The translations under genes and the position numbers were made by a program. From positions 47,608 to 111,607 of the forward strand of contig JANLSU010000070.1 of the NCBI GenBank assembly GCA_031362565.1: a DNA stretch of 64,000 nt, in the 5' to 3' direction. The number at the start of each line of letters is the position of its first letter. Within the stretch, counting starts at the first letter, position 1. The notes beneath the pieces were generated by a model. That model searched no databases and was not told the DNA's origin. It saw only the letters and a list, made by a program, of their open reading frames with translations. Positions 1 through 64,000 of this stretch are shown piece by piece. Source of the stretch: a bacterium (GTDB lineage Bacteria; Krumholzibacteriota; Krumholzibacteriia; G020349025).

Positions 1-2
1 AC

Positions 3-176
3 GCCGGCACCGCTTGGAACTCGGATCAGGCGCATTGGCGCGACACCGATGTCCTGCAAGCGATCGGTTTTGGCTTCAAGAGTTCGGACGACGATTTCCA
101 GGTCAACATGGCCAAGCCGATTGGCCAGTCGAAGGGTGCGATCGAGACGACGGTGCGGTTGAACAGAACGTTCTGA
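3..176 (+). CDS. 3' end of an Omp85/BamA-TamA-type outer-membrane beta-barrel protein (partial, starts before window)
   Basis: Manual translation of frame 3 (not in ORF track): AGTAWNSDQAHWRDTDVLQAIGFGFKSSDDDFQVNMAKPIGQSKGAIETTVRLNRTF*; AGxAW...GFG pattern and terminal Phe typical of Omp85 last strands. Confidence 0.6.
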   Translation, partial: AGTAWNSDQAHWRDTDVLQAIGFGFKSSDDDFQVNMAKPIGQSKGAIETTVRLNRTF

Positions 177-409
177 CGCCGCGCCATCAGAAGAGAACGC
201 TGCGGGGGGCCGGTTGGAGAAGGACGAGCCCTCGGGCCGGGCGCGTCATGTGCTGGCCTCCCCTGGCGACACGCGCCCGCCGGCAATGCCGGCGGGCGTG
301 TTGCTTTCAGGCGCTGGATTGGGCGTGCATCGGCGCCGACGATCCCCGTGCTAGACTGCCACCTTCGTGACGTGAGTCTTGAAAACACGGACACGGCGCG
401 AAGGGCAGC

Positions 410-1117
410 TTGGTGAAGGCTCCGGCGTTTCTGACCGCGCTGATGATTCTTGGCGCTGCGGTCTGCACGGCGAATGCGACGCAGGTGCGCATCGAGCGCA
501 TCGGCGCGACCTCGCAGAGCTACGTGTTCGTCGATTACAGCGTCGACAACCCCTTCGAAGACAAAACGCTCGAGGCGATCCGCTCGGGCCTCCCGAGCAC
601 CCTCACTTACACCATCGAAGTTTGGCGCCAACGGCCCGGCTGGTGGGACAAGCTCGAGGAAGCGCGCGAGTTCCAGTTCCGGGTGCTGCGCGACCTGCTG
701 AACGATCAATACGTGCTGGCTTCACGCGAAGATGTGCGGCGCTTCCCGGGCCTCGATTCGCTGTCGGTCGTCGCCTGCGCGCACCGGCGTGAGTACCTGC
801 GGCCGCTGGCGCCGGACAAACCGTACTACGTGGTGGTGAGCGTCAACTTGGCACCGCTGTCGATCGACGACCTGCGTGAACTCGAGACCTGGCTGCAAGG
901 CACGATCCGCACCGGCGAGGGCGAACGCGGCGGCATCACCGGGCTCTCCGGCACGATGGTCGGCATGCTGTTATCGGCGACGGGATTCGGCGATCAAACG
1001 GTTCGCCGCCGTTCGGTGACCTTCGTACCCCAGGAGTTGCCGCGCGTCCAAGGCGTCGAACCGCGGGCGATCGCCGGCAGCGGCCGCGACAGTTCGGGGA
1101 CGCGCCACGCTCCTTGA
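410..1117 (+). CDS. DUF4390-like exported protein
   Basis: Signal peptide; 'LEAIRSGLPSTLTYTIEVWRQRPGWWD...DLLNDQY' resembles DUF4390. Confidence 0.65.
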   Translation: MVKAPAFLTALMILGAAVCTANATQVRIERIGATSQSYVFVDYSVDNPFEDKTLEAIRSGLPSTLTYTIEVWRQRPGWWDKLEEAREFQFRVLRDLLNDQYVLASREDVRRFPGLDSLSVVACAHRREYLRPLAPDKPYYVVVSVNLAPLSIDDLRELETWLQGTIRTGEGERGGITGLSGTMVGMLLSATGFGDQTVRRRSVTFVPQELPRVQGVEPRAIAGSGRDSSGTRHAP

Positions 1118-1139
1118 CACCCGCCAGGCGGGCGCGCGT

Positions 1140-1760
1140 TCAGGTGAGCGCGGCGGCGGCGGCGGGGAAATTCGCGGCGAGCCGCTGGCGCACCGCGGCG
1201 CGCAGATCACGGCTCACCGCCGCTGCGGCCTGCGCCCCGTCCACGACCGCCCACCCGTCACGGGTCGCGAGGCGCGTGTAGTGGGAGCGTGCTTCTTCGA
1301 GCAACCGCATGTCGCGTTCGTAGTCGTCGCGGCCGCTGGCCTTGCGGCGGTAGGACTCCGCCGGCTGGATATCCACGAGAATGGTGAGGTCGGCGCCGAG
1401 CAGGCCCCTCTCGAGGCCACGAAGCCACGTTTCGTCCAGGCCCTGTGACAATCCATAGACCACGTTCGAAGCCGTATAGCGGTCGACGCAGACAAGCGCG
1501 TTCGCCTCACACAGATGGCGCAGCTCGGTATCTTTTTCCCAACGATTGGCGGCGAACAACATGGCACGCGTGCGGGCGTCGCTGGCAATGCCATCGCTCA
1601 GCAAGGAGCGGATGAGACGGCCGATCGGCGTTTCGTAGTCCGGATAGTGGCGCACTTCGGACCGCAGACCGCCGGCCGCGAGCGCTGACTGCAGCGATCG
1701 CGCTTGGGTTTCCTTGCCCGCTTGATCGATCCCCTCGAGCACAACGAGTGCGCCGCGCAT
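1140..1760 (-). CDS. tmk: thymidylate (dTMP) kinase
   Basis: VVLEGIDQAGKETQ P-loop, LFAANR, DRYxxSxxVYG; start moved to ATG at 1760. Confidence 0.92.
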   Translation of the reverse strand: MRGALVVLEGIDQAGKETQARSLQSALAAGGLRSEVRHYPDYETPIGRLIRSLLSDGIASDARTRAMLFAANRWEKDTELRHLCEANALVCVDRYTASNVVYGLSQGLDETWLRGLERGLLGADLTILVDIQPAESYRRKASGRDDYERDMRLLEEARSHYTRLATRDGWAVVDGAQAAAAVSRDLRAAVRQRLAANFPAAAAALT

Positions 1761-1866
1761 ACGGTGCGTCCATCCGGTGTGAGTTACGAGCGTGCGGGAC
1801 CGCAGCAGAACTGCGGCCGGCGACACCCTAACACCGGGCAACGGGTCGCGTCCAGGGGAGGCGCAT

Positions 1867-2901
1867 TCAGCGCACAAGAAGCATTTTGGCGGAGAATGTC
1901 CGGTTGGCGTAGTCGAGCCGCGCGAAATAAACCCCGCTCGCGACCGGCGTACCGGTCTCGGCGCGGCCGTCCCACGCCAACCGCAGCAGGCGCGATCCGG
2001 GGGTCTGCGCGTACAGGTGGCGGACTTCGCGGCCCTGCGCATCGAAAACCCGAACGGTCGCCGGCAGCGCCGGCGCCGCCTCGAAGTCGACGCGAATCTC
2101 GGTCGAGGGGTTGAACGGATTCGGCGCCGCCGTCAGGCGCGCCACGACTCCGGTGGCGCGCATTTCGCAGAGCCCGCGGACGAAGGCTTCGAGTCCCTCG
2201 ACATCGCCCGGCAGGGCAAGGTCCTCGTTCTCGATGCTGCCGCTGTAGTTGGCGCGCGTACCGCCGAACAGATAGCGGAAGTCTTCGGCAAAGATCTCGT
2301 GCGGACGGTTCTTGTGCACGCCGGCCGCCGCGTAGGTGCGAGTGTCGGCGATCCCGCGGCGGGTCGCATAGTCGTGCCATAGCGGCGCATCGCGATCCGA
2401 CATCCAGCGATACTGATACACGTGTCCGACTTCGTGGGTGATGGTGAAGTGCACCGCGTAGTCGCTCACCTCGCGCACGCCGGGCGACAGGAAGACCATG
2501 CCTTCGCGGGCGGAACTGTCGAGGATGCTGCGGCGCGGATAGGGCAGAACGAAGACCTCGACTTGCAGATCGGCGTTGGTAAGACGGATGGCGCCGATCG
2601 CGGCCGCCACAGCCTCCACCGACATCGGATGGAAGGCGCCGTCACCGTGGTTCGGGAGGACCGGGTCGCCGGCACTCGTCACCAGGTCGTACTGCAGGCC
2701 GGAATCGACCACGAGCCGCGCCGCGCTGCCGTTGCGGACGATGCTGGACGCCAACAGATCCTCGGGCCGGTGGATCGTGGCGTCGATGCCGTTGTCGAAA
2801 TGCACATGGAGCGGCGCTGCTCCCGCACGCGGCGCCAGGCCGCAAGCGAGGAACACCAAAGCCAATCGGCGAGCGCACGCGCCAAGCGAAGAAAAGTGCA
2901 T
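1867..2901 (-). CDS. secreted zinc metallopeptidase-like protein with FlgD-Ig/T9SS-like C-terminal domain
   Basis: Signal peptide; HEVGH plus downstream EIFAEDF; CTD PNPFNPST...DAQGREVR...WDGR...SGVYFARL...KMLLVR. Confidence 0.75.
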   Translation of the reverse strand: MHFSSLGACARRLALVFLACGLAPRAGAAPLHVHFDNGIDATIHRPEDLLASSIVRNGSAARLVVDSGLQYDLVTSAGDPVLPNHGDGAFHPMSVEAVAAAIGAIRLTNADLQVEVFVLPYPRRSILDSSAREGMVFLSPGVREVSDYAVHFTITHEVGHVYQYRWMSDRDAPLWHDYATRRGIADTRTYAAAGVHKNRPHEIFAEDFRYLFGGTRANYSGSIENEDLALPGDVEGLEAFVRGLCEMRATGVVARLTAAPNPFNPSTEIRVDFEAAPALPATVRVFDAQGREVRHLYAQTPGSRLLRLAWDGRAETGTPVASGVYFARLDYANRTFSAKMLLVR

Positions 2902-3032
2902 GGGATTTTTCGCGACGAATCGAACCAGGCGCCACGGCAGCCGCGGGTGACGCGGGGCGGAGCGGCCTCAGAAGCAGCAGTCGGGCGGATTTAGTGGCGG
3001 CCGGGAGAGCCACCGGAGACAAAGACGTCTTC

Positions 3033-3048
3033 CGCAAGCGACATGCCT
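3033..3048 (-). promoter_or_regulatory. candidate sigma-54 (-24/-12) promoter for 1867..2901
   Basis: Minus strand aGGCATGtcgcTTGCg fits TGGCACG-N4-TTGC with GG-N10-GC spacing. Confidence 0.5.
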
Positions 3049-3226
3049 TCCATACAGGCCGGTTGGGACCCTTTTCGGGCCCCGGCCCTGCACTGGAACT
3101 GACTTTATACCAATAGCTTGCGTGGATTGGCCTGGGGCGCGATCAAACTCGGTGGGCCGGGGCCCCCGTGAAAGGGCGCCTTTTGACGCAGCCGCCCTTG
3201 GATTCGGCGCGGCGAACGCCCCATCT

Positions 3227-4372
3227 TTAGCCGCCGGCGACGGTGGGTACCGCGGCCACGGCCTCGGGCCGGCCGCTCCAGCGCCACAGCACGAGGGCCC
3301 CAAGCCCACCGGCCACGGCAGCAACCTCGACCGCGATGTCGGCGGCCTCGAAGCCCACCGCCCAGCGGCCTTCGGGTGACAGGATGCGCAGCAGGTCGCC
3401 GCAAAGTTCGGGAATGCGCAGGCACACGAGGCCCAGCACGACGCTCGACCACACCGCGCGGCGCGAGCCGGTCGCCGGCCGCGCCTGGCGCAGCCAGCGC
3501 GCCGCGCGCACGCCGACGAGCGCCGCACCGACTTGCATCGCGACCACGACGGTCAGCAACGCCGCAATCAGCAGCAAGAGCGCGACGGGCACGCCGACCA
3601 GAGTCAGTGCGAACAGAAAGGCGACGACGATCGTCGTGAACACGCCGCCGGGCAACGTCAGCAAGCCGAGCCCGATACAGGTGAAGGGGGTAGCGTCGAA
3701 CGTCGCCCGCGCGTCGTCGAGCCGCGAGGCCAAGAGGGCGCACACCGGCACCGCGAGCAGAATGAGCAGCGCGAGTTTGATGCAATCGGACAGAAGTTCA
3801 CCGACCTGGCGGGCCCGCGGCGACGCGAAACGCTGCAGAAACGGGGTCGAAAATACACTCAGACTGACCACGCCACCGCGCACCTCGGAGCCCGGAGCGC
3901 TGTTGGCACGGCCGGCCACGGCCACCGCACCACCGTGAATGTGCGCTGTCGGCCCGACATCGATGTCGCCACCCAACACCACCGCGCCGCCCAGGATCTC
4001 ACCGTCGACCCGCAGGTTTCCGCCCACAAGCACCACGTCGCCACGGACGATTTCGTCGGCGTTCACATGGACGTTCTGCCCGACGCGCACGAGCTCATAG
4101 GCAGCGGTCTTGCGATGTGGCAGCGCATCGGGGCGCCCGGCGCCGGTCGCGCCACGGCGCGATCCAGTCTCGGATGCGGGTGCAAGAGAAGTGTCGGGAG
4201 GCCCCGTCGCCGTCTGCACCGAGTCGATGCCCGCTGCAACCGGCGGTTTGGAGGCCGGCTTGTTCGGGCGCGGCTTGTTCTCGTCGAACGCGACGGCCCG
4301 GCGTGCAACGAGGCATGCCACGAGTACGACGGCTACGAGCACCGCACGTCCGACGCCAGACCGTCGCTGCAC
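3227..4372 (-). CDS. membrane protein with bactofilin-like (polymer-forming) beta-helix and multi-TM C-terminus
   Basis: Signal-like N-terminus, repeats VRGDVVLVGGNLRVDGEILGGAVVLGGDIDV...IHGGAVAVAG, then several hydrophobic helices; start uncertain (GTG 4372; ORF open to 4522). Confidence 0.7.
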   Translation of the reverse strand: MQRRSGVGRAVLVAVVLVACLVARRAVAFDENKPRPNKPASKPPVAAGIDSVQTATGPPDTSLAPASETGSRRGATGAGRPDALPHRKTAAYELVRVGQNVHVNADEIVRGDVVLVGGNLRVDGEILGGAVVLGGDIDVGPTAHIHGGAVAVAGRANSAPGSEVRGGVVSLSVFSTPFLQRFASPRARQVGELLSDCIKLALLILLAVPVCALLASRLDDARATFDATPFTCIGLGLLTLPGGVFTTIVVAFLFALTLVGVPVALLLLIAALLTVVVAMQVGAALVGVRAARWLRQARPATGSRRAVWSSVVLGLVCLRIPELCGDLLRILSPEGRWAVGFEAADIAVEVAAVAGGLGALVLWRWSGRPEAVAAVPTVAGG

Positions 4373-4496
4373 GATTTCGCCCCCGGATCTCGAGACAGAA
4401 TCCCAACGCGATGGCCGCGTCGGCGCGGCGCCCGCTTCCCCGATCGAGAATACGCCGGGATGGGGGGCGGGTTGCGCCACAAAAGGTCCGAGTCGG

Positions 4497-5078
4497 CTAC
4501 GAGTCGACCCCGAACGACTCACCCTGCAGCATTTCCTTCAGCCCTTCCCGCGCCCGGTGGATCCGTGCCTTCACCGTGCCGAGCGGTATGTCGAGCGCCT
4601 GGGCGATCTCCTCGTAGGTAAGCTGTTGTTGGTGGCGCATCAAGAGAATGACGCGATAGTGCTCCGGCAGTTTGTCGATGGCGGCGCGAATCCGCGCGTT
4701 GACTTCGTTGCGTTCCGAGGCTTCGTCCGGACGCTGGCCCGGGTCTTCGAGTTGGCGGGCAATCGGTCCTTCGTCACCGTCGACCGGCTCGTCGATGGAG
4801 TACATCTTCATGCGTTGCTTGCGGATGTGGTCGATGCACAGGTTGGCGGTGATCTTGTACAGCCAGCTCGAGAAGGCGTACACGGGGTTGTAGCGGTCGA
4901 GGCCCTTGAACGTCTTGACGAAGGCTTCCTGCGATAGGTCGCGCGCCTCTTCGGGGTTGCGCACCATTTTACGGCACAAGTTGTAGACGGAATTCTGGTA
5001 CTTGCGCATGAGCAGGGTGTACGCCATCTGATCGCCGTTTTTGCAGCGTTCGATCAGCAGCAAGTCTTCCTGCTTCAC
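4497..5078 (-). CDS. ECF RNA polymerase sigma factor (RpoE/SigW-like)
   Basis: EEARDLSQEAFVK, FSSWLYKITANLCIDHIRK, YEEIAQALDIPLGTVKARIHRAR. Confidence 0.93.
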   Translation of the reverse strand: MKQEDLLLIERCKNGDQMAYTLLMRKYQNSVYNLCRKMVRNPEEARDLSQEAFVKTFKGLDRYNPVYAFSSWLYKITANLCIDHIRKQRMKMYSIDEPVDGDEGPIARQLEDPGQRPDEASERNEVNARIRAAIDKLPEHYRVILLMRHQQQLTYEEIAQALDIPLGTVKARIHRAREGLKEMLQGESFGVDS

Positions 5079-5162
5079 CCGGCGTTCCCTTGCGTGCGAG
5101 CAAACCCGCAGGCCGGGACGAGGCATGCGGGCACGATCTTGGGCGCGGCGAGCACTTCGACC

Positions 5163-5543
5163 CTAGCGAACGGGCCCATGTCCGGCAAGGGGCCGCGGTC
5201 GCGATGCGGTTGGGGACGGCGGCGCACGGTGACTGTCGGAGCTCGGGTCCTCGTGGGTCGTGCCCCACCGCGCGGCGACGGCGGCGACCAGGCCACGCAG
5301 GGCGAGTTGCAGGGGTCCGATGGCGATCGCCGCCAGCCGTTTCTTGCCCGATTGCCACATCGGACGGGCGAAGAAGCGCCCGGCCACGGCGCCGGCGAGA
5401 ACGCCCGCCACCAGCCACGGGGCCGGATTCCGTCGCACCCGCCGCGCCAGCTCATGGTGCGACACCAGACCATCGACCGCACCAATCACACTCTGTCGAC
5501 GGGCGCGGATGGCGTTGACGAGTTCGTCGGCTTGTCGCGACAC
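5163..5543 (-). CDS. small membrane-associated protein (YqjK/DUF3618-like position)
   Basis: GGGAGG RBS before GTG; helical N-terminus, 'RRNPAPWLVAGVLAGAVAG' TM; third gene of a YqjD/E/K-like trio. Confidence 0.55.
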   Translation of the reverse strand: MSRQADELVNAIRARRQSVIGAVDGLVSHHELARRVRRNPAPWLVAGVLAGAVAGRFFARPMWQSGKKRLAAIAIGPLQLALRGLVAAVAARWGTTHEDPSSDSHRAPPSPTASRPRPLAGHGPVR

Positions 5544-5896
5544 GTAATCGCCTCCCACAGCATGGCACGGGTGCGCGGCAACAAGATGGCGCCCGCTCCC
5601 CGCATGAAGCGCCAACCGGCCCACCATGCCGCCGCCGCAATCAGGAGGTACACACCGGCCACGATCGCCGCAGCGCCGGCCGGCGGAACCGAGCCCGCCA
5701 GCCAGAGAAAAAGCGCCACGCCGGCAGCCACCAGAACGAGGCTGCCGGTCGTGACGCCGAATGCGAGCAGAAACAAGGAGGAGAGCAGCCGCTTCGAGCC
5801 CTCGGTCGCCTCGACGCGCGCCAGTAAGGCATGGAGTCGGGCATACTCACGCACTTCGGATCCGACTGCGCGCACGTGTTCGTCGATGAGCGGCAC
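5486..5896 (-). CDS. YqjE-like ('phage holin' superfamily) membrane protein
   Basis: EYARLHALLARVEATE followed by two TMs and LPRTRAML; RBS GGGAGGG. Confidence 0.65.
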   Translation of the reverse strand: MPLIDEHVRAVGSEVREYARLHALLARVEATEGSKRLLSSLFLLAFGVTTGSLVLVAAGVALFLWLAGSVPPAGAAAIVAGVYLLIAAAAWWAGWRFMRGAGAILLPRTRAMLWEAITCRDKPTNSSTPSAPVDRV

Positions 5897-5919
5897 CGGC
5901 CCTCCCCTACGCGCTTGGT

Positions 5920-6153
5920 TCAGCGGCGGCGGAGCCGCGCCCCAGCCAGGAGCCCAACCGCCGCTCCGATACCAAGGGCATAGAGCAACGTCCGCACGGG
6001 ATGCTGCTCGACCTCGTGCGCGACGCGCTCATGGCCGTTGTTCACACCGTCGCGAACGCGATGCTTCGCGGTTTCGATCGTGCTTTGAAGGCGCGCACCC
6101 GCGGTGCGATGCGGCGTTTCGGTTGTCCCAAACGTTTCTGGCGTTGTTTCCAT
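5920..6153 (-). CDS. DUF883/ElaB/YqjD-like tail-anchored protein
   Basis: C-terminal VEQHPVRTLLYALGIGAAVGLLAGARLRRR signature. Confidence 0.7.
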   Translation of the reverse strand: METTPETFGTTETPHRTAGARLQSTIETAKHRVRDGVNNGHERVAHEVEQHPVRTLLYALGIGAAVGLLAGARLRRR

Positions 6154-6172
6154 GACCTTTTCACTCCTCTGA

Positions 6173-7690
<1,518 letters not shown>

Positions 7691-7839
7691 TCGCGGCGGG
7701 CGAACGGCTCCGGCACAGCGGATCGTCGCGCCACCCATGCCCAGAGCCACGGTGCCGCGCGTTGACACTCGAACGCGGCAGGCGGTAGCGTGCCGTTCGG
7801 GACGCGGTTCCGGTTCGGGATCGCTGGGAGGGTGCGGGG

Positions 7840-8376
7840 ATGCAGACGACCGACGACGTGACGTTGCCGGGACGCTCACGCCTGGTCGAAATGGCGCGCG
7901 CGGTCACCCCGCCACGCTTCCTTCGCCTCTATGAAGAACGGGCCACGTTCCGGCGCCGCGTGCAACGCGCCGTGACCTGGTCGTTCGTGCCGGTGCTCGT
8001 GTGGGCCTTCGTGTTCGCGGACGGCGGGCTCTTCTCCATCGTCGCGCGGCGCGTGCACCTCTGGCAGTTGGAGCGCCAGGTCGTGCGTCTGGAAGCACGC
8101 CAGGCCGTCCTCCTGCAAGCCATCGAACATCGCGAATCGGACCCCGTCGTACTCGAACGGCTGGCGCGCGAGCGATACGGAATGGCGCTCCCCGGCGAGA
8201 CGGTCTATCGGATCGTCGAGATCACACCCGAGAAGGGCCGCGCGATTGCGCGCGAGCAGCGTAAGCTGGCGAAGGCGGCGGGTGCGGCCGAGGCGGCGGA
8301 CAAAGCCCCAGTCACCAAAAAGCGTGAGGCGCGCCACCACGGTGACGCGCCACCTCCCACGCTCCGACGACGGTGA
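7840..8376 (+). CDS. ftsB: septum formation initiator FtsB/DivIC
   Basis: TM + coiled coil + LERLARERYGMALPGE; follows eno as is usual; start could be ATG 7891. Confidence 0.8.
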   Translation: MQTTDDVTLPGRSRLVEMARAVTPPRFLRLYEERATFRRRVQRAVTWSFVPVLVWAFVFADGGLFSIVARRVHLWQLERQVVRLEARQAVLLQAIEHRESDPVVLERLARERYGMALPGETVYRIVEITPEKGRAIAREQRKLAKAAGAAEAADKAPVTKKREARHHGDAPPPTLRRR

Positions 8377-8393
8377 AACTCTGCGGGCCGCGA

Positions 8394-8744
8394 TCAGACA
8401 CTGCGGCCGCGAATCAATGCGAGCAGACGGAACCAGGCCGACCCGATGGTCGAGTTCGTGGCGTCCGTGGCGCCTGCCGACCACGTGGGCGGAATGCGCG
8501 GCCCGGGAGGACCTTTGGGCAGCGTCGGCAGCGGAATCACGTCGCCGCCACGGTTGCTTGGCGCCGGCGCCTGCACGCTCCCCAGCGGCGCACTGGGAAT
8601 CTCCAGGCTCGGCGAGCGACGTTGATCGAGCGATCCCTCCTCGCCTTGGGCAACGGACGCGAACCCTCCCAGCACCACGAGTGCGAGGGCCAAAGTCATC
8701 GTCCAGCGAGTGATCGGGCTTGCGGTGCGGTGTTCGCGCAACAT
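8394..8744 (-). CDS. small secreted Pro-rich hypothetical protein
   Basis: RBS-like GAGAGG, signal peptide ending VAQG, Pro-rich body, amphipathic tail SAWFRLLALIRGRSV. Confidence 0.45.
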   Translation of the reverse strand: MLREHRTASPITRWTMTLALALVVLGGFASVAQGEEGSLDQRRSPSLEIPSAPLGSVQAPAPSNRGGDVIPLPTLPKGPPGPRIPPTWSAGATDATNSTIGSAWFRLLALIRGRSV

Positions 8745-9110
8745 CTCTCTCACCTCTCTCGTCGACATCGTCGACGTGCGTCGGGTTTGTCTCTGGGCTC
8801 CGGGCGTCGGGGGGCGGCTGACCGGGCCCGGGGGGTGTGGGCCCCGGTCGCCACCTTCCGTCTCGCATCCCGCCGGTGTCCTGGCCGGCGGTAAGCCTCG
8901 TGATGAAGTGTTAAAGCAGGTGCCGGGCCGCTCCGGCATGTGCCCGCAATCAACTGCAATAAATGAGATTAACTTTTGAATCCCGGCGGAGACCGCGGCC
9001 CGCCTCTGCAAGGATTGCGGGTGACGCGCAGGAGCTGCACATGAAAACGCCCGCCGGGGCATGGGCCGGCGGGCGAGCGCGCTCCAACAAAGACTTCGGG
9101 GGTCACCGCG

Positions 9111-10394
9111 TCATTGGGAGGAGCGCTGCGTGAGGTGCGTTTTCGTAATCGTGACTTCGTCGACGGGTTGGTCGCCGTCGCTCGTCCGGGTGCGGATCGA
9201 GCAGCGCCCACCATCGACATCGACCAGGGTCCAAAGCACCGTTTCATCGCGAAAGAATGCCGTCGGGCCGCAGCGGCGCGTCGGTTGCCCGGACTTCACC
9301 TTGGACCCGGCACCGCTCACGATGTAGATCGTGCCCTTCGGGTCGACATAGTTCGGGTCCTCCGACGTATCGACCGGTTTGCCGTCGCGAATCGGATACA
9401 GCCGTTCGTACGTGTGGGCGTGGCCGTTGAAGACCACATCGACGTTGTAGCGATCGAACACCGGCAGCAGCCGTTCCACTACCTTGGCGGTATCGCCTTT
9501 GTAGGTGCAGGTCAGGCCGGGGTGGTGGAAGTAGACGAACGTCCAGTCGGCGCCGCGATGCGACTGCAAATCCTCTTCGAGCCAGCGGACTTGGTTGTCG
9601 ACGTCGTAGATTTCCGAATCGCGCGTGTCGAGCGCGATGAAGTGTGCCGTGCCCCAGTCGTAGGAATAGTAGTGCTCGTTGTTGGGCAGGTACCACTCGC
9701 TGCGGAAGTTCTCGTTCGGGTCCACATGCCAATCGTGGTTGCCGAGCGCCGGCCAGACCGGGATCCGGCACAGAAGGCCCTTCCACGGCAGCATCAGATT
9801 GACGTCATAGTCTTCGGAACGCCCATCGTCGTAGACGACGTCGCCGCAAATGAGTCCCAGCTCGGGGTGCGGTGTGGCGCGCAGGATCGAGGCAGCGGTC
9901 TTGGCGTGCTCGCCGTCGGGATCCCCGACGTCGCCGGTGACGAAAAAGGTGAACCGGCCGTCTTTGCGCCCGGCGTCCGTTTGAAAGGTGAATTCCGGGC
10001 CTTCGGCCAGGGTGGTTTCACCGGATCGCACCCGGTAAAAATAGGTCGCACCGGGTGCGAGGCCGCGCAGCACCGCCACGCGCCGGGCACCGTCGGACGT
10101 CGCGGTGGCGGTGGCGCCAAAGGACGGGCTCGTGCCGTAGTCGACAGCCGGAACTCCGTCGGCGGTCGCAATCCACGCCACGAGCACCGAGTCGGTCGCG
10201 AGTCCCTGCAGGTACGGCATGCGGAGCACGCCTGCGGGCAACGGCGCGAAGACTTCTTGGGACTGCTTCTTGTTTTTCTTTTTCTTGCGCTTCGGCCTCT
10301 CGTCCTCGTCTTCCTTAGCCGCAAAAGCCACGGTTGTGAGGAGAGAGACCGCGAACGCGGCCAACAAGAAACGTTTCCAGGTGTGGTGCGACAC
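9111..10394 (-). CDS. secreted purple-acid-phosphatase-like metallophosphoesterase with FN3-like N-domain
   Basis: PYLQ, GDVG, GDVVY, LGNHD, FHHP, GHAHTYER motifs. Confidence 0.9.
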   Translation of the reverse strand: MSHHTWKRFLLAAFAVSLLTTVAFAAKEDEDERPKRKKKKNKKQSQEVFAPLPAGVLRMPYLQGLATDSVLVAWIATADGVPAVDYGTSPSFGATATATSDGARRVAVLRGLAPGATYFYRVRSGETTLAEGPEFTFQTDAGRKDGRFTFFVTGDVGDPDGEHAKTAASILRATPHPELGLICGDVVYDDGRSEDYDVNLMLPWKGLLCRIPVWPALGNHDWHVDPNENFRSEWYLPNNEHYYSYDWGTAHFIALDTRDSEIYDVDNQVRWLEEDLQSHRGADWTFVYFHHPGLTCTYKGDTAKVVERLLPVFDRYNVDVVFNGHAHTYERLYPIRDGKPVDTSEDPNYVDPKGTIYIVSGAGSKVKSGQPTRRCGPTAFFRDETVLWTLVDVDGGRCSIRTRTSDGDQPVDEVTITKTHLTQRSSQ

Positions 10395-10726
10395 GCGTGC
10401 TGAACCACCTGTGTTGCGCCCTTGGCGGTGCACCGGCACCGCGCGAGGGCTTTCGACTCCGCCGACGACGGGCGCCTCGTTGGCGCCCGATCCCGTTCGC
10501 GTCGCCGCCTGCTGCCTCTCGGCTCGGCCGCAACCCAACTCGGGGAAGGGGCCTCTGCTCAAGCTGTTGCGACGGCGACGCGTCCGTCAACAAGAAGGTA
10601 GCGCGGGGGGCGTGCGAAGGTGTCACGCGCGAGTCGGAGGTCTGTACCAGGTGTGTAAAAGATGCGCCGGGCAGCCGGGACGTGAGCCGGCGGCGCCGAG
10701 CGCCGCGGTCCGCCCACCGTCCTTGC

Positions 10727-10927
10727 TCAATCGAGCAGGCGGTGCCACCAGCCCCAGATGCGCTTGCGCATGGCCGGCATATCCGGAGCCTCGAGCATCA
10801 CCATGTCTTCGTGCGACCAGCCGCGTGGTAATGCGACCAGAGCGTCAGTGGCGATTTGACGGATCTCGAACCCCAGATAGAAATCGACGACCTGGGGCGG
10901 CGTCTGTGACTTTGCGGCGGCGATCAC
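10727..10927 (-). CDS. small hypothetical protein (~66 aa)
   Basis: GGAGGAGG RBS 5 nt before GTG; VVDFYLGFEIR...AMRKRIWGWWHRLLD looks protein-like. Confidence 0.5.
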   Translation of the reverse strand: MIAAAKSQTPPQVVDFYLGFEIRQIATDALVALPRGWSHEDMVMLEAPDMPAMRKRIWGWWHRLLD

Positions 10928-11180
10928 GGCGTCCTCCTCCAAGGTTCCTGTCTCCCTACCTAGCACCCTTCGCACCCTCAAACGAATACGGTACCGCGCT
11001 TGTTCCCGCAAGTTGCGGCCCGCGCCAAGAAGGGCTAGCGAGAACCCGATTGCGTTCCCCGGATGGTCGTCCGCACGCCAGTACGGACGCCGTCCACACG
11101 TGGCTCGGAGCTGCAAAATGCCATCGTTGTGGGGGGTTGACGCGCTGTCTTGGGTTCCCGTACGTTCGGCTTCGCTTTGT

Positions 11181-11257
<77 letters not shown>

Positions 11258-11265
11258 AATTTTCA

Positions 11266-11322
11266 GAGATGGCCTCGGCAGCCTGGTAGGCACTCGACCT
11301 GCACGGCTTCCGGGGCCATTTC
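11266..11322 (+). terminator. long hairpin downstream of tRNA, probable terminator
   Basis: GAGATGGCCTCGG...CCGGGGCCATTTC imperfect stem. Confidence 0.45.
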
Positions 11323-11423
11323 GTTATCCCGTCCTTGCGCTCCGAAAAGTGTCGCGGGAAAACCCGGCTGGTGAGCGCCGCGCTTCCTCCGCGATGCCGA
11401 TGAGACCCACCTGATCCTCGACC

Positions 11424-11452
11424 TTGACACCATGTCGAATCTGACATAATAT
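11424..11452 (+). promoter_or_regulatory. sigma-70 promoter with palindromic operator for the TA operon
   Basis: TTGACA-17 nt-TAATAT; ATGTC-N6-GACAT inverted repeat between the boxes; ATG 6 nt after the -10 box. Confidence 0.75.
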
Positions 11453-11458
11453 TTGCTT

Positions 11459-11801
11459 ATGGGTGGCGAGGAAAAGGTGCTCGTGTGGCTGCGAGGGGAA
11501 GTCAAAACTCCCCCGTTCTCAAAGGAGGCACGCCTGCAAGCGGGCTTTCTGTTGCGGTTGCTACAGCGAGGCGAGAGACCGGCAATGCCACCTTCCAGGC
11601 CGATGCCTACGATCGGGCCGCGCTGTCACGAACTCAGGATCAGGGACCGGGACCACGACTGGCGAATCGTTTACAGAATCGACCGTGACGCGATCGTCAT
11701 CGCCGAGGTGTTCGAGAAAAAAATCGCCGAAAACACCGCAGCGCGTGATTGATGACGCAAAGCAACGGCTGGCGAGATACGACACCGACAGTAGAGAGTA
11801 G
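11459..11801 (+). pseudogene. RelE/HigB-like (Gp49/DUF891) toxin, frameshifted at A7 run
   Basis: KTPPFS...SRPMPTIGPRCHELRI...WRIVYRID...VFEKK continues in the +1 frame as SPKTPQRVIDDAKQRLARYD; A7 at 11717-11723 where A6 restores the frame. Confidence 0.8.
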
Positions 11802-11810
11802 AATGTGATC

Positions 11811-12134
11811 ATGAAGCAAGAGAAGCGCAAGAGGCTAACGCAAAGAGGATGGGAAGTCGGTAATGCCAAGGACTTCCTCGGACTGTCCGAGGACGAGGCG
11901 CTGTTTCTGGAGCTCAAACTTGCACTGTCGCTTTTCCTGCGCCAGCGGCGCATGCGGCAGCATCTTACCCAGGAACAACTAGCCCAGCTGCTGAAATCAA
12001 GTCAGTCTCGTATCGCGAAGATGGAGGCTGGTGATCCGTCAGTGACCATCGACTTGCTCATGCGGGCCTTGCTCCAGCTCGGAACGACGAAGAAGGAGAT
12101 CGCGAAGGCGATCTTGGAGCGTCAAGCCGCCTGA
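11811..12134 (+). CDS. XRE-family HTH antitoxin (HigA-like)
   Basis: GWEVGNAKDFLGLS, LTQEQLAQLLKSSQSRIAKMEAGDPSVTIDLL; directly after toxin. Confidence 0.88.
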   Translation: MKQEKRKRLTQRGWEVGNAKDFLGLSEDEALFLELKLALSLFLRQRRMRQHLTQEQLAQLLKSSQSRIAKMEAGDPSVTIDLLMRALLQLGTTKKEIAKAILERQAA

Positions 12135-12183
12135 CCAGGACCTCGCGGGCGGATGATGATGCGGCGGTGGAGGCTGCGGCAAC

Positions 12184-13179
12184 GTGCGTGCGTACTATTC
12201 CGATCGATACGTGCTGGCGCTGCCGCGGGCGCACGCTTTTCCGATGCAGAAATACGCTGCGCTGCGCGATCGCCTCGTCGCCGAAGGAACACTGCGCGCC
12301 ACCGACGTGACCGAGCCGGCGCCTGTCGGCCGCGACACGATTCTGCTCGCCCACACGGCCGACTATCACGATCGCTTCGTCGCCGGACAACTGACGCGCC
12401 CCGAACAACTGCGCTTAGGCGTGCCGTGGTCCGAGACACTCGTTGGGCGGGCCCGGGTGTCGGTCGGCGGCACGTTGGCGGCGGCGCATGCAGCGCTCGA
12501 GAACGGCGTGGCCGCCAACTTGGGTGGCGGAACGCATCATGCGTTCGCGGATCATGGCGAAGGCTTTTGCGTCTTCAACGATATCGCAATTGCCATTCGC
12601 GCCCTGCGCGCCACCGGACGGATTGGTTGCGCTGCGGTCGTCGACTGCGACGTGCACCACGGCAATGGCACGGCGGCGATCTTCGCGGCGGACCCCGCGA
12701 CATACACGTTGTCGCTGCATTCGGCACGCAACTATCCGGCGCTCAAACCACCCAGCACGGTCGACGTCGCGTTCCCCGACCGGACCGGGGATGCGGCGTA
12801 TCTCACCGCGCTCGAACGTGAACTCACCCGCCTCTTCGCGGCATTTGCGCCCGACATCGTGTTCTATCAAGCGGGCGTCGATCCGTACCACGACGATCGA
12901 TTGGGGCGTCTCGCGCTCACCCTGGATGGACTGCGGAGCCGGGACGAGCTCGTCTTGAGTGCGTGTTGGCGGCGCGGCATCCCCTGTGTGATCACCCTCG
13001 GCGGCGGGTATGCCCGCGACGTCAACGACACGGTCGAGGCACACTGCAACACGTTGCGCGCTGCGAGTGCTCTCGCGCTTGCAGCGTCCGGACGCGGCAC
13101 TGCAGCGCATTCAGCGACGAGCGTCGAGCCGAACCCTGTTCCGCTCCCGGACGGCATACAATCGTCCTGGGGTCCGTAG
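12184..13179 (+). CDS. histone deacetylase-family zinc hydrolase
   Basis: HAFPMQKY, GGTHHA, GFCVFND, DCDVHHGNGT, GVDPY..D.LG, LGGGY. Confidence 0.93.
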   Translation: MRAYYSDRYVLALPRAHAFPMQKYAALRDRLVAEGTLRATDVTEPAPVGRDTILLAHTADYHDRFVAGQLTRPEQLRLGVPWSETLVGRARVSVGGTLAAAHAALENGVAANLGGGTHHAFADHGEGFCVFNDIAIAIRALRATGRIGCAAVVDCDVHHGNGTAAIFAADPATYTLSLHSARNYPALKPPSTVDVAFPDRTGDAAYLTALERELTRLFAAFAPDIVFYQAGVDPYHDDRLGRLALTLDGLRSRDELVLSACWRRGIPCVITLGGGYARDVNDTVEAHCNTLRAASALALAASGRGTAAHSATSVEPNPVPLPDGIQSSWGP

Positions 13180-13202
13180 GGTTCGAAAGCCGGGAGCGCG
13201 AC

Positions 13203-14348
13203 GTGACGAACGGCAGAGAGAACGCGCCTGCAGCAAGCTCATTGAGCGGCCAACGCCGCCTGCCACAGATCGACGCGCGGTCCCTTGGCCTGTTCCGAAT
13301 CGTGGTCGCATTCCTGCTCGGCGCTCTCTTCATCGCGCCGCCGGACGTTGTCTCGGGACTCGCGTTCCGCTGTGGTCTTGCGGGGCTGAACCATTCGAGT
13401 CTCGCCGGTGCAACTCGCGCGGTGGGCGCCCTTGGCGCCTTGGGCTTGCTGGTTGGATTGCGGTCCCGGGGCGCACTGGGTGTAGTGCTGGCGGCGCTCG
13501 TCGCGTGGAGCGCCTTCGCGCCGCAATTCGATGCGCTCAACGGCGGTGTTCTGGTGGCGATGCTTGCCGCGATGTTCCAGGTGCCGATTGCGGCGCGCTT
13601 TTCGTTCGACACGGTGGCGAATGCGATGCGGCGCGGTGTTCGCCTCGACAGGCGGCCGGCCGACGGTGTGCCCGCAACGACGACCCTGGCGCCGTCGCGC
13701 CGAACCATCGCCTTCGGTGTCATCACCGGGGCGGGTGGACTCTGGACCGTAGTGCTCTGGGCGGCGGCGCATTCGGCAATGCCCGGCGGCGGCGGGTATG
13801 ACCTGCTGCTCCTCGTGCTGCTCGCAACAATCCTGCTTCTCCTGGGCGCCCGCCAGTGGAACGCCGCGGCGCATGCGGCACTCCGCCCGACCCGCGCCGC
13901 ATGGGTGTACTACGACGATTCGTGCGGCTTCTGTTTTCGCTGCTGCCAGTGGCTGGCGCTCGCCGACGGTGCCGGGCGTTTGACGTTCATCGGCGCCGGC
14001 GATCGCGCCGCACACTTGCACCCGATTCCCGCCGCGGATTTGGAGACGAGCGTCGTGGTGGTGGATGCCGCAAGCGGTGCCGTGTTGCGCCAGGCGCGGG
14101 CCGCGGCAGCGATCATCCGCGCGCTCCCCGCCCCCTATCACCCCTTGCGGGCGATGGCGTGGCCGGGCGTGGTGTGGTTTGCCGATCGTGCCTACGATTT
14201 CGTGGCGCGCAATCGGCATCGCATTTCACTGTGGATGGGAGCGCCGGCCTGTGGCGTCGATGGGCGCCAAACCGTTGCCAAGACGGGCCCCAAAGACGAA
14301 GGCCGCGCGCGTCGCGAGCCCACAGAGCCCACACGTGCGCGGCCTTGA
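13203..14348 (+). CDS. membrane protein (HTTM-like N-terminus) fused to DCC1/DUF393 thiol-disulfide domain
   Basis: IDARSLGLFRI start, several TMs, YYDDSCGFC, AYDFVARNRH. Confidence 0.75.
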   Translation: MTNGRENAPAASSLSGQRRLPQIDARSLGLFRIVVAFLLGALFIAPPDVVSGLAFRCGLAGLNHSSLAGATRAVGALGALGLLVGLRSRGALGVVLAALVAWSAFAPQFDALNGGVLVAMLAAMFQVPIAARFSFDTVANAMRRGVRLDRRPADGVPATTTLAPSRRTIAFGVITGAGGLWTVVLWAAAHSAMPGGGGYDLLLLVLLATILLLLGARQWNAAAHAALRPTRAAWVYYDDSCGFCFRCCQWLALADGAGRLTFIGAGDRAAHLHPIPAADLETSVVVVDAASGAVLRQARAAAAIIRALPAPYHPLRAMAWPGVVWFADRAYDFVARNRHRISLWMGAPACGVDGRQTVAKTGPKDEGRARREPTEPTRARP

Positions 14349-14363
14349 AATCGTCGCGATGCC

Positions 14364-14633
14364 TTACGCCGCAGTTGCCGGCTTGGTTTTGGCGGAGCGG
14401 ATCTTCTTCACGGGCTTGACCCCGAGCCGCCGCTTCGCCTCTTCGGCATCGTACCGGTTACGAACCGGACGCCGCTTGATTTCAGCGAGCTGCGCTTCTT
14501 CCTCGCCCAGCTTCTCGCGCTTCCAGGGCGCAATGGCGTGGGTGAGGATTTGCGACAGTCGCGGACCCAGCGGGTCGAGTTCCTTGTCTTTGTCTTTTGC
14601 CGCGACCTTCGCGGCGGCGGTTGCTTGTTTCAT
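14364..14633 (-). CDS. small basic hypothetical protein
   Basis: 89-aa Lys/Ala-rich ORF filling the gap between flanking genes. Confidence 0.5.
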   Translation of the reverse strand: MKQATAAAKVAAKDKDKELDPLGPRLSQILTHAIAPWKREKLGEEEAQLAEIKRRPVRNRYDAEEAKRRLGVKPVKKIRSAKTKPATAA

Positions 14634-14781
14634 ACTGTAATGTACCCCGTCGGCCGTGGGGAAGTTTCAACGGTCCCCAGAGCGGTCCTCCAGGCACCTC
14701 GCCCAGGGACCCTCACCGGACCCAACTTGCGGTCGCGCAATGGTTTGTCCTGTAGCACCGACGTCCTGGGGAGGACTCTCG

Positions 14782-15087
14782 ATGTCTCATTCTAACACGT
14801 CCGGGGGTGGATCCCAAGCGCCACGCCGGGTTTTGTGCGTGAAACTCGGCCAGGAGCTGCAGGGCCTGCCCTATAAGCCCTTCCCGAGCGAATTGGGGCA
14901 GCGCATTTACGACCAGGTGTCGCAGGAAGCCTGGGGACAGTGGATCGAGCAGTCCAAGATGCTGGTGAACGAGAACCGGCTGAACCTGTCGATGCCGGAA
15001 TCCCGGGCCTACCTCATGGAGCAGTGCGAGAAGTTCCTGTTCGGCCCGGGCACTGCGCCGCCGCCGGACTACGTGCCGAAAAGCTGA
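14782..15087 (+). CDS. yggX: Fe(II)-trafficking / oxidative damage protection protein
   Basis: CVKLGQE...PFPSELGQRIYDQVSQEAWGQW...MLVNENRLNL; GGAGGA RBS. Confidence 0.92.
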   Translation: MSHSNTSGGGSQAPRRVLCVKLGQELQGLPYKPFPSELGQRIYDQVSQEAWGQWIEQSKMLVNENRLNLSMPESRAYLMEQCEKFLFGPGTAPPPDYVPKS

Positions 15088-15134
15088 CGCGGGCCGCGCG
15101 TTGACCGCCTTGCCCGGGCGTCTGGAATCCGCGG

Positions 15135-16121
15135 TCAGTGACTCCCCACCGTACCCGCGTCGCGCGGCACCCGGAGACTGACACGCACCACATCGCCCTC
15201 GGACGACGTCCGCATGGTGTCGAGGGCCGATCCCAGGACCAGCGCATCCTTCTTCGACATGCTGCCTGATTTGACGGCGTTCTGGGCCGCGACCCGTGCC
15301 ATGTCCTTGCCGGCATCCAGCGACACGCTGGCGATCTGCGCCGCCATCGGGTTCGGCATCGCGAGCCATAACGTGGTGGCGAGATCCTCGCCGTCCTGCC
15401 GCAAGTCGAGCCGGGCGCCATTCAGGGTGCCAAGGAGCTGCATCGGTTTCTGGTATTGCTCGAGTCCGGCGCTCATGTCGAGGCCGAGAATCCGGTCGAG
15501 GTCCTGCAGTACAGAGAACAGATCGCTGCCGTCACCGGGCGCGACGTACACGAGTGAGACGGCGGCAGGATCGGTTGCCGACGGCACCAAGAGGCCTCGA
15601 ACCGAGTCGTGGCCGTCGCCGGCCAGCGAGTGCGACAAGGTCGAAGTCTGCGCCAGAACCAAGTGCAGAGCGCGGCGCGGCCCTTCCGCGATGCACTCCG
15701 GTTCGATGAGCGTCAGCGCGCCCGTCGCTTTGCCCGCAGCCGGCTTGAACATTCGCCGGCCGGCCGCTGTTTCCAAGCCGTCACCGTGCAGATGCGCGAA
15801 TTCCTTGGCCAACGACGCCGCCGATTGGCTGAAGGCCACCGGCTGCACGGCGCCGGCTTCCGCCACATAGGCAACCGTGACCCGCTGCAACTTCCCACCC
15901 TGGAGGCGTGGCGACGCAAACGGCGCCATGACGGCGTCGATGCCGAGTGCCTCACGCGTCCGCGGCTGCGCCGCCGCGCGGGCGGGATCGATCTGCAAGA
16001 GCACGCGGGTATCCGCCGGAAACCAGCGCGTCAGATCGATCTCGGCCTGAACACTGGCGTTGGCGCCGAGCCCTATCGAGATCGCTGCGCCGGCTACGAA
16101 TGCAAGTTGCCGCAGCTGCAC
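15135..16121 (-). CDS. exported hypothetical protein
   Basis: GAGGAG RBS, signal peptide ending SVQA, 'WFPADTRVLLQID' start typical of DUF3352-like proteins. Confidence 0.6.
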   Translation of the reverse strand: MQLRQLAFVAGAAISIGLGANASVQAEIDLTRWFPADTRVLLQIDPARAAAQPRTREALGIDAVMAPFASPRLQGGKLQRVTVAYVAEAGAVQPVAFSQSAASLAKEFAHLHGDGLETAAGRRMFKPAAGKATGALTLIEPECIAEGPRRALHLVLAQTSTLSHSLAGDGHDSVRGLLVPSATDPAAVSLVYVAPGDGSDLFSVLQDLDRILGLDMSAGLEQYQKPMQLLGTLNGARLDLRQDGEDLATTLWLAMPNPMAAQIASVSLDAGKDMARVAAQNAVKSGSMSKKDALVLGSALDTMRTSSEGDVVRVSLRVPRDAGTVGSH

Positions 16122-16273
16122 CGCCCCACACTCCTCGTTCGGGTGAACCGAACTCGGACTGGGGGGCAGGCCGGTGGATCCGGCGTGCGCTCCACGGTCA
16201 ACGAGCCGATCGAGCCCACCGGAGTGTACGAACATCGGCGCCGGAGCGCCAAGGAGCGATTCCGGATCGACCG

Positions 16274-16321
16274 CTACCGGTACTGTGTCTTGAGCCCGCT
16301 CCAGCTCAGGTCACGGATGGC
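16274..16321 (-). other. shared C-terminal motif copy 1: AIRDLSWSGLKTQYR*
   Basis: Aligns without gaps to tails at 37653-37700 and 43793-43840. Confidence 0.8.
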
Positions 16322-17587
16322 GGTCGAGGTAAAAGGGGATTCGAAGGCCCCGACGTCCGGCCCTCGTCCAACCACACCCCGTGGATCGGCGCCGAGCGGC
16401 GGGCTCCACTGTGAGTTGGGGCTCGGGCCCGCAGCCGGATCGGCCGCGTCGATGCATGGTGAGCCGGAAGCCAGGCGGTAGTCGCCGGCCGTCGGGTTCT
16501 GGAACTTCGGTGAACTGCCTTGCAGGCTGTTGACCAGACCGGGCACGACGCGGCCATTGCCGAGCCAATTATTGCGCCCTTCCAAACTCCCCGTTCCCGA
16601 GAACACCGTCGCGCCGCCCGCGAGCACGTTGTTGTCGAGGATGTTGCGCGCCGCGATGCTCGAAACGAGGACGTTGCGAGTCGGCTGGCCGACGAGCGTG
16701 TTGTAGGCCATGCGCAGCGTTCCAGCGCGGCCGTCTTCGAAACGCACGAAGTGGGTTTGCTGGGCCGAGGTGGCGCTCTTGATGATCACATTGCCGAGCA
16801 ACAGCGTCTCACCTTGATCGCCGGATCCATCGCCCGCCAGGCTCACCTCGTAGCCTTCGATCGCCCCATTCTCGATACGGTTGTATTGCAGCCGCAGGTT
16901 GTGGGTGCGGTCCTTGTAGCAGGTCCCGTATTGCGAGTCGTGGATCCAGTTGTGCTGGATGACGAAGTCGCTGCCACCGCTCATGTAGAAATCGTGCGCC
17001 GGGCCTTGCAGCCCGCCGTTGTGGTGCACGTTGCAGAATTGGACGGTGACCCGCGTCGCGCCGGACGCCGACATGAAGCCGTTCCAGCAGTCGGTGACTT
17101 CACATTCTTGTACGACGACGTCGGCGCAACCCACCAGGAAGAAACCGCGCGCGTTGGTCTGCGCGCCGCGCATGCCGCTGACGGTGAAATTTTCGAAGAC
17201 CCACCACGCGTTGCCCTGCTCCACGTCCCACAAGGCTTTCGAGTTGGTGAGTTGGGCGCCGCTGACGATCGTCGCGCCGATCCCGGCGCCACGGACGACG
17301 ATGGGCCGGCCGACTGCACCGCTGCCCAACGGCTTCAGCATGGCGGTGGGTGCGAAAGTGCCGGCGTCCAACACGATGGAGTCGCCAGGACCATACGTAT
17401 GGCCGTTGATTGCGGCATCGATCGTCGGGTAAGTGCGGCCCGGACCGACCCGCACGAGAGCGGCCTGCACGGCATGGGGTGTAGCAAGTGCGGCGACGAT
17501 GAAGCAACTCGCCCACAGGCCCGCGCGGCGTGTGGCGCCATCGACACGCATTCTGAAAAACCGGCTCCGAATTGGCTGGATCTGCAT
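16274..17587 (-). CDS. secreted right-handed beta-helix (pectin lyase-like) protein with W-K-Y tail
   Basis: VGPGRTYPTI, parallel beta-helix repeats, DYRLASGSPCIDA, PDVGAFE. Confidence 0.8.
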   Translation of the reverse strand: MQIQPIRSRFFRMRVDGATRRAGLWASCFIVAALATPHAVQAALVRVGPGRTYPTIDAAINGHTYGPGDSIVLDAGTFAPTAMLKPLGSGAVGRPIVVRGAGIGATIVSGAQLTNSKALWDVEQGNAWWVFENFTVSGMRGAQTNARGFFLVGCADVVVQECEVTDCWNGFMSASGATRVTVQFCNVHHNGGLQGPAHDFYMSGGSDFVIQHNWIHDSQYGTCYKDRTHNLRLQYNRIENGAIEGYEVSLAGDGSGDQGETLLLGNVIIKSATSAQQTHFVRFEDGRAGTLRMAYNTLVGQPTRNVLVSSIAARNILDNNVLAGGATVFSGTGSLEGRNNWLGNGRVVPGLVNSLQGSSPKFQNPTAGDYRLASGSPCIDAADPAAGPSPNSQWSPPLGADPRGVVGRGPDVGAFESPFTSTAIRDLSWSGLKTQYR

Positions 17588-17662
17588 GGGTTCCGCCTCC
17601 CGTCCCATCGCGTCCGAACGCCCCCGGGCGTTCAAGTGCCGAGCGGCACCATCGCACGGACA

Positions 17663-17678
17663 AGCAATCTCCGGACCC
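17663..17678 (-). promoter_or_regulatory. candidate sigma-54 promoter for 16274..17587
   Basis: Minus strand gGGTCCGgagaTTGCT, GG-N10-GC. Confidence 0.4.
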
Positions 17679-17779
17679 GCCGCGCTCCCCCGCCCGATGT
17701 CCCGACGAGCCCACACCCGCGGCCGCACCCCAGCGCTCGCCCTTGCGGAGTGCAGTTCCGTCGTTGCGGAGCGCGCGAC

Positions 17780-18973
17780 TCAGCCGCGCGACGTGCCGCG
17801 CGCTACGGCGCGGGCGCGCTCGCGTGCCCGGCGGGCTTGGATCGGGTGGCCGAGGCGCTCGTGCAGCTGCGCCAGCGTCGCTTCGACATCCGCCGAACGC
17901 AGGCCGGTGGCGCGTACCGATTGCAGAAGTTGCACTGCTTCCCCGTCCCGGCCGGTGGCCGCGAACACGTTGCCGAGGGCGAGTTGTGCGAGCACGTATC
18001 CAGGGTGCGCCGCGAGCGCCGCGCCGAGTTCGGCGATGGCTTGATCGAATCGCTCGTCGGCCGTGTAGAGAAGCCCGAGTTCGTAGCGCACGTCGGCGTA
18101 GCCCGGCGCGAGGCGCGAGGCGGCCTCGAACTGTTCGATGGCATTGGCGACTTGGCCACGCGCCGCGAAGAGAAATCCGAGTGCGATGCGCGCCTCGACT
18201 CTTTCCCCGTCGACCCGCACGGCGCGGCCGAGCGCCACCAATGCGGCGTGCTCTTCGCCACGCGATTCGTACTGCGTGCCGAGCGCGACCCAGTACGCGC
18301 CGAGATCGAGCGACAGCGACGCGCCCCATGCGAGCGCCCGGCGCGCCCCCACCTCATCGCCGCCGGCCAGAGCCAGATCTGCTGCGACACGTCCGACCGC
18401 ATCGACGTAGGGATTCCCGTCATACGCCGCCGCCCAGGCTTGCATCGATGCCTCATCTTGCACACCGTCACGCAGGATTCCGGCCGCGTGCAGCAGCGCC
18501 GGGAAGTCGCCGTCGAGTGCGCCGATGCGCCGCAATTGCGCGGACACCGCCGCCTGGTCGGCACTCTGCACGCAAACCCAGAGCCGGTTGAGTTCACGCC
18601 ATGCGACCGGCACCGGCAACGTGTCGCACGCATCAGGCGACAAGCCGGTGCCGCCAAGGCGGGCCCGGCGCACGAAGTCAATTTGGGCGCGGGCGGCATC
18701 CGGCAGCGACTGAGCGACCGCCACGGCCAAGCCCGTGCCGGAAGCGCCTTCGAACTTCGTATGCAGCCACGCGAGATTGAAGCGTGCCGTGGCGTATTGC
18801 GGATTCAAGGCCAGCGCCTGTTCGAAATCACTACGTGCACCATGTGCGTCGCCGTGATGTGCCCGCACGAGGCCGCGCAGGTTGCGCAAGTCAGCGTATG
18901 CCGGACAGGCGGTGACTCGTGCATCCAAGTGCAGCAACAACGCCTGCAAGTCACCGAAGGGGCGGGGGCTCAT
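17780..18973 (-). CDS. tetratricopeptide repeat protein
   Basis: YADLRNLRGL...ALALNPQYATARFNLA; PGYADVRYELGLLY; ATGA overlap with upstream gene. Confidence 0.8.
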   Translation of the reverse strand: MSPRPFGDLQALLLHLDARVTACPAYADLRNLRGLVRAHHGDAHGARSDFEQALALNPQYATARFNLAWLHTKFEGASGTGLAVAVAQSLPDAARAQIDFVRRARLGGTGLSPDACDTLPVPVAWRELNRLWVCVQSADQAAVSAQLRRIGALDGDFPALLHAAGILRDGVQDEASMQAWAAAYDGNPYVDAVGRVAADLALAGGDEVGARRALAWGASLSLDLGAYWVALGTQYESRGEEHAALVALGRAVRVDGERVEARIALGFLFAARGQVANAIEQFEAASRLAPGYADVRYELGLLYTADERFDQAIAELGAALAAHPGYVLAQLALGNVFAATGRDGEAVQLLQSVRATGLRSADVEATLAQLHERLGHPIQARRARERARAVARGTSRG

Positions 18974-19401
18974 GACTCCATCCCAATCTTCTCGTCGTCG
19001 TCCGGTTTTTCGGCGGTCACGTCGACCCGCTCGGCCGCAGCAGTCGGCAGGGCATACACCCGGTTGCTGCCGGTGTCCATGCCGAGGGCCGCGCCGTTCG
19101 CAGCGCGCCACTTGCCACCGCGTTTCGCGATGTTGTCGAATTTGAAGATGACGTCGCGGACATCGCGCAAGCGACGCACGTCCCGCTCCAAGTGCCGAGC
19201 GAGCAACAGTAAGCGCTCGATGGCGCCACCTTCGACGGACGCATCGAGACGGCGGCGGGGGTCCTCCATCGTCGTCTCGAAGTGTCCGAGGATGTAGATG
19301 ACGCCGTTCGTAGTGCCGATCTGCAGGCGCGACACATCCACCCAGCGGCTCACGAGGTAGCGCCGGACTTCAGCGTTGATTCTGTAGTCTTGCGCCGACA
19401 T
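18970..19401 (-). CDS. hypothetical protein, BON-domain-like, no signal peptide
   Basis: DYRINAEVRRYL...LQIGTTNGVIYILG...VRDVIF resembles the BON pattern; GGAGG RBS. Confidence 0.55.
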   Translation of the reverse strand: MSAQDYRINAEVRRYLVSRWVDVSRLQIGTTNGVIYILGHFETTMEDPRRRLDASVEGGAIERLLLLARHLERDVRRLRDVRDVIFKFDNIAKRGGKWRAANGAALGMDTGSNRVYALPTAAAERVDVTAEKPDDDEKIGMES

Positions 19402-19477
19402 GCGCCTCCACGCGAGCGCCCGTGGGACGCCGCTCGGGAGTCATGCGCAAGAACTACGCCGTGGAGGCAGGCGCCGC

Positions 19478-19882
19478 CTATTCCGGACGGTAGGTGGCGC
19501 AGCAGGCGGGTGTTTCCCAAAAATCGACGGCGACGACCGGCAGATCCGCGGCGCGGGCCTGGTCGTACACGAGCCGCGCCAAATTCTCGGCGGTGGGATT
19601 GCAGTCCAGAACAACGACGGGCTCACCGAGCGCCCGCAGCGTGGCCAGCGCCGGATCGTTTTCGTGCAGGATCATCCGGTGGTCCCACGCCTCATCCAGC
19701 CACCGGCCGAGCCGGTCCCGGAGTTCGAGAAAGTCGACGACCATGCCTTGGGCATCGAGGTCCGGCGCCTCGAGGTGCAGCACGACGCGCGCATTGTGGC
19801 CGTGCAACTGCGCGCACTTGCCCACATAGTCGATCAAACGGTGCCCGTAGCAGAATCCGAGCTCGCGTGCGATCCGGTACAT
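19478..19882 (-). CDS. queD: 6-carboxytetrahydropterin synthase (PTPS-I/QueD type)
   Basis: CYGHRL, C-x3-HGHN, GMVVDF, WDHRM, NPTAENLA, WETP. Confidence 0.85.
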   Translation of the reverse strand: MYRIARELGFCYGHRLIDYVGKCAQLHGHNARVVLHLEAPDLDAQGMVVDFLELRDRLGRWLDEAWDHRMILHENDPALATLRALGEPVVVLDCNPTAENLARLVYDQARAADLPVVAVDFWETPACCATYRPE

Positions 19883-20134
19883 GCCGCCTCCTCGAGCCGA
19901 CAGTGTAGCAGGGGCACGCGGCCTCCAGGGCGGCACGCGCGCCCGTTGGGCGGAGCATTTTCCGGCGTGTGGAAAAAAGGCCCGCGCCCGGCACACCTCG
20001 GTGCGGCGGCCACGGTCGAGGCAAGGCAGGGATTCGCGGCCGGCGTTTTTTCTGGCCGACCCCCTTGGGAATTCGCACCCCCGTCAGGTATGCTCCCACT
20101 CGTTGCCTTCAGCCCAATCCGGACGCGGAGAAGC

Positions 20135-21613
20135 ATGTCCGAGTCTTCATTGCCACCGCCCGACGAAGCGGTTCCGAACGACCCAGCAGCGAGCGAGACG
20201 CACGCGGAGCCGGCGCCGTCGGTGCATGCGGCCAAGCCTGCCGATCCCGCCCCGAGCGCCGCCATTGCCTTGGACGATGGCGCCACCGCGACCGCCGAAG
20301 CCGCTCCCATCGAGGAACCGTTCGTCCAGGAACTCGAAGTGCGCGCCGCGCCGGAGCCGCTGCCTGGCGTGCTCGCCGCCGGGCAGAAGGTGCGCGGCAA
20401 AATCTTGTCGGTGGGCGAGGAACACGCCATCGTCAGCTTGAGCGGCCGCCCGGATGCCATTCTCGCGACGCGTGAATTCCGCACCGCCGACGGAACGCTG
20501 TTGCTCCGCGTCGACGACTCGGTCGGAGCCGTGGTACAGACCGCCGACGTGCCCATCGTGCTGACGCTCGACAAGCGGCGCGCGATCCTGAATGCGGCGC
20601 GTTTGCGCATCGCCCACGAAGAGAAGAAACCGGTGACCGGTGCCGTGCGGGCCCTGAACAAGGGCGGTTACGAAGTGCGGGTGGCCGGAGTGCGTTGTTT
20701 CTGTCCGCTGTCGCAGATGGACTCGGGACTCGGCGCCGACCCGCAGAGCCACGCCAACCAAACCTATGCGTTCCGCATCTTGCGTTGGGAGAACGGCGGC
20801 CGCAGCATCATTTTATCGCGGCGCGCCATCCTCAAGGAAGAAGCGGCCGTGAAATCGACCGAGACGCGCAAGAAACTCGAAGTCGGCGCGGAATTCGACG
20901 GCGTCGTGACCCGCGTGCAGCCGTTCGGTGCATTCGTCGATATCGGCGGGCTGGAAGGACTGTTGCATGTGTCGCGCATGGGCCGCGGCCATGTGACCGA
21001 TCCGGCGGCGATCGTCGCGCCGGGCCAGCCGGTTCGCGTCAAGGTCACCAAGATCGACGACCCGGGCACACGCAAGGAACGCATCGGGCTCGCGGCCACC
21101 GATCTCGGGCCCGATCCGTGGACCGCGCTGCCGGAGACCCTGCGCGAGAACAGCGTCTTGCGCGGCCGCGTCATGCGCCTCACTGAATTCGGTGCCTTCG
21201 TCAATCTGGTGCCGGGTATCGACGGACTCGTGCATGTCTCCGAACTCGAGCGCCGCACCGAGAGCGAAGGTCCGCCGCTCGAGCCGGGACAGGAAATCGA
21301 AATCCGAGTCACGCGGGTCGATCCGGAGAAACGGCGTGTGTCGTTGTCGCTGCGGCTGGAACCGCCGCCGCCGCGCGCCGCGATGCGCGACCGCGACGGC
21401 GACGTCGCCCACGAAGTGCGGGCGCCCCGCCCGCCGCGCGACGCCGGCCGTCCGCGCCAGGACCGGGATCGAGACCGCGATCGGGATCGAGATCGTGATC
21501 GGAACGCACGGCCAAACCGCGAGACCGCGCCCTTTGCTGACGGCGGATCGCTGACGCACAACATGGCCGACCAACTCGGCGCGCTCAAGGCCAAGCTCCG
21601 ACTGCCCCAGTGA
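20135..21613 (+). CDS. ribosomal protein S1-like protein with about four S1 domains
   Basis: NKGGYEV..CFCPLSQ; FGAFVDIGGLEGLLHVS; FGAFVNLVPGIDGLVHVSEL; RRVSLSLR. Confidence 0.85.
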   Translation: MSESSLPPPDEAVPNDPAASETHAEPAPSVHAAKPADPAPSAAIALDDGATATAEAAPIEEPFVQELEVRAAPEPLPGVLAAGQKVRGKILSVGEEHAIVSLSGRPDAILATREFRTADGTLLLRVDDSVGAVVQTADVPIVLTLDKRRAILNAARLRIAHEEKKPVTGAVRALNKGGYEVRVAGVRCFCPLSQMDSGLGADPQSHANQTYAFRILRWENGGRSIILSRRAILKEEAAVKSTETRKKLEVGAEFDGVVTRVQPFGAFVDIGGLEGLLHVSRMGRGHVTDPAAIVAPGQPVRVKVTKIDDPGTRKERIGLAATDLGPDPWTALPETLRENSVLRGRVMRLTEFGAFVNLVPGIDGLVHVSELERRTESEGPPLEPGQEIEIRVTRVDPEKRRVSLSLRLEPPPPRAAMRDRDGDVAHEVRAPRPPRDAGRPRQDRDRDRDRDRDRDRNARPNRETAPFADGGSLTHNMADQLGALKAKLRLPQ

Positions 21614-21680
21614 CCCGCGGCGACCGCACCGCAATCTGCTACATTTTGCCCTTCGACGCCGCAGCCGTCCGGAGGTTCCG

Positions 21681-22646
21681 ATGGTCATTCGCAAGCTGAG
21701 CGCGCGCCAAAAAGTGATCGCGACCGCCAAGTACCTCGGCAATCGCGTTCAGGGGCGCCCGATGCTCGTAACCATCGAAATGACCAAGCACTGCAATGCC
21801 GGCTGCGACTTCTGCGATGACTGGAAGACCAAGCACAGTCCGAAACTGGGCGATGTCGTCGATATGGTGCGCCGGCTGAACCCGATGGTGCTGGCGTTCA
21901 CGGGCCGCGAACCGCTGCTCGAGAACCGCTTGGCGGAGATCATCCGCGACGTCAAACAGGCGCAACGTTTTGTCTACACGTACATCGTCACCAATGGCTC
22001 GTTGCTCACCGAGCAACGTGCCGGCGACCTGTTTGACGCCGGCCTCGACCAATTGTCCATTTCCCTCAATTACCTGGACGAACGGCAGGACACGGAGCGC
22101 AAGATTCCGGGCCTGTGGAAGCACATCTCGACGCTCATTCCGGTGCTCGCGGCCAAGGGGCACACGGTGCTCACCAACACCGTGATCATGCGCGACAACC
22201 TCGACCAAATCGCGCCGATGGCCCAACAGACGCAGGCGTGGGGCGCGCAGGTGTCATATAGCTGCTATACCCATTTCAAGAACGGCAATCGCGGCCATTA
22301 TTTTTCGCCGGCCCAGGTCGCCAGCCTGAAAGCGGTGGTGGCACGGCTCGTCGAGCACAAACGCACCGTGGGAAACATCACGAATTCCCGCTTCTATTTG
22401 GAGCGCATCGTCCCATACTTCAGCGATCCGGATGGGATTCAGGGTTGCCAAGCCGGCAATCAGTTCGTGCAATTGACGCCGGACGGCCAAGTGCGCCAGT
22501 GCGCCGATTTCGCGCCCTTCGTGCACTACACCGAGTACAAGGGAATGCGGCCGACGAACTGCACGCGATGCTGGTACGCGTGCCGCGGCGAATCGGAAGC
22601 CTCGCTCACGCTCGGGCGCGCCGCCGAGCTCCTGCAACGGACTTAG
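21681..22646 (+). CDS. radical SAM protein with C-terminal SPASM/twitch-like cysteines
   Basis: CNAGCDFC, TNGSLL, CQAG...DGQVRQC...CTRCWYAC; GGAGG RBS. Confidence 0.88.
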   Translation: MVIRKLSARQKVIATAKYLGNRVQGRPMLVTIEMTKHCNAGCDFCDDWKTKHSPKLGDVVDMVRRLNPMVLAFTGREPLLENRLAEIIRDVKQAQRFVYTYIVTNGSLLTEQRAGDLFDAGLDQLSISLNYLDERQDTERKIPGLWKHISTLIPVLAAKGHTVLTNTVIMRDNLDQIAPMAQQTQAWGAQVSYSCYTHFKNGNRGHYFSPAQVASLKAVVARLVEHKRTVGNITNSRFYLERIVPYFSDPDGIQGCQAGNQFVQLTPDGQVRQCADFAPFVHYTEYKGMRPTNCTRCWYACRGESEASLTLGRAAELLQRT

Positions 22647-22659
22647 GAAGGCGCCGCGC

Positions 22660-23994
22660 GTGCGAATCCCCGTCGCGATCCTGATCGGCGCTTTGGCGCT
22701 GGCGCCGTCTGCAGGCGAGGCACAGACTGCCGCGCCTCCCACGGCAGCGGTTGCGAAAGATTCCATTCCCCAGCGCGTCGAGCCGGGCCTTGCAGATCGC
22801 GCCCGGCGCTACGCGCGGCCGACGCACGAGAAGATCGCGCTCTTGCCGGCACACCTGCTGCGCCTGCCCTTCAAGATCGTCAACTACCCGCTCGAGCACT
22901 ATCTGATTCACAAGGAACCCGGCCCGGTAACGGTGTACGCCGGCCGGTTCGTGACGAAAATCGGTACGCACGGTGTCGACGTGCGTCTGCAGGGTCAAGG
23001 CTCGGGCTCGGGAGTCGGCGCGCTGGTCGCGTACCAGTTCCCGGGCCGATGGACCGCCAGCGTGCCGCTCCGAATCTCGGGAGCGACGACGGTGCGCGGC
23101 TACGACCAGATTGCGATCGGCCTCGACTCGCTGCACATCGGCACCGCATTGGGCGCCGTGCGCCTGCAATACAGCGAGCGCCCACAGGAGGATTTCTTCG
23201 GCCTTGGCCCGCGGAGCGCCAAGACCGACCGCACGACCTACCAGCAAGACGAGTGGCTCGCGCAAGCCCAAGGATCCGTGCGGCTCGCGTCGCGCCTGCG
23301 GCTGGCCGCCGACATCGGCCTCACGCGGCATGACATCGGGCGCGGCCGCGACGCCGATTTCCCCACGGTTCTGCAGCGTTTTCCGGCCAGTTTCGCCGGC
23401 GTCCAAGGCCGGTTCGAATTCTTGGACTGGGGAGCAGGCCTCGTCTATGACTCGCGCGATGTCGCGACGTACGCGCGCCACGGCGAGTGGCTCGCGGCCC
23501 GCGTCCAACTCACCGACGGCCTGGGCGGCACGCAGAACGCTTACACCAAGTACAGCGTCGAAGCGCAGCAATTCGTGGCCCTGCCGGGCTTCCGGCGCTC
23601 GCTTGCCGGGCGTGTACGAGCCGTCGTGACGGACAACCGCGGCGGCAGCGCCGACGTGCCCCTCTTCCGGCTCGAGCGCATCGGTGGCAGCCGTTCGCTG
23701 CGTGGATATCAGGGTTACCGGTTCACCGAACACGATGCGCTCATCGGCACGCTCGAATACCGGTTCCCCATCTGGAGTATCGAACCGGCCAGCGGGGTAG
23801 CGCTCGATGGGGTGGCGTTCTTCGATTTCGGCACCGCGGTTCCGGACCTGCTCGATCTGCAACAGCGCGACCTCCGAAGCGCCGCCGGCATTGGCATACG
23901 CGTCCTCAGCAAACGCGGCCTGGTGTTCAAGATCGACAACGCCTGGAGCCCCGAGGGCTATCGATTCCACTTTGGACTGCGAGGCACATTGTGA
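22660..23994 (+). CDS. Omp85/BamA-TamA family barrel without obvious POTRA domains
   Basis: Signal peptide, FFGLGP, YDSRD, IGGSRSLRGY..YRF, LEYRFP, FFDFG, GIGIR. Confidence 0.85.
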   Translation: MRIPVAILIGALALAPSAGEAQTAAPPTAAVAKDSIPQRVEPGLADRARRYARPTHEKIALLPAHLLRLPFKIVNYPLEHYLIHKEPGPVTVYAGRFVTKIGTHGVDVRLQGQGSGSGVGALVAYQFPGRWTASVPLRISGATTVRGYDQIAIGLDSLHIGTALGAVRLQYSERPQEDFFGLGPRSAKTDRTTYQQDEWLAQAQGSVRLASRLRLAADIGLTRHDIGRGRDADFPTVLQRFPASFAGVQGRFEFLDWGAGLVYDSRDVATYARHGEWLAARVQLTDGLGGTQNAYTKYSVEAQQFVALPGFRRSLAGRVRAVVTDNRGGSADVPLFRLERIGGSRSLRGYQGYRFTEHDALIGTLEYRFPIWSIEPASGVALDGVAFFDFGTAVPDLLDLQQRDLRSAAGIGIRVLSKRGLVFKIDNAWSPEGYRFHFGLRGTL

Positions 23995-25766
23995 CCGGGC
24001 ACGCCACACACAGGGCCTGGGTGCGAGCCGCGTGTCTCGGGTTGGCGCTGGCGCTTGGCGGTTGCGGTCCGCATCCGCGTCTCGCACTCGATCCCGTGCC
24101 GCTGCAAGACGATGATCGGTACGATATTCCGGAACCACCGGCCCTCGTTCGCGATGACTACTACGATCTGGTCGACTACACGTTCTTCAAGCAAATCGAG
24201 CAAGCCGCCGATCTGCCACGCAATCTGCGCCGGCTCGCGGGTAAGCCCAAACAAGCCGACAACGTCACGCCGCTCGACGAGATCCAGGATTCCTCGTGGT
24301 TCACCAATCGGATGGGGCGCCGGAAGCTCACCCCACCGGAGATCGCACAGGGCGGCAACCGGCCCGAAGGCCCCGACATGGCGCACCACTGGACGATCGT
24401 GTCCGGCAAAGCAACCGGGGTCACCCCTGGGTTCACGATTCAAGACGCGAGCGGCGCGCGTTACGTCATCAAGCCGGATCCGATGGATTTCCCCGAGCTG
24501 GCGACCGGCGCCGATATGATCGCGACGCGCCTCTTCTGGGCCGCCGGTTACAACGTCACCGAGGACTATCTGGTACGCGTGCACCCCGAACAGCTCGACA
24601 TCGGGCCCAAAGCGTCCGTGAAACTCCAACTCGGCAAGAAGCGGCCCTTCACCGCCGCCGATCTCGACCGCATCCTGCAGCATTGTCCGCGCGAACCCGA
24701 TGGCAGCATCCGGGTCCTGGCAAGCCGCTTCCTTGCCGGTAAGATCGTCGGCTCGATTCCATTTCTCGGCGTGCGGAAGGGTGACCCGAACGATGTCATC
24801 CGGCACGAACACCGGCGCGAGCTGCGTGGCTACAAGGTGTTCTGCGCCTGGCTCAATCATAATGATTCACGCGAGATCAACTCGCTCGACAGCTATGTGA
24901 ACGAGGACGGCCGCCACTTCGTGAAGCACTACGTACAGGATCTGAATGCGACTCTGGGCAGTGCCAGCATCTACCCCAATCTGCGCAGTGAAGGCTACGA
25001 ATACATCGTCGACTTCGGTGAAATGGGCAAGTCACTCGCAACGCTGGGCCTGTACGAGCGGCCGTGGACGAAGCTCGAGTTCCCGGTGCTGCGCGGCGTC
25101 GGCAAGTTCGAGGCGGCGCATTTCGAACCGTTCAGCTGGAAGCCGAATTATCCCTGCCCGCCGTTCGAGAACATGACGTCGCGCGATGCGTTCTGGGCCG
25201 CCAAGATCATCATGCGCTTCGACGATGCACTGCTCGAGACCGCCGTCAGTACCGCCGAGTACAGTGATCCCGCGGCGCGCGCTTACATGGTCAAGACTCT
25301 GGGTGCGCGGCGCGACCGCATCGGACGTTTCTGGTTCGGACGGGTGAATCCGCTCGACGACTTCGAGATTGTCGAAGCACCGTCGGCCGCCGGCGGCGCC
25401 GGCCTTCTGGGCAAGGTCCTGTCGGGCGCGACCGGCGCCCGGAGCGCCGCACCACGTTCCCTGCGCTTCACCGACCTGGCGTTGATCCATGGCTTCGTGC
25501 CGCCCCGCCGCTACGAAGTGCTCGCCATCGGCCCGCACGGCAAGCGGCTCGGCATGATCGTGACCGATTCGAACGCCGTCGCGATCGATGCGTGGATCCA
25601 AGCCCTCGGCACGCCGGCCGCGGACGATGTCAACGGACGCCTCGTGCGGCTGTCGATTCGTTCGAGCCTGCCCGACTTGCCGACCTGGACTCCCAAGGTC
25701 GACGTGACGCTGTACCTGCAGCCTTCGGGAGCGGTGCGCGTCGCGGCCATCGAACGCGACGAGTGA
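23991..25766 (+). CDS. lipoprotein with atypical kinase-like (HipA/PI4K/CotH-like) motifs
   Basis: Lipobox LGGC; KATGVTPGF, YVIKPD, ELATGA, WLNHNDSREINSL, QDLNATLG; GTGA overlap with Omp85 stop. Confidence 0.65.
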   Translation: MTGHATHRAWVRAACLGLALALGGCGPHPRLALDPVPLQDDDRYDIPEPPALVRDDYYDLVDYTFFKQIEQAADLPRNLRRLAGKPKQADNVTPLDEIQDSSWFTNRMGRRKLTPPEIAQGGNRPEGPDMAHHWTIVSGKATGVTPGFTIQDASGARYVIKPDPMDFPELATGADMIATRLFWAAGYNVTEDYLVRVHPEQLDIGPKASVKLQLGKKRPFTAADLDRILQHCPREPDGSIRVLASRFLAGKIVGSIPFLGVRKGDPNDVIRHEHRRELRGYKVFCAWLNHNDSREINSLDSYVNEDGRHFVKHYVQDLNATLGSASIYPNLRSEGYEYIVDFGEMGKSLATLGLYERPWTKLEFPVLRGVGKFEAAHFEPFSWKPNYPCPPFENMTSRDAFWAAKIIMRFDDALLETAVSTAEYSDPAARAYMVKTLGARRDRIGRFWFGRVNPLDDFEIVEAPSAAGGAGLLGKVLSGATGARSAAPRSLRFTDLALIHGFVPPRRYEVLAIGPHGKRLGMIVTDSNAVAIDAWIQALGTPAADDVNGRLVRLSIRSSLPDLPTWTPKVDVTLYLQPSGAVRVAAIERDE

Positions 25767-28700
25767 TGCGCCTCGAGGCACGGACGCGGGCCGTGGTTTT
25801 CGGGTGCTTTTTCCTCTCCGGTGCTACGGGGCTCGCCTATCAAGCCATCTGGTTCCGGCATCTCCAAGCCTTGTTCGGCGTCACCACCCAAGCGCTCGCG
25901 GTCGTGGTCGCGGCCTTCATGGGTGGACTGGCGGCTGGAGCCTGGGTGTTCGGCGGCATTGCCGATCGCAGCAAGCATCCGCTGCGGTTGTACGGCTGGC
26001 TCGAAATCGGCGTCGCCATTCTGGCGCCGCTCGTCGCTCCGCTCCTCACGGGCATCGAGCGCATCTATGTCGCCCTGCACCCGAGCTTGGCAGAGGCACC
26101 CGTTGCGCTCGCCGCGCTGCGGCTCGGGCTCGCACTCGTCGCACTCTTGGGGCCGACGCTCTTGATGGGCGGCACGCTGCCGGCACTGACGGTGCTCCTG
26201 CGGCGCGAGTCGCCGCCTTCGACATCGCTGCACCGCGATTTGGCGCGTTTGTACGGTCTCAACACGTTGGGTGCGGTGGCAGGCACGGCGTTGGTGGGCT
26301 TCGTCCTGCTCTCGGCGGTCGGATTGCGCCGCACGACGCTCATCGCGGCGGCCGCCAATCTCGTCCTCGGAGCCTTGTGCGTGTGGCGTGGCAGCAAGGT
26401 GTCGCCGCCCGTTGCGGTCGCCGCACCAGCGGGTTCGCTGCCCGGTGCCGGCGCGAGCGCCCTCTCTGCCGGCGAACCGCCACTCGTGCTGCGGCGTTTC
26501 GCGATCATCGCCTTCGCGGTCTCGGGTGGCCTGTCGCTCGTCTACGAAGTCGCGTGGACACGCGTGCTGACGCAAATCGTCGGCAGCTCGACCTACGCTT
26601 TCAGTCTCATCCTGACGGCTTTCCTGCTGGGCTTGGGACTTGGAAGTCTGGCGATCGGTGGGTGGCGCGGCCGCGATCGCGCCGGGTTGGCTGGATTCTG
26701 CGCCGCCGAGCTCGGTATTGGCGCGACTGCCGCCGCCGTCGTGCCGCTCTTCGTTCGGCTCCCGGATCTGCTGCTGCAGGGTTTAGGTAGTGTGCAGTCG
26801 ATCCCAGGCGTGCTCGGACTGCAATTCGCGCTCTGTCTCGGCATCGTGCTCCTGCCGACACTCTGCATGGGCGCGACTTTGCCGCTCGTCGCCGGATTCG
26901 TTGCGGCGGGGCGCCAAGACGTCGGCCACGCCGTCGGCCGCTTGTACGCCGGCAACACCGTCGGCGGCATTGTGGGTTCGATCTTGGCGGGGTTTGTGTT
27001 GATCCCCCACCTCGGCTCGCAGCGCACCCTCGATTTGGCGCTCCTCGGCAACGCCGCAATCGCCGCGTCGGGCTTGGTGCTCCTGGTCCGATTCGGGCGC
27101 CAGACTTCGGCACCGGCGCCCGCGTGGCGTGAACGCCTCACGCCTGCACGCGTGGCGATGGCGACAGTGGCCGTTGGCCTGCTGGTCGTCGGACTCGCAA
27201 CTCCCGCCTGGGACCCCTATGTGCTCGACGCCGGCATTGCGATCGGCGGCCCGCCACTGGCGCGCAGTGATGCCGGGGCGACGGCGCGCGACATCGCGCG
27301 CGGCTCCGACATGCTGTTCTATCGCGAAGGCCGCAATGCCAACATCTCGGTGCGCAAGGACGAGACCCAGTTCTACTTGAAGACGAATGGCAAGACGGAC
27401 GGTACGACACGTGGCGACATGCCGACCCAGCTCATGCTGGGCCTGCTGCCGACGCTCGTGCACCCGGCGCCGGTTCGGACTCTCGTCGTCGGGCTCGGTA
27501 CCGGTGCCAGTGCGCGCGCCGCGGCGCGGGCTCCCAGCGTCGAGCGGCTCGACGTCGTCGAAATCGAGCCGGCGGTCGTCGAGGCGTCGCAGAGGTACTT
27601 TGGCGAAGTGAACTCCGGCTTGTTCGAGGACGCGCGGGTGCATGTGGTCGTGGACGATGCGCGCGCCTTCCTGCGCACGACGCGCGAGCGCTACGACATC
27701 GTGGTCTCCGAGCCGTCCAACCCGTGGATCGCCGGCATCGCCAACCTCTTCAGCGTCGACCACTACGAACGCTGCGCCGCACGCATGGCGCCGGACGGCA
27801 TCATCACGCAGTGGCTGCAGACCTACGCCATGCGCCCCGAACTCGTGCGCATGGTGCTCGGGTCGATGCAGCAGGTGTTCCCGCACCTGCAAGTGTGGAG
27901 TTTCCACTACGGCGACCTCATCGTGCTCGGGAGCCGCACGCCGTTTGCGCCGTTCGATGTCGCCCGCACCGACGCACGGCTCCACGAGTGGGGGCTCGAG
28001 GCCCAAGTCCACGACGTGCTCGGCGTCCATTCAGCGGCCGGGTTGCTGGGCTTCTTCGCCCTCGGCGAGGGCGACATCGCGCCTCTGGTGGCAGGCACAG
28101 AACTCAATACCGAGGACCGGCCGCGGCTCGAGTTCGCCGCGCCGCGCAGTTTGTATTTGTCGACGCGCGACGCGAATGCCGCCCTCTTGGCGCGGGCGCG
28201 CCGGACGCCTTTGCCGCCGCTCGCCGTGACCACCCTGCGCGGCGCCGAGTGGTTGGATGTCGGACGGGCCGCACTCGCGACGCGCCGCACCGATGAGGCT
28301 GCCTTTTGGCTCGGGCGGGCGCGCGCCATTGATTCGCTGCCGGCGGGTGCGGCGGAACTCTTGGCCGGGCGGATCGCCATGACGCGCGGTGCGACGGCCG
28401 CGGCACAGCAGGAATACACGGCCGCGGTGCGGCTTGCCCCCGAAGGGCTCGAACCCGTACAGGAATTGTCGCGCCTCTACTTCATGCAAGGCCAGCCGGT
28501 TGCTAGCGAGTGGCTCGACCGCGCCGGTGCGCCGCGCGCCCTCCTGCAGCGCGACACGGCAGATCTCGCGTTGCAGCTTCTCGAAGCGGCGTTCGAACGC
28601 GGCTCGACCGACAGCGCGTCGAGACTCGTCGCGGCACTCTTTGTGGCAGCCGAGAACCCCGGTGCGGCACCGGGGCTCGATGCCGCATTGCGTGCCCGCC

Positions 28701-29038
28701 TCACGGCCCTCGTCGCCCGCGCCGCACTCGCCCATCGCGATCCGGCGACGGCGGCGGCCCGGGCGCGAGACGCCCTCGCGATCAACGCGCAGTGCACCGC
28801 AGCCTGGCGAGTGCTTGCGGAATTGGAATACCAGGCACAACGTTACCCGGAAGCAATCACCTGGTGGGAACGCCTGGTCGACTTCCGGCAGACGGGCCCC
28901 GAGGTGCTCGTACCGTTGGCGCGCGCCTACCGGCAAGTGGGCCGATTGCACGATGCGCGGCGTGTCGTCCGCCGGGCGCTCGCCCAGGATCCGCGTCAAC
29001 CGGACTTGCTGCGGTTACGCGACGAACTCGGCACCTGA
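25766..29038 (+). CDS. fused multi-TM (MFS-like) / spermidine-synthase-like SAM-dependent transferase with C-terminal TPRs
   Basis: FFLSGATGLAYQ, LYGLNTLGA, GLGTG, VEIEP, DDARAFL, YDIVVSEPSNPW; TGATG overlap. Confidence 0.88.
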   Translation: MRLEARTRAVVFGCFFLSGATGLAYQAIWFRHLQALFGVTTQALAVVVAAFMGGLAAGAWVFGGIADRSKHPLRLYGWLEIGVAILAPLVAPLLTGIERIYVALHPSLAEAPVALAALRLGLALVALLGPTLLMGGTLPALTVLLRRESPPSTSLHRDLARLYGLNTLGAVAGTALVGFVLLSAVGLRRTTLIAAAANLVLGALCVWRGSKVSPPVAVAAPAGSLPGAGASALSAGEPPLVLRRFAIIAFAVSGGLSLVYEVAWTRVLTQIVGSSTYAFSLILTAFLLGLGLGSLAIGGWRGRDRAGLAGFCAAELGIGATAAAVVPLFVRLPDLLLQGLGSVQSIPGVLGLQFALCLGIVLLPTLCMGATLPLVAGFVAAGRQDVGHAVGRLYAGNTVGGIVGSILAGFVLIPHLGSQRTLDLALLGNAAIAASGLVLLVRFGRQTSAPAPAWRERLTPARVAMATVAVGLLVVGLATPAWDPYVLDAGIAIGGPPLARSDAGATARDIARGSDMLFYREGRNANISVRKDETQFYLKTNGKTDGTTRGDMPTQLMLGLLPTLVHPAPVRTLVVGLGTGASARAAARAPSVERLDVVEIEPAVVEASQRYFGEVNSGLFEDARVHVVVDDARAFLRTTRERYDIVVSEPSNPWIAGIANLFSVDHYERCAARMAPDGIITQWLQTYAMRPELVRMVLGSMQQVFPHLQVWSFHYGDLIVLGSRTPFAPFDVARTDARLHEWGLEAQVHDVLGVHSAAGLLGFFALGEGDIAPLVAGTELNTEDRPRLEFAAPRSLYLSTRDANAALLARARRTPLPPLAVTTLRGAEWLDVGRAALATRRTDEAAFWLGRARAIDSLPAGAAELLAGRIAMTRGATAAAQQEYTAAVRLAPEGLEPVQELSRLYFMQGQPVASEWLDRAGAPRALLQRDTADLALQLLEAAFERGSTDSASRLVAALFVAAENPGAAPGLDAALRARLTALVARAALAHRDPATAAARARDALAINAQCTAAWRVLAELEYQAQRYPEAITWWERLVDFRQTGPEVLVPLARAYRQVGRLHDARRVVRRALAQDPRQPDLLRLRDELGT

Positions 29039-29043
29039 TTCGG

Positions 29044-30168
29044 ATGAAAGCTTTGCGCTCGATTCTTGCCAAAATTGCCCTGGCGCTCGGCAGCGCACTC
29101 GCGACACTCGTCGCGGTGGACTTGGTGCTGCTGCTCGTCCAAGGTCCGGTGCGCGTGGTCGAGGACTTCTATGAACCGGCGCCGGACTACGCCTACAAGA
29201 TGCAGCCCAACCTGACGTTCGAGTTCGCGAATCCGTACCACGGCTATCGTGGCACCGTGCACACCAACGCCTTGGGATTGCGCGGCGGTCCGGTCGTGGT
29301 TCCGAAGCCGCCCGGTGTGGCGCGGATTCTTTTCATCGGTGATTCGATGACCGCCGGCCTGGAAGTGAACGAGAACGACACCTTCGAGGCGGTCTGTAGC
29401 CGGCTCTTGGGCGGGGCGCCGCACATCGACGTCGTGAACGCCGGCGTCCGCGGTTACAACCTCGACAACGTCCTGGCTTTCCTGCAGAACGTTGGCATCG
29501 GCCTCGAGCCGGACCTCGTCGTCTACACCTTCGTCGACAACGATTTGACCGCGAACGCGGACTTCAGTCCGGAGACGAGCGATTGGTCGCGCGGGTTGAC
29601 CCTGTCGGGACTCGCCGGGCGGATCGCGGCCTACTCACACCTGACGTACCGATTCCAGTTGCTGCAACAGCAGATCACGTTGCGCCGCCAGACCGACAAC
29701 AAGCAGAACGAACGCGTTTATGTGCCGCGCGGTCTCTACGCGCTCTTCACGACCACGACATACTTGACCGACGCGTCGGCGGTCTTGACCGGCCAGCGCA
29801 TCGCTTACATGGATTCGCTGTGCCGCGTGCACGGGGCGCGCTTCGTCCTCGCCGGCGCGCCGCACCGGCTGGAGATTTCGCCGCCGGCTCAGGACTGGCT
29901 GCGCCAACAACTGCTGAAATCGACCGCCGCCGACGCCGCAGCCGCACCGGACTTCGACGGCGTGCGCCGTTACCTCGATTGGGTCGCCGAGCGCGCCGGC
30001 TGTGCGCGCGTCGACCCCATCCCCGCCTTCCGCGCCGGGTTGCCGCAGGCTCGCGACTACTGGTTCCACAAGGACGATCACTTGAACGTGCGGGGCCACC
30101 GGCTGTTCGGCGAGATCATGGCGGAAAAGTTGCGGCCGCTCTTGCCGGCCGGATCCGCGCCGCGCTAG
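29044..30168 (+). CDS. membrane-anchored SGNH/GDSL (AlgX/AlgJ-like) hydrolase or acyltransferase
   Basis: TNALGLR, IGDSMT, NAGVRGY, FVDND, DDHLNVRGH. Confidence 0.85.
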   Translation: MKALRSILAKIALALGSALATLVAVDLVLLLVQGPVRVVEDFYEPAPDYAYKMQPNLTFEFANPYHGYRGTVHTNALGLRGGPVVVPKPPGVARILFIGDSMTAGLEVNENDTFEAVCSRLLGGAPHIDVVNAGVRGYNLDNVLAFLQNVGIGLEPDLVVYTFVDNDLTANADFSPETSDWSRGLTLSGLAGRIAAYSHLTYRFQLLQQQITLRRQTDNKQNERVYVPRGLYALFTTTTYLTDASAVLTGQRIAYMDSLCRVHGARFVLAGAPHRLEISPPAQDWLRQQLLKSTAADAAAAPDFDGVRRYLDWVAERAGCARVDPIPAFRAGLPQARDYWFHKDDHLNVRGHRLFGEIMAEKLRPLLPAGSAPR

Positions 30169-30668
30169 GCAGCCGGCGACTTGGCTTTGTATTCGGGGAT
30201 CGGCGTGAAGTTGGTAACGGCGGTGTCGAGCGGCGGCGAGTAGACGTGCACGGTGACGAGCCCCGCGTCCCCGACGTTGACGATGCGATGCACGTCCTTG
30301 GGCGCGGCGATCGTGATCCCACCGCGGGTGTATTCGCGCGCCGTGGTCCGGCAGGGCTTGCCGGCGGCGTCCAATTCGAACATTTCTTCCTGCATGACGC
30401 CGTCGACGACGATGTACAGGCAATTGCTGCGGCCGTGGTCGTGGATCGAACTGGCCTGTTTGGCGAGCCAACAAATGACGACCAGCTCGAAGTGGTCGTT
30501 CTTGAACACCGTATTGCGGGCGTAACGCGTCTCACAAAATTCCTTGTGAGACTCGAGATCGAGCCCGGCGATGTCAACGGCGTGCGCAAAGGCAAGCATT
30601 TCGTCGCGATCGAGCGCCCGCGTGGCCGCGGGCGAGGCGAGAAGTCGATCGCGAAGAACGTTTGCCAT
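30165..30668 (-). CDS. cysteine dioxygenase-family cupin
   Basis: YARN, ICW, SSIHDHGRSNC, HRIVN, TVHVYSPP. Confidence 0.88.
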   Translation of the reverse strand: MANVLRDRLLASPAATRALDRDEMLAFAHAVDIAGLDLESHKEFCETRYARNTVFKNDHFELVVICWLAKQASSIHDHGRSNCLYIVVDGVMQEEMFELDAAGKPCRTTAREYTRGGITIAAPKDVHRIVNVGDAGLVTVHVYSPPLDTAVTNFTPIPEYKAKSPAA

Positions 30669-30736
30669 GTCCCCAGACTACACCCGGCCCCCGGGGGCGG
30701 CGCAAATGTTTCCTGCAGTCGCCGCGGCGCGAGCCG

Positions 30737-30752
30737 CGGCACCGCGCTTGCA
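30737..30752 (+). promoter_or_regulatory. candidate sigma-54 promoter for the iol operon
   Basis: cGGCACcgcgcTTGCA, near-consensus -24/-12. Confidence 0.55.
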
Positions 30753-30936
30753 GTGTCACCGGACAGGGCGAAAGCGATGCGGGACGCCCGGGCTGGGCGT
30801 GCCGGTGCCGACTCCCCGCGACCGGTCCGCCTGAGTTTTCGCCCGTGGCCGGTCCGGAATCGGCCATGCCGTCCGGCGGCGCGGCGGCACGGATCGAAGC
30901 GCCCCCGCCCCTGGAATGCTGCCTGGAGGAATCGCG

Positions 30937-31947
30937 GTGCCTGAGGTGTTGGGACTGGGTGTGATCGGGCTGGGCCGCATCGGGCGCTTGCACGCCGAGA
31001 ATGCGGCACGCCTGGCGGAAGCCCGCCTCGTCGCCCTCGCCGACCCGTGCGTCGAGCGCGCCCACGAGGCGGCAGCGGCCTGCGGCGCGGGCCGCGTGTT
31101 CGACGACCCCACCGCACTCCTCGCCGACCCCGGCGTCCACGCCGTACTCATCTGCTCGTCGACCGATACGCATGCCGGGTTCCTGGAGCAAGCCGCCGCG
31201 GCCGGCAAGCACATCTTCTGCGAAAAACCCCTGGATCTCGATCCCGAACGGATTCGGAGCGCACTCGCGGCGGTCGAACGGGCCGGCGTGCTGCTGCAAG
31301 TCGGCTTCAACCGCCGCTTCGACCCGGGCTTCCGGCGCATCGCCGCCGGCGTCCAACGCGGCGAGGTCGGGCGCCCCGAGTTCGTTCGCATCACGAGCCG
31401 CGACCCTGCCCCGCCACCACTCGATTACGTGCGCGTCTCGGGTGGGATCTTTCTCGACATGACGATTCACGATTTCGACCTGGCGCGCTATCTCATGGCC
31501 GATGAAGTCGTCGAAGTGCAGGCCATGGGTGCAGCGCTCGTCGATCCCGCCATTGGCGCCGCCGGCGATGTCGACACCGCGGCCGTGCTCTTGCGCTTTG
31601 CGGGCGGCGCGCTCGGCTGCATCGACAACTCGCGCCGCGCGGTCTACGGCTACGACCAGCGCGCCGAAGTCCTCGGATCGGCAGGCTGCTTGAGCGCCGC
31701 CAACGTGACCCCGGACCGTGTCAGCCGCTGGGATGTAAACGGCCAAACCGCCGCCAAACCCTTGCACTTCTTCTTGGAGCGCTACGGCGCGGCCTATGTC
31801 GACGAGCTACAGGCCTTCGTCGATTGCGTGCGCGGCCGGCGGCCGCCGCCCGTCAGCGGCCACGATGGATTGCAAGCGACACGCATCGCGCTCGCGGCGC
31901 GGCGCTCGCTTGCCGAACGGCGCCCCGTCGCAGTCGAGGTCGGCTGA
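30937..31947 (+). CDS. iolG: myo-inositol 2-dehydrogenase
   Basis: GLGRIG, ICSSTDTH, CEKP, GFNRRFD, SRDP, DMTIHDFD, YGYDQRAEV. Confidence 0.9.
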   Translation: MPEVLGLGVIGLGRIGRLHAENAARLAEARLVALADPCVERAHEAAAACGAGRVFDDPTALLADPGVHAVLICSSTDTHAGFLEQAAAAGKHIFCEKPLDLDPERIRSALAAVERAGVLLQVGFNRRFDPGFRRIAAGVQRGEVGRPEFVRITSRDPAPPPLDYVRVSGGIFLDMTIHDFDLARYLMADEVVEVQAMGAALVDPAIGAAGDVDTAAVLLRFAGGALGCIDNSRRAVYGYDQRAEVLGSAGCLSAANVTPDRVSRWDVNGQTAAKPLHFFLERYGAAYVDELQAFVDCVRGRRPPPVSGHDGLQATRIALAARRSLAERRPVAVEVG

Positions 31948-32774
31948 TGCTATCGCCCGTCGTGAATGCGTTTCGCGCCGGCTTCGACCGCGGCCGCACG
32001 GTCATCGTTCGTGAAAGCGATGCGGGGCCGCTCGCACCGGGGCTCGATTTCGATGTGGTCGTGCAACACCGCGGTGACGCGACCGATGCAACGGACGCCA
32101 AGGAATCGGCTTGGGTGCTCCTTGCCGGGCGCGCCGCAGTGACATTCGATGCCGCATCGCACGTTGTCGAGCGCGATTCCCTCTTCGATGCCGCACCCGC
32201 GGTCCTGCATCTCGCGGCCGGCTCGGCTGCCAAGCTGGTGGCGCACTCCGATCGCGTCGAATGGGCGGTCGTGCGGGCCACGAATGCGCGCCGCTTTGCG
32301 CCCCGCCTGTTCACGGCCGCCGATGTGACGGCCGAGCGCCGCGGCGCGGGGCTCGCGCAGGGTGCCTGCGTCCGCACCGTGCGCCTCGTCTTCGATCGCA
32401 CCACAAGGCCCGAATCGGCAATCGTCCTCGGCGAAGTCGTGGGCGATGCCGGACGCTGGTCGAGCTATCCGCCGCATCATCATGCGCAGCCGGAGCTGTA
32501 TCACTACCGGTTTTCGGCACCGCAGGGCTGGGGACACGCCGAATTGGGCGACGCCGTTTTCAGAGTGCAAAGCGGTGACACGCTCTGCATTCCACCGCAC
32601 GCGACGCATGCGCAGGTTGCCGCCGCGGGTTATGCGATGTGGTACCTCTGGGCGGTGCGCCACGTGCCGGGTGCCCCGTACGAGGGCTTCACCTACGACC
32701 CCCAGCACACCTGGTTGCTCGATCCGGCCTCGCAAGGCTGGGCGCCCGGCGTGGACGCTGGAGGCCGCTCATGA
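31947..32774 (+). CDS. iolB: 5-deoxy-glucuronate isomerase
   Basis: LGEVV...GRWSSYPPHHHAQPELYHYRF; YAMWYLW; operon context. Confidence 0.85.
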   Translation: MLSPVVNAFRAGFDRGRTVIVRESDAGPLAPGLDFDVVVQHRGDATDATDAKESAWVLLAGRAAVTFDAASHVVERDSLFDAAPAVLHLAAGSAAKLVAHSDRVEWAVVRATNARRFAPRLFTAADVTAERRGAGLAQGACVRTVRLVFDRTTRPESAIVLGEVVGDAGRWSSYPPHHHAQPELYHYRFSAPQGWGHAELGDAVFRVQSGDTLCIPPHATHAQVAAAGYAMWYLWAVRHVPGAPYEGFTYDPQHTWLLDPASQGWAPGVDAGGRS

Positions 32775-34627
32775 GCACCGTGCGCCTGACCGTCGCCCAA
32801 GCGCTCGTCGATTTTCTCGCCCAGCAGTACATGGCGCGCGACGGCGCCGAGCATCGCATCATCCACGGCTTCGCAGGCATCTTTGGACATGGCAACGTGA
32901 CCGGCATCGGCCAAGCGATCGAGGAGCGCTCGAGCCTGCCCTTCTATCAGCCCAAGAACGAGCAAGCGATGGTGCACATGGCGGTGGCGTTCGCCAAGGC
33001 ACGCGCTCGGCTCGGCACGCTCGCCTGCACGACATCGGTCGGACCCGGGGCGACGAATCTCGTCACTGGTGCCGCGGGCGCGACCATCAACCGTCTGCCG
33101 GTTCTACTCTTGCCGGGCGACGTGTTCGCGAGCCGCCTCCCCGATCCGGTGTTGCAGCAGCTCGAGCATCCGCAGTCGCTCGACACGAGCGTCAACGATT
33201 GCCTGCGGCCGGTGTCGCGCCGCTTCGATCGCATCATGCGGCCCGAGCAATTGCTGCGGGCGCTGCCGGAAGCGATGCGCGTCCTGGCATCGCCGGTCGA
33301 AACGGGTGCCGTGACGATCTGCTTGCCCGAGGATGTGCAAACCGAAGCCTACGACTGGCCGGTCGAGTTCTTCGCGAAAAGGGTGTATGCAGTGCTGCGG
33401 CCGCGCCCGGACACCAACGAACTCCAAACCGCAGTTGCGCTCCTGAAAAACTCGCGGCGGCCGTTTCTCATTGCCGGTGGCGGCGTGCACTACGCCGGCG
33501 CCACCAACGCGCTTGCCGCGTTCGTGGAACGCACCGGGATTCCCGCCGGCGTGACGCAAGCCGGCAAGGGTGCATTGCTCGATGCGCACCCGTTCTGTCT
33601 CGGAGCCGTCGGCGTGACCGGCACCGCGGCCGCGAATCGTATCGCGGCGGAGGCCGATGTCGTCGTCGCGATCGGCACCCGCTTGGCGGATTTCACGACC
33701 GCCTCGAAGACGCTCTTCCAGCATCCGAACGTGCGCTTCGTGAATATCCAAATCGATCCCTATGACGCGCACAAACAGGGCGCGTTGCCGCTTCTGGCCG
33801 ACGCCCGGGCGGGGCTCGAGGATCTGGGCGCGGCACTCGGCGGCTATTCGACGTCGAGCCCGTACCGGCGCGAAATCACCGAAGCACAATCGGCGTGGGC
33901 CCTCATGCGGGACGAGATCGTGCATCGCACCCACGGCGACACCGGTGCACTGCACCAAGCGGCGGTGCTCGCACTCCTGAACGAGCATGTCGGCCCGCGC
34001 GCCACGGTCGTGCATGCCGCCGGCGGCCTGCCGGGAGACCTGCACAAGCTCTGGCGCTCCGAGTCGGCAGCGCAGTTGCACTCCGAGTACGGTTACTCGT
34101 GCATGGGCTATGAGATCGCGGGAGCGCTCGGCGTCAAACTGGCGGATCCCGAGCGCGCCGTGTATGCATTCGTGGGTGACGGCAGTTACCTCATGCTGCA
34201 CACGGAAATCGTCACCGCGCTGCAAGAAGGACTCAAGATCACCATCGTCCTCGTCGACAACGGCGGCTACCAGTGCATTCATGGGTTGCAGCGCAGCACC
34301 GGTGGGCGGAGCTTCGGCAATGAGTTCCGCACCCGCACCGGTGGCCGCCTCGCCGGATCCCCGGTGCCGGTGGACTACGCCGCGAATGCCCGCAGCTTGG
34401 GGGCCGCGGCGTGGCACGCCCGAACCGCGGCCGAACTGCGCGCAGCACTCGCGGCAGCCGGCGCCGAGCCACGGACCTGTCTCATTCATGTGCCGGTCGA
34501 GCCCCGCCCGGTGCCGTCCTTCGCCTGGTGGGACGTCCCATCCGCCGAGGTCTCCGACATCCCGTCCGTACGAGACGCACGCCGGCGTTACGACGCGGCG
34601 CGGGTCGCGCAACGGTTCTACTACTGA
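32771..34627 (+). CDS. iolD: 3D-(3,5/4)-trihydroxycyclohexane-1,2-dione acylhydrolase
   Basis: RLTVAQALV, GIFGHGNV, NEQAMVH, EYGYSCMGYEIAG, GDGSYLML, WWDVP. Confidence 0.95.
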   Translation: MSTVRLTVAQALVDFLAQQYMARDGAEHRIIHGFAGIFGHGNVTGIGQAIEERSSLPFYQPKNEQAMVHMAVAFAKARARLGTLACTTSVGPGATNLVTGAAGATINRLPVLLLPGDVFASRLPDPVLQQLEHPQSLDTSVNDCLRPVSRRFDRIMRPEQLLRALPEAMRVLASPVETGAVTICLPEDVQTEAYDWPVEFFAKRVYAVLRPRPDTNELQTAVALLKNSRRPFLIAGGGVHYAGATNALAAFVERTGIPAGVTQAGKGALLDAHPFCLGAVGVTGTAAANRIAAEADVVVAIGTRLADFTTASKTLFQHPNVRFVNIQIDPYDAHKQGALPLLADARAGLEDLGAALGGYSTSSPYRREITEAQSAWALMRDEIVHRTHGDTGALHQAAVLALLNEHVGPRATVVHAAGGLPGDLHKLWRSESAAQLHSEYGYSCMGYEIAGALGVKLADPERAVYAFVGDGSYLMLHTEIVTALQEGLKITIVLVDNGGYQCIHGLQRSTGGRSFGNEFRTRTGGRLAGSPVPVDYAANARSLGAAAWHARTAAELRAALAAAGAEPRTCLIHVPVEPRPVPSFAWWDVPSAEVSDIPSVRDARRRYDAARVAQRFYY

Positions 34628-34641
34628 ACGGAGTTGACGCG

Positions 34642-35565
34642 ATGACTGCATTCGAGCGCCAAGCCCCCTTCCTGAGCGATTGGGCGCCACGGGTCGGCAT
34701 CAACCCGATCGTGTGGACCAATGACGACTTCCACGACTTAGGGAACGCCACGTCGCTCGATCGTTGCTTGTCGGAAACGCGTGCCGCCGGCTTCGCGGGC
34801 ACCGAACTCGGGCGCAAGTTTCCACGCCAGCCGGAAGCGCTCCGCAGCGCACTCGCGGCGCACGGCCTGGTGCTCGTCTCGGGATGGCATAGCCTCAACG
34901 TGTTGGAGCAGGACATCGAGACCGTGTGGCAGGGCCTTCGAACCCATCTCGAACTGCTCTCGGCACTCGGAACCGACGTTGCGATCGTCGCCGAATGCAC
35001 CCGCCGCAGCTACGCCGATCCGCAGGCACCGCTGCGCTTCGTACGCAATGGCGACGCGCTCGCGTCCGCCGAGTGGGATCGTTTGACCACGGGTCTCGAC
35101 CACTTGGCGGCCCGCGCCGCCGAACACGGTATGCGCTTGGCCTACCATCACCACATGGGTACGGTCGTGCAAACAGCCGGCGAGGTCGACCGGCTGATGG
35201 CGGAAACTCGCGATCTCGGTTTGCTCGTCGATACCGGGCATCTGGCTTTCGCCGGCGCCGATCCGCTCGCCATGCTCGAACGTCACGCGCCGCGCGTCGT
35301 TCACGTCCACCTCAAGAATGTGCGGCCGGACGTGGTCCAGAGCGCCCGCCAAAGCGCCTGGAGTTTTTCGCAGGCGGTCCGCGCCGGTGTGTTCACGGTG
35401 CCGGGTGACGGCGGCATCGATTTCGCGCCCATCCTCGCCCGCCTGCGCCAAGCGCGGTACCGGGGCTGGCTGGTGGTCGAAGCCGAACAGGATCCGAGCC
35501 TCGCGCCACCCTTCCAGTACGCGGCGCGGGCCCGCGACTACGTTCGCAAAGTGGCGGGTGTGTGA
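34642..35565 (+). CDS. iolE: myo-inosose-2 dehydratase
   Basis: INPIVWTNDD, GTELG, SGW, YHHHMGT, DTGH, FTVPGDG, VEAEQDP. Confidence 0.93.
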   Translation: MTAFERQAPFLSDWAPRVGINPIVWTNDDFHDLGNATSLDRCLSETRAAGFAGTELGRKFPRQPEALRSALAAHGLVLVSGWHSLNVLEQDIETVWQGLRTHLELLSALGTDVAIVAECTRRSYADPQAPLRFVRNGDALASAEWDRLTTGLDHLAARAAEHGMRLAYHHHMGTVVQTAGEVDRLMAETRDLGLLVDTGHLAFAGADPLAMLERHAPRVVHVHLKNVRPDVVQSARQSAWSFSQAVRAGVFTVPGDGGIDFAPILARLRQARYRGWLVVEAEQDPSLAPPFQYAARARDYVRKVAGV

Positions 35566-36644
35566 TGGCGAAGCAGCCGCACGCGGTGACGTCCAAGATG
35601 CAAGCGACGCTGGCATTGGGCGCGTCGTTCTGGAACGACTCGTGTGATTTGCGCGAATTGCGCCACGCCGTCGACGCGGGGGCACGCGGCGCGACATCGA
35701 ACCCGGTCATTGTCGCCGAAGCGGTGAGCGCCGATCCCGCGACCTGGCTGCCGGTTGTCGACGCCTTGCTCCGCGACCACCCCACTGGGCGCGAAGACGA
35801 AATCGCTTGGCGGCTGGTCGGGGCAATGGGGCGTGAGGCAGCAGCGATTCTGGCGCCCGTGCACGCCCGCACCGGCGGCGAGCACGGCTGGTTGTGCGTG
35901 CAAACGGATCCACGGCTCTTCCGCGACGCCGAACGCATGTGCGCGCATGGACGCGAAATCGCCGCGCTGGCAGCCAACGTCGCGGTCAAGGTGCCGGCCA
36001 CGGCCGCCGGCCTGCAGGCCATCGAGACGCTGACCAGCGAAGGCATCCGCATCAATGCCACGGTCAGTTTCAGTGTGTCACAAGCCCTGGCATGCGCGGC
36101 GGCCGTCGAACGTGGGCTCGCCGCGGCCGAACGCACCGGGCGCGGCGACGCCGCAACCATCCAGCCCTGGGTGACACTCATGGTGGGACGTCTCGATGAT
36201 CACTTGCGGCGTGTGATGGAGCGCGAACGTGTCACCGTAGAGCCGGGATTCCTCGACTGGGCGGGCATCGCCGTCTTCAAAAAGGCCGCCGCACTGTTCC
36301 GCGCCCGCGGCTATCGCAGCACGCTTCTCGCCGCCGCGTACCGGCACTGCATGCATTGGACGGAACTCGTCGGTCCGGGTGTCGTCCTGTCGATGCCGTA
36401 CCGATTCTGGACCCAGTTCGATGCCTCGGACTTGGTGCCGCGCGTCGCACTCGCGGATCCGGTCGAGCCGCGCGTCGTCGCGACGCTTCTGGCGCTGTTC
36501 CCCGATTTCGCCCGCGCCATGGACGAAGAGGGTTTGTCGCCGGCCGAATTCGAGACCTTCGGCCCCTCGATCCACACTCTGCAGCAATTTCACGCCAGCT
36601 TCGACCGCCTGGTCGGGATCGTCCGCGGCCGCCTGTTGCGCTAG
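35565..36644 (+). CDS. transaldolase-family class I aldolase (atypical active site)
   Basis: WNDS, GATSNP, Schiff-base VKVPAT, INATVSFS, MVGRLDD. Confidence 0.85.
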   Translation: MAKQPHAVTSKMQATLALGASFWNDSCDLRELRHAVDAGARGATSNPVIVAEAVSADPATWLPVVDALLRDHPTGREDEIAWRLVGAMGREAAAILAPVHARTGGEHGWLCVQTDPRLFRDAERMCAHGREIAALAANVAVKVPATAAGLQAIETLTSEGIRINATVSFSVSQALACAAAVERGLAAAERTGRGDAATIQPWVTLMVGRLDDHLRRVMERERVTVEPGFLDWAGIAVFKKAAALFRARGYRSTLLAAAYRHCMHWTELVGPGVVLSMPYRFWTQFDASDLVPRVALADPVEPRVVATLLALFPDFARAMDEEGLSPAEFETFGPSIHTLQQFHASFDRLVGIVRGRLLR

Positions 36645-36848
36645 CACCGATTCATCTCGCAGCGTGATCCCGAATCGTCCTTCAGTGCCGATCCTGGGAC
36701 GCTTTGGGTCCTTTGCCGCTTTCCCGCTCGGATGTATGTCGAATGCGTCACTCGCGATTCATGCTGGCGTCATGCTCTTGGCGCAACAATGACCACAACG
36801 AAAGACGCCCCACAGTGCGCCAACATCTATTTGATGGGGAGAGACATC

Positions 36849-37700
36849 ATGAATCGTACGCTAGCGATCGCATTATCCGTAGTCGTCACCAGCACATTCG
36901 GTGCATCTCAATCGCCGCGCGGGATCAGCCGCTGGTTGCCCGCAATGCCGCCGGCCGCCGCCGATGTGCTGGTGGGAATGAACGACGTGGAACATCCACA
37001 CGACGGCACTGCGAATGAACTCGTGCAGGTCGACCTCACGACCGGCGTGGCGACAAACCTGCACGTTTTCGCGGCGGCACTGAACGACATGGAGGCGCTC
37101 TGCTACGACGCGCGCAACGCCGTACTGTGGGCCACCAACGGCGGTGTCCTGGTACGAATCAACACCACGACCTTCGACGCGGTGACCATCGGCGACACCG
37201 GTTTGGGTGACATCGACGGTTTATCGATTCAGCCAGGCACCGGCACGCTCTTCGGGATCACGTACGGCGGCAACGATTTGTTCACTATCGACAAACAGAC
37301 CGGCGCCGTGACGATGATCAACGGTCACATCGAGGAGGGCTCGCGCCCCGAGGATCTCGCCTTCGATTCGACCGGCCGGCTGTACGCCCTCACGTCCAGT
37401 AGCCTGGTCGAGTTGCGGCCGAGCGACGGAGTCCGGATTTCGAAGGTCGCGCTATCGGGTGCCTCGAGCCTCGAGTCGCTCGTGTGGTGGAACGAGGGTG
37501 GCACTTTCCTGACCGCCGGGGATCGCGGGACAACCAAGGACCTCGCGCGCCTCGACCGGACAACCGGCGTCGCGACTTTCGTCGGCGCCGTGCACTCCGG
37601 CAAAGTCGACATCGAGGCGCTCGCCTTCTTGCCGCAAACCCCGCCGGTCCTCGCGGTCCAAGAACGGACGTGGGGAGCCACCAAGGCGTTGTACCAGTGA
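36849..37700 (+). CDS. secreted beta-propeller-like protein with W-K-Y tail
   Basis: Signal peptide; ~40-aa repeats (MEALCYD, IDGLSIQ, PEDLAFD, LESLVWW, IEALAFL). Confidence 0.75.
   Translation: MNRTLAIALSVVVTSTFGASQSPRGISRWLPAMPPAAADVLVGMNDVEHPHDGTANELVQVDLTTGVATNLHVFAAALNDMEALCYDARNAVLWATNGGVLVRINTTTFDAVTIGDTGLGDIDGLSIQPGTGTLFGITYGGNDLFTIDKQTGAVTMINGHIEEGSRPEDLAFDSTGRLYALTSSSLVELRPSDGVRISKVALSGASSLESLVWWNEGGTFLTAGDRGTTKDLARLDRTTGVATFVGAVHSGKVDIEALAFLPQTPPVLAVQERTWGATKALYQ
37653..37700 (+). other. shared C-terminal motif copy 2: AVQERTWGATKALYQ*
   Basis: Gap-free alignment with the other two tails. Confidence 0.8.
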
Positions 37701-37772
37701 TGCAGCGGGCGGGAGCGGCCCGCATCCGGTCCCGACGATGCATCACAACTTTGCAGATGAAAAGGCCTCCGT

Positions 37773-39374
37773 GTGTTAGAAGAGGGCTGTCGAGAGACCC
37801 TTTCGTGCGACACCGGAGGCTTCTTGCAAGCCGTCGATGCAAAATTCAGCAAGCCGGATGGAGCGGCCCGAGTCACGACGACCGGGCGCCAGGGGCTTGG
37901 CCTTGCGGTCTTCGCCGTGTGCCTGCTCGTCTACGGCATCACCGCATTCGGCGCGCTGCGCTCGCCGGACAGCGAAGTCGTGTTCGAGGTGTGTGAGGCG
38001 CTCGTCGATCACGGCACCTTCGCCGTCGAGGGCGTATCGGCGTGGGAGGGTTTCGGGCTGGCGCCAGGGCGCGACGGGCGGATGTACTCGGTGTTCGGCG
38101 TCGGCCAGTCACTGGCCTCCGTGCCGTTCTTGTGGGCGGGCCGGGCCCTGGGCCTCGCGGGCGACGGAGCGCCGGCGGGTATCAACCCCAGCTTCTACGT
38201 CGGTCAGGGCCGCGAGCAGTTCATGGACGGTGTTCCCGCCGCACCGCGCCGGCCACATGGCGACCGCTTCGTGGTCGCGTATCTCAATGTGCTCGTCAGT
38301 GCATTCGGCGCCTGGGTGTTCTTCGCTATCGCCCGGCGCCTGGCGCGGCATTCGGCTGCAGCCCTGGGAGTGACCGCGCTCTACGCCTTTGGGACGTTGT
38401 CTTGGTCCTACTCGGGCGGCTGCTTCAGCGAGCCCCTGGCGATTCTTTTCGTGCTCCTGTCGCTGCTCGGGTTGCTGCGCAGTCAATGCTTTGCGTCGTT
38501 GGCCTCGGGGCTGGCGCTCGGTTTTGCCGTTGCGACGCACGTGACCGCGATGCTCTTCATTCCGTTCTTCGCAGCCGCTGCGTTCCTGGATGCAGAACCG
38601 CAGCGCCGCCGGCGGCGGGGATTCGAGTTCTGCGCTGGGCTCGGCGCCGTGCTGATTCTGCTCGGCCTCTTCAACCATTTGCGCTTCGGCAGCCCCTTCG
38701 AGACCGGCCGAACCGTCGATGCGACGCTGGCGCAACATTTTGGCTACGGCCATGCGGTGGCGCCGTGGGCCGGGCTCGCGGGCTTCGCGGTCGGTGGCGG
38801 CAAGAGTCTGTTCGTCTTCATCCCCGCGGTGCTGGGCGGACTGGCGCTGCTGCCCCGCTTCTTGCGCACCCATCGGATGCTGGGACTCGTCATCACGGCA
38901 AGCGTGATCACGCGCCTCGTGTTCATTGCGGCGCGCAGCGATTGGCACGGCGGCTTCTGCCTCGGGCCGCGGCTCCTGCTCATGATCGTGCCACTCCTGC
39001 TGTTGCCCATCGTGCCGTGGCTCGACCGGATGTTGGACGAACGGCGGCAGGGGGCGATCGTGGCCTTCGCAATTGCATCATGGGCCTGCGTGGCGGAGCA
39101 ACTCGTCTTCGTCGTCGGTGAACCGTTCTCGTACTACTGGCGTCTGCTCGCGGTCTACATTCCGCGCGGCACCGATTTGTTCGCCGGCAATCGTTTGTAC
39201 TTGGACTGGGCCTTCGCTCCGCTGTTGCACTTGCTGGCAGGACAAAGGGGACCGTGGCTCTGGCGCGCGATGCCGCTCTCCAACGCCGCGTTGTGGGCGG
39301 CGTTAGCCGTACTTGCCGCAGGGTTGTACGGGGTTGCAGCCTGGCTCGTGTTGCGCCGGCGCGACAGCACATGA
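37773..39374 (+). CDS. polytopic membrane protein, GT-C/PMT-like glycosyltransferase
   Basis: SPDSE loop, YSVFGVGQSL, FSEPL, NHLRFGSPFETG, WHGGFCLGPRLL; start uncertain (TTG 37824 possible). Confidence 0.7.
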   Translation: MLEEGCRETLSCDTGGFLQAVDAKFSKPDGAARVTTTGRQGLGLAVFAVCLLVYGITAFGALRSPDSEVVFEVCEALVDHGTFAVEGVSAWEGFGLAPGRDGRMYSVFGVGQSLASVPFLWAGRALGLAGDGAPAGINPSFYVGQGREQFMDGVPAAPRRPHGDRFVVAYLNVLVSAFGAWVFFAIARRLARHSAAALGVTALYAFGTLSWSYSGGCFSEPLAILFVLLSLLGLLRSQCFASLASGLALGFAVATHVTAMLFIPFFAAAAFLDAEPQRRRRRGFEFCAGLGAVLILLGLFNHLRFGSPFETGRTVDATLAQHFGYGHAVAPWAGLAGFAVGGGKSLFVFIPAVLGGLALLPRFLRTHRMLGLVITASVITRLVFIAARSDWHGGFCLGPRLLLMIVPLLLLPIVPWLDRMLDERRQGAIVAFAIASWACVAEQLVFVVGEPFSYYWRLLAVYIPRGTDLFAGNRLYLDWAFAPLLHLLAGQRGPWLWRAMPLSNAALWAALAVLAAGLYGVAAWLVLRRRDST

Positions 39375-39396
39375 TCAAGGGCGTGGGCGCTAGGGT

Positions 39397-41316
39397 TCAC
39401 GCCTTGACGGTGCGCGGGCGCGCGGCGAGCGCCAGGAACAAGCAAACGACCGCAATGAGTGCCAGCGTAACGAGCTTGCCGGCGGTACCGGATACGAGCG
39501 GGTCGTGGGTTTTGGGAATCGCGCCGAAGCCCACGAGGGCGGCCACGAGGACGCCCGCCAGTCCCTCGCCGGCGACCAAGCCCGAGGCCGCCAACACGCC
39601 GGCGTCGCCGCCGGACTGCGCGGCGCGCTCGCCGCGCGAACGTTCGACGCGGGCCCGCACACAGCCGCCGACGAAAATCGGCAGCATCGAAGAGAGCGGC
39701 AAATACACCCCGATCGCGAACGCCAGGCCCGAAACCCCGCAGAGCATCGCGGCGCCCGAAACGCCGGCACCGCTCAGCACGAGCCCCCAAGGGAGATCGC
39801 CCGAGAGCACACCCTCGATGATGGTCTTCATGAGGGTGGCTTGCGGCGCCGCCAGTTCCGCCGAACCAAACTCGTAGGTGCGGCCGAGCAGCAACACCGT
39901 GCCGGCCACCGCCCAGCAGGCGAACGAAGCGCCGATGAGCTGCCCGAGCTGCTGTTTGGCCGGCGTCGCGCCGACCAAGAAGCCGGTCTTGAGATCCTGT
40001 GAAATGTCGCCGGCCTTGGAAGCGGCGATGGCGACAATGGTGCCGACGGTGAGCACCGCGGCGCGCGCATTCGCATCCCGCCATCCGAGGGCCGCGAACA
40101 CCGCCGCGACACCGAGCAGCGTCACGAGGGTGATTCCCGAAGTCGGTTGCGAGGAAACGCCGACGATTCCGACGATACGCGCCGCAACCGCCACGAAAAG
40201 AATACCGAACAGGCCGACGCCAGCCGCACACACGAGCCGCGCCCCGAGCCCCATGTGACCGGCGAAGACACCGGGCACGAGCGCCGAGACCACAATCACC
40301 GCGACGACGGCGCCAATGACGAAGCGGCCGGAAAGATCGCGATCGGCATCCGGATTGAGCACCGCCCCCGCCGGGGACTCGCCGCCGCCCGCATCGGGCC
40401 CGGCCGTTCGCCGTTCGGCTCGCAAGCCACGCGCCACGGCGCGAAAGGCGCCGAACATCGTCGGGAAATTGCGCACCACGGTCACAATGCCGGCGGTCGC
40501 AACCGCGCCCGCGCCCACAAAACGCACGTAGCGCGACCAAATCTGCCCCGACGTCATGTCGCCGACGAGTTTCTGTGTTTCGGGCAAAAGCGGTGTCGTG
40601 AGACTGACGCCGATGAATGCAATGAGCGGCGTCAGTGCAAACGCTGAAACGACAGATCCCGCGACAATGACCGCCGACTGGCGGTAGCCGAGGATGTAGC
40701 CGATCGCCAGCAATGCCGGTGCGAGTTCGATCGCGATTTCGGCTTTCGGCAAGAACGGCACTGCACCGGCGACGATGCCGGGCGAGAGAAAGAGCACGGC
40801 GATCAAGACCTTCACGCCGGCGCCGACGGCCATGCCGCGGAAAATCCAGACGCCGCCCGAGGCATCGGTGGTCGTGGCGCGCAACACTTCGGCGCACGCC
40901 GTGCCCTCGGGGTACGGCAGCTCCTTCGCGCCTTGGACGATCAACAAACGCCGCAACGGGATCATCGCCGCGAGCCCGAGCACGCCGCCCAGGAACGCCA
41001 GCACGACGACCTGCCAATAGGGCGGCGCCATGCCCCACAGGAAAAGCGCCGGAATGGTGAAGATGGTGCCGGAGGTGAGCGACGTCGAGGCCGAACCGAT
41101 CGTCTGCGCCAAGTTGGCTTCGAGAATCGTACCGCGCAGCCGGAAGACCTTGAAGACCGCGACCGCCATGACGGCCGCCGGAATCGACGCCGACACCGTC
41201 ATGCCGACGCGCAGGCCCAAGTAGGCATTTGCGGCCCCGAACACCAGCCCCAAGACAATGCCGGTGACGACCGCCTTGAAGGTGAACTCGGCAATGCCCT
41301 CGCGCGCGAACGCCAC
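39397..41316 (-). CDS. OPT-family oligopeptide transporter
   Basis: ANAYLGLRVGMTVSASIPAAV, LPYPEGTACA, SQDLKTGFLVGATP, APQATLM. Confidence 0.95.
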   Translation of the reverse strand: MAFAREGIAEFTFKAVVTGIVLGLVFGAANAYLGLRVGMTVSASIPAAVMAVAVFKVFRLRGTILEANLAQTIGSASTSLTSGTIFTIPALFLWGMAPPYWQVVVLAFLGGVLGLAAMIPLRRLLIVQGAKELPYPEGTACAEVLRATTTDASGGVWIFRGMAVGAGVKVLIAVLFLSPGIVAGAVPFLPKAEIAIELAPALLAIGYILGYRQSAVIVAGSVVSAFALTPLIAFIGVSLTTPLLPETQKLVGDMTSGQIWSRYVRFVGAGAVATAGIVTVVRNFPTMFGAFRAVARGLRAERRTAGPDAGGGESPAGAVLNPDADRDLSGRFVIGAVVAVIVVSALVPGVFAGHMGLGARLVCAAGVGLFGILFVAVAARIVGIVGVSSQPTSGITLVTLLGVAAVFAALGWRDANARAAVLTVGTIVAIAASKAGDISQDLKTGFLVGATPAKQQLGQLIGASFACWAVAGTVLLLGRTYEFGSAELAAPQATLMKTIIEGVLSGDLPWGLVLSGAGVSGAAMLCGVSGLAFAIGVYLPLSSMLPIFVGGCVRARVERSRGERAAQSGGDAGVLAASGLVAGEGLAGVLVAALVGFGAIPKTHDPLVSGTAGKLVTLALIAVVCLFLALAARPRTVKA

Positions 41317-41493
41317 GCAACAACCCCCTTTTGGAAGGCCGCACTGTAGCACTTCCGGCGCCCGGCGCGGTGGAGCGGTACCCGCCCGCTCGGCACAACT
41401 CTCCGGCTTGCGCGCACGCCTTCGACGGAGCAGAATTCCGGCACCTGTCCGCTGCGCATCAGGCCCCCGGCCTTCTGTGGAGGGCGATGTCGA

Positions 41494-41973
41494 ATGCGTC
41501 CGTCCGTACCTCGTTTCGTGTTGGTCCGCCGTCGCGCCGGAGCGGCGCTCATCGTCGGATGGGCACTCCTATTCGCCAATTGCGGCGATCACGCCACGGC
41601 GCCCCCGGCGCCGACGAACTTCCAGATCGTGAGTGGATTGGAAAACGGCTGGGCCGGGTCCGGCCACGAAATCCGCGTCGGACCTGTGGTCGCAGAGCGC
41701 GACTCATGGGCTGGGCGTGGCGCGCCGCATACGACCGCAACCATCCGGATCGACACCGCAACCCGGACCGCGCTCGTGGCTGCCGTCGACGAAAGCGCGC
41801 TCGGCGCATTGCCGGAGGTCATCGGCTGTCCCGGTTGCACCGACGGTCCGATGGAATGGATCGAGGTTCAACGCGGGGCGTTCCACAGGCGGGTGACTTT
41901 CAGTCCGTGGGATGATCTGGGCGCAGGCAATGCGGCATTGCTGCAACAAGTGCGGACGTTGCGCGCCGATTGA
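41494..41973 (+). CDS. hypothetical lipoprotein with CxxC motif
   Basis: Lipobox-like LFANC; IGCPGCTDGPMEWIEV. Confidence 0.6.
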   Translation: MRPSVPRFVLVRRRAGAALIVGWALLFANCGDHATAPPAPTNFQIVSGLENGWAGSGHEIRVGPVVAERDSWAGRGAPHTTATIRIDTATRTALVAAVDESALGALPEVIGCPGCTDGPMEWIEVQRGAFHRRVTFSPWDDLGAGNAALLQQVRTLRAD

Positions 41974-42143
41974 CCGCTCGTGGCAATCGCGGCATCAGCG
42001 ATCGTGCGCCGGGAGAACGACCACACGCTGCACGCCGCGCTCCGTGCCCGCATCGCCGACCACTGCCGAGTTCGCAGTCACGTTTGTCGAGAAGTACGCG
42101 GCGTCGAAGTCAATGGCAGAAGTTCGGGAGCATCCTCCGAAAC

Positions 42144-42545
42144 GTGGGCTGGCGAATTCCAAAGGAACACGGCGCTTGGGCGATGCTCCTCGTGCCCTTG
42201 GTGCTGGGCATCGCGGTAGGTGGCACGTGGCAATCGCGCGTGTTCGTCGTCGCGGCAGCGGCGATCGTCGCATTCACTTCGCGTGAGTCGCTCGCCATCG
42301 CAGTGCGCAAACGCCGGCGCGGCCGAGTTGTCGGGCCGGCGGTTCGAGATTTCGCGTTGCAGGCGGGGGTCGCGCTGGCGTGCGGAGTGTGGCTCGTGGT
42401 TCACGAGCGCCTCGTCGCGCTTGTGCCCATGGTTGCGGCAGGCATTCTTCTGCTGGGAATGCACGCCTTCCAGCTGCAACGGCGCGAGCAGCGCACTGTC
42501 AGTGCAGAAGTGCTCGTGATCCTGAGCCTGACGATGACGACTTGG
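42144..42545 (+). pseudogene. truncated YwiC-like membrane protein
   Basis: IPKEHGAWAMLLVP signature; hydrophobic character ends at ~42540 and the frame runs on antisense to the next gene until 42767. Confidence 0.55.
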
Positions 42546-42553
42546 AGCGGCGA

Positions 42554-43684
42554 TCATTCGTCGGGGAACTGGCCGCGCAATTCATCCGGGACGGGACCAT
42601 GGCCGCACCAACCGACGAAGCCGGCCGGCTTGGCTACCAGCCATTCGGGATGCGCGCCTCGCAGGTACGAGAGGCGCACGATGGGCTGCGGCAAGTCGAT
42701 TTCACGCAGATCGTCGAAACCAACGTCGGGTAGGAACGGCACCTTGAGCCGCAGGTGCGGCATGTAAATGCGCACACCGGTGAGCGCGACTTCCGGCGAC
42801 ACGTCGCCTTCCGGGCCGCAAGGCGATGTCCAGAAGAGAATCGCGCGCGGTTCGTGCACGCCCCACTTGCGGAGCAACAACCCGTTCATGTCGTGCAACA
42901 CGATCGCCTCGTACGGCGCCGGTGGGCCCGCCGCTTGGATGCGGTCCAGTTTGCAGGAATAGTGTTCGGGCATGAGCACTTCGACAACATCGTCGAGGCC
43001 GGTCGGCAGGAGCATGCTCAACATGCGGCGGCGCTGGCCGTCGATTTGAAAGTCGCGAATGCGTACCCGCACGCGCTTCCCGCCCATGGCAACCAGCGTA
43101 TCGAGATCGTGCCGCAGGTCGTACGTCAGGCACAGGTGCCCGAATCCCATCCGCGCCCGGCGCAACCGCGTGATGGGATACAGACCCGGGTCCGAGAAGC
43201 GTGCAAAGGCTCCCGCCAGTGCCGCTTCGTCGGCCTCGCGGACGCACGTCGTGTCGGTCGCGAACGCGGCGACATAGCTGTAGGCATTCCGGGTTGCGAG
43301 CCGCGCCAACAAGTGCGCCGCGTGGCGGGCGGCGCTCGAACCTGGAGTGCCGAAATGAGCGGCGCGATACAACGAGTCCACGCGCGCGAGCTCGCGTTCA
43401 TTGCCGTCGGCGAGCGTCTGGCCGACCGAATCGACGTCACAGGCCCGCAGGCGCACGATGCGCACTTGCGGGCCCAGACGGCACAGTGGACAGGGACGCG
43501 GCGTATCGTCGTCAAACCGTGCGTGCGGAGAAATCGACGCTGGAACCGCATCGATCATGGCGGGTTCGGAACCTGGAGCCCGTGCCAACTCCACGCCCAC
43601 ACTGGCCCCGGCGCGCGACAACAGTGCGCAGAGCGCGAGCGCCGAGGCGCGCCGCCAGCCAGTCTGGATATCGTGAGATCGCAC
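42554..43684 (-). CDS. exported hypothetical protein
   Basis: Long ORF with signal-like N-terminus; no family recognised; start uncertain. Confidence 0.55.
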   Translation of the reverse strand: MRSHDIQTGWRRASALALCALLSRAGASVGVELARAPGSEPAMIDAVPASISPHARFDDDTPRPCPLCRLGPQVRIVRLRACDVDSVGQTLADGNERELARVDSLYRAAHFGTPGSSAARHAAHLLARLATRNAYSYVAAFATDTTCVREADEAALAGAFARFSDPGLYPITRLRRARMGFGHLCLTYDLRHDLDTLVAMGGKRVRVRIRDFQIDGQRRRMLSMLLPTGLDDVVEVLMPEHYSCKLDRIQAAGPPAPYEAIVLHDMNGLLLRKWGVHEPRAILFWTSPCGPEGDVSPEVALTGVRIYMPHLRLKVPFLPDVGFDDLREIDLPQPIVRLSYLRGAHPEWLVAKPAGFVGWCGHGPVPDELRGQFPDE

Positions 43685-43720
43685 CTCGAAAGCAAAGCAA
43701 CGACCGGGCCGAAGCGGCCG

Positions 43721-43759
43721 CCAAAGCAAAGCCCCTTGCCGCCAGGAACGGCAAGGGGC
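43721..43759 (-). terminator. rho-independent terminator after 43793..44524
   Basis: 10-bp stem GCCCCTTGCC/GGCAAGGGGC, 9-nt loop, then TTTGCTTT on minus strand. Confidence 0.65.
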
Positions 43760-43792
43760 CGCGATCGGGAACGGACGCCGCGAAGTCGGCGC

Positions 43793-43840
43793 TCAGCGGT
43801 ACAGGGCCTTGACGCCCGACCACGGCGCGGATTCGACGCC
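43793..43840 (-). other. shared C-terminal motif copy 3: GVESAPWSGVKALYR*
   Basis: Gap-free alignment with the other two tails. Confidence 0.8.
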
Positions 43841-44524
43841 GACCAAACCGGTCGTGTATTGGATCCCAAGAATCGGCCGGTTCTCGGTGAGCGCATTCTC
43901 CTTGGTATCGAAACGGCGCGCGTTCGATCCGCCACCCTCGACACCGCGCACGATCCAACCGTAACTCGTCGCCGGCGTGTCGAGCCAACTTTGCACATCA
44001 GCCACCATTTGCGCCGTCGATCCCCACACGTATGTGCCGGCGTCGCCGACGTTCTGTGACGCACTGACGGTCGCATCAAAGTCACCGCCCGGGGTCGTCC
44101 ACAACGAGCCGGGAAAGAACGTGTGAATCCAGGTTGCATCGCCCGGTGCCGCAGCCGTGCCCGTGCCGCCCGGATCGCCGGCGTCCGACGCACCCTCACC
44201 CCAGTTGGCGAGCACCCGGTTCAACGTGCAGGCAACTGCCGGCGCCAGAAAGGGCGCGCGCGAGCAATGCAAGGTCAGGGTCACGGACTGGATCGTCGAC
44301 CCCGCGGGAACGGCACTCGCAACGTCGAACGCCAAGAGACCGCGCCGGACACTGCCGGCCTGGCCGGCGAACAAATAGGCGCCGGCGCCGTTGCTGAGGC
44401 CGCCCGTGCCGTCCAAATAGAGGGTGTTGTCCTTCGAAGCGCCGACGGCGGCGAAGTCGGCGAAGGCCGCGTGCGCAGCCAGAACCATCAAGCAAGCGAA
44501 CGTCGTCCCAAGAGCAAATTTCAT
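43793..44524 (-). CDS. secreted DNRLRE-domain (CBM96-like) protein with W-K-Y tail
   Basis: KDNTLY, RRGLLAFDV..VPAGSTIQSVTLTL, WGEG, ATW, WTTPGGDF, DVQSWL, RPILGIQY; GAGGAGG RBS. Confidence 0.82.
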   Translation of the reverse strand: MKFALGTTFACLMVLAAHAAFADFAAVGASKDNTLYLDGTGGLSNGAGAYLFAGQAGSVRRGLLAFDVASAVPAGSTIQSVTLTLHCSRAPFLAPAVACTLNRVLANWGEGASDAGDPGGTGTAAAPGDATWIHTFFPGSLWTTPGGDFDATVSASQNVGDAGTYVWGSTAQMVADVQSWLDTPATSYGWIVRGVEGGGSNARRFDTKENALTENRPILGIQYTTGLVGVESAPWSGVKALYR

Positions 44525-44675
44525 GCGGCTCGACCTCCTCGAGATGCGGTGCACTGTGTGAGTTGCTAGTATATCCTGCCGCGCGACCGCACCGCGACCC
44601 CAAGCGGTACAAAGTTCGATCGCGCATTGCTCGATGGCCGCGTTGACCATGTGGCGTGTCCGCTGAAGGGACCAC

Positions 44676-45179
44676 ATGACCGCCTCCGACCCCGGCCCGC
44701 GTCGTGTGCCCCGCCGACTGTGGCGCGCCCTGGGCGTCGCGGCGCTCCTGCCGCCCTTTGCGGCGGCGTTCTATTCGCTTTCCGAGCCGTGGGCGAAGGC
44801 GCGCGTCATCGTGCTTTGGGGCATCTCACGCAGCATCGGGGCCACCCTCCTCGTGGCCGCCGGTCTAGCGGTGGCATTCGCCGCCTGCGCCTGGCTGGCA
44901 TGGACGGGACGGCGTTTGCGCTTGGCGGCCGTGGTCCATCTCGCGACGGGAACCCTCCTCGGATTCATTTCGTGGCAGGCCTTCGCGATGGTGCGCGACG
45001 CCGGCATCCGGGGCTTGGGCATCCTGCCGATTGCCACCGTGCATCCCGGACGTGGCCTGCAGGTATTCTTTGCAGCGGCGCTTTGGCTCGTGGCGCTCGG
45101 GCTGGTGGAAGTCGCGCTGTCCTTCGAGTTTCCACGCCCCAGGCGGCTGCGGCGCGCGGGCCACCGCGCAGCCGATTGA
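44676..45179 (+). CDS. hypothetical membrane protein (about 4 TM)
   Basis: Four hydrophobic segments; AAGGGGA RBS. Confidence 0.6.
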   Translation: MTASDPGPRRVPRRLWRALGVAALLPPFAAAFYSLSEPWAKARVIVLWGISRSIGATLLVAAGLAVAFAACAWLAWTGRRLRLAAVVHLATGTLLGFISWQAFAMVRDAGIRGLGILPIATVHPGRGLQVFFAAALWLVALGLVEVALSFEFPRPRRLRRAGHRAAD

Positions 45180-45252
45180 CGCCGGACCAATCGAGCCGCC
45201 ATTCTGCCGAGTAGTTCCGCGGACCCGCGCGGGCCCCTGTGCCTCCTTGGGA

Positions 45253-47445
45253 GTGCGACGTTTGTCCGGCTCGCTATTCGTTTCCGACGACGAAAACACA
45301 TCCCTCGAGGGCGTCCTCGAGCAAGTGGTCTATTCGAGTCCCGAGACGGGTTGGACCGTGGCGCGCATTTCGACCCGCGACCCGAACCCGGTGACCATCG
45401 TCGGGACGCTTTCCGGGGTGCAACCGGGTGAAAGCCTGCGCCTGAACGGCCGTTGGGTCGAGGATCGCAAGTACGGCCGCCAGTTCCGGGTCGAATCCTA
45501 TCTGAGCGTGCAGCCGACAACGCTCGTCGGCATCGAGCGCTATCTCGGATCGGGGCTGGTGCACGGCATCGGGCCGGTGACCGCGCGCCGCCTCGTGGCC
45601 CATTTCGGGCTCGAGACCCTCCGCGTCATCGACGAGGAAGCCACCCGCCTGCACGAAGTGCCGGGAATCGGCCGTACCAAGATCAAGGCGATCCAAGAAA
45701 AGTGGCGCGAGCAGCGCGGCGTCCGCGACGTCATGGTGTTCTTGCAGTCGTATGGGATCGGCGCCGCACAGGCCCGGCGCATCTACAAGCGCTACGGCGC
45801 CCAAGCCAACGCCATCGTGCGCCAGAATCCGTACCAACTGGCGCGCGATGTCGCGGGGATCGGATTCTTGTCGGCGGATCGTATCGCCCGCGCCCTCGGC
45901 ACCCCGGTCGATGCGCCGCAACGCATCGAAGCCGGCGTGCTCCACGCGCTCGAGACGGCGCGCGACGAGGGGCATTGCTACTTGCCGCGCGAGCGGCTCG
46001 TGCTCGCCGCGGCGGCGCTGCTCGAGTGCGAAACGGCCGCGGCCGAGGCAGCGGTCGACCGGCTGGCATTGCGTGGCGAGGTCAAACCCGAGCCCGAGGT
46101 AGACGATTGCCCGGTGTACGACGCGACACTGTACGGCATCGAAGCCGCAGTCGCACGCGGCTTGCACCGGCTGCTCCGCGCCCCGCGGCGTCCAGCGTCG
46201 AAGATCGATGCCGCCCTCGACGAGTACGAAGCGCAGGAGGGCATTCAGCTTGCCCCGTCGCAACGGCGCGCCGTGGCGCGCGCGCTCGAAGTGCCCGTAT
46301 TGGTCGTGACCGGTGGGCCCGGAACAGGTAAGACGACCCTCGTGCGCGCCGTATTGCACGCCCTCGAACGCCGCGGCGAGCGGGCGCTGCTCTCGGCACC
46401 CACCGGACGAGCCGCGAAACGCCTCTCGGAGACCACCGACCACCCAGCGCAAACGATTCACCGGCTCCTCGAGTGGAATCCGCGCGAACTGCGGTTCCAG
46501 CGTGATGCGGCTTCGCCGCTCGAAGCCGATCTCATCGTCGTCGATGAAGTTTCGATGGTGGATCTTGCCCTTCTGCGTTCGTTGCTGGACGCGATTCCAA
46601 ACCAGGCGCGCCTGCTCTTGGTCGGCGACTCCGATCAGCTGCCGTCCGTCGGCCCGGGAGCGGTGCTTGCCGATTGCATCGACTCCGGCGTGGTGGAGTT
46701 CGTGCGTCTGCAGCAGATCTATCGCCAGGACGAGGCGAGCTGCATCGTCACCAACGCGCACCGCATTCGCGACGGCGAGGCGCCGTTGTTGCCGCCCGCC
46801 GGTGAGCGCGGCGATTTCGTGCTCGTCGAACGCAATGCGCCGGACGATGTTCTCGGCACTCTCAGGACGCTCGTCGCCGACCGCCTGCCGGCCGCACTCG
46901 GCGTCGATCCGCGCGGCGACATCCAGGTGCTGGTTCCCATGCACCGCGGCACGCTGGGTGCGGCCGCCATCAATGCGGCGCTGCAGGATGCCCTGAACCC
47001 GGACGGCGCACCGGTGGGCGCGGGCGGGTTGCGCGTCGGTGACAAGGTGATGCAAACCCGCAACAACTACGATCTCGAAGTCTTCAACGGTGATCTTGGG
47101 ATCGTCGAGGCTTGGAACGAGGCCGACCGCACGTTGTACGCGCGGTTCGACGAGCGGCGGGTCGTGTATGAAGCGAGCGACCTGCCGGAACTGGCCCTCG
47201 CCTATGCCTGCACGGTGCACAAATCACAGGGCAGCGAATACCCGGTCGTCATTCTCGTGCTGCACCGCCAGCATCACGTCATGTTGCAGCGGAATCTCGT
47301 CTATACGGCAGTGACGCGGGCGCGCCGCCAGGTCGTCGTGCTGGGCGAATCGGGCGCTTTGCGCACGGCGCTCTCCAATGGCCGCGTGCAGGAACGCTGG
47401 ACGCGCCTCGCGGCGCGGCTCCAAGCACTCTCAGCCGCCGTGTAG
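45253..47445 (+). CDS. recD2: ATP-dependent RecD-like DNA helicase
   Basis: YLGSGLVHGIGP, NPYQL, TGGPGTGKTT, APTGRAAKR, DEVSM, GDSDQLPSVG, TVHKSQGSEY, YTAVTRA. Confidence 0.96.
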   Translation: MRRLSGSLFVSDDENTSLEGVLEQVVYSSPETGWTVARISTRDPNPVTIVGTLSGVQPGESLRLNGRWVEDRKYGRQFRVESYLSVQPTTLVGIERYLGSGLVHGIGPVTARRLVAHFGLETLRVIDEEATRLHEVPGIGRTKIKAIQEKWREQRGVRDVMVFLQSYGIGAAQARRIYKRYGAQANAIVRQNPYQLARDVAGIGFLSADRIARALGTPVDAPQRIEAGVLHALETARDEGHCYLPRERLVLAAAALLECETAAAEAAVDRLALRGEVKPEPEVDDCPVYDATLYGIEAAVARGLHRLLRAPRRPASKIDAALDEYEAQEGIQLAPSQRRAVARALEVPVLVVTGGPGTGKTTLVRAVLHALERRGERALLSAPTGRAAKRLSETTDHPAQTIHRLLEWNPRELRFQRDAASPLEADLIVVDEVSMVDLALLRSLLDAIPNQARLLLVGDSDQLPSVGPGAVLADCIDSGVVEFVRLQQIYRQDEASCIVTNAHRIRDGEAPLLPPAGERGDFVLVERNAPDDVLGTLRTLVADRLPAALGVDPRGDIQVLVPMHRGTLGAAAINAALQDALNPDGAPVGAGGLRVGDKVMQTRNNYDLEVFNGDLGIVEAWNEADRTLYARFDERRVVYEASDLPELALAYACTVHKSQGSEYPVVILVLHRQHHVMLQRNLVYTAVTRARRQVVVLGESGALRTALSNGRVQERWTRLAARLQALSAAV

Positions 47446-48207
47446 ATAGCGGCTGAAATTCGCCTGCAGGCGCGCCGCAACCTGCGGCAGCGATTCGCCA
47501 CGCAACGCCGCGAGGCGTTCGGCAACCTGGCGGGCCCAGGCGGGGCGCGCCGGCTGGCCGCCGAATTTGACGGGGCTATCGGTTTCGACGAGCAGCCAGT
47601 CGCCGTCGATGGCCGCGGCGACGGCGGCCTGCTCGGGATCGTCGAGGATCGACGGCCCGGGTGATATGAAGAGGCCGCTCGCGGCAGCAGCTTTGGCGAG
47701 TTTCAACGAGTGCGTGAACCAGTGCAGGTTCACCCCGAGGCCGGTGCGCGCGACGAACTCCGCTGCGGTGGTGAAGATCTCGCGCTCGGCGCGCCGGCAG
47801 TGCACGTTGGCGGGCTTGCGAAGTGCCGCGGCCCACTCGAGTTGTTGTTGCAACGCCTGGCGCTGCCGGTCGCGCTGTACCGCATCGACCGCGTCCTTGA
47901 AATCGAGTCCGACTTCGCCGAGTGCGTCGGCCGTGCCGAGTGCATCGCGCACGAAATCGAGCTCGCGCTGTAGCGCTCCGGCATCGAGACGCGGGATTTC
48001 ACTCGGGTGCAGGCCCACCGCGGCGCGGACCTGATGCGGATGCAGGGCCCGCAGTGCGAGGGCGCGCCGGCTCGACGCGGCACACATGCCGACCGCGAGC
48101 ACCGGCCCGACGCCGGCGGCAAGCGCTTCGTCGAGTGCCTGAGCGGGATCGGCGAGAGCGTCCAAGTGGCAGTGCGCGTCAGGGATTCGGAGATCGGGGT
48201 CCTGCAC
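47431..48207 (-). CDS. tatD: TatD-family hydrolase
   Basis: DAHCHL, GLHP, GEVGLD, HCR, HWF, ETDSP; GGAGG RBS before GTG. Confidence 0.88.
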   Translation of the reverse strand: MQDPDLRIPDAHCHLDALADPAQALDEALAAGVGPVLAVGMCAASSRRALALRALHPHQVRAAVGLHPSEIPRLDAGALQRELDFVRDALGTADALGEVGLDFKDAVDAVQRDRQRQALQQQLEWAAALRKPANVHCRRAEREIFTTAAEFVARTGLGVNLHWFTHSLKLAKAAAASGLFISPGPSILDDPEQAAVAAAIDGDWLLVETDSPVKFGGQPARPAWARQVAERLAALRGESLPQVAARLQANFSRYLHGG

Positions 48208-48291
48208 TGATGCCTCCTGGCGGCGCTGCGGACGACCCGCTATAACGGAAGCGGCGCCGTGCGGGCGCCTTGAGCTCGAGAAAGGCCTCCG

Positions 48292-49362
48292 ATGAGCCGG
48301 CACCGACGCGCGACCCGTCCGACCTCGAAAGCCGGGATGCCCCCCGGCACCTTGGTGTACACGGGCGAACGCAAGCTCGACAAGACCCGCCTGACGCTCA
48401 TCGACTACGACGCCCAGACGCTCAACGAAGTGGCCTCCGAGACGCTGACCGGCTGCCTGGCCCGCCGGGACGCGCCGAGCGTCACATGGATCAACGTCGA
48501 TGGCTTGCACGACGTGGACTTGGTCGCCGCAGTGGGCAACGGCTATGGCGTGCATCCGCTGGCGCTCGAAGACGTCTTGTCGATCCACCAGCGTCCCAAG
48601 TTCGAAGACTATGAATCGCATCTCTTTCTCGTCGTGCAAATGATGGCGTGGGACGCGGCGGCCGAGTCGGTTTCCTCCGAGCAGGTGAGTTTCGTTCTCG
48701 GGCCCCATTTCCTGCTCACGTTTCAGGAACAGGGCGGTGACGTCTTCGACCCGATTCGCGAGCGTTTGCGTGCCAACCGCGGCCGCCTCCGCAAACTGGG
48801 ACCGGACTACCTGCTCTACGCGCTCCTGGATGTCATCGTCGACAACTACTTTGTAATACTGGAAAAGCTCGACGAACGCATCGAGCAACTCGAGGAGGAA
48901 CTCACCCAGTCGCCGAGCCACTTGACGTTGCAGGCCATTCATCGCATGAAACGCGAAATGATCTTTCTCCGCCGGGCGGTGTGGCCGCTGCGGGAAGTCA
49001 TTGGTGCGATCGGGCGGACCGAGTCGGATCTGATCCAACCCGAGACGCGCCTCTTCCTGCGCGACATCCAGGATCACGCCATGCAGGTCATCGAAACCGT
49101 CGAGACGTTCCGCGACCTTTTGGCCGGGATGCTGGACCTCTACATGTCGACGATCAGCAATCGCCTCAACGCGGTCATGAAGGTGCTGACCATCATCGCC
49201 ACCATCTTCATCCCGTTGACGTTCATTGCCGGCGTCTACGGCATGAACTTCGAGTTCATGCCGGAGCTGCACTGGCGCTGGGCCTACCCTGCCATCCTCG
49301 CGATCATGCTGTTGATCGGCGGCGGGATGCTGTGGATTTTTCGCAAGCGCGGCTGGCTATGA
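48292..49362 (+). CDS. corA: magnesium/cobalt transporter
   Basis: GMPPGTLVY, HPLALED..QRPK, YGMNFEFMPEL. Confidence 0.96.
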   Translation: MSRHRRATRPTSKAGMPPGTLVYTGERKLDKTRLTLIDYDAQTLNEVASETLTGCLARRDAPSVTWINVDGLHDVDLVAAVGNGYGVHPLALEDVLSIHQRPKFEDYESHLFLVVQMMAWDAAAESVSSEQVSFVLGPHFLLTFQEQGGDVFDPIRERLRANRGRLRKLGPDYLLYALLDVIVDNYFVILEKLDERIEQLEEELTQSPSHLTLQAIHRMKREMIFLRRAVWPLREVIGAIGRTESDLIQPETRLFLRDIQDHAMQVIETVETFRDLLAGMLDLYMSTISNRLNAVMKVLTIIATIFIPLTFIAGVYGMNFEFMPELHWRWAYPAILAIMLLIGGGMLWIFRKRGWL

Positions 49363-49366
49363 GGGA

Positions 49367-51070
49367 TCAGGCCGGCGCCGAGCGCCGGAACGCACGCCAC
49401 GCGTCGACGACGAGCGTCACCGCGAGACCGCACAAGGCGAGACCGACGATGCCGTTGATCGTCACCGGCGCAAACTGCACGCCGGTCGCGCCGATCTCCC
49501 GCCAGCTCGCCAGGATGCCCAGCACCAGAGACCATAGAGTGACGGTCAAGACGAAACCCGCTGGAACGAGCGTGTACCATACCGGCCGGCCGGTGCGGTG
49601 CAGCCACACCGACACGCCAAGCAGCGATAACGCCGCCAGCAATTGATTGCTGGTTCCGAACAGCGTCCAATACTCCATGTAGGCGGGGCGCTGCCCGGGC
49701 ACCACGGCGGGAGCCGTATTCAGCACGATGAGGGGCGGCGCGAGAGTGAGGAACGTTGCGACCGCCCCCCAGATGCGGCGCTTGGACGGAAACAGTTCTT
49801 GCAGTAAGTAGCGGCCCAATCGCGTGCTCACATCCAAGGTGTCGAAGACGAAGGTCGAGAACGCCATGGCACCGAATGTCGTGCAAAACACGAGGTGCTG
49901 CTGGCCCACGACGAGCGCCAGGTAGCGGCCGATGCCGTTGCCGTAGATGCGCCCGGGCGAACCCTGTACTTCGCCTTTCGCCAGGATCATGACCGTCGAC
50001 AACGCGATGAGCGCCACGAAGGACTCGAGCAACATGCCTCCGTAACCGACCGACCGGCAGTGCGATTCGCGGGCAATCTGCTTCGACGTCGTTCCCGAGC
50101 ACACGAGCCCGTGAAAACCCGAGCAGGCACCACAGGCGATGGTGACGAACAAGAATGGCCAGAGCGGTACGGTCGTGCCGCCGGGGCCTGGGGCAGCCCA
50201 AGTCTTGAACGCCTCTTGCTGAATCGGATAGTGGCCCGAGAACACGCCGATCACGCCGACCGCGAGCGACATGTAGAGCACAAAACCGCCCAGGTAGCCG
50301 CGCGGCTGCAAGAGCGCCCAGAGCGGCACCAGCGACGCCACGAAGCAGTACGCCAGGATGACGAGCGCCCAGACCTTGGCGGGGTTCGCGGTTGCGAACA
50401 CGAACGATGTCGAAACCAGTGTTCCTAGCCATACCATGACGAGTGTCGCCGGTACGAACACGATGGTGAGCAGCCACAACGGCGGATTCCATTTCCGCTG
50501 CACGAGCCCCATGACGACGCTCAGCAAGAGATAGAACAGACTCGCCGCCGCCACCGCGCCGCCCGGATTGAACGCCACTCCTTGGAGTTCGTCCGTCTTG
50601 CCGACGAAAGTCGAGGCGGTAATGTCGGCGAAGGCGATGATGACGTAGATGAGGGCAATCCAGATGAACAGCGTGAACGCAATCCAGGCACGCCGTCCCA
50701 AGTACTGATGAGCGATCTCCGCCACCGAACCGGCGCGATGCCGGACGGACGCGAAGAGCGTCGCCAAATCGTGCACGGCGCCAATCAAGATCACCCCGAA
50801 TGTCGTCCATAGGATGCAAGGCAACCACCCGAACTGTTGGCACGCGAGAATGGGTCCGGCGATCGGCCCGGCCGCCGCGATGGCGCTGAAGTGTTGACCG
50901 AGGAGGTAGAAGCGTCCGGTCGGCACGTAGTCGACGCCGTCTTCACGCTCCGTCGCCGGCGTAACGCGCCGGTCATCGAGCCCGAGAATGCGCGACAGGA
51001 CGCGGCCGTACAGGCGATAGCCCAACCCCAAGACGACGAGAACGAGGGCGGAGAGAAGCGGCAAGCTCAC
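49367..51070 (-). CDS. cstA: carbon starvation CstA family transporter
   Basis: DGVDYVPT, HFSAIAAAGPIAGP, LLQPRGY, IACGACSGFH, LFGTSNQLLA. Confidence 0.93.
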   Translation of the reverse strand: MSLPLLSALVLVVLGLGYRLYGRVLSRILGLDDRRVTPATEREDGVDYVPTGRFYLLGQHFSAIAAAGPIAGPILACQQFGWLPCILWTTFGVILIGAVHDLATLFASVRHRAGSVAEIAHQYLGRRAWIAFTLFIWIALIYVIIAFADITASTFVGKTDELQGVAFNPGGAVAAASLFYLLLSVVMGLVQRKWNPPLWLLTIVFVPATLVMVWLGTLVSTSFVFATANPAKVWALVILAYCFVASLVPLWALLQPRGYLGGFVLYMSLAVGVIGVFSGHYPIQQEAFKTWAAPGPGGTTVPLWPFLFVTIACGACSGFHGLVCSGTTSKQIARESHCRSVGYGGMLLESFVALIALSTVMILAKGEVQGSPGRIYGNGIGRYLALVVGQQHLVFCTTFGAMAFSTFVFDTLDVSTRLGRYLLQELFPSKRRIWGAVATFLTLAPPLIVLNTAPAVVPGQRPAYMEYWTLFGTSNQLLAALSLLGVSVWLHRTGRPVWYTLVPAGFVLTVTLWSLVLGILASWREIGATGVQFAPVTINGIVGLALCGLAVTLVVDAWRAFRRSAPA

Positions 51071-51118
51071 GTCGTCGTCCTTTCGTTCGCGCTTTGCCGT
51101 TCGCCTTCCCTGCGAACT

Positions 51119-52405
51119 CTATTTCGGTGATGGGTGCGGCGGCGAGGTAGCACCGCCGCAGGGCGCGTTTTCAATCCAAAACGGTTGCGACCACGCCATC
51201 GGTGCCCACTTTGTCGTCGTCGGAGTGCCGGAGACTTCGACGCGCACGTAGCCTTCGTCGCCGCGCGGCCGGTACTCGCCGCGACCCGCGTCGGCGTGCG
51301 CCAGGACCCGCCCCCCCCAACCAATGAACCGAATCTGCGTGGCTTCAGGCGCCAAAGCGACGATCGTGCCGTCACGCACGCCGATCTCCGCGAAAACAAG
51401 GCCCGTGCTGGCATAGAACGACCCGGCGTGCAGTGCCTTCATGAACCCCGTCGCCGTCGGATCATCGGTGCGGATCATGTCGAAGGCCGTGAACGGATAG
51501 GCGGTCGCTGCTCCGACCCAGGTGTGCGAATCGTCGTTCGCCAGGCCCCACAACCGGTGGCCACGCGCCAACAGGCCGTCCCAGAGCGGTGTCGCGTCCC
51601 AAGGCAGCGATGCCGAGCAACCGGCATCGACGGCCCCGGGCTTGTTGGGTTCGGACTGCACGGATTGCGTCAGGCGCAGGCCGTTCGCGACCTCGATCCC
51701 ATCCAAAAGCCCGAGGTCGAGTTCCTTTTCCAGGTTCTGTGGCGTCCATTCGGCCGGATGCGCCAAAAACACGAAGCCGCCTGCGAGCCGCGTGCGCTGC
51801 GCGGCCGGAAGCACGCGGACGGTCTTCTGCGACGGCGGTTCGATGCCGCCGCCGGGGTATCCGACCAGGCCGACATGTAAGCCGTTATTCGTGAATTCGG
51901 CGCCCGGCAACAGGACCGGCATCGCCGACCAATCCATCGACGCGTCCCGAACCCACTGGTCCAGCGACCACGGCGGACCGGGTTTCGACCAGTCACGGAC
52001 GTAGGCCTCGGTGCCGCTGCCGTATACATGCAGCGGCTGCGCGATGCCGTCGTTGTTCCAGTCGTGCGGCAACGAGTCGCCCTGCAGGCTGGGAAGAACG
52101 CCGCCGTCCTGGTCACCGTATTCATTGTGATCGCTCAAACACAGGACCGAGTAGCCCTGAGCGAGGTACAGCTGAACCAACTTGTCTCCGGGCTCGGCGC
52201 CGTCACTGTGACGCGAGTGCATGTGAAAATTGCCTCGGTGCCACGCCCCCGCACCGGCGTACGGATCGATGGTGCGAAAACAGGCGAACCGCGGCGGCGC
52301 TTCCACTGCTTGGTCGGTACACCCCGCGACGGCCCAAAGCGCTGCCGACAGCGCGGCGAGAACGCTCAGAAACGGGGCACGGCGTTGGCGCTGGAGGTCT
52401 TTCAT
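51119..52405 (-). CDS. PHP-domain (CehA/McbA-like) metallohydrolase lipoprotein
   Basis: Lipobox VAGC; GNFHMHSRHSDG, SDHN, AHP, IEVAN, DDSH, GSFYAS, WSQPF. Confidence 0.82.
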   Translation of the reverse strand: MKDLQRQRRAPFLSVLAALSAALWAVAGCTDQAVEAPPRFACFRTIDPYAGAGAWHRGNFHMHSRHSDGAEPGDKLVQLYLAQGYSVLCLSDHNEYGDQDGGVLPSLQGDSLPHDWNNDGIAQPLHVYGSGTEAYVRDWSKPGPPWSLDQWVRDASMDWSAMPVLLPGAEFTNNGLHVGLVGYPGGGIEPPSQKTVRVLPAAQRTRLAGGFVFLAHPAEWTPQNLEKELDLGLLDGIEVANGLRLTQSVQSEPNKPGAVDAGCSASLPWDATPLWDGLLARGHRLWGLANDDSHTWVGAATAYPFTAFDMIRTDDPTATGFMKALHAGSFYASTGLVFAEIGVRDGTIVALAPEATQIRFIGWGGRVLAHADAGRGEYRPRGDEGYVRVEVSGTPTTTKWAPMAWSQPFWIENAPCGGATSPPHPSPK

Positions 52406-52533
52406 GTTGCGCTCCGGTGCGGCGGAATCCTCGCCTCTGGGGTGTGCAAGCGGCATGCGCCAGCGCGCGCCGGCTCGCGAATCGGGCGGGAGTCTTGCAC
52501 AGCCGGGTCACCGTGTCCAGCAAGCGGAACGTA

Positions 52534-53478
52534 TTACTCCGGCTGCTGGCGCACCGTCGTGTCATGTCCCGCCGCATCCACGGTGGGCGGCGCCGGTACA
52601 TGCGCCATCGGCATGATGCCGCTTTGGCGTTCGATCTCGGCATTGATTTCGCCGCCCACGAGCAACGCCAGTCCCGTGAGATAGAACCACAAGAGCAGCA
52701 CGACCGGCGCCCCGAGCCCGGCATACAACGCCTCGTAGCGCCCGAATCGCGACACGTACTTCGTGAAGGCCCACGTGGCCAGAATCCACAGCAGAACCGC
52801 GACAATCGAGCCGGCCGTGATCCAATGCCAGGGGCGGCGCGCATTCGGTGCGAAGTGATAGACGATCTCGACGCCGAGAACGAGTGCCGCAGCCGCCACG
52901 ACCCGGCCCGACAAGTGCCACGCGGTCGCCGCACTCGGGCCCGCCGAGTTCACGATCCAGTCCCGAATCGCATCCGCATGCGACAAGAGGGGCAAGCCCA
53001 CCAGGAGTGTCAGCCACAACGCCAACGTCAGCACGAGCGACGCGCCGTACAGGCGCCACGGGCCGCGTCCTTCGCGGACGTTGTAGGCGCGGTTCAGCGT
53101 CGTGATCACGGCCCGCATGCCGCCGGCCGCGGTCCACAGCGACAGCAGCATCGAAATCGCCAGAACGCGCAGGTTCTTGGTTTGCAGAACACCGAGAATT
53201 TGCGCCACGTTGTTTTCCACCAAGTGCAGTGCCTGGGCCGGCATGACCTCGGCGAGGGCGCCGATCGTCGTCTTTTCGAGTTGGCCCGGGGGCATGTGCA
53301 CGATCAGCGTCGCCGTGGCCGCTAGAAAAGCCACGAACGGGAAGAAGGCCAGCAGAAAATAGAATGCCAGTTGGGCGGACGCACCAAAACAGTCGTCCAG
53401 GACGATTTCGGCCCACACCCGCCGCGCGGTCAGCGGCCAATTGATCTTCCAGTAGTCGCGATAGCGCATGCGTTTCAA
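52534..53478 (-). CDS. YihY/BrkB family membrane protein
   Basis: AQLAFYFLLAFFP, LNRAY, YEALYAGLG..VLLLWFY..LVGGEIN. Confidence 0.9.
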   Translation of the reverse strand: MKRMRYRDYWKINWPLTARRVWAEIVLDDCFGASAQLAFYFLLAFFPFVAFLAATATLIVHMPPGQLEKTTIGALAEVMPAQALHLVENNVAQILGVLQTKNLRVLAISMLLSLWTAAGGMRAVITTLNRAYNVREGRGPWRLYGASLVLTLALWLTLLVGLPLLSHADAIRDWIVNSAGPSAATAWHLSGRVVAAAALVLGVEIVYHFAPNARRPWHWITAGSIVAVLLWILATWAFTKYVSRFGRYEALYAGLGAPVVLLLWFYLTGLALLVGGEINAEIERQSGIMPMAHVPAPPTVDAAGHDTTVRQQPE

Positions 53479-54656
53479 AGGCGCCGGCCCGGCAAGCGCG
53501 CCGGCACCGTCGCAAGCCGGCGGGCGGCGTCTTCGAGGGTGTCGCGTTGCTTCGGGAAACAGAAGCGCACCTGCCGGGCGCCGCGTCCGGGCTCGCTGTA
53601 AAAGCTGCTGCCCGGCACCGGCGCCACACCAATCTCACGCACCAGCCAGGTCGAGAACGCCACGTCGTCGGAGAAACCGAACGACGCGATATCGGTCATG
53701 ATGTAATACGCGCCGCGTGGTTTCCAACACCCGAAGCCGGCCGTTTCGAGCGCCGACAGCAGGAAGTCGCGCCGTTCGCGGTAACCAGCGACGAGTTGCT
53801 GGTAGTACGCCGCCGGCAATTCCAGCGCCCGCGCCCCGGCCTCCTGGAGCGGTGCCGGTGCTCCGACGGTGAGAAAGTCATGCACCTTGCGAATGGCGTT
53901 GGTGAGATCGGGCGGCGCGAGAGTCCAGCCCACCCGCCAGCCGGTGACGGAATACGTCTTCGACAGGCCGTTGATCGTCACGGTGCGCTCGCGCATGCCG
54001 GGAAGCGTCGCCATGGCGACGTGTTCCGCGCCGTCATACACCAGGTGTTCGTAGATTTCGTCGGTAAAGACGAGAGCGTCCCATTTCAGGCAGAGGGCAG
54101 CGATCTCCTGCATCTCGTCGCGCGTGAACACCTTGCCGGTCGGATTGTTGGGGGTATTCAGCACCACGGCCCGGGTGCGCGGGCCGAAGGCGCGTTCGAG
54201 TTCCGCGTGATCGTACGTCCAGTCCGGTGGATGCAATGGCACGAAGCGCGGCACGGCCCCCGACAGGATCGCATCGGGCCCGTAGTTCTCGTAGAACGGC
54301 TCGAAGATAATGACCTCGTCGCCCGGATCGACGAGCGCCAGCATGGTCGCGATCATCGCCTCGGTGGCGCCGCAGGTCACCGTGATCTCGGTTTCGGGGT
54401 CGATCGCGAGGTCGAGGTCGCGGGCCGCCTTCGCGGCAATGGCGTCTCGCAAGCGCTTCGCGCCCCAAGTGATCGCGTACTGATTGATGTCGGCAAAGAG
54501 GGCTTCGGACGCCGCTTGCTTGAGAATATCCGGCGCACCGAAATCGGGGAAGCCTTGCGCCAAATTGACGGCGCCATATTGGCGCGCCTGGCGCGTCATG
54601 TCGCGGATGACGGATTCGGTGAAGCGTGCGGCCTTCTGCGATGCCACCCGGCGCAT
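53475..54656 (-). CDS. PLP-dependent aminotransferase class I/II
   Basis: NLAQGFPDF, GATEA, PNNPTG, DEIY, SKTYSVTGWRVG. Confidence 0.93.
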   Translation of the reverse strand: MRRVASQKAARFTESVIRDMTRQARQYGAVNLAQGFPDFGAPDILKQAASEALFADINQYAITWGAKRLRDAIAAKAARDLDLAIDPETEITVTCGATEAMIATMLALVDPGDEVIIFEPFYENYGPDAILSGAVPRFVPLHPPDWTYDHAELERAFGPRTRAVVLNTPNNPTGKVFTRDEMQEIAALCLKWDALVFTDEIYEHLVYDGAEHVAMATLPGMRERTVTINGLSKTYSVTGWRVGWTLAPPDLTNAIRKVHDFLTVGAPAPLQEAGARALELPAAYYQQLVAGYRERRDFLLSALETAGFGCWKPRGAYYIMTDIASFGFSDDVAFSTWLVREIGVAPVPGSSFYSEPGRGARQVRFCFPKQRDTLEDAARRLATVPARLPGRRL

Positions 54657-54746
54657 GGGACCTCCACGAGCCGGCGAGAATAGCATATGGATCGCGCGCC
54701 GGCCGAGCGGTTCGCGCCGCCTTGGCTGGAGGCTCGTCAGGACCGA

Positions 54747-57700
54747 CTACTTCACCAAGACGAGTTTGAGGCGATACGCATCGGCGGCGATGCGCGCCTG
54801 GAAGAAGTACACACCGGCCGCGCAGCGCTCGCCCGCAGCGTCGCGCCCATCCCACTCGAGACGATGCGCACCGGCGGGCAACACCCGGCCCGTCAAGAAA
54901 GCGCGGATGAGCCGGCCCTGCACGTCGAACAAGCGCGCCTCGACGCGCGCTTCGGACGCGAGGCGCAACACGACGGCCGTGGACGGGTTGAATGGATTCG
55001 GACCAGCAGTCACTGCGGTCGGAGCCGCCGCTGCGGCCTTTTCGGAAGCGACCGGCTCGGGCCTCGGGCGATCGTACGCGCACGCGTCACCGGAGGCCGC
55101 GCTCGTAAGCCCGAGCCGATCGAGAGACAGGACACGGTAGCAGCAAAGCGTCGGTTCGATTTCGTCGATGTCGAAGGACAAACCGGCAAACGGCGCCACA
55201 TTGAGGCGTGTCCACGCGCCGTTGTTCAAGCGACGCTCGATGGCATAGCCCGTCAGACGTGCGCTTCCCGGCGTCGCCGCGGTCCATGTGATGCGATGCC
55301 ATTGGTGCGCCACCGGCACGAAGTCCTGGGACGGCTGAAAAGCGGCCGCGTACAACGCCGCACCCGTGACGCGCACCAGATCCAGATCGCCGGCAAAGAA
55401 GTCCTTGAACGTCGTTGCCGATGTTTGCCGGGCACCGAGACGCAGCATGGCATTGCCGGTCGCTGGCGGGCCGGTGGTCGAGGCGCGCGCCACGAGTTGG
55501 CCGTCGACGAAGATGCGGCTCTCGGTGGCGGCTGCATCGTAGACGCCAGCCACATGGTGCCACACGCCGGCCGAAAGCGCTGCCGGACTGGCGACGGTGA
55601 GGGTCGTGCCGGCAGTGTTCTTCCACTGCAGTTCGGCCTTGCTGGCCGCCGTCAACGACAAGCGGTAGTTCCGCGCTCCGCTCGTCGACTCCTTCGCAAC
55701 CAAGACACCGTAGGTGCCGGTGCGGGTGAAGCGCACCCATGCTTCGACGGTGAAACTCGTGGCAAGACGCAAGCTCGGTGCATCGATGGCGCGTGCATGG
55801 TCATTCGTGCCGTCGAAGCGCAGCGCGCCGGTCGCGGGCCCATCCGTCCATGTGGGCTCGGCGGCGTCACCGGCCGCGTCCGCACCAAGCACGAGGCCGT
55901 TGGCGTTCGCGGTCGCGTCGACGCTCGTCGCGCCCGCCAACTCGTCGAACCGGTAGAGCGCATTGCCGGCGAGCGGCAACACCTGATGCATGACACGCAT
56001 TTGCGTCGCACCCGGTGCGAGCGGCGGTTGCGGCCCAGCGCCGAAGGTGATTTGCACCGGTGGGGTCGCGGCGCTCTCGCCTTGCGCATTGACCGCGCAC
56101 ACCGTGTAGACCAGCACGCCGTCCACCGGCGCCAGGTCCGCGTACCCCAGAGCCGCCGTCGCGGCCGGGGTGATTTCCAGCCCGTCTTCGGCGTTCGTGC
56201 TGCGAAACACCCGGTAACCGGTCGCGGTGCCGCCGGAGGCCGGCGCGCCCCATTTCAGCGCCACATACGATTGTTCGACTCCCGGGTCATAGTGGGTCGG
56301 CGGCGCAAAATCCCCCGCATACACTGCGCGTGCTGCCAGCCGCACCAGATCCAGGTCACCGGCGAGCGGGTCCTTGAGGCTCGTCGTCCGCCGCGCCCCG
56401 CAGAGCACGGCGTCGGGACAAAGCGCCGGGGACGTCGCATCGATGCGCCGGGAATCGAGTCCACCGTCGACATAGATGCGGTCCTCGCCGTGTTCCTGAT
56501 CGTGCACCGCGGCCACATGATGCCACTGGCCGTCGACGAGCTTGCGAAGCCCGAGCGTTGTCCGGCTCGCGCCGGCGGTATTCGTCCACGCAAGCTCGAC
56601 AACATCGCCGGTCGTGACGCGCAGCCGGTAGTTGCGGCGCGTACTGCCTTCCTTGGCGACCAGAACATCGGCGCTCCCCGGCACGCTGCGCCGCATCCAC
56701 GCCTCGACGGTGAAGCTGCCCGCGAAGTCGAGGGCCGGTGCGGCCGGAATCTCGACGTAGTCGTTGACGCCGTCGAAGTGCAGCGCGCCGTTCTCGATGC
56801 CGGCGACCCGTGCCGGTTCGCCCGAATCCGCACCGTTCGCGCCCAACGTGCCGCGGTCGGCAGAATCGACGTCGTTGATGACGTTGCCACCCGTCGATTC
56901 ATCGAAGAGATACGTGCCGACGATGCCCGGCTGCGAATGCCGCACGGCGGGCGAGACCGTCAACGCCGTCGGCGGTCCCGGCGGGGGCGGCGGTGGTGGT
57001 GGTGGTGGCGGTGGCGTACCACCGCCCGTCGTGAAGCCATTCCCGGCGGGCGGCGCGCCCCAACCGTTCCAGTACGCGGTCGATGCCGTCGCCGCGATGG
57101 CCATGAAACTTCCCGGCGGCAACGTTTGCTTCATGCCGGTCACATCGTTGAGCGGCGCCGACGATGCGTCGAGAAGCACCGTCGCACTCCCGAACGCCAG
57201 CGTGCTCGTGGACCCGACGCGGTACAGGATCGGATCCGGCGAACCGCACGACCAGCAGGTATAGGCAGCGTACAGTTGGGTTTCCGACGCATCGAGCATC
57301 AGGAGCGGACGGGTGCCGTTCTGACCGCCGGTAATGTTGGCGCGCGTCGTCCAGGTGCCGTCGACGTCGCGCCGATGCACCGCGAACTCGTTCTTGACGT
57401 CTTTGGTGATCGCGAACACACGCCCGGTGTGATCGGCACACAGATTCAGATGGTCGTCCGAGTTGCCGACGCCCGGGCGCACGACTTCGACTGCCGACCA
57501 AGAGTCCGGCGGATCGGTGTCGGCGTGGACGCGGAAGCCGAATTCCCAGCGGTTCTGGTCCGACCAAAAGACGCCGACTTGATTGCCGCCGAACTTGAGG
57601 ACGGAAGCAATGTCGTCGTCGTTGAGGCCGGTGCGCAAAATGACACCCGGCAACTGCCAACTCCGATGGTCGGCGCTCGTCGTGTACGCCGCATAGACGT

Positions 57701-58184
57701 TGCCGCCACCTTCATAGGCCGCCCAAAGCCGCCCCGACGAATCCTGGTCGATCACCATGGTTTCGGAGCCGGGGGCGATGTCGAGCGTGACCGGAAATCC
57801 GGCGACCGGTGGATAGGTGTCGCTGGCCGTGTCGTAGGTGAATTTGTAGAGCTTGGGTAGACTCGAATACACGAGGACAAACAGGACGCTGCCCGTCCAC
57901 AGCACATCTTCGCGCCCGTCGGTGCCGAGGTTGATGTGCGCGTCGATGCGCGGCCCCTCGGTCCAGGTGCCGGCATCCAGCTTGTAGAAATGGCTGCCGT
58001 CCGGCGCCTGCAGCACCGCCCAGTAGAAGCCGTCGTTGTACCAGATTTTGGACTGCGGCTTGTCGCTCGTGCCCGGACAGGAGCCGACGGGTTGGCCGGC
58101 GCCTAGCGCGCGGCCGGGACCCAGGGCGGCCACCAGAAATATGACTAGGGCGCACTGCCGCGCAGCACGAAGCAAGGCATCCAT
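54747..58184 (-). CDS. large secreted protein: unknown N-domain, poly-Pro linker, two LamG domains, FN3-like segments, FlgD-Ig/T9SS-like CTD
   Basis: ALHFDGVNDY/FTVEAW/WHHVA twice; CTD PNPFNPST...DVQGRLIR...WDGRD...GVYF...KLVLVK. Confidence 0.85.
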   Translation of the reverse strand: MDALLRAARQCALVIFLVAALGPGRALGAGQPVGSCPGTSDKPQSKIWYNDGFYWAVLQAPDGSHFYKLDAGTWTEGPRIDAHINLGTDGREDVLWTGSVLFVLVYSSLPKLYKFTYDTASDTYPPVAGFPVTLDIAPGSETMVIDQDSSGRLWAAYEGGGNVYAAYTTSADHRSWQLPGVILRTGLNDDDIASVLKFGGNQVGVFWSDQNRWEFGFRVHADTDPPDSWSAVEVVRPGVGNSDDHLNLCADHTGRVFAITKDVKNEFAVHRRDVDGTWTTRANITGGQNGTRPLLMLDASETQLYAAYTCWSCGSPDPILYRVGSTSTLAFGSATVLLDASSAPLNDVTGMKQTLPPGSFMAIAATASTAYWNGWGAPPAGNGFTTGGGTPPPPPPPPPPPPGPPTALTVSPAVRHSQPGIVGTYLFDESTGGNVINDVDSADRGTLGANGADSGEPARVAGIENGALHFDGVNDYVEIPAAPALDFAGSFTVEAWMRRSVPGSADVLVAKEGSTRRNYRLRVTTGDVVELAWTNTAGASRTTLGLRKLVDGQWHHVAAVHDQEHGEDRIYVDGGLDSRRIDATSPALCPDAVLCGARRTTSLKDPLAGDLDLVRLAARAVYAGDFAPPTHYDPGVEQSYVALKWGAPASGGTATGYRVFRSTNAEDGLEITPAATAALGYADLAPVDGVLVYTVCAVNAQGESAATPPVQITFGAGPQPPLAPGATQMRVMHQVLPLAGNALYRFDELAGATSVDATANANGLVLGADAAGDAAEPTWTDGPATGALRFDGTNDHARAIDAPSLRLATSFTVEAWVRFTRTGTYGVLVAKESTSGARNYRLSLTAASKAELQWKNTAGTTLTVASPAALSAGVWHHVAGVYDAAATESRIFVDGQLVARASTTGPPATGNAMLRLGARQTSATTFKDFFAGDLDLVRVTGAALYAAAFQPSQDFVPVAHQWHRITWTAATPGSARLTGYAIERRLNNGAWTRLNVAPFAGLSFDIDEIEPTLCCYRVLSLDRLGLTSAASGDACAYDRPRPEPVASEKAAAAAPTAVTAGPNPFNPSTAVVLRLASEARVEARLFDVQGRLIRAFLTGRVLPAGAHRLEWDGRDAAGERCAAGVYFFQARIAADAYRLKLVLVK
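56978..57025 (-). repeat. poly-proline linker, (CCA/CCG)n
   Basis: GGT/GGC triplet run on plus strand encoding GTPPPPPPPPPPPPPG. Confidence 0.8.
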
Positions 58185-58364
58185 GCCAGCCTCTTTGTTG
58201 GCGCACTGAGGTTTTTGGGAACGGAGCTTAGGGGGCTTGCCTATTGTAGCAGACGGCCCGGGACCGAGTCCAGACGGACGGTCCCCCTGGACGATCCCGA
58301 GGCGTCACCTCTACCCTGGACCGTCGGCGCCGCACGGGGCTTGCGCCGTGAAAAGCCGGGGCAA

Positions 58365-58781
58365 ATGCGCCAGCGAATCGTCACCTTGTCGCGCACCTAC
58401 CGCTTTTCGGCGGCGCACTACTACCACGATCCCGGCCTCGACGACGCGGCGAACGCGCGCCTGTTCGGCAAGTGCGCCAACCAGCACGGGCATGGTCACA
58501 ACTACCGATGCGAGGTGCGGCTGCGGGGTGTGCCGGCGGTGGAAACCGGCATGCTGTTCGATCTTCGAACCCTGGACCGTATCGTGCACGAGACGGTTCT
58601 CGAACGGCTGGACCATCGCAACCTGAATGCCGAGGTCGAGGCATTCGCGACCCAGCAACCGACCTGCGAAAACCTCGCCGGCTTCGTTTGGGAAACGCTG
58701 GCGCCGCAGCTCCCGCCCGGACTCTTGGACGCGGTCCGTCTCTACGAGACCGACGACCTGTGGGCCGAGTACCGCGGCTGA
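58365..58781 (+). CDS. 6-pyruvoyl-tetrahydropterin synthase, PTPS-II-like paralogue
   Basis: FSAAH, NARLFGKCANQHGHGHNY, TGM, LDHRNLN, PTCENLA, LYET. Confidence 0.85.
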   Translation: MRQRIVTLSRTYRFSAAHYYHDPGLDDAANARLFGKCANQHGHGHNYRCEVRLRGVPAVETGMLFDLRTLDRIVHETVLERLDHRNLNAEVEAFATQQPTCENLAGFVWETLAPQLPPGLLDAVRLYETDDLWAEYRG

Positions 58782-58957
58782 GGGTCGTTGACCGGTGGGT
58801 CGTCCCCCGTCCATGGCACCGGCGGCGCGCACCGCGCCCCGGGGACGGCAATTCGCCACTGGCGCGCCCGCCCAAACGGCTTATGTTATGCTTGCCCGCC
58901 CGTGGGACGTTTGCCGGCCCCGCGGCCTCGCCGCCGTGTGGCGAAGGAGAACCCAGG

Positions 58958-61927
58958 TTGCGTCAGCTCCTCCCGTTCCTGAGCCGTGTGGCGGTCGCGG
59001 TGCTGTTCGCCGCCGCTCTCGCCGCCCCTGCCCGGGCACAGTTCGGGCAGAACAAGGTGCAGTACCGCCACTTCACGTGGCGCGTCATCGAGACCGCCCA
59101 CTTCAAAATCCACTACTACGAGGACGAGCGCGAAGCGGCGCTGCAGGCGGCGCGCATGGCGGAGCGCAGCTATAACTATCTGAGCGATTTCTATCAGCAC
59201 GAGTTTACCGAGAAAATCCCCGTCATCCTCTACTCGAGCCACCAGGATTTCGAGCAGTCGAATTTGGCCGGCGGGTTTGTCAGCGAAGGCACGGGCGGCT
59301 TCACGGAGTCTCTGAAGGGCCGCGTGACCTTGCCGCTCACCGGCTCCTACGGCGAGCTGAACCACGTGCTGACGCACGAACTCGTGCATGCTTTTCAGTT
59401 CGATCTCTTGCAGCGCAGCGTCAAGGGCGCGCTCGGACTCGGACCGTTGCCGCTTTGGATGATGGAGGGCATGGCGGAATGGGTGTCGCAAGGCATGGAT
59501 CCGGTGACCGCCATGTGGATCATCGACGCGGTGCACAGCGAGAAGAAAAAGGGCAAGAATCAGATTCCCAGCGTCCAGGAGATGGCCACGATCCAGGACA
59601 TTCGTGTCTACCGCATGGGACAGGCCTTGTTCGAAGTCGTGGCGGCCACCCACGGTAAGGAGCGCATTCGCCGCATCCTGAAGCGGCCCGAGATGCGGGC
59701 TGCAATGCGCGACTCGTTGTGGGGGCCGCTCGACCCGCCGCAGGGCTCGGGGGTCACGACCAACAGCAATGCCGCGCCGCCGCCACCGGACAGTTTGCTG
59801 TTCGCATCGGGAACGACGTCCGGCGCGTCTCTCGACAAGCGTTGGAAGGCGTACACGGACAGCCTGGCACACGCTCTCGGCAGCAATCTCGTCAACCCGG
59901 ATTCGATCGCCGAACGCATTTCCGAGCCGTCGACGAAATACGGCCGGTCGTTCCACTTAGCCCCGGTCATCTCACCCGATGGTTCGAAGATTCTCTACTA
60001 CTCGTCGCGTGGCTTTCACAACGAGCTGTTCATCGCCCAGCAAGAGGCCGGTAAGTGGGTGCGGCGCAGTCTGGTGTCCGGCGAACAAACGCCCCAGCTC
60101 GAAGCATTGCCGCTCCTTTCGGCCTCGGCCGACTGGTCGCCCGACGGGCGCCAGGTCGTCTTCGTCGGGACCCAGCAGGGCCGCGACGCGCTGCAGATCT
60201 TCGACGTCGCGAAGCGCCGGATCGTCAAGCGCTTGCACACCGAGTTGCTGGCGATCTCCAATCCCAGTTGGTCGCCGGACGGCCAGTACGTGGTTTTTTC
60301 GGCGCTGGACGGCGGGCAAGAAGACCTCTTCCTCATCGAGGTCGCGACGGGACGTCTGAGCCGCTTGACCCAGGACGCGTACTCCGAGCGCACACCACGC
60401 TTCGCACCGCAGGGTGATGCGATCGTTTTCGCGACCGACCGCGGCCCCAAGACCGACACGCGCGAGTTGCGATTTGGCCCTTGGAATGTCAACCGCATGT
60501 GGCTGCGCCGCGATGCTGACGGTTGGGCGTGCGAGCGCATCGAGCCGATGATCGAAAGCGACGCCAACGATTTCGCGCCGCAATGGAACGGCGATGGGTC
60601 GGCGCTCGCCTTCATTTCCGACCGTGACGGCACGTACCAGGTCTACACGCTCGAGGTCGCCACCGGCGAAGTGCAGCGCCGCACGCGCTTTGACGCCGGA
60701 GTCGTGGGCATCGTGCCCACCGGGCCGGCTTTCTCCTGGTCGCCGAACGGCGACGTGGCGTACTCCGTTTTCCACAATGGTGGTTGGTCGCTCTACCGCA
60801 CCCACGGCTTCCCCGACGCCGCGCCGGGCGAACCGCAGCCCGACAAAATGGCGCTGACGCGCGCGATTCCGCCGGGGATTCAAGAGGTCGCGAACACCAA
60901 CGCCGTCCAGCGTGATACCGCCTACCACACGCGCCTAACGCCGGAGTACGCGGTGCTCGGGGCCCTCTATGTGGGCAATTCAGGCGCCGCCGGGTCGGGC
61001 CAGTTGCTGCTCGGCGACATGCTCGGCAATCACTATCTACAGCTCGGCGGCTATTTGCGAAGCGAACTCGATCAAAGCGAGTTCCAGGTGCAGTACGCGA
61101 ATTTGGGACACCGGTGGCAGTGGGGCGTCGCCGGGTACCAGTACCGCGACGACTTGGGCTTCTTCACGGCACCGACCGACAGCGTGCAGTTTCGCAGCTT
61201 GATCCGCTTGGGCGTCGGCGCGCAGCTCGCCTATCCGTTCAGCCGCTTCAACCGCTTCGAAGTCGGCTTGGATGTGCAGACGGTCACCGACCGGGTGGCG
61301 GATGTGCTCTTCGATTTCAACACCGCGTTCGAAGGCGGCGTGCACCGGTCGAGGGTGTTCTACCTGATTCCCGGCATCGGCGTGGTGCACGACAACGCAT
61401 CCTACGCCGGCTTCACGCCGGTCACCGGCAGCCGCTGGCGCCTGTCGGTCGAACAGGCCTTCGGTGACATCGACTACACGTTCGGCCTAGGTGATTATCG
61501 CAAGTACTTCAACATCAAGACTCACGCGGCGATCGCGGTGCGCGGCCTCCTGGCAGCTTCCACCGGCGCCGAACGCCAACGGCTGCGGGTCGGCGGCCCG
61601 GATACGTTCCGCGGCGCCGACTACGGCGACCTCGTGGGCGCCAAGATCGCCACCTCGTCACTCGAATTCCGCTTCCCCATTTTCACCGAACTCCTGCGCG
61701 GCGTGACCTTCGTGGACGGCGCGGCGGCTTGGAACGACACGCGCGGCGTCAAGCTGGCGACCAGCGATGGCCCGGCCGGCGTACGGCTCCGCGATCTGAA
61801 TCTCGCGTACGGATTCGGCGTGCGTGGATTCGTCGGACTGCCGCTGCGGATCGACATCGCCTGGCCGACGGATCTGGTGCGCACGGCGCCGGCGATCAGC
61901 ACGTTTTCGATTGGCTTCGACTTCTAG
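58958..61927 (+). CDS. Omp85-family protein with N-terminal zinc-peptidase-like domain and PD40/TolB-like propeller
   Basis: FGQNKVQY, HELVH...WMMEGMAE, repeated WSPDG, GGPDTFRG, EFRFP, FVDGAAAW, YGFGVR, terminal GFDF; AAGGAG RBS before TTG. Confidence 0.88.
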   Translation: MRQLLPFLSRVAVAVLFAAALAAPARAQFGQNKVQYRHFTWRVIETAHFKIHYYEDEREAALQAARMAERSYNYLSDFYQHEFTEKIPVILYSSHQDFEQSNLAGGFVSEGTGGFTESLKGRVTLPLTGSYGELNHVLTHELVHAFQFDLLQRSVKGALGLGPLPLWMMEGMAEWVSQGMDPVTAMWIIDAVHSEKKKGKNQIPSVQEMATIQDIRVYRMGQALFEVVAATHGKERIRRILKRPEMRAAMRDSLWGPLDPPQGSGVTTNSNAAPPPPDSLLFASGTTSGASLDKRWKAYTDSLAHALGSNLVNPDSIAERISEPSTKYGRSFHLAPVISPDGSKILYYSSRGFHNELFIAQQEAGKWVRRSLVSGEQTPQLEALPLLSASADWSPDGRQVVFVGTQQGRDALQIFDVAKRRIVKRLHTELLAISNPSWSPDGQYVVFSALDGGQEDLFLIEVATGRLSRLTQDAYSERTPRFAPQGDAIVFATDRGPKTDTRELRFGPWNVNRMWLRRDADGWACERIEPMIESDANDFAPQWNGDGSALAFISDRDGTYQVYTLEVATGEVQRRTRFDAGVVGIVPTGPAFSWSPNGDVAYSVFHNGGWSLYRTHGFPDAAPGEPQPDKMALTRAIPPGIQEVANTNAVQRDTAYHTRLTPEYAVLGALYVGNSGAAGSGQLLLGDMLGNHYLQLGGYLRSELDQSEFQVQYANLGHRWQWGVAGYQYRDDLGFFTAPTDSVQFRSLIRLGVGAQLAYPFSRFNRFEVGLDVQTVTDRVADVLFDFNTAFEGGVHRSRVFYLIPGIGVVHDNASYAGFTPVTGSRWRLSVEQAFGDIDYTFGLGDYRKYFNIKTHAAIAVRGLLAASTGAERQRLRVGGPDTFRGADYGDLVGAKIATSSLEFRFPIFTELLRGVTFVDGAAAWNDTRGVKLATSDGPAGVRLRDLNLAYGFGVRGFVGLPLRIDIAWPTDLVRTAPAISTFSIGFDF

Positions 61928-61970
61928 GACCGGAAGGCGGAAAGCGGAAGCCGTACGCATGAGCGTGCGG

Positions 61971-62092
61971 GTCTTCGGAGGTGTGGGACCCCCGCCCACT
62001 CAGACAGAACGGGCCGCGCCGCGCGCTTCGCGCGCAATATTGAATGCGCGAGCCCGTTAACTCGCGGTCGGGGGTCCCACACCTCCGAAGAC
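61971..62092. repeat. inverted REP doublet (REPIN/MITE-like)
   Basis: Perfect 24-bp inverted repeat GTCTTCGGAGGTGTGGGACCCCCG (61971-61994 / 62069-62092) around a 74-nt structured spacer. Confidence 0.75.
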
Positions 62093-62163
62093 GTGCGACT
62101 ACCCGGAGGAGCGGACCTCGCTCGACAGCGACCAAGCACTGAACGCCAACTTCTCACTCTAGT

Positions 62164-64000
62164 CCTAAAACAAGCGAATGCGCAGGCCATTTTTGGGGCA
62201 GATCGCGAGTCGCTGGCGAGGGCGCGATGCAACCTGGGATCGTTTCCGTCCCCGAGTCGCGAGCTTTGCCGGTGAATCAGGGTTCCGCCTTTCATCGAGC
62301 AAGGGGTTGAAGGGACCGGGCCTCTCTATCCCGGCTTCAGCGATCTCGATCTAACTGCGGAGCGGCGCCGCGAGTTGTTCCACGCCGCGTAGGAACACGT
62401 GCTGCCAGCGATTCCAGGACAGGAGTCGGAACACGATGCGCCGGCCCGTTCGCACCACTTGAGTTGGGATACGCATGAAGGCGTTGAGGAAGGTTCTGAA
62501 TTCCATCCGCAGCACCTCCAGCTTTTCTTGCCGGTACTTCTCGCGCCAACGACCGCGCTCGGGCAACAAGAGTGCAAACCACGCCTTCAGTGTCCACGCC
62601 AGCGACGCCATCACCATGTAGGCCCAGTTGCTGAGCAGTGTGTCTACCGGCATCCGTGTCGCGTGGACGCCGTGCAGCTGCGCGATCAAGTTCTCCTGGT
62701 TGCACCGTGCGTTCGCCTCGAGGACAATCTCTGCCGCCGGGGATTCCAGGTCGTTGGTGATGTAAAAGAAGTAGCGAATGTCGTCGAACAGGCACCAGCC
62801 ACCTTGTTCGATCGACAAGTTCTTCCGCACCACCACGATGCGATAAGTCTTTTTACAAGCGACCGGCGAGTACGGAAACTCCGCCACGTCTTCTGACTGC
62901 AGCCGGGTGTTCCGAAAGTCGCGCTCGATCACTTTGATGTCCTTGATATTCTCCGGCCGCCGGCGCACTTCGGTCGCGATCTCGTACTTCGCCGGCCGCT
63001 GCAGCCGCTCCCAAACCCGCTTCCGCAGGGACTCCGCCGCGCTCACAAGGTTCGCTCGTGCATCGATCCCGAATACGAAACGTACGCCCTCGGCATCCCA
63101 GCCATCCAAATGCTGCGTCTGGGAGAAGTCGGTGTCGCCGCGAAACGTGATCTTGCGAAACCCGGCGCGACGACACAGCGCCAGCGCCTGATCGAATCGC
63201 TCCGCCGCTCCCTCGTGAGATGGACGGTTGCCGCTACGGTTCACCAGGAAGAGTGGCTCTGCCGTTTTGGCCAACGAAACCAGCAATGCGTGGTAACCCC
63301 ACGTGCCCTTGTACGACACGTCCATCCCTTGCTTGCACTCGCCGGTCGTCGGCGCCATCGTGCCGTCTGCTTCAATCGTCGCCGACTCGAAAAACTCCGC
63401 CGGCTGCTTCGCCCACACTCGCAGCCGCGTCTCGTTGATCGCCGTCATCAAGGCTTCGATGTCCGGTGCCGCGAAGCGGCGACAAAAGTCGCCTGCCGTC
63501 GTCGGGTCGGGAATCCGCTGCGCACCGAGCGCGTCCAAGTACGCCTCGTTCGTCCGACGCCACTCGATGTCCTCGAGGCAAGTACCGCCACACAGCCCGT
63601 TGTACGCGATGTTCAACACGTGATCCGACTCGTGGTACGGCAAGTGCACCTTCAAAACCGATACCCGCCCATCGATCTCCGCCGCCAAACCCGTCTGCAC
63701 CGACAGGCGATGCATCATTCCGATCCCGCCGGTGTCCAAGCCCCGCGTTCGCTCGCTCAACTCGTAGTGATTGTTGCGCCCCGAGAGCATCGGAGCCCCT
63801 TGCTCCGACCAGACTTTGTCCCGAAGGCGATGCGCAATTCGGCGCTTGCGATTCCGCTCCCGCCTGTGGTTTTCTCTCTTCACTTGAAATGCCCTCCTGA
63901 TGGAGATGTGGGGTTGTTTGCTACCTCCTTCATATCCCCTCAGACAGGGCATTTCGAGTTCTTTCTACTATTTGCGCCCGCGAATCACGCTTGTTCAGGG
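62164..64000 (-). mobile_element. IS1380-family insertion sequence
   Basis: Transposase flanked by imperfect IRs CCTAAAACAAGCG (62164-62176) and CGCTTGTTCAGGG (63988-64000), 10/13 match; outer end may run beyond the window. Confidence 0.8.
62351..63883 (-). CDS. IS1380-family DDE transposase
   Basis: PDPTTAGDFCRRF, IEADGT, GYHAL, FRGDTDF, RCNQENLIAQL, SNWAYM. Confidence 0.88.
   Translation of the reverse strand: MKRENHRRERNRKRRIAHRLRDKVWSEQGAPMLSGRNNHYELSERTRGLDTGGIGMMHRLSVQTGLAAEIDGRVSVLKVHLPYHESDHVLNIAYNGLCGGTCLEDIEWRRTNEAYLDALGAQRIPDPTTAGDFCRRFAAPDIEALMTAINETRLRVWAKQPAEFFESATIEADGTMAPTTGECKQGMDVSYKGTWGYHALLVSLAKTAEPLFLVNRSGNRPSHEGAAERFDQALALCRRAGFRKITFRGDTDFSQTQHLDGWDAEGVRFVFGIDARANLVSAAESLRKRVWERLQRPAKYEIATEVRRRPENIKDIKVIERDFRNTRLQSEDVAEFPYSPVACKKTYRIVVVRKNLSIEQGGWCLFDDIRYFFYITNDLESPAAEIVLEANARCNQENLIAQLHGVHATRMPVDTLLSNWAYMVMASLAWTLKAWFALLLPERGRWREKYRQEKLEVLRMEFRTFLNAFMRIPTQVVRTGRRIVFRLLSWNRWQHVFLRGVEQLAAPLRS

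Follow-up and report, generated by a model that had tools for sequence, protein, structure and literature searches.

Three proteins encoded in the stretch of 64,000 nucleotides from an uncultured bacterium analysed here (the window) share a C-terminal tail, and the question was whether this tail is a protein-sorting signal and, if so, which machinery might read it. The three tail peptides translate exactly as they had been given in a sequence-only reading of the window, and each of them ends at a stop codon (Table 1). They have 4-6 of 15 residues and 25-29 of 48 bases in common, in agreement with the statement of that reading that the DNA of the tail differs between the three genes.

Table 1. 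Tails and tail-bearing genes in the window (coordinates refer to the whole window)
Feature	Coordinates	Strand	Basis
Beta-helix protein: C-terminal tail and stop	16274..16321	-	translation
Tail-bearing exported protein, about 425 aa	16274..17551	-	inferred start 17551
Repeat (probable propeller) protein: C-terminal tail and stop	37653..37700	+	translation
Tail-bearing exported protein, about 283 aa	36849..37700	+	inferred start 36849
DNRLRE protein: C-terminal tail and stop	43793..43840	-	translation
Tail-bearing DNRLRE-domain protein, 243 aa	43793..44524	-	likely start 44524

At their likely starts all three carriers have signal-peptide-like N-termini (judged by eye), as had been claimed. The different folds assigned to them were found in two cases. 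The 425-aa protein contains a right-handed beta-helix (PF13229, E 6e-13), with a weak choice-of-anchor Q segment preceding the tail, and the 243-aa protein contains a DNRLRE domain (NF033679, E 3e-12). For the propeller assigned to the 283-aa protein only sub-threshold repeat matches (DUF4394, DUF6923) were obtained. Paralogues of two carriers in the same genome end differently: that of the 283-aa protein (G000:C76:7798-9162, 62% over 211 aa) has a T9SS-type CTD end instead, and in the DNRLRE paralogue (G000:C18:23872-24828, 49% over 197 aa) a CTD follows directly after the same domain end.

The motif is not confined to these proteins. With a position matrix the tail was detected in 129 ORFs of the genome, in all of which the tryptophan is at most 21 residues from the stop, whereas the strict pattern of the sequence-only reading matched only 18 ORFs. 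Among the 58,862 stop-to-stop ORFs of the genome the pattern W[SG]..K..[YF] had 113 matches; 10 of them were more than 25 residues from the stop and 91 no more than four residues from it, against a chance expectation of 0.43 for the last five positions. The genome consensus is V-[GA]-V-E-x-x-[TS]-W-[SGT]-x-[VI]-K-x-[LM]-[YF]-R. The tail is about 16 residues long and consists of a linker and a predicted nine-residue amphipathic helix (mean hydrophobic moment 0.54), which is basic (+1.8). The lysine is nearly invariant (K in 125 of the 129 tails, R in 4). Braun lipoprotein is cross-linked to peptidoglycan through a lysine; a similar cross-link was considered for the tail and dropped, the invariant K standing four residues from the end.

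In the gene model the tail is carried by 115 of 4138 genes (about 3%), which fall into 67 families. When 40 family representatives were scanned, 15 had surface-type domains (including NHL, kelch, CHRD, lamin-tail, ice-binding, trypsin and choice-of-anchor N), 25 had no match, and no cytoplasmic housekeeping family was found. Signal peptides, scored with a lax heuristic of our own that was also positive for 34% of the other genes, were detected in 93 of the 115 carriers, compared with 1305 of 3807 other genes and 179 of 216 CTD proteins. About 20 more were judged by eye among the remaining tail ORFs. The carriers are thus enriched for signal peptides, as the sequence-only reading would predict. 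They are shorter than the CTD proteins (median 238 aa versus 752 aa), and, in line with the claim that there is no TM segment, only two of the 115 have one in the mature part. The carrier genes are scattered over many contigs. Their neighbours were classed only as tail, CTD or other; upstream on the same strand another tail gene was found in 10 and a CTD gene in 9 of 110 cases. Such neighbours being in the minority, a dedicated neighbour gene was rejected.

None of the 129 tail ORFs matched a CTD profile trained on this genome, so that tail and FlgD-Ig CTD are mutually exclusive. Similarly, 79 tail segments had no match to TIGR04183, PF18962 or PF13860, nor to any other model of NCBIfam, Pfam or PDB (best PDB E 0.98). 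The tail matches no catalogued signal and, having neither a TM segment nor a model match, it is not PEP-CTERM, LPxTG or GlyGly-CTERM; on these points the sequence-only reading was right. No published account of the tail was found in the main texts of the accessible literature, and Eisenbacteria, Latescibacter- and Zixibacteria were not named among the literature matches listed. The ends of the best 120 of 2716 DNRLRE homologues, sorted by simple patterns, comprised 24 tails, 21 PEP-CTERM, 16 CTD, 5 dockerin/EF, 3 IPTL and 51 other ends; here PEP-CTERM and IPTL stand in the place of the tail, and the linker of the CTD-bearing homologues is in register with that of the tail-bearing ones. The tail is C-terminal, modular and CTD-excluding, and domains of one kind bear either the tail or a known sorting tag. 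Because it sits where relatives carry known secretion tags, and because it matches the end of the lipoprotein lipoA described below, it probably serves as an uncatalogued address label. A function in sorting or docking is very probable.

The lipoproteins lipoA and lipoB are NTF2-fold paralogues encoded by adjoining genes outside the window (G000:C89). The tail motif forms the end of lipoA, and lipoB usually ends short of it; in the alignment of the two (99.6% probability) lipoB ends at W-x-D before the tail. The C-terminus [TS]-W-[GS]-x-L-[RK]-[GA]-x-[FLY]-R was found in 145 of 150 diverse lipoA representatives, with W in 105, and profile comparison of the lipoA end with the cargo tail gave P 2e-4. 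The models of the two lipoproteins (pLDDT 93.8 and 88.9) have an NTF2-like cone-shaped alpha+beta fold with a pocket, and matched 3rob_A, one with Z 14.4, rmsd 2.1 and the other with Z 15.5, rmsd 1.9 (123 aligned each). The top fold matches were all NTF2-like, with no pilotin fold among them, and neither the lipoproteins nor the barrel encoded beside them had known-family matches above threshold. In the monomer model of lipoA the tail helix has a pLDDT of about 92, and it is predicted that this tail likely plugs the pocket of its own protein. Five of the top eight covarying pairs of lipoA link tail and body columns (effective 233 sequences), a signal that may reflect ancestry. lipoA's own tail has drifted in many members of the phylum (mean core score -5.3 versus background -9.7, sd 5.4). 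A cargo-type tail is fused onto 24 of 99 lipoB homologues, and the lipoB of some genomes has a tail-like helix at its own end, so that its pocket may be occupied. Clusters of lipoA look-alikes are also present in Rhodothermota and Ignavibacteriota, phyla with cultured members.

The tail was detected in all 121 genomes of the host phylum. The lipoB family was present in 64 of 69 tail-bearing genomes, and SprA in 46 of 49 tail genomes other than this one. Among 51 Latescibacterota the lipoA family and an over-cut-off PorU occurred in the same 32 genomes; all 20 tail-positive genomes were among these 32, 12 of which had no tails, and none of the other 19 had a tail. The 19 triple-negative genomes may represent one clade, i.e. 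one loss. In Zixibacteria the lipoprotein pair was found in 17 and cargo tails in none of 61 genomes (E<=0.001), and SprA was present in all five tested. Tail-rich genomes are not alone in having the lipoprotein module. Two tail-bearing genomes, G023 (96% complete, 9 tails) and G167 (2.1 Mb, 27 tails), had no lipoprotein match with either profile, and G143, which has 16 tails and no SprA or PorU match, was read as a putative mixed bin. Genomes with few pattern matches had at least five tails each by profile; a single conserved cargo was rejected for them, as 20 loci held mostly unrelated proteins. Pattern matches labelled Verrucomicrobia, Planctomycetota and Reyranella were not counted as range because they came from genomes without SprA and PorU matches. 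The undescribed or stripped-down secretion system proposed in the sequence-only reading can be refined accordingly: the tag tracks genomes that have T9SS parts and an uncatalogued lipoprotein pair.

The best explanation, to which as a whole we give an even chance, is that the tail is a T9SS-linked docking tag bound by lipoB. A tie of the tail to the T9SS route is probable, and we lean slightly towards the NTF2 lipoprotein of this module as its candidate reader. The cargo tail would be the self-plugging helix of lipoA, transferred to other proteins. Following export of its carrier by Sec, this helix would bind in the unplugged, open NTF2-type pocket of lipoB, which would recruit small cargo to outer-membrane T9SS parts (SprA, PorV-family barrels, PorU) or hold it at the surface. 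Docking to lipoB would then be the small-protein counterpart of the CTD-PorV recognition of large proteins. Possible, if doubtful, is a new class of sorting signal, in which the lipoA helix has been copied to hundreds of proteins, and lipoB and the barrel form a receptor-and-pore route by which several FCB phyla export or anchor lipoproteins as well as soluble proteins; this route may replace missing type IX motor or shuttle parts.

Alternatively, the tail could be a T9SS signal of minimal size, which a PorV-family barrel reads directly and whose linker is cut by PorU, the lipoproteins sharing the motif as cargo or subunits. SprA is encoded in the genome together with three PorU, and seven PorV-family genes score over the cut-off. 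The likeness to the T9SS linker that the sequence-only reading had pointed out holds in this genome: tail-bearing and CTD-bearing homologues have their linkers in register, and 100 of the 129 tails have [GAS][VILT], resembling the PorU cleavage-site pattern X/(GSA)(VLI) given in PMC4560394. Moreover, shortened CTDs of 40-51 aa function in Prevotella intermedia, according to PMC11969387. We nevertheless consider this unlikely. The tail, with no CTD match in any ORF, lacks the motifs and strands bound by PorV even in the short CTDs described there. At what would be the +1 position, Pro is found more often than any other residue in the tails of other genomes (59 of 149), in contrast to the sites listed in the two articles. 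In addition, at the place of the G or A of the tail, the CTD linker of this genome most often has D (24 of 100), and the Zixibacteria tested have SprA without cargo tails.

A separate, SprA-independent outer-membrane export or anchoring machine made up of the barrel, lipoA and lipoB, with the tail as its dedicated signal, would agree with the gene order rsmA, barrel, lipoA, lipoB seen in 15 of 20 loci examined. The barrel (600-810 aa) is without a match in Pfam, NCBIfam and PDB, and GldM and GldN, which belong to the GldLM motor and the GldKN ring of the Bacteroidia-type T9SS, had no match in this genome, in a search that likewise gave none in control genomes. Such a machine is quite unlikely, since in five of five Latescibacterota loci the barrel was absent within about 4 kb upstream of the pair, which in four of them lies directly downstream of PorV/PorQ-family barrels, and since in this phylum the pair matches PorU genome for genome. 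The amphipathic and basic character of the helix would also suit a function without any reader, such as binding to membrane or lipopolysaccharide or self-association of the carriers into a surface coat. This is improbable for a helix of just nine residues whose near-invariant lysine suggests a stereospecific site and whose distribution tracks the lipoprotein and PorU genes. Instead of labelling proteins for the surface, the tail could mark them for retention in the periplasm, for a chaperone or for degradation, with which its presence on lipoproteins would be compatible. Such a role is very improbable, given that the tags with which the tail alternates are known to direct proteins to the surface and that its carriers have surface-type domains.

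As far as we know, a short sorting tag depends on a membrane anchor, and a type IX signal is a folded beta domain. A soluble tag of 16 residues that is present throughout a phylum, and on so many genes, belongs to neither kind. The tail would serve as a signature to annotate thousands of hypothetical surface proteins. As the uncatalogued lipoprotein pair tracks PorU in one phylum, it may represent a T9SS module that had been missing outside Bacteroidia.

PEP-CTERM, IPTL-CTERM, GlyGly-CTERM and LPxTG are likewise short tags at the C-terminus, where they replace each other on 'choice-of-anchor' domains. They depend on a TM helix and a basic terminus, and membrane sorting enzymes cleave them; the tail has no TM segment. 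The T9SS type A CTD (TIGR04183, PF18962; here in the FlgD_ig-like form PF13860) resembles the tail more closely: it is C-terminal on signal-peptide proteins without TM segment, has the same position and a similar linker on the same domains, and occurs in the same genomes with SprA, PorV and PorU. It is, however, a beta domain of 40-100 residues, Ig-like and 70-100 aa long in the form covered by these models, which is read by a barrel (PorV) on a route that includes cleavage and attachment to LPS, and which is carried by larger proteins, whereas the tail is a predicted helix whose candidate reader is a lipoprotein pocket. According to PMC11969387 the short CTD of Prevotella intermedia is a three-stranded sheet with motifs B, D (GxY) and E; the tail has neither its length nor these motifs. 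The type B CTD, described in PMC12618676 as both secretion and targeting signal, offers a precedent for a second signal class with its own partner, the PorP/SprF shuttles, beside the PorV route; as described there, it has about 100 residues and five motifs, and the shuttle gene is usually linked. By contrast, the 79 tail segments had no CHU_C match, and the tail genes are dispersed. Finally, the pilotins PulS/OutS bind the S-domain of the secretins PulD/OutD. As there, the helix captured would be short, amphipathic and C-terminal, and the protein capturing it a lipoprotein of the outer membrane; the pilotin has one dedicated client, whereas here there would be over a hundred, and lipoA and lipoB are NTF2-like.

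The sequence-only reading had proposed a C-terminal sorting signal, a tail of about 16 residues (consensus over the genome, as derived here, V-[GA]-V-E-x-x-[TS]-W-[SGT]-x-[VI]-K-x-[LM]-[YF]-R), in three secreted proteins of the window. All three peptides were found, each ending at a stop codon, and the DNA encoding them differs as stated (4-6 of 15 residues and 25-29 of 48 bases in common). The different folds ascribed to the proteins were borne out by family matches for the beta-helix and the DNRLRE protein, whereas the third, taken for a propeller, gave weak repeat matches only. Judged by eye, all three have signal-peptide-like starts. The window also encodes a 989-aa signal-peptide protein with a terminal Phe as in outer-membrane barrels (58958-61927, plus strand), a gene run which we take to resemble inositol catabolism plus transaldolase (30916-36644, plus strand) and an ORF presumably resembling an IS1380-type transposase (62351-63790, minus strand).

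The core W[SG]..K..[YF] occurred 113 times in the 58,862 stop-to-stop ORFs of the 5.4 Mb genome containing the window. In 91 cases it lay at most four residues from the stop, against 0.43 expected from the internal rate. With a position matrix built from 104 regex matches, 129 tail ORFs were detected at a threshold of at least 18 bits, a lower bound since variants exist under the threshold (Table). The W was within 21 residues of the stop in all of them and the K was conserved in 125. The gene model includes 115 of these ORFs, representing 67 sequence families. A degenerate DNA pattern for the tail matched 37 of 41 related genomes (reversed control, 0), and a 79-row profile had matches in all 121 genomes of the host's phylum, from 5 to at least 65 in each. 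The motif is therefore not limited to a few proteins. Scanning the genome collection with a pattern located it at no fewer than 122 loci; among the 80 matches listed with titles, many were titled as Eisenbacteria, Krumholzibacteria or Latescibacterota, and many gave no taxon.

Proteins ending in the tail (carriers) were enriched in signal peptides: by a lax heuristic these were called in 93 of 115 carriers, 179 of 216 proteins with a T9SS C-terminal domain (CTD) and 1305 of 3807 other genes. By eye, about 20 of the 36 tail ORFs without a call show a signal-like sequence if a different start is taken; the others appear to be fragmented or frameshifted. Carriers are small (median 238 aa; CTD proteins 752 aa, other genes 306 aa), and a TM segment in the mature part was detected in two of the 115. 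When 40 family representatives were scanned, drawn from the 62 of at least 140 aa, surface-type domains were recognized in 15 and no match in 25. Tail and CTD proved mutually exclusive: a T9SS-type CTD forms the C-terminus of 233 ORFs, none of which is one of the 129 tail ORFs.

What speaks most strongly for a sorting or anchoring label is the exchange of the tail with known tags on shared domains. In the 120 best of 2716 homologues found for the DNRLRE protein of the window, this domain was followed by the tail in 24 (strict pattern; a few more have variants), PEP-CTERM in 21, a CTD in 16, dockerin/EF repeats in 5, IPTL in 3 and other endings in 51. The tail's leading [AG][IV] had been said to recall the linker preceding CTDs; indeed, CTD-bearing DNRLRE members carry a [TVLS]-[GAS]-[VI]-[EDG]-type linker in register with the V-G-V-E of the tail. 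A DNRLRE paralogue in the same genome has a CTD directly after the same domain end, and 34 of the 115 carriers have a domain in common with a CTD protein of this genome. One of three exosortase-family matches adjoins an NHL protein that ends in a TM-type tail and is paralogous to tail-bearing NHL proteins; the genome thus combines three types of tag. Other short endings seen among the DNRLRE homologues were an I-F-x-x-G-F-E motif (P0023-P0025, P0042, P0054, P0084), V-P-A-x-S plus a TM segment (P0058, P0064, P0086, P0089) and F-Y-L-P-F (P0090).

Features of the window and of its genome (G000; C, contig; L, locus)
Feature	Position	Strand	Remark
FlgD-Ig/T9SS type A CTD protein, ordinary	window 1867-2901	-	contrast class to tail
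FlgD-Ig/T9SS type A CTD protein, ordinary	window 54747-58184	-	contrast class to tail
Sub-threshold tail variant	G000:C70:120266-120649	+	I for W and/or altered linker
Sub-threshold tail variant	G000:C93:34991-35830	-	I for W and/or altered linker
Uncatalogued 810-aa barrel	L180:2271-4703 (G000:C89)
Six tail-bearing lipoB paralogues	G000:C63:17134-20505 (L178), C93:37456-38133, C34:26467-27774		four in tandem
Exosortase-family match	G000:C36:17376-18992
Exosortase-family match	G000:C105:9331-9618
Exosortase-family match	G000:C46:4372-4629

A search of the genome with six lipoproteins that belong to one family and bear the tail identified their only tail-less paralogue, lipoB, at G000:C89 in the gene order rsmA, 810-aa barrel, lipoA, lipoB, secD, secF (the last two by sequence). 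The order from rsmA to lipoB is kept in 15 of 20 larger loci, and a barrel end with two lipoproteins in 61 of 98 loci, which include 30 Latescibacterota loci without a barrel match. Look-alike clusters of the barrel occur in Bacteroidota, Cloacimonadota and Ignavibacteriota (low recognition value). The models of lipoA and lipoB, themselves paralogues, are NTF2-like domains. LipoA ends with [TS]-W-[GS]-x-L-[RK]-[GA]-x-[FLY]-R in 145 of 150 representatives below 50% identity (W in 105), and at all 8 Zixibacteria loci examined its ending comes close to the cargo form. Small exported proteins carry the tail as a modular C-terminal tag, which replaces known tags and matches the lipoA terminal helix. 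This helix is predicted to pack in an NTF2 pocket. Its pLDDT of about 92 in the monomer model, and covariation in 413 sequences (five of the top eight pairs connect helix and body columns), suggest that it plugs lipoA's own pocket. LipoB usually ends just short of the helix; a cargo-type tail is fused to 24 of 99 homologues. Some of the six tail-bearing paralogues have an extra N-terminal domain. In most tail-fused homologues the C-I-F-S-P start is missing, and acidic residues often follow the lipobox Cys, which is reminiscent of the Bacteroidota lipoprotein export signal.

A single lipoB query was positive in 77 of the 121 phylum genomes; profile retesting of 20 of the 44 misses gave 19 positives, and with these included lipoB was present in 64 of 69 tail-bearing genomes. 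Of 51 Latescibacterota genomes, 20 have tails; 32 contain the lipoA family, exactly those with an over-cut-off PorU, and all 20 are among these (Fisher P 3e-6, overstated because related genomes are not independent). Of the 61 Zixibacteria genomes none yielded cargo tails and 17 have the lipoA/lipoB pair; SprA was present in all 5 that were tested for it. Since lipoA's own tail escapes the profile in this phylum, the zero means no large set rather than total absence. By these counts tails seem to require the pair, yet the pair alone seems not to be enough, and it travels with T9SS. Exceptions are G023 and G167 (tails and PorU, no lipoprotein match) and G143 (tails and one lipoprotein match, no SprA or PorU match). 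At five Latescibacterota loci no large barrel was found near the pair, which in four lies downstream of PorV/PorQ-family barrels. A weak match to the M50 protease RseP was noted between PorV-family barrels and lipoA in four of these five (L292-L296).

Cargo tails may well bind the free pocket of lipoB and would thereby be recruited to, or held by, T9SS-linked outer-membrane machinery. That receptor and pore form a route of their own seems rather doubtful. The genome has SprA, three PorU and seven over-cut-off PorV-family barrels; neither GldM nor GldN was detected in a search run without positive control. Of 49 other genomes with tails, 46 have SprA. One T9SS locus (L169, G000:C85:43000-56000, and upstream) contains two tandem porU copies, a PorV-family barrel, an M6-like CTD protein, an NHL protein, a 1174-aa unclassified barrel and Omp85.

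The tail had no match in NCBIfam, Pfam or the PDB, and the literature searched yielded no description of it. According to PMC4560394, PorU cleaves at X/(GSA)(VLI). The linker fits this pattern in 100 of the 129 tails of this genome, but Pro occupies the small-residue position in 59 of the 149 tails taken from other genomes. Short CTDs of 40-51 aa retain three strands and motifs B, D and E (PMC11969387), and PMC12618676 has type A CTDs relying on PorV and type B on PorP/SprF shuttles. By the features that define these classes the tail is distinct from type A, short and type B CTDs, as well as from TM-anchored tags. It is real, occurs throughout the phylum and is uncatalogued, and it behaves as C-terminal sorting signals do.
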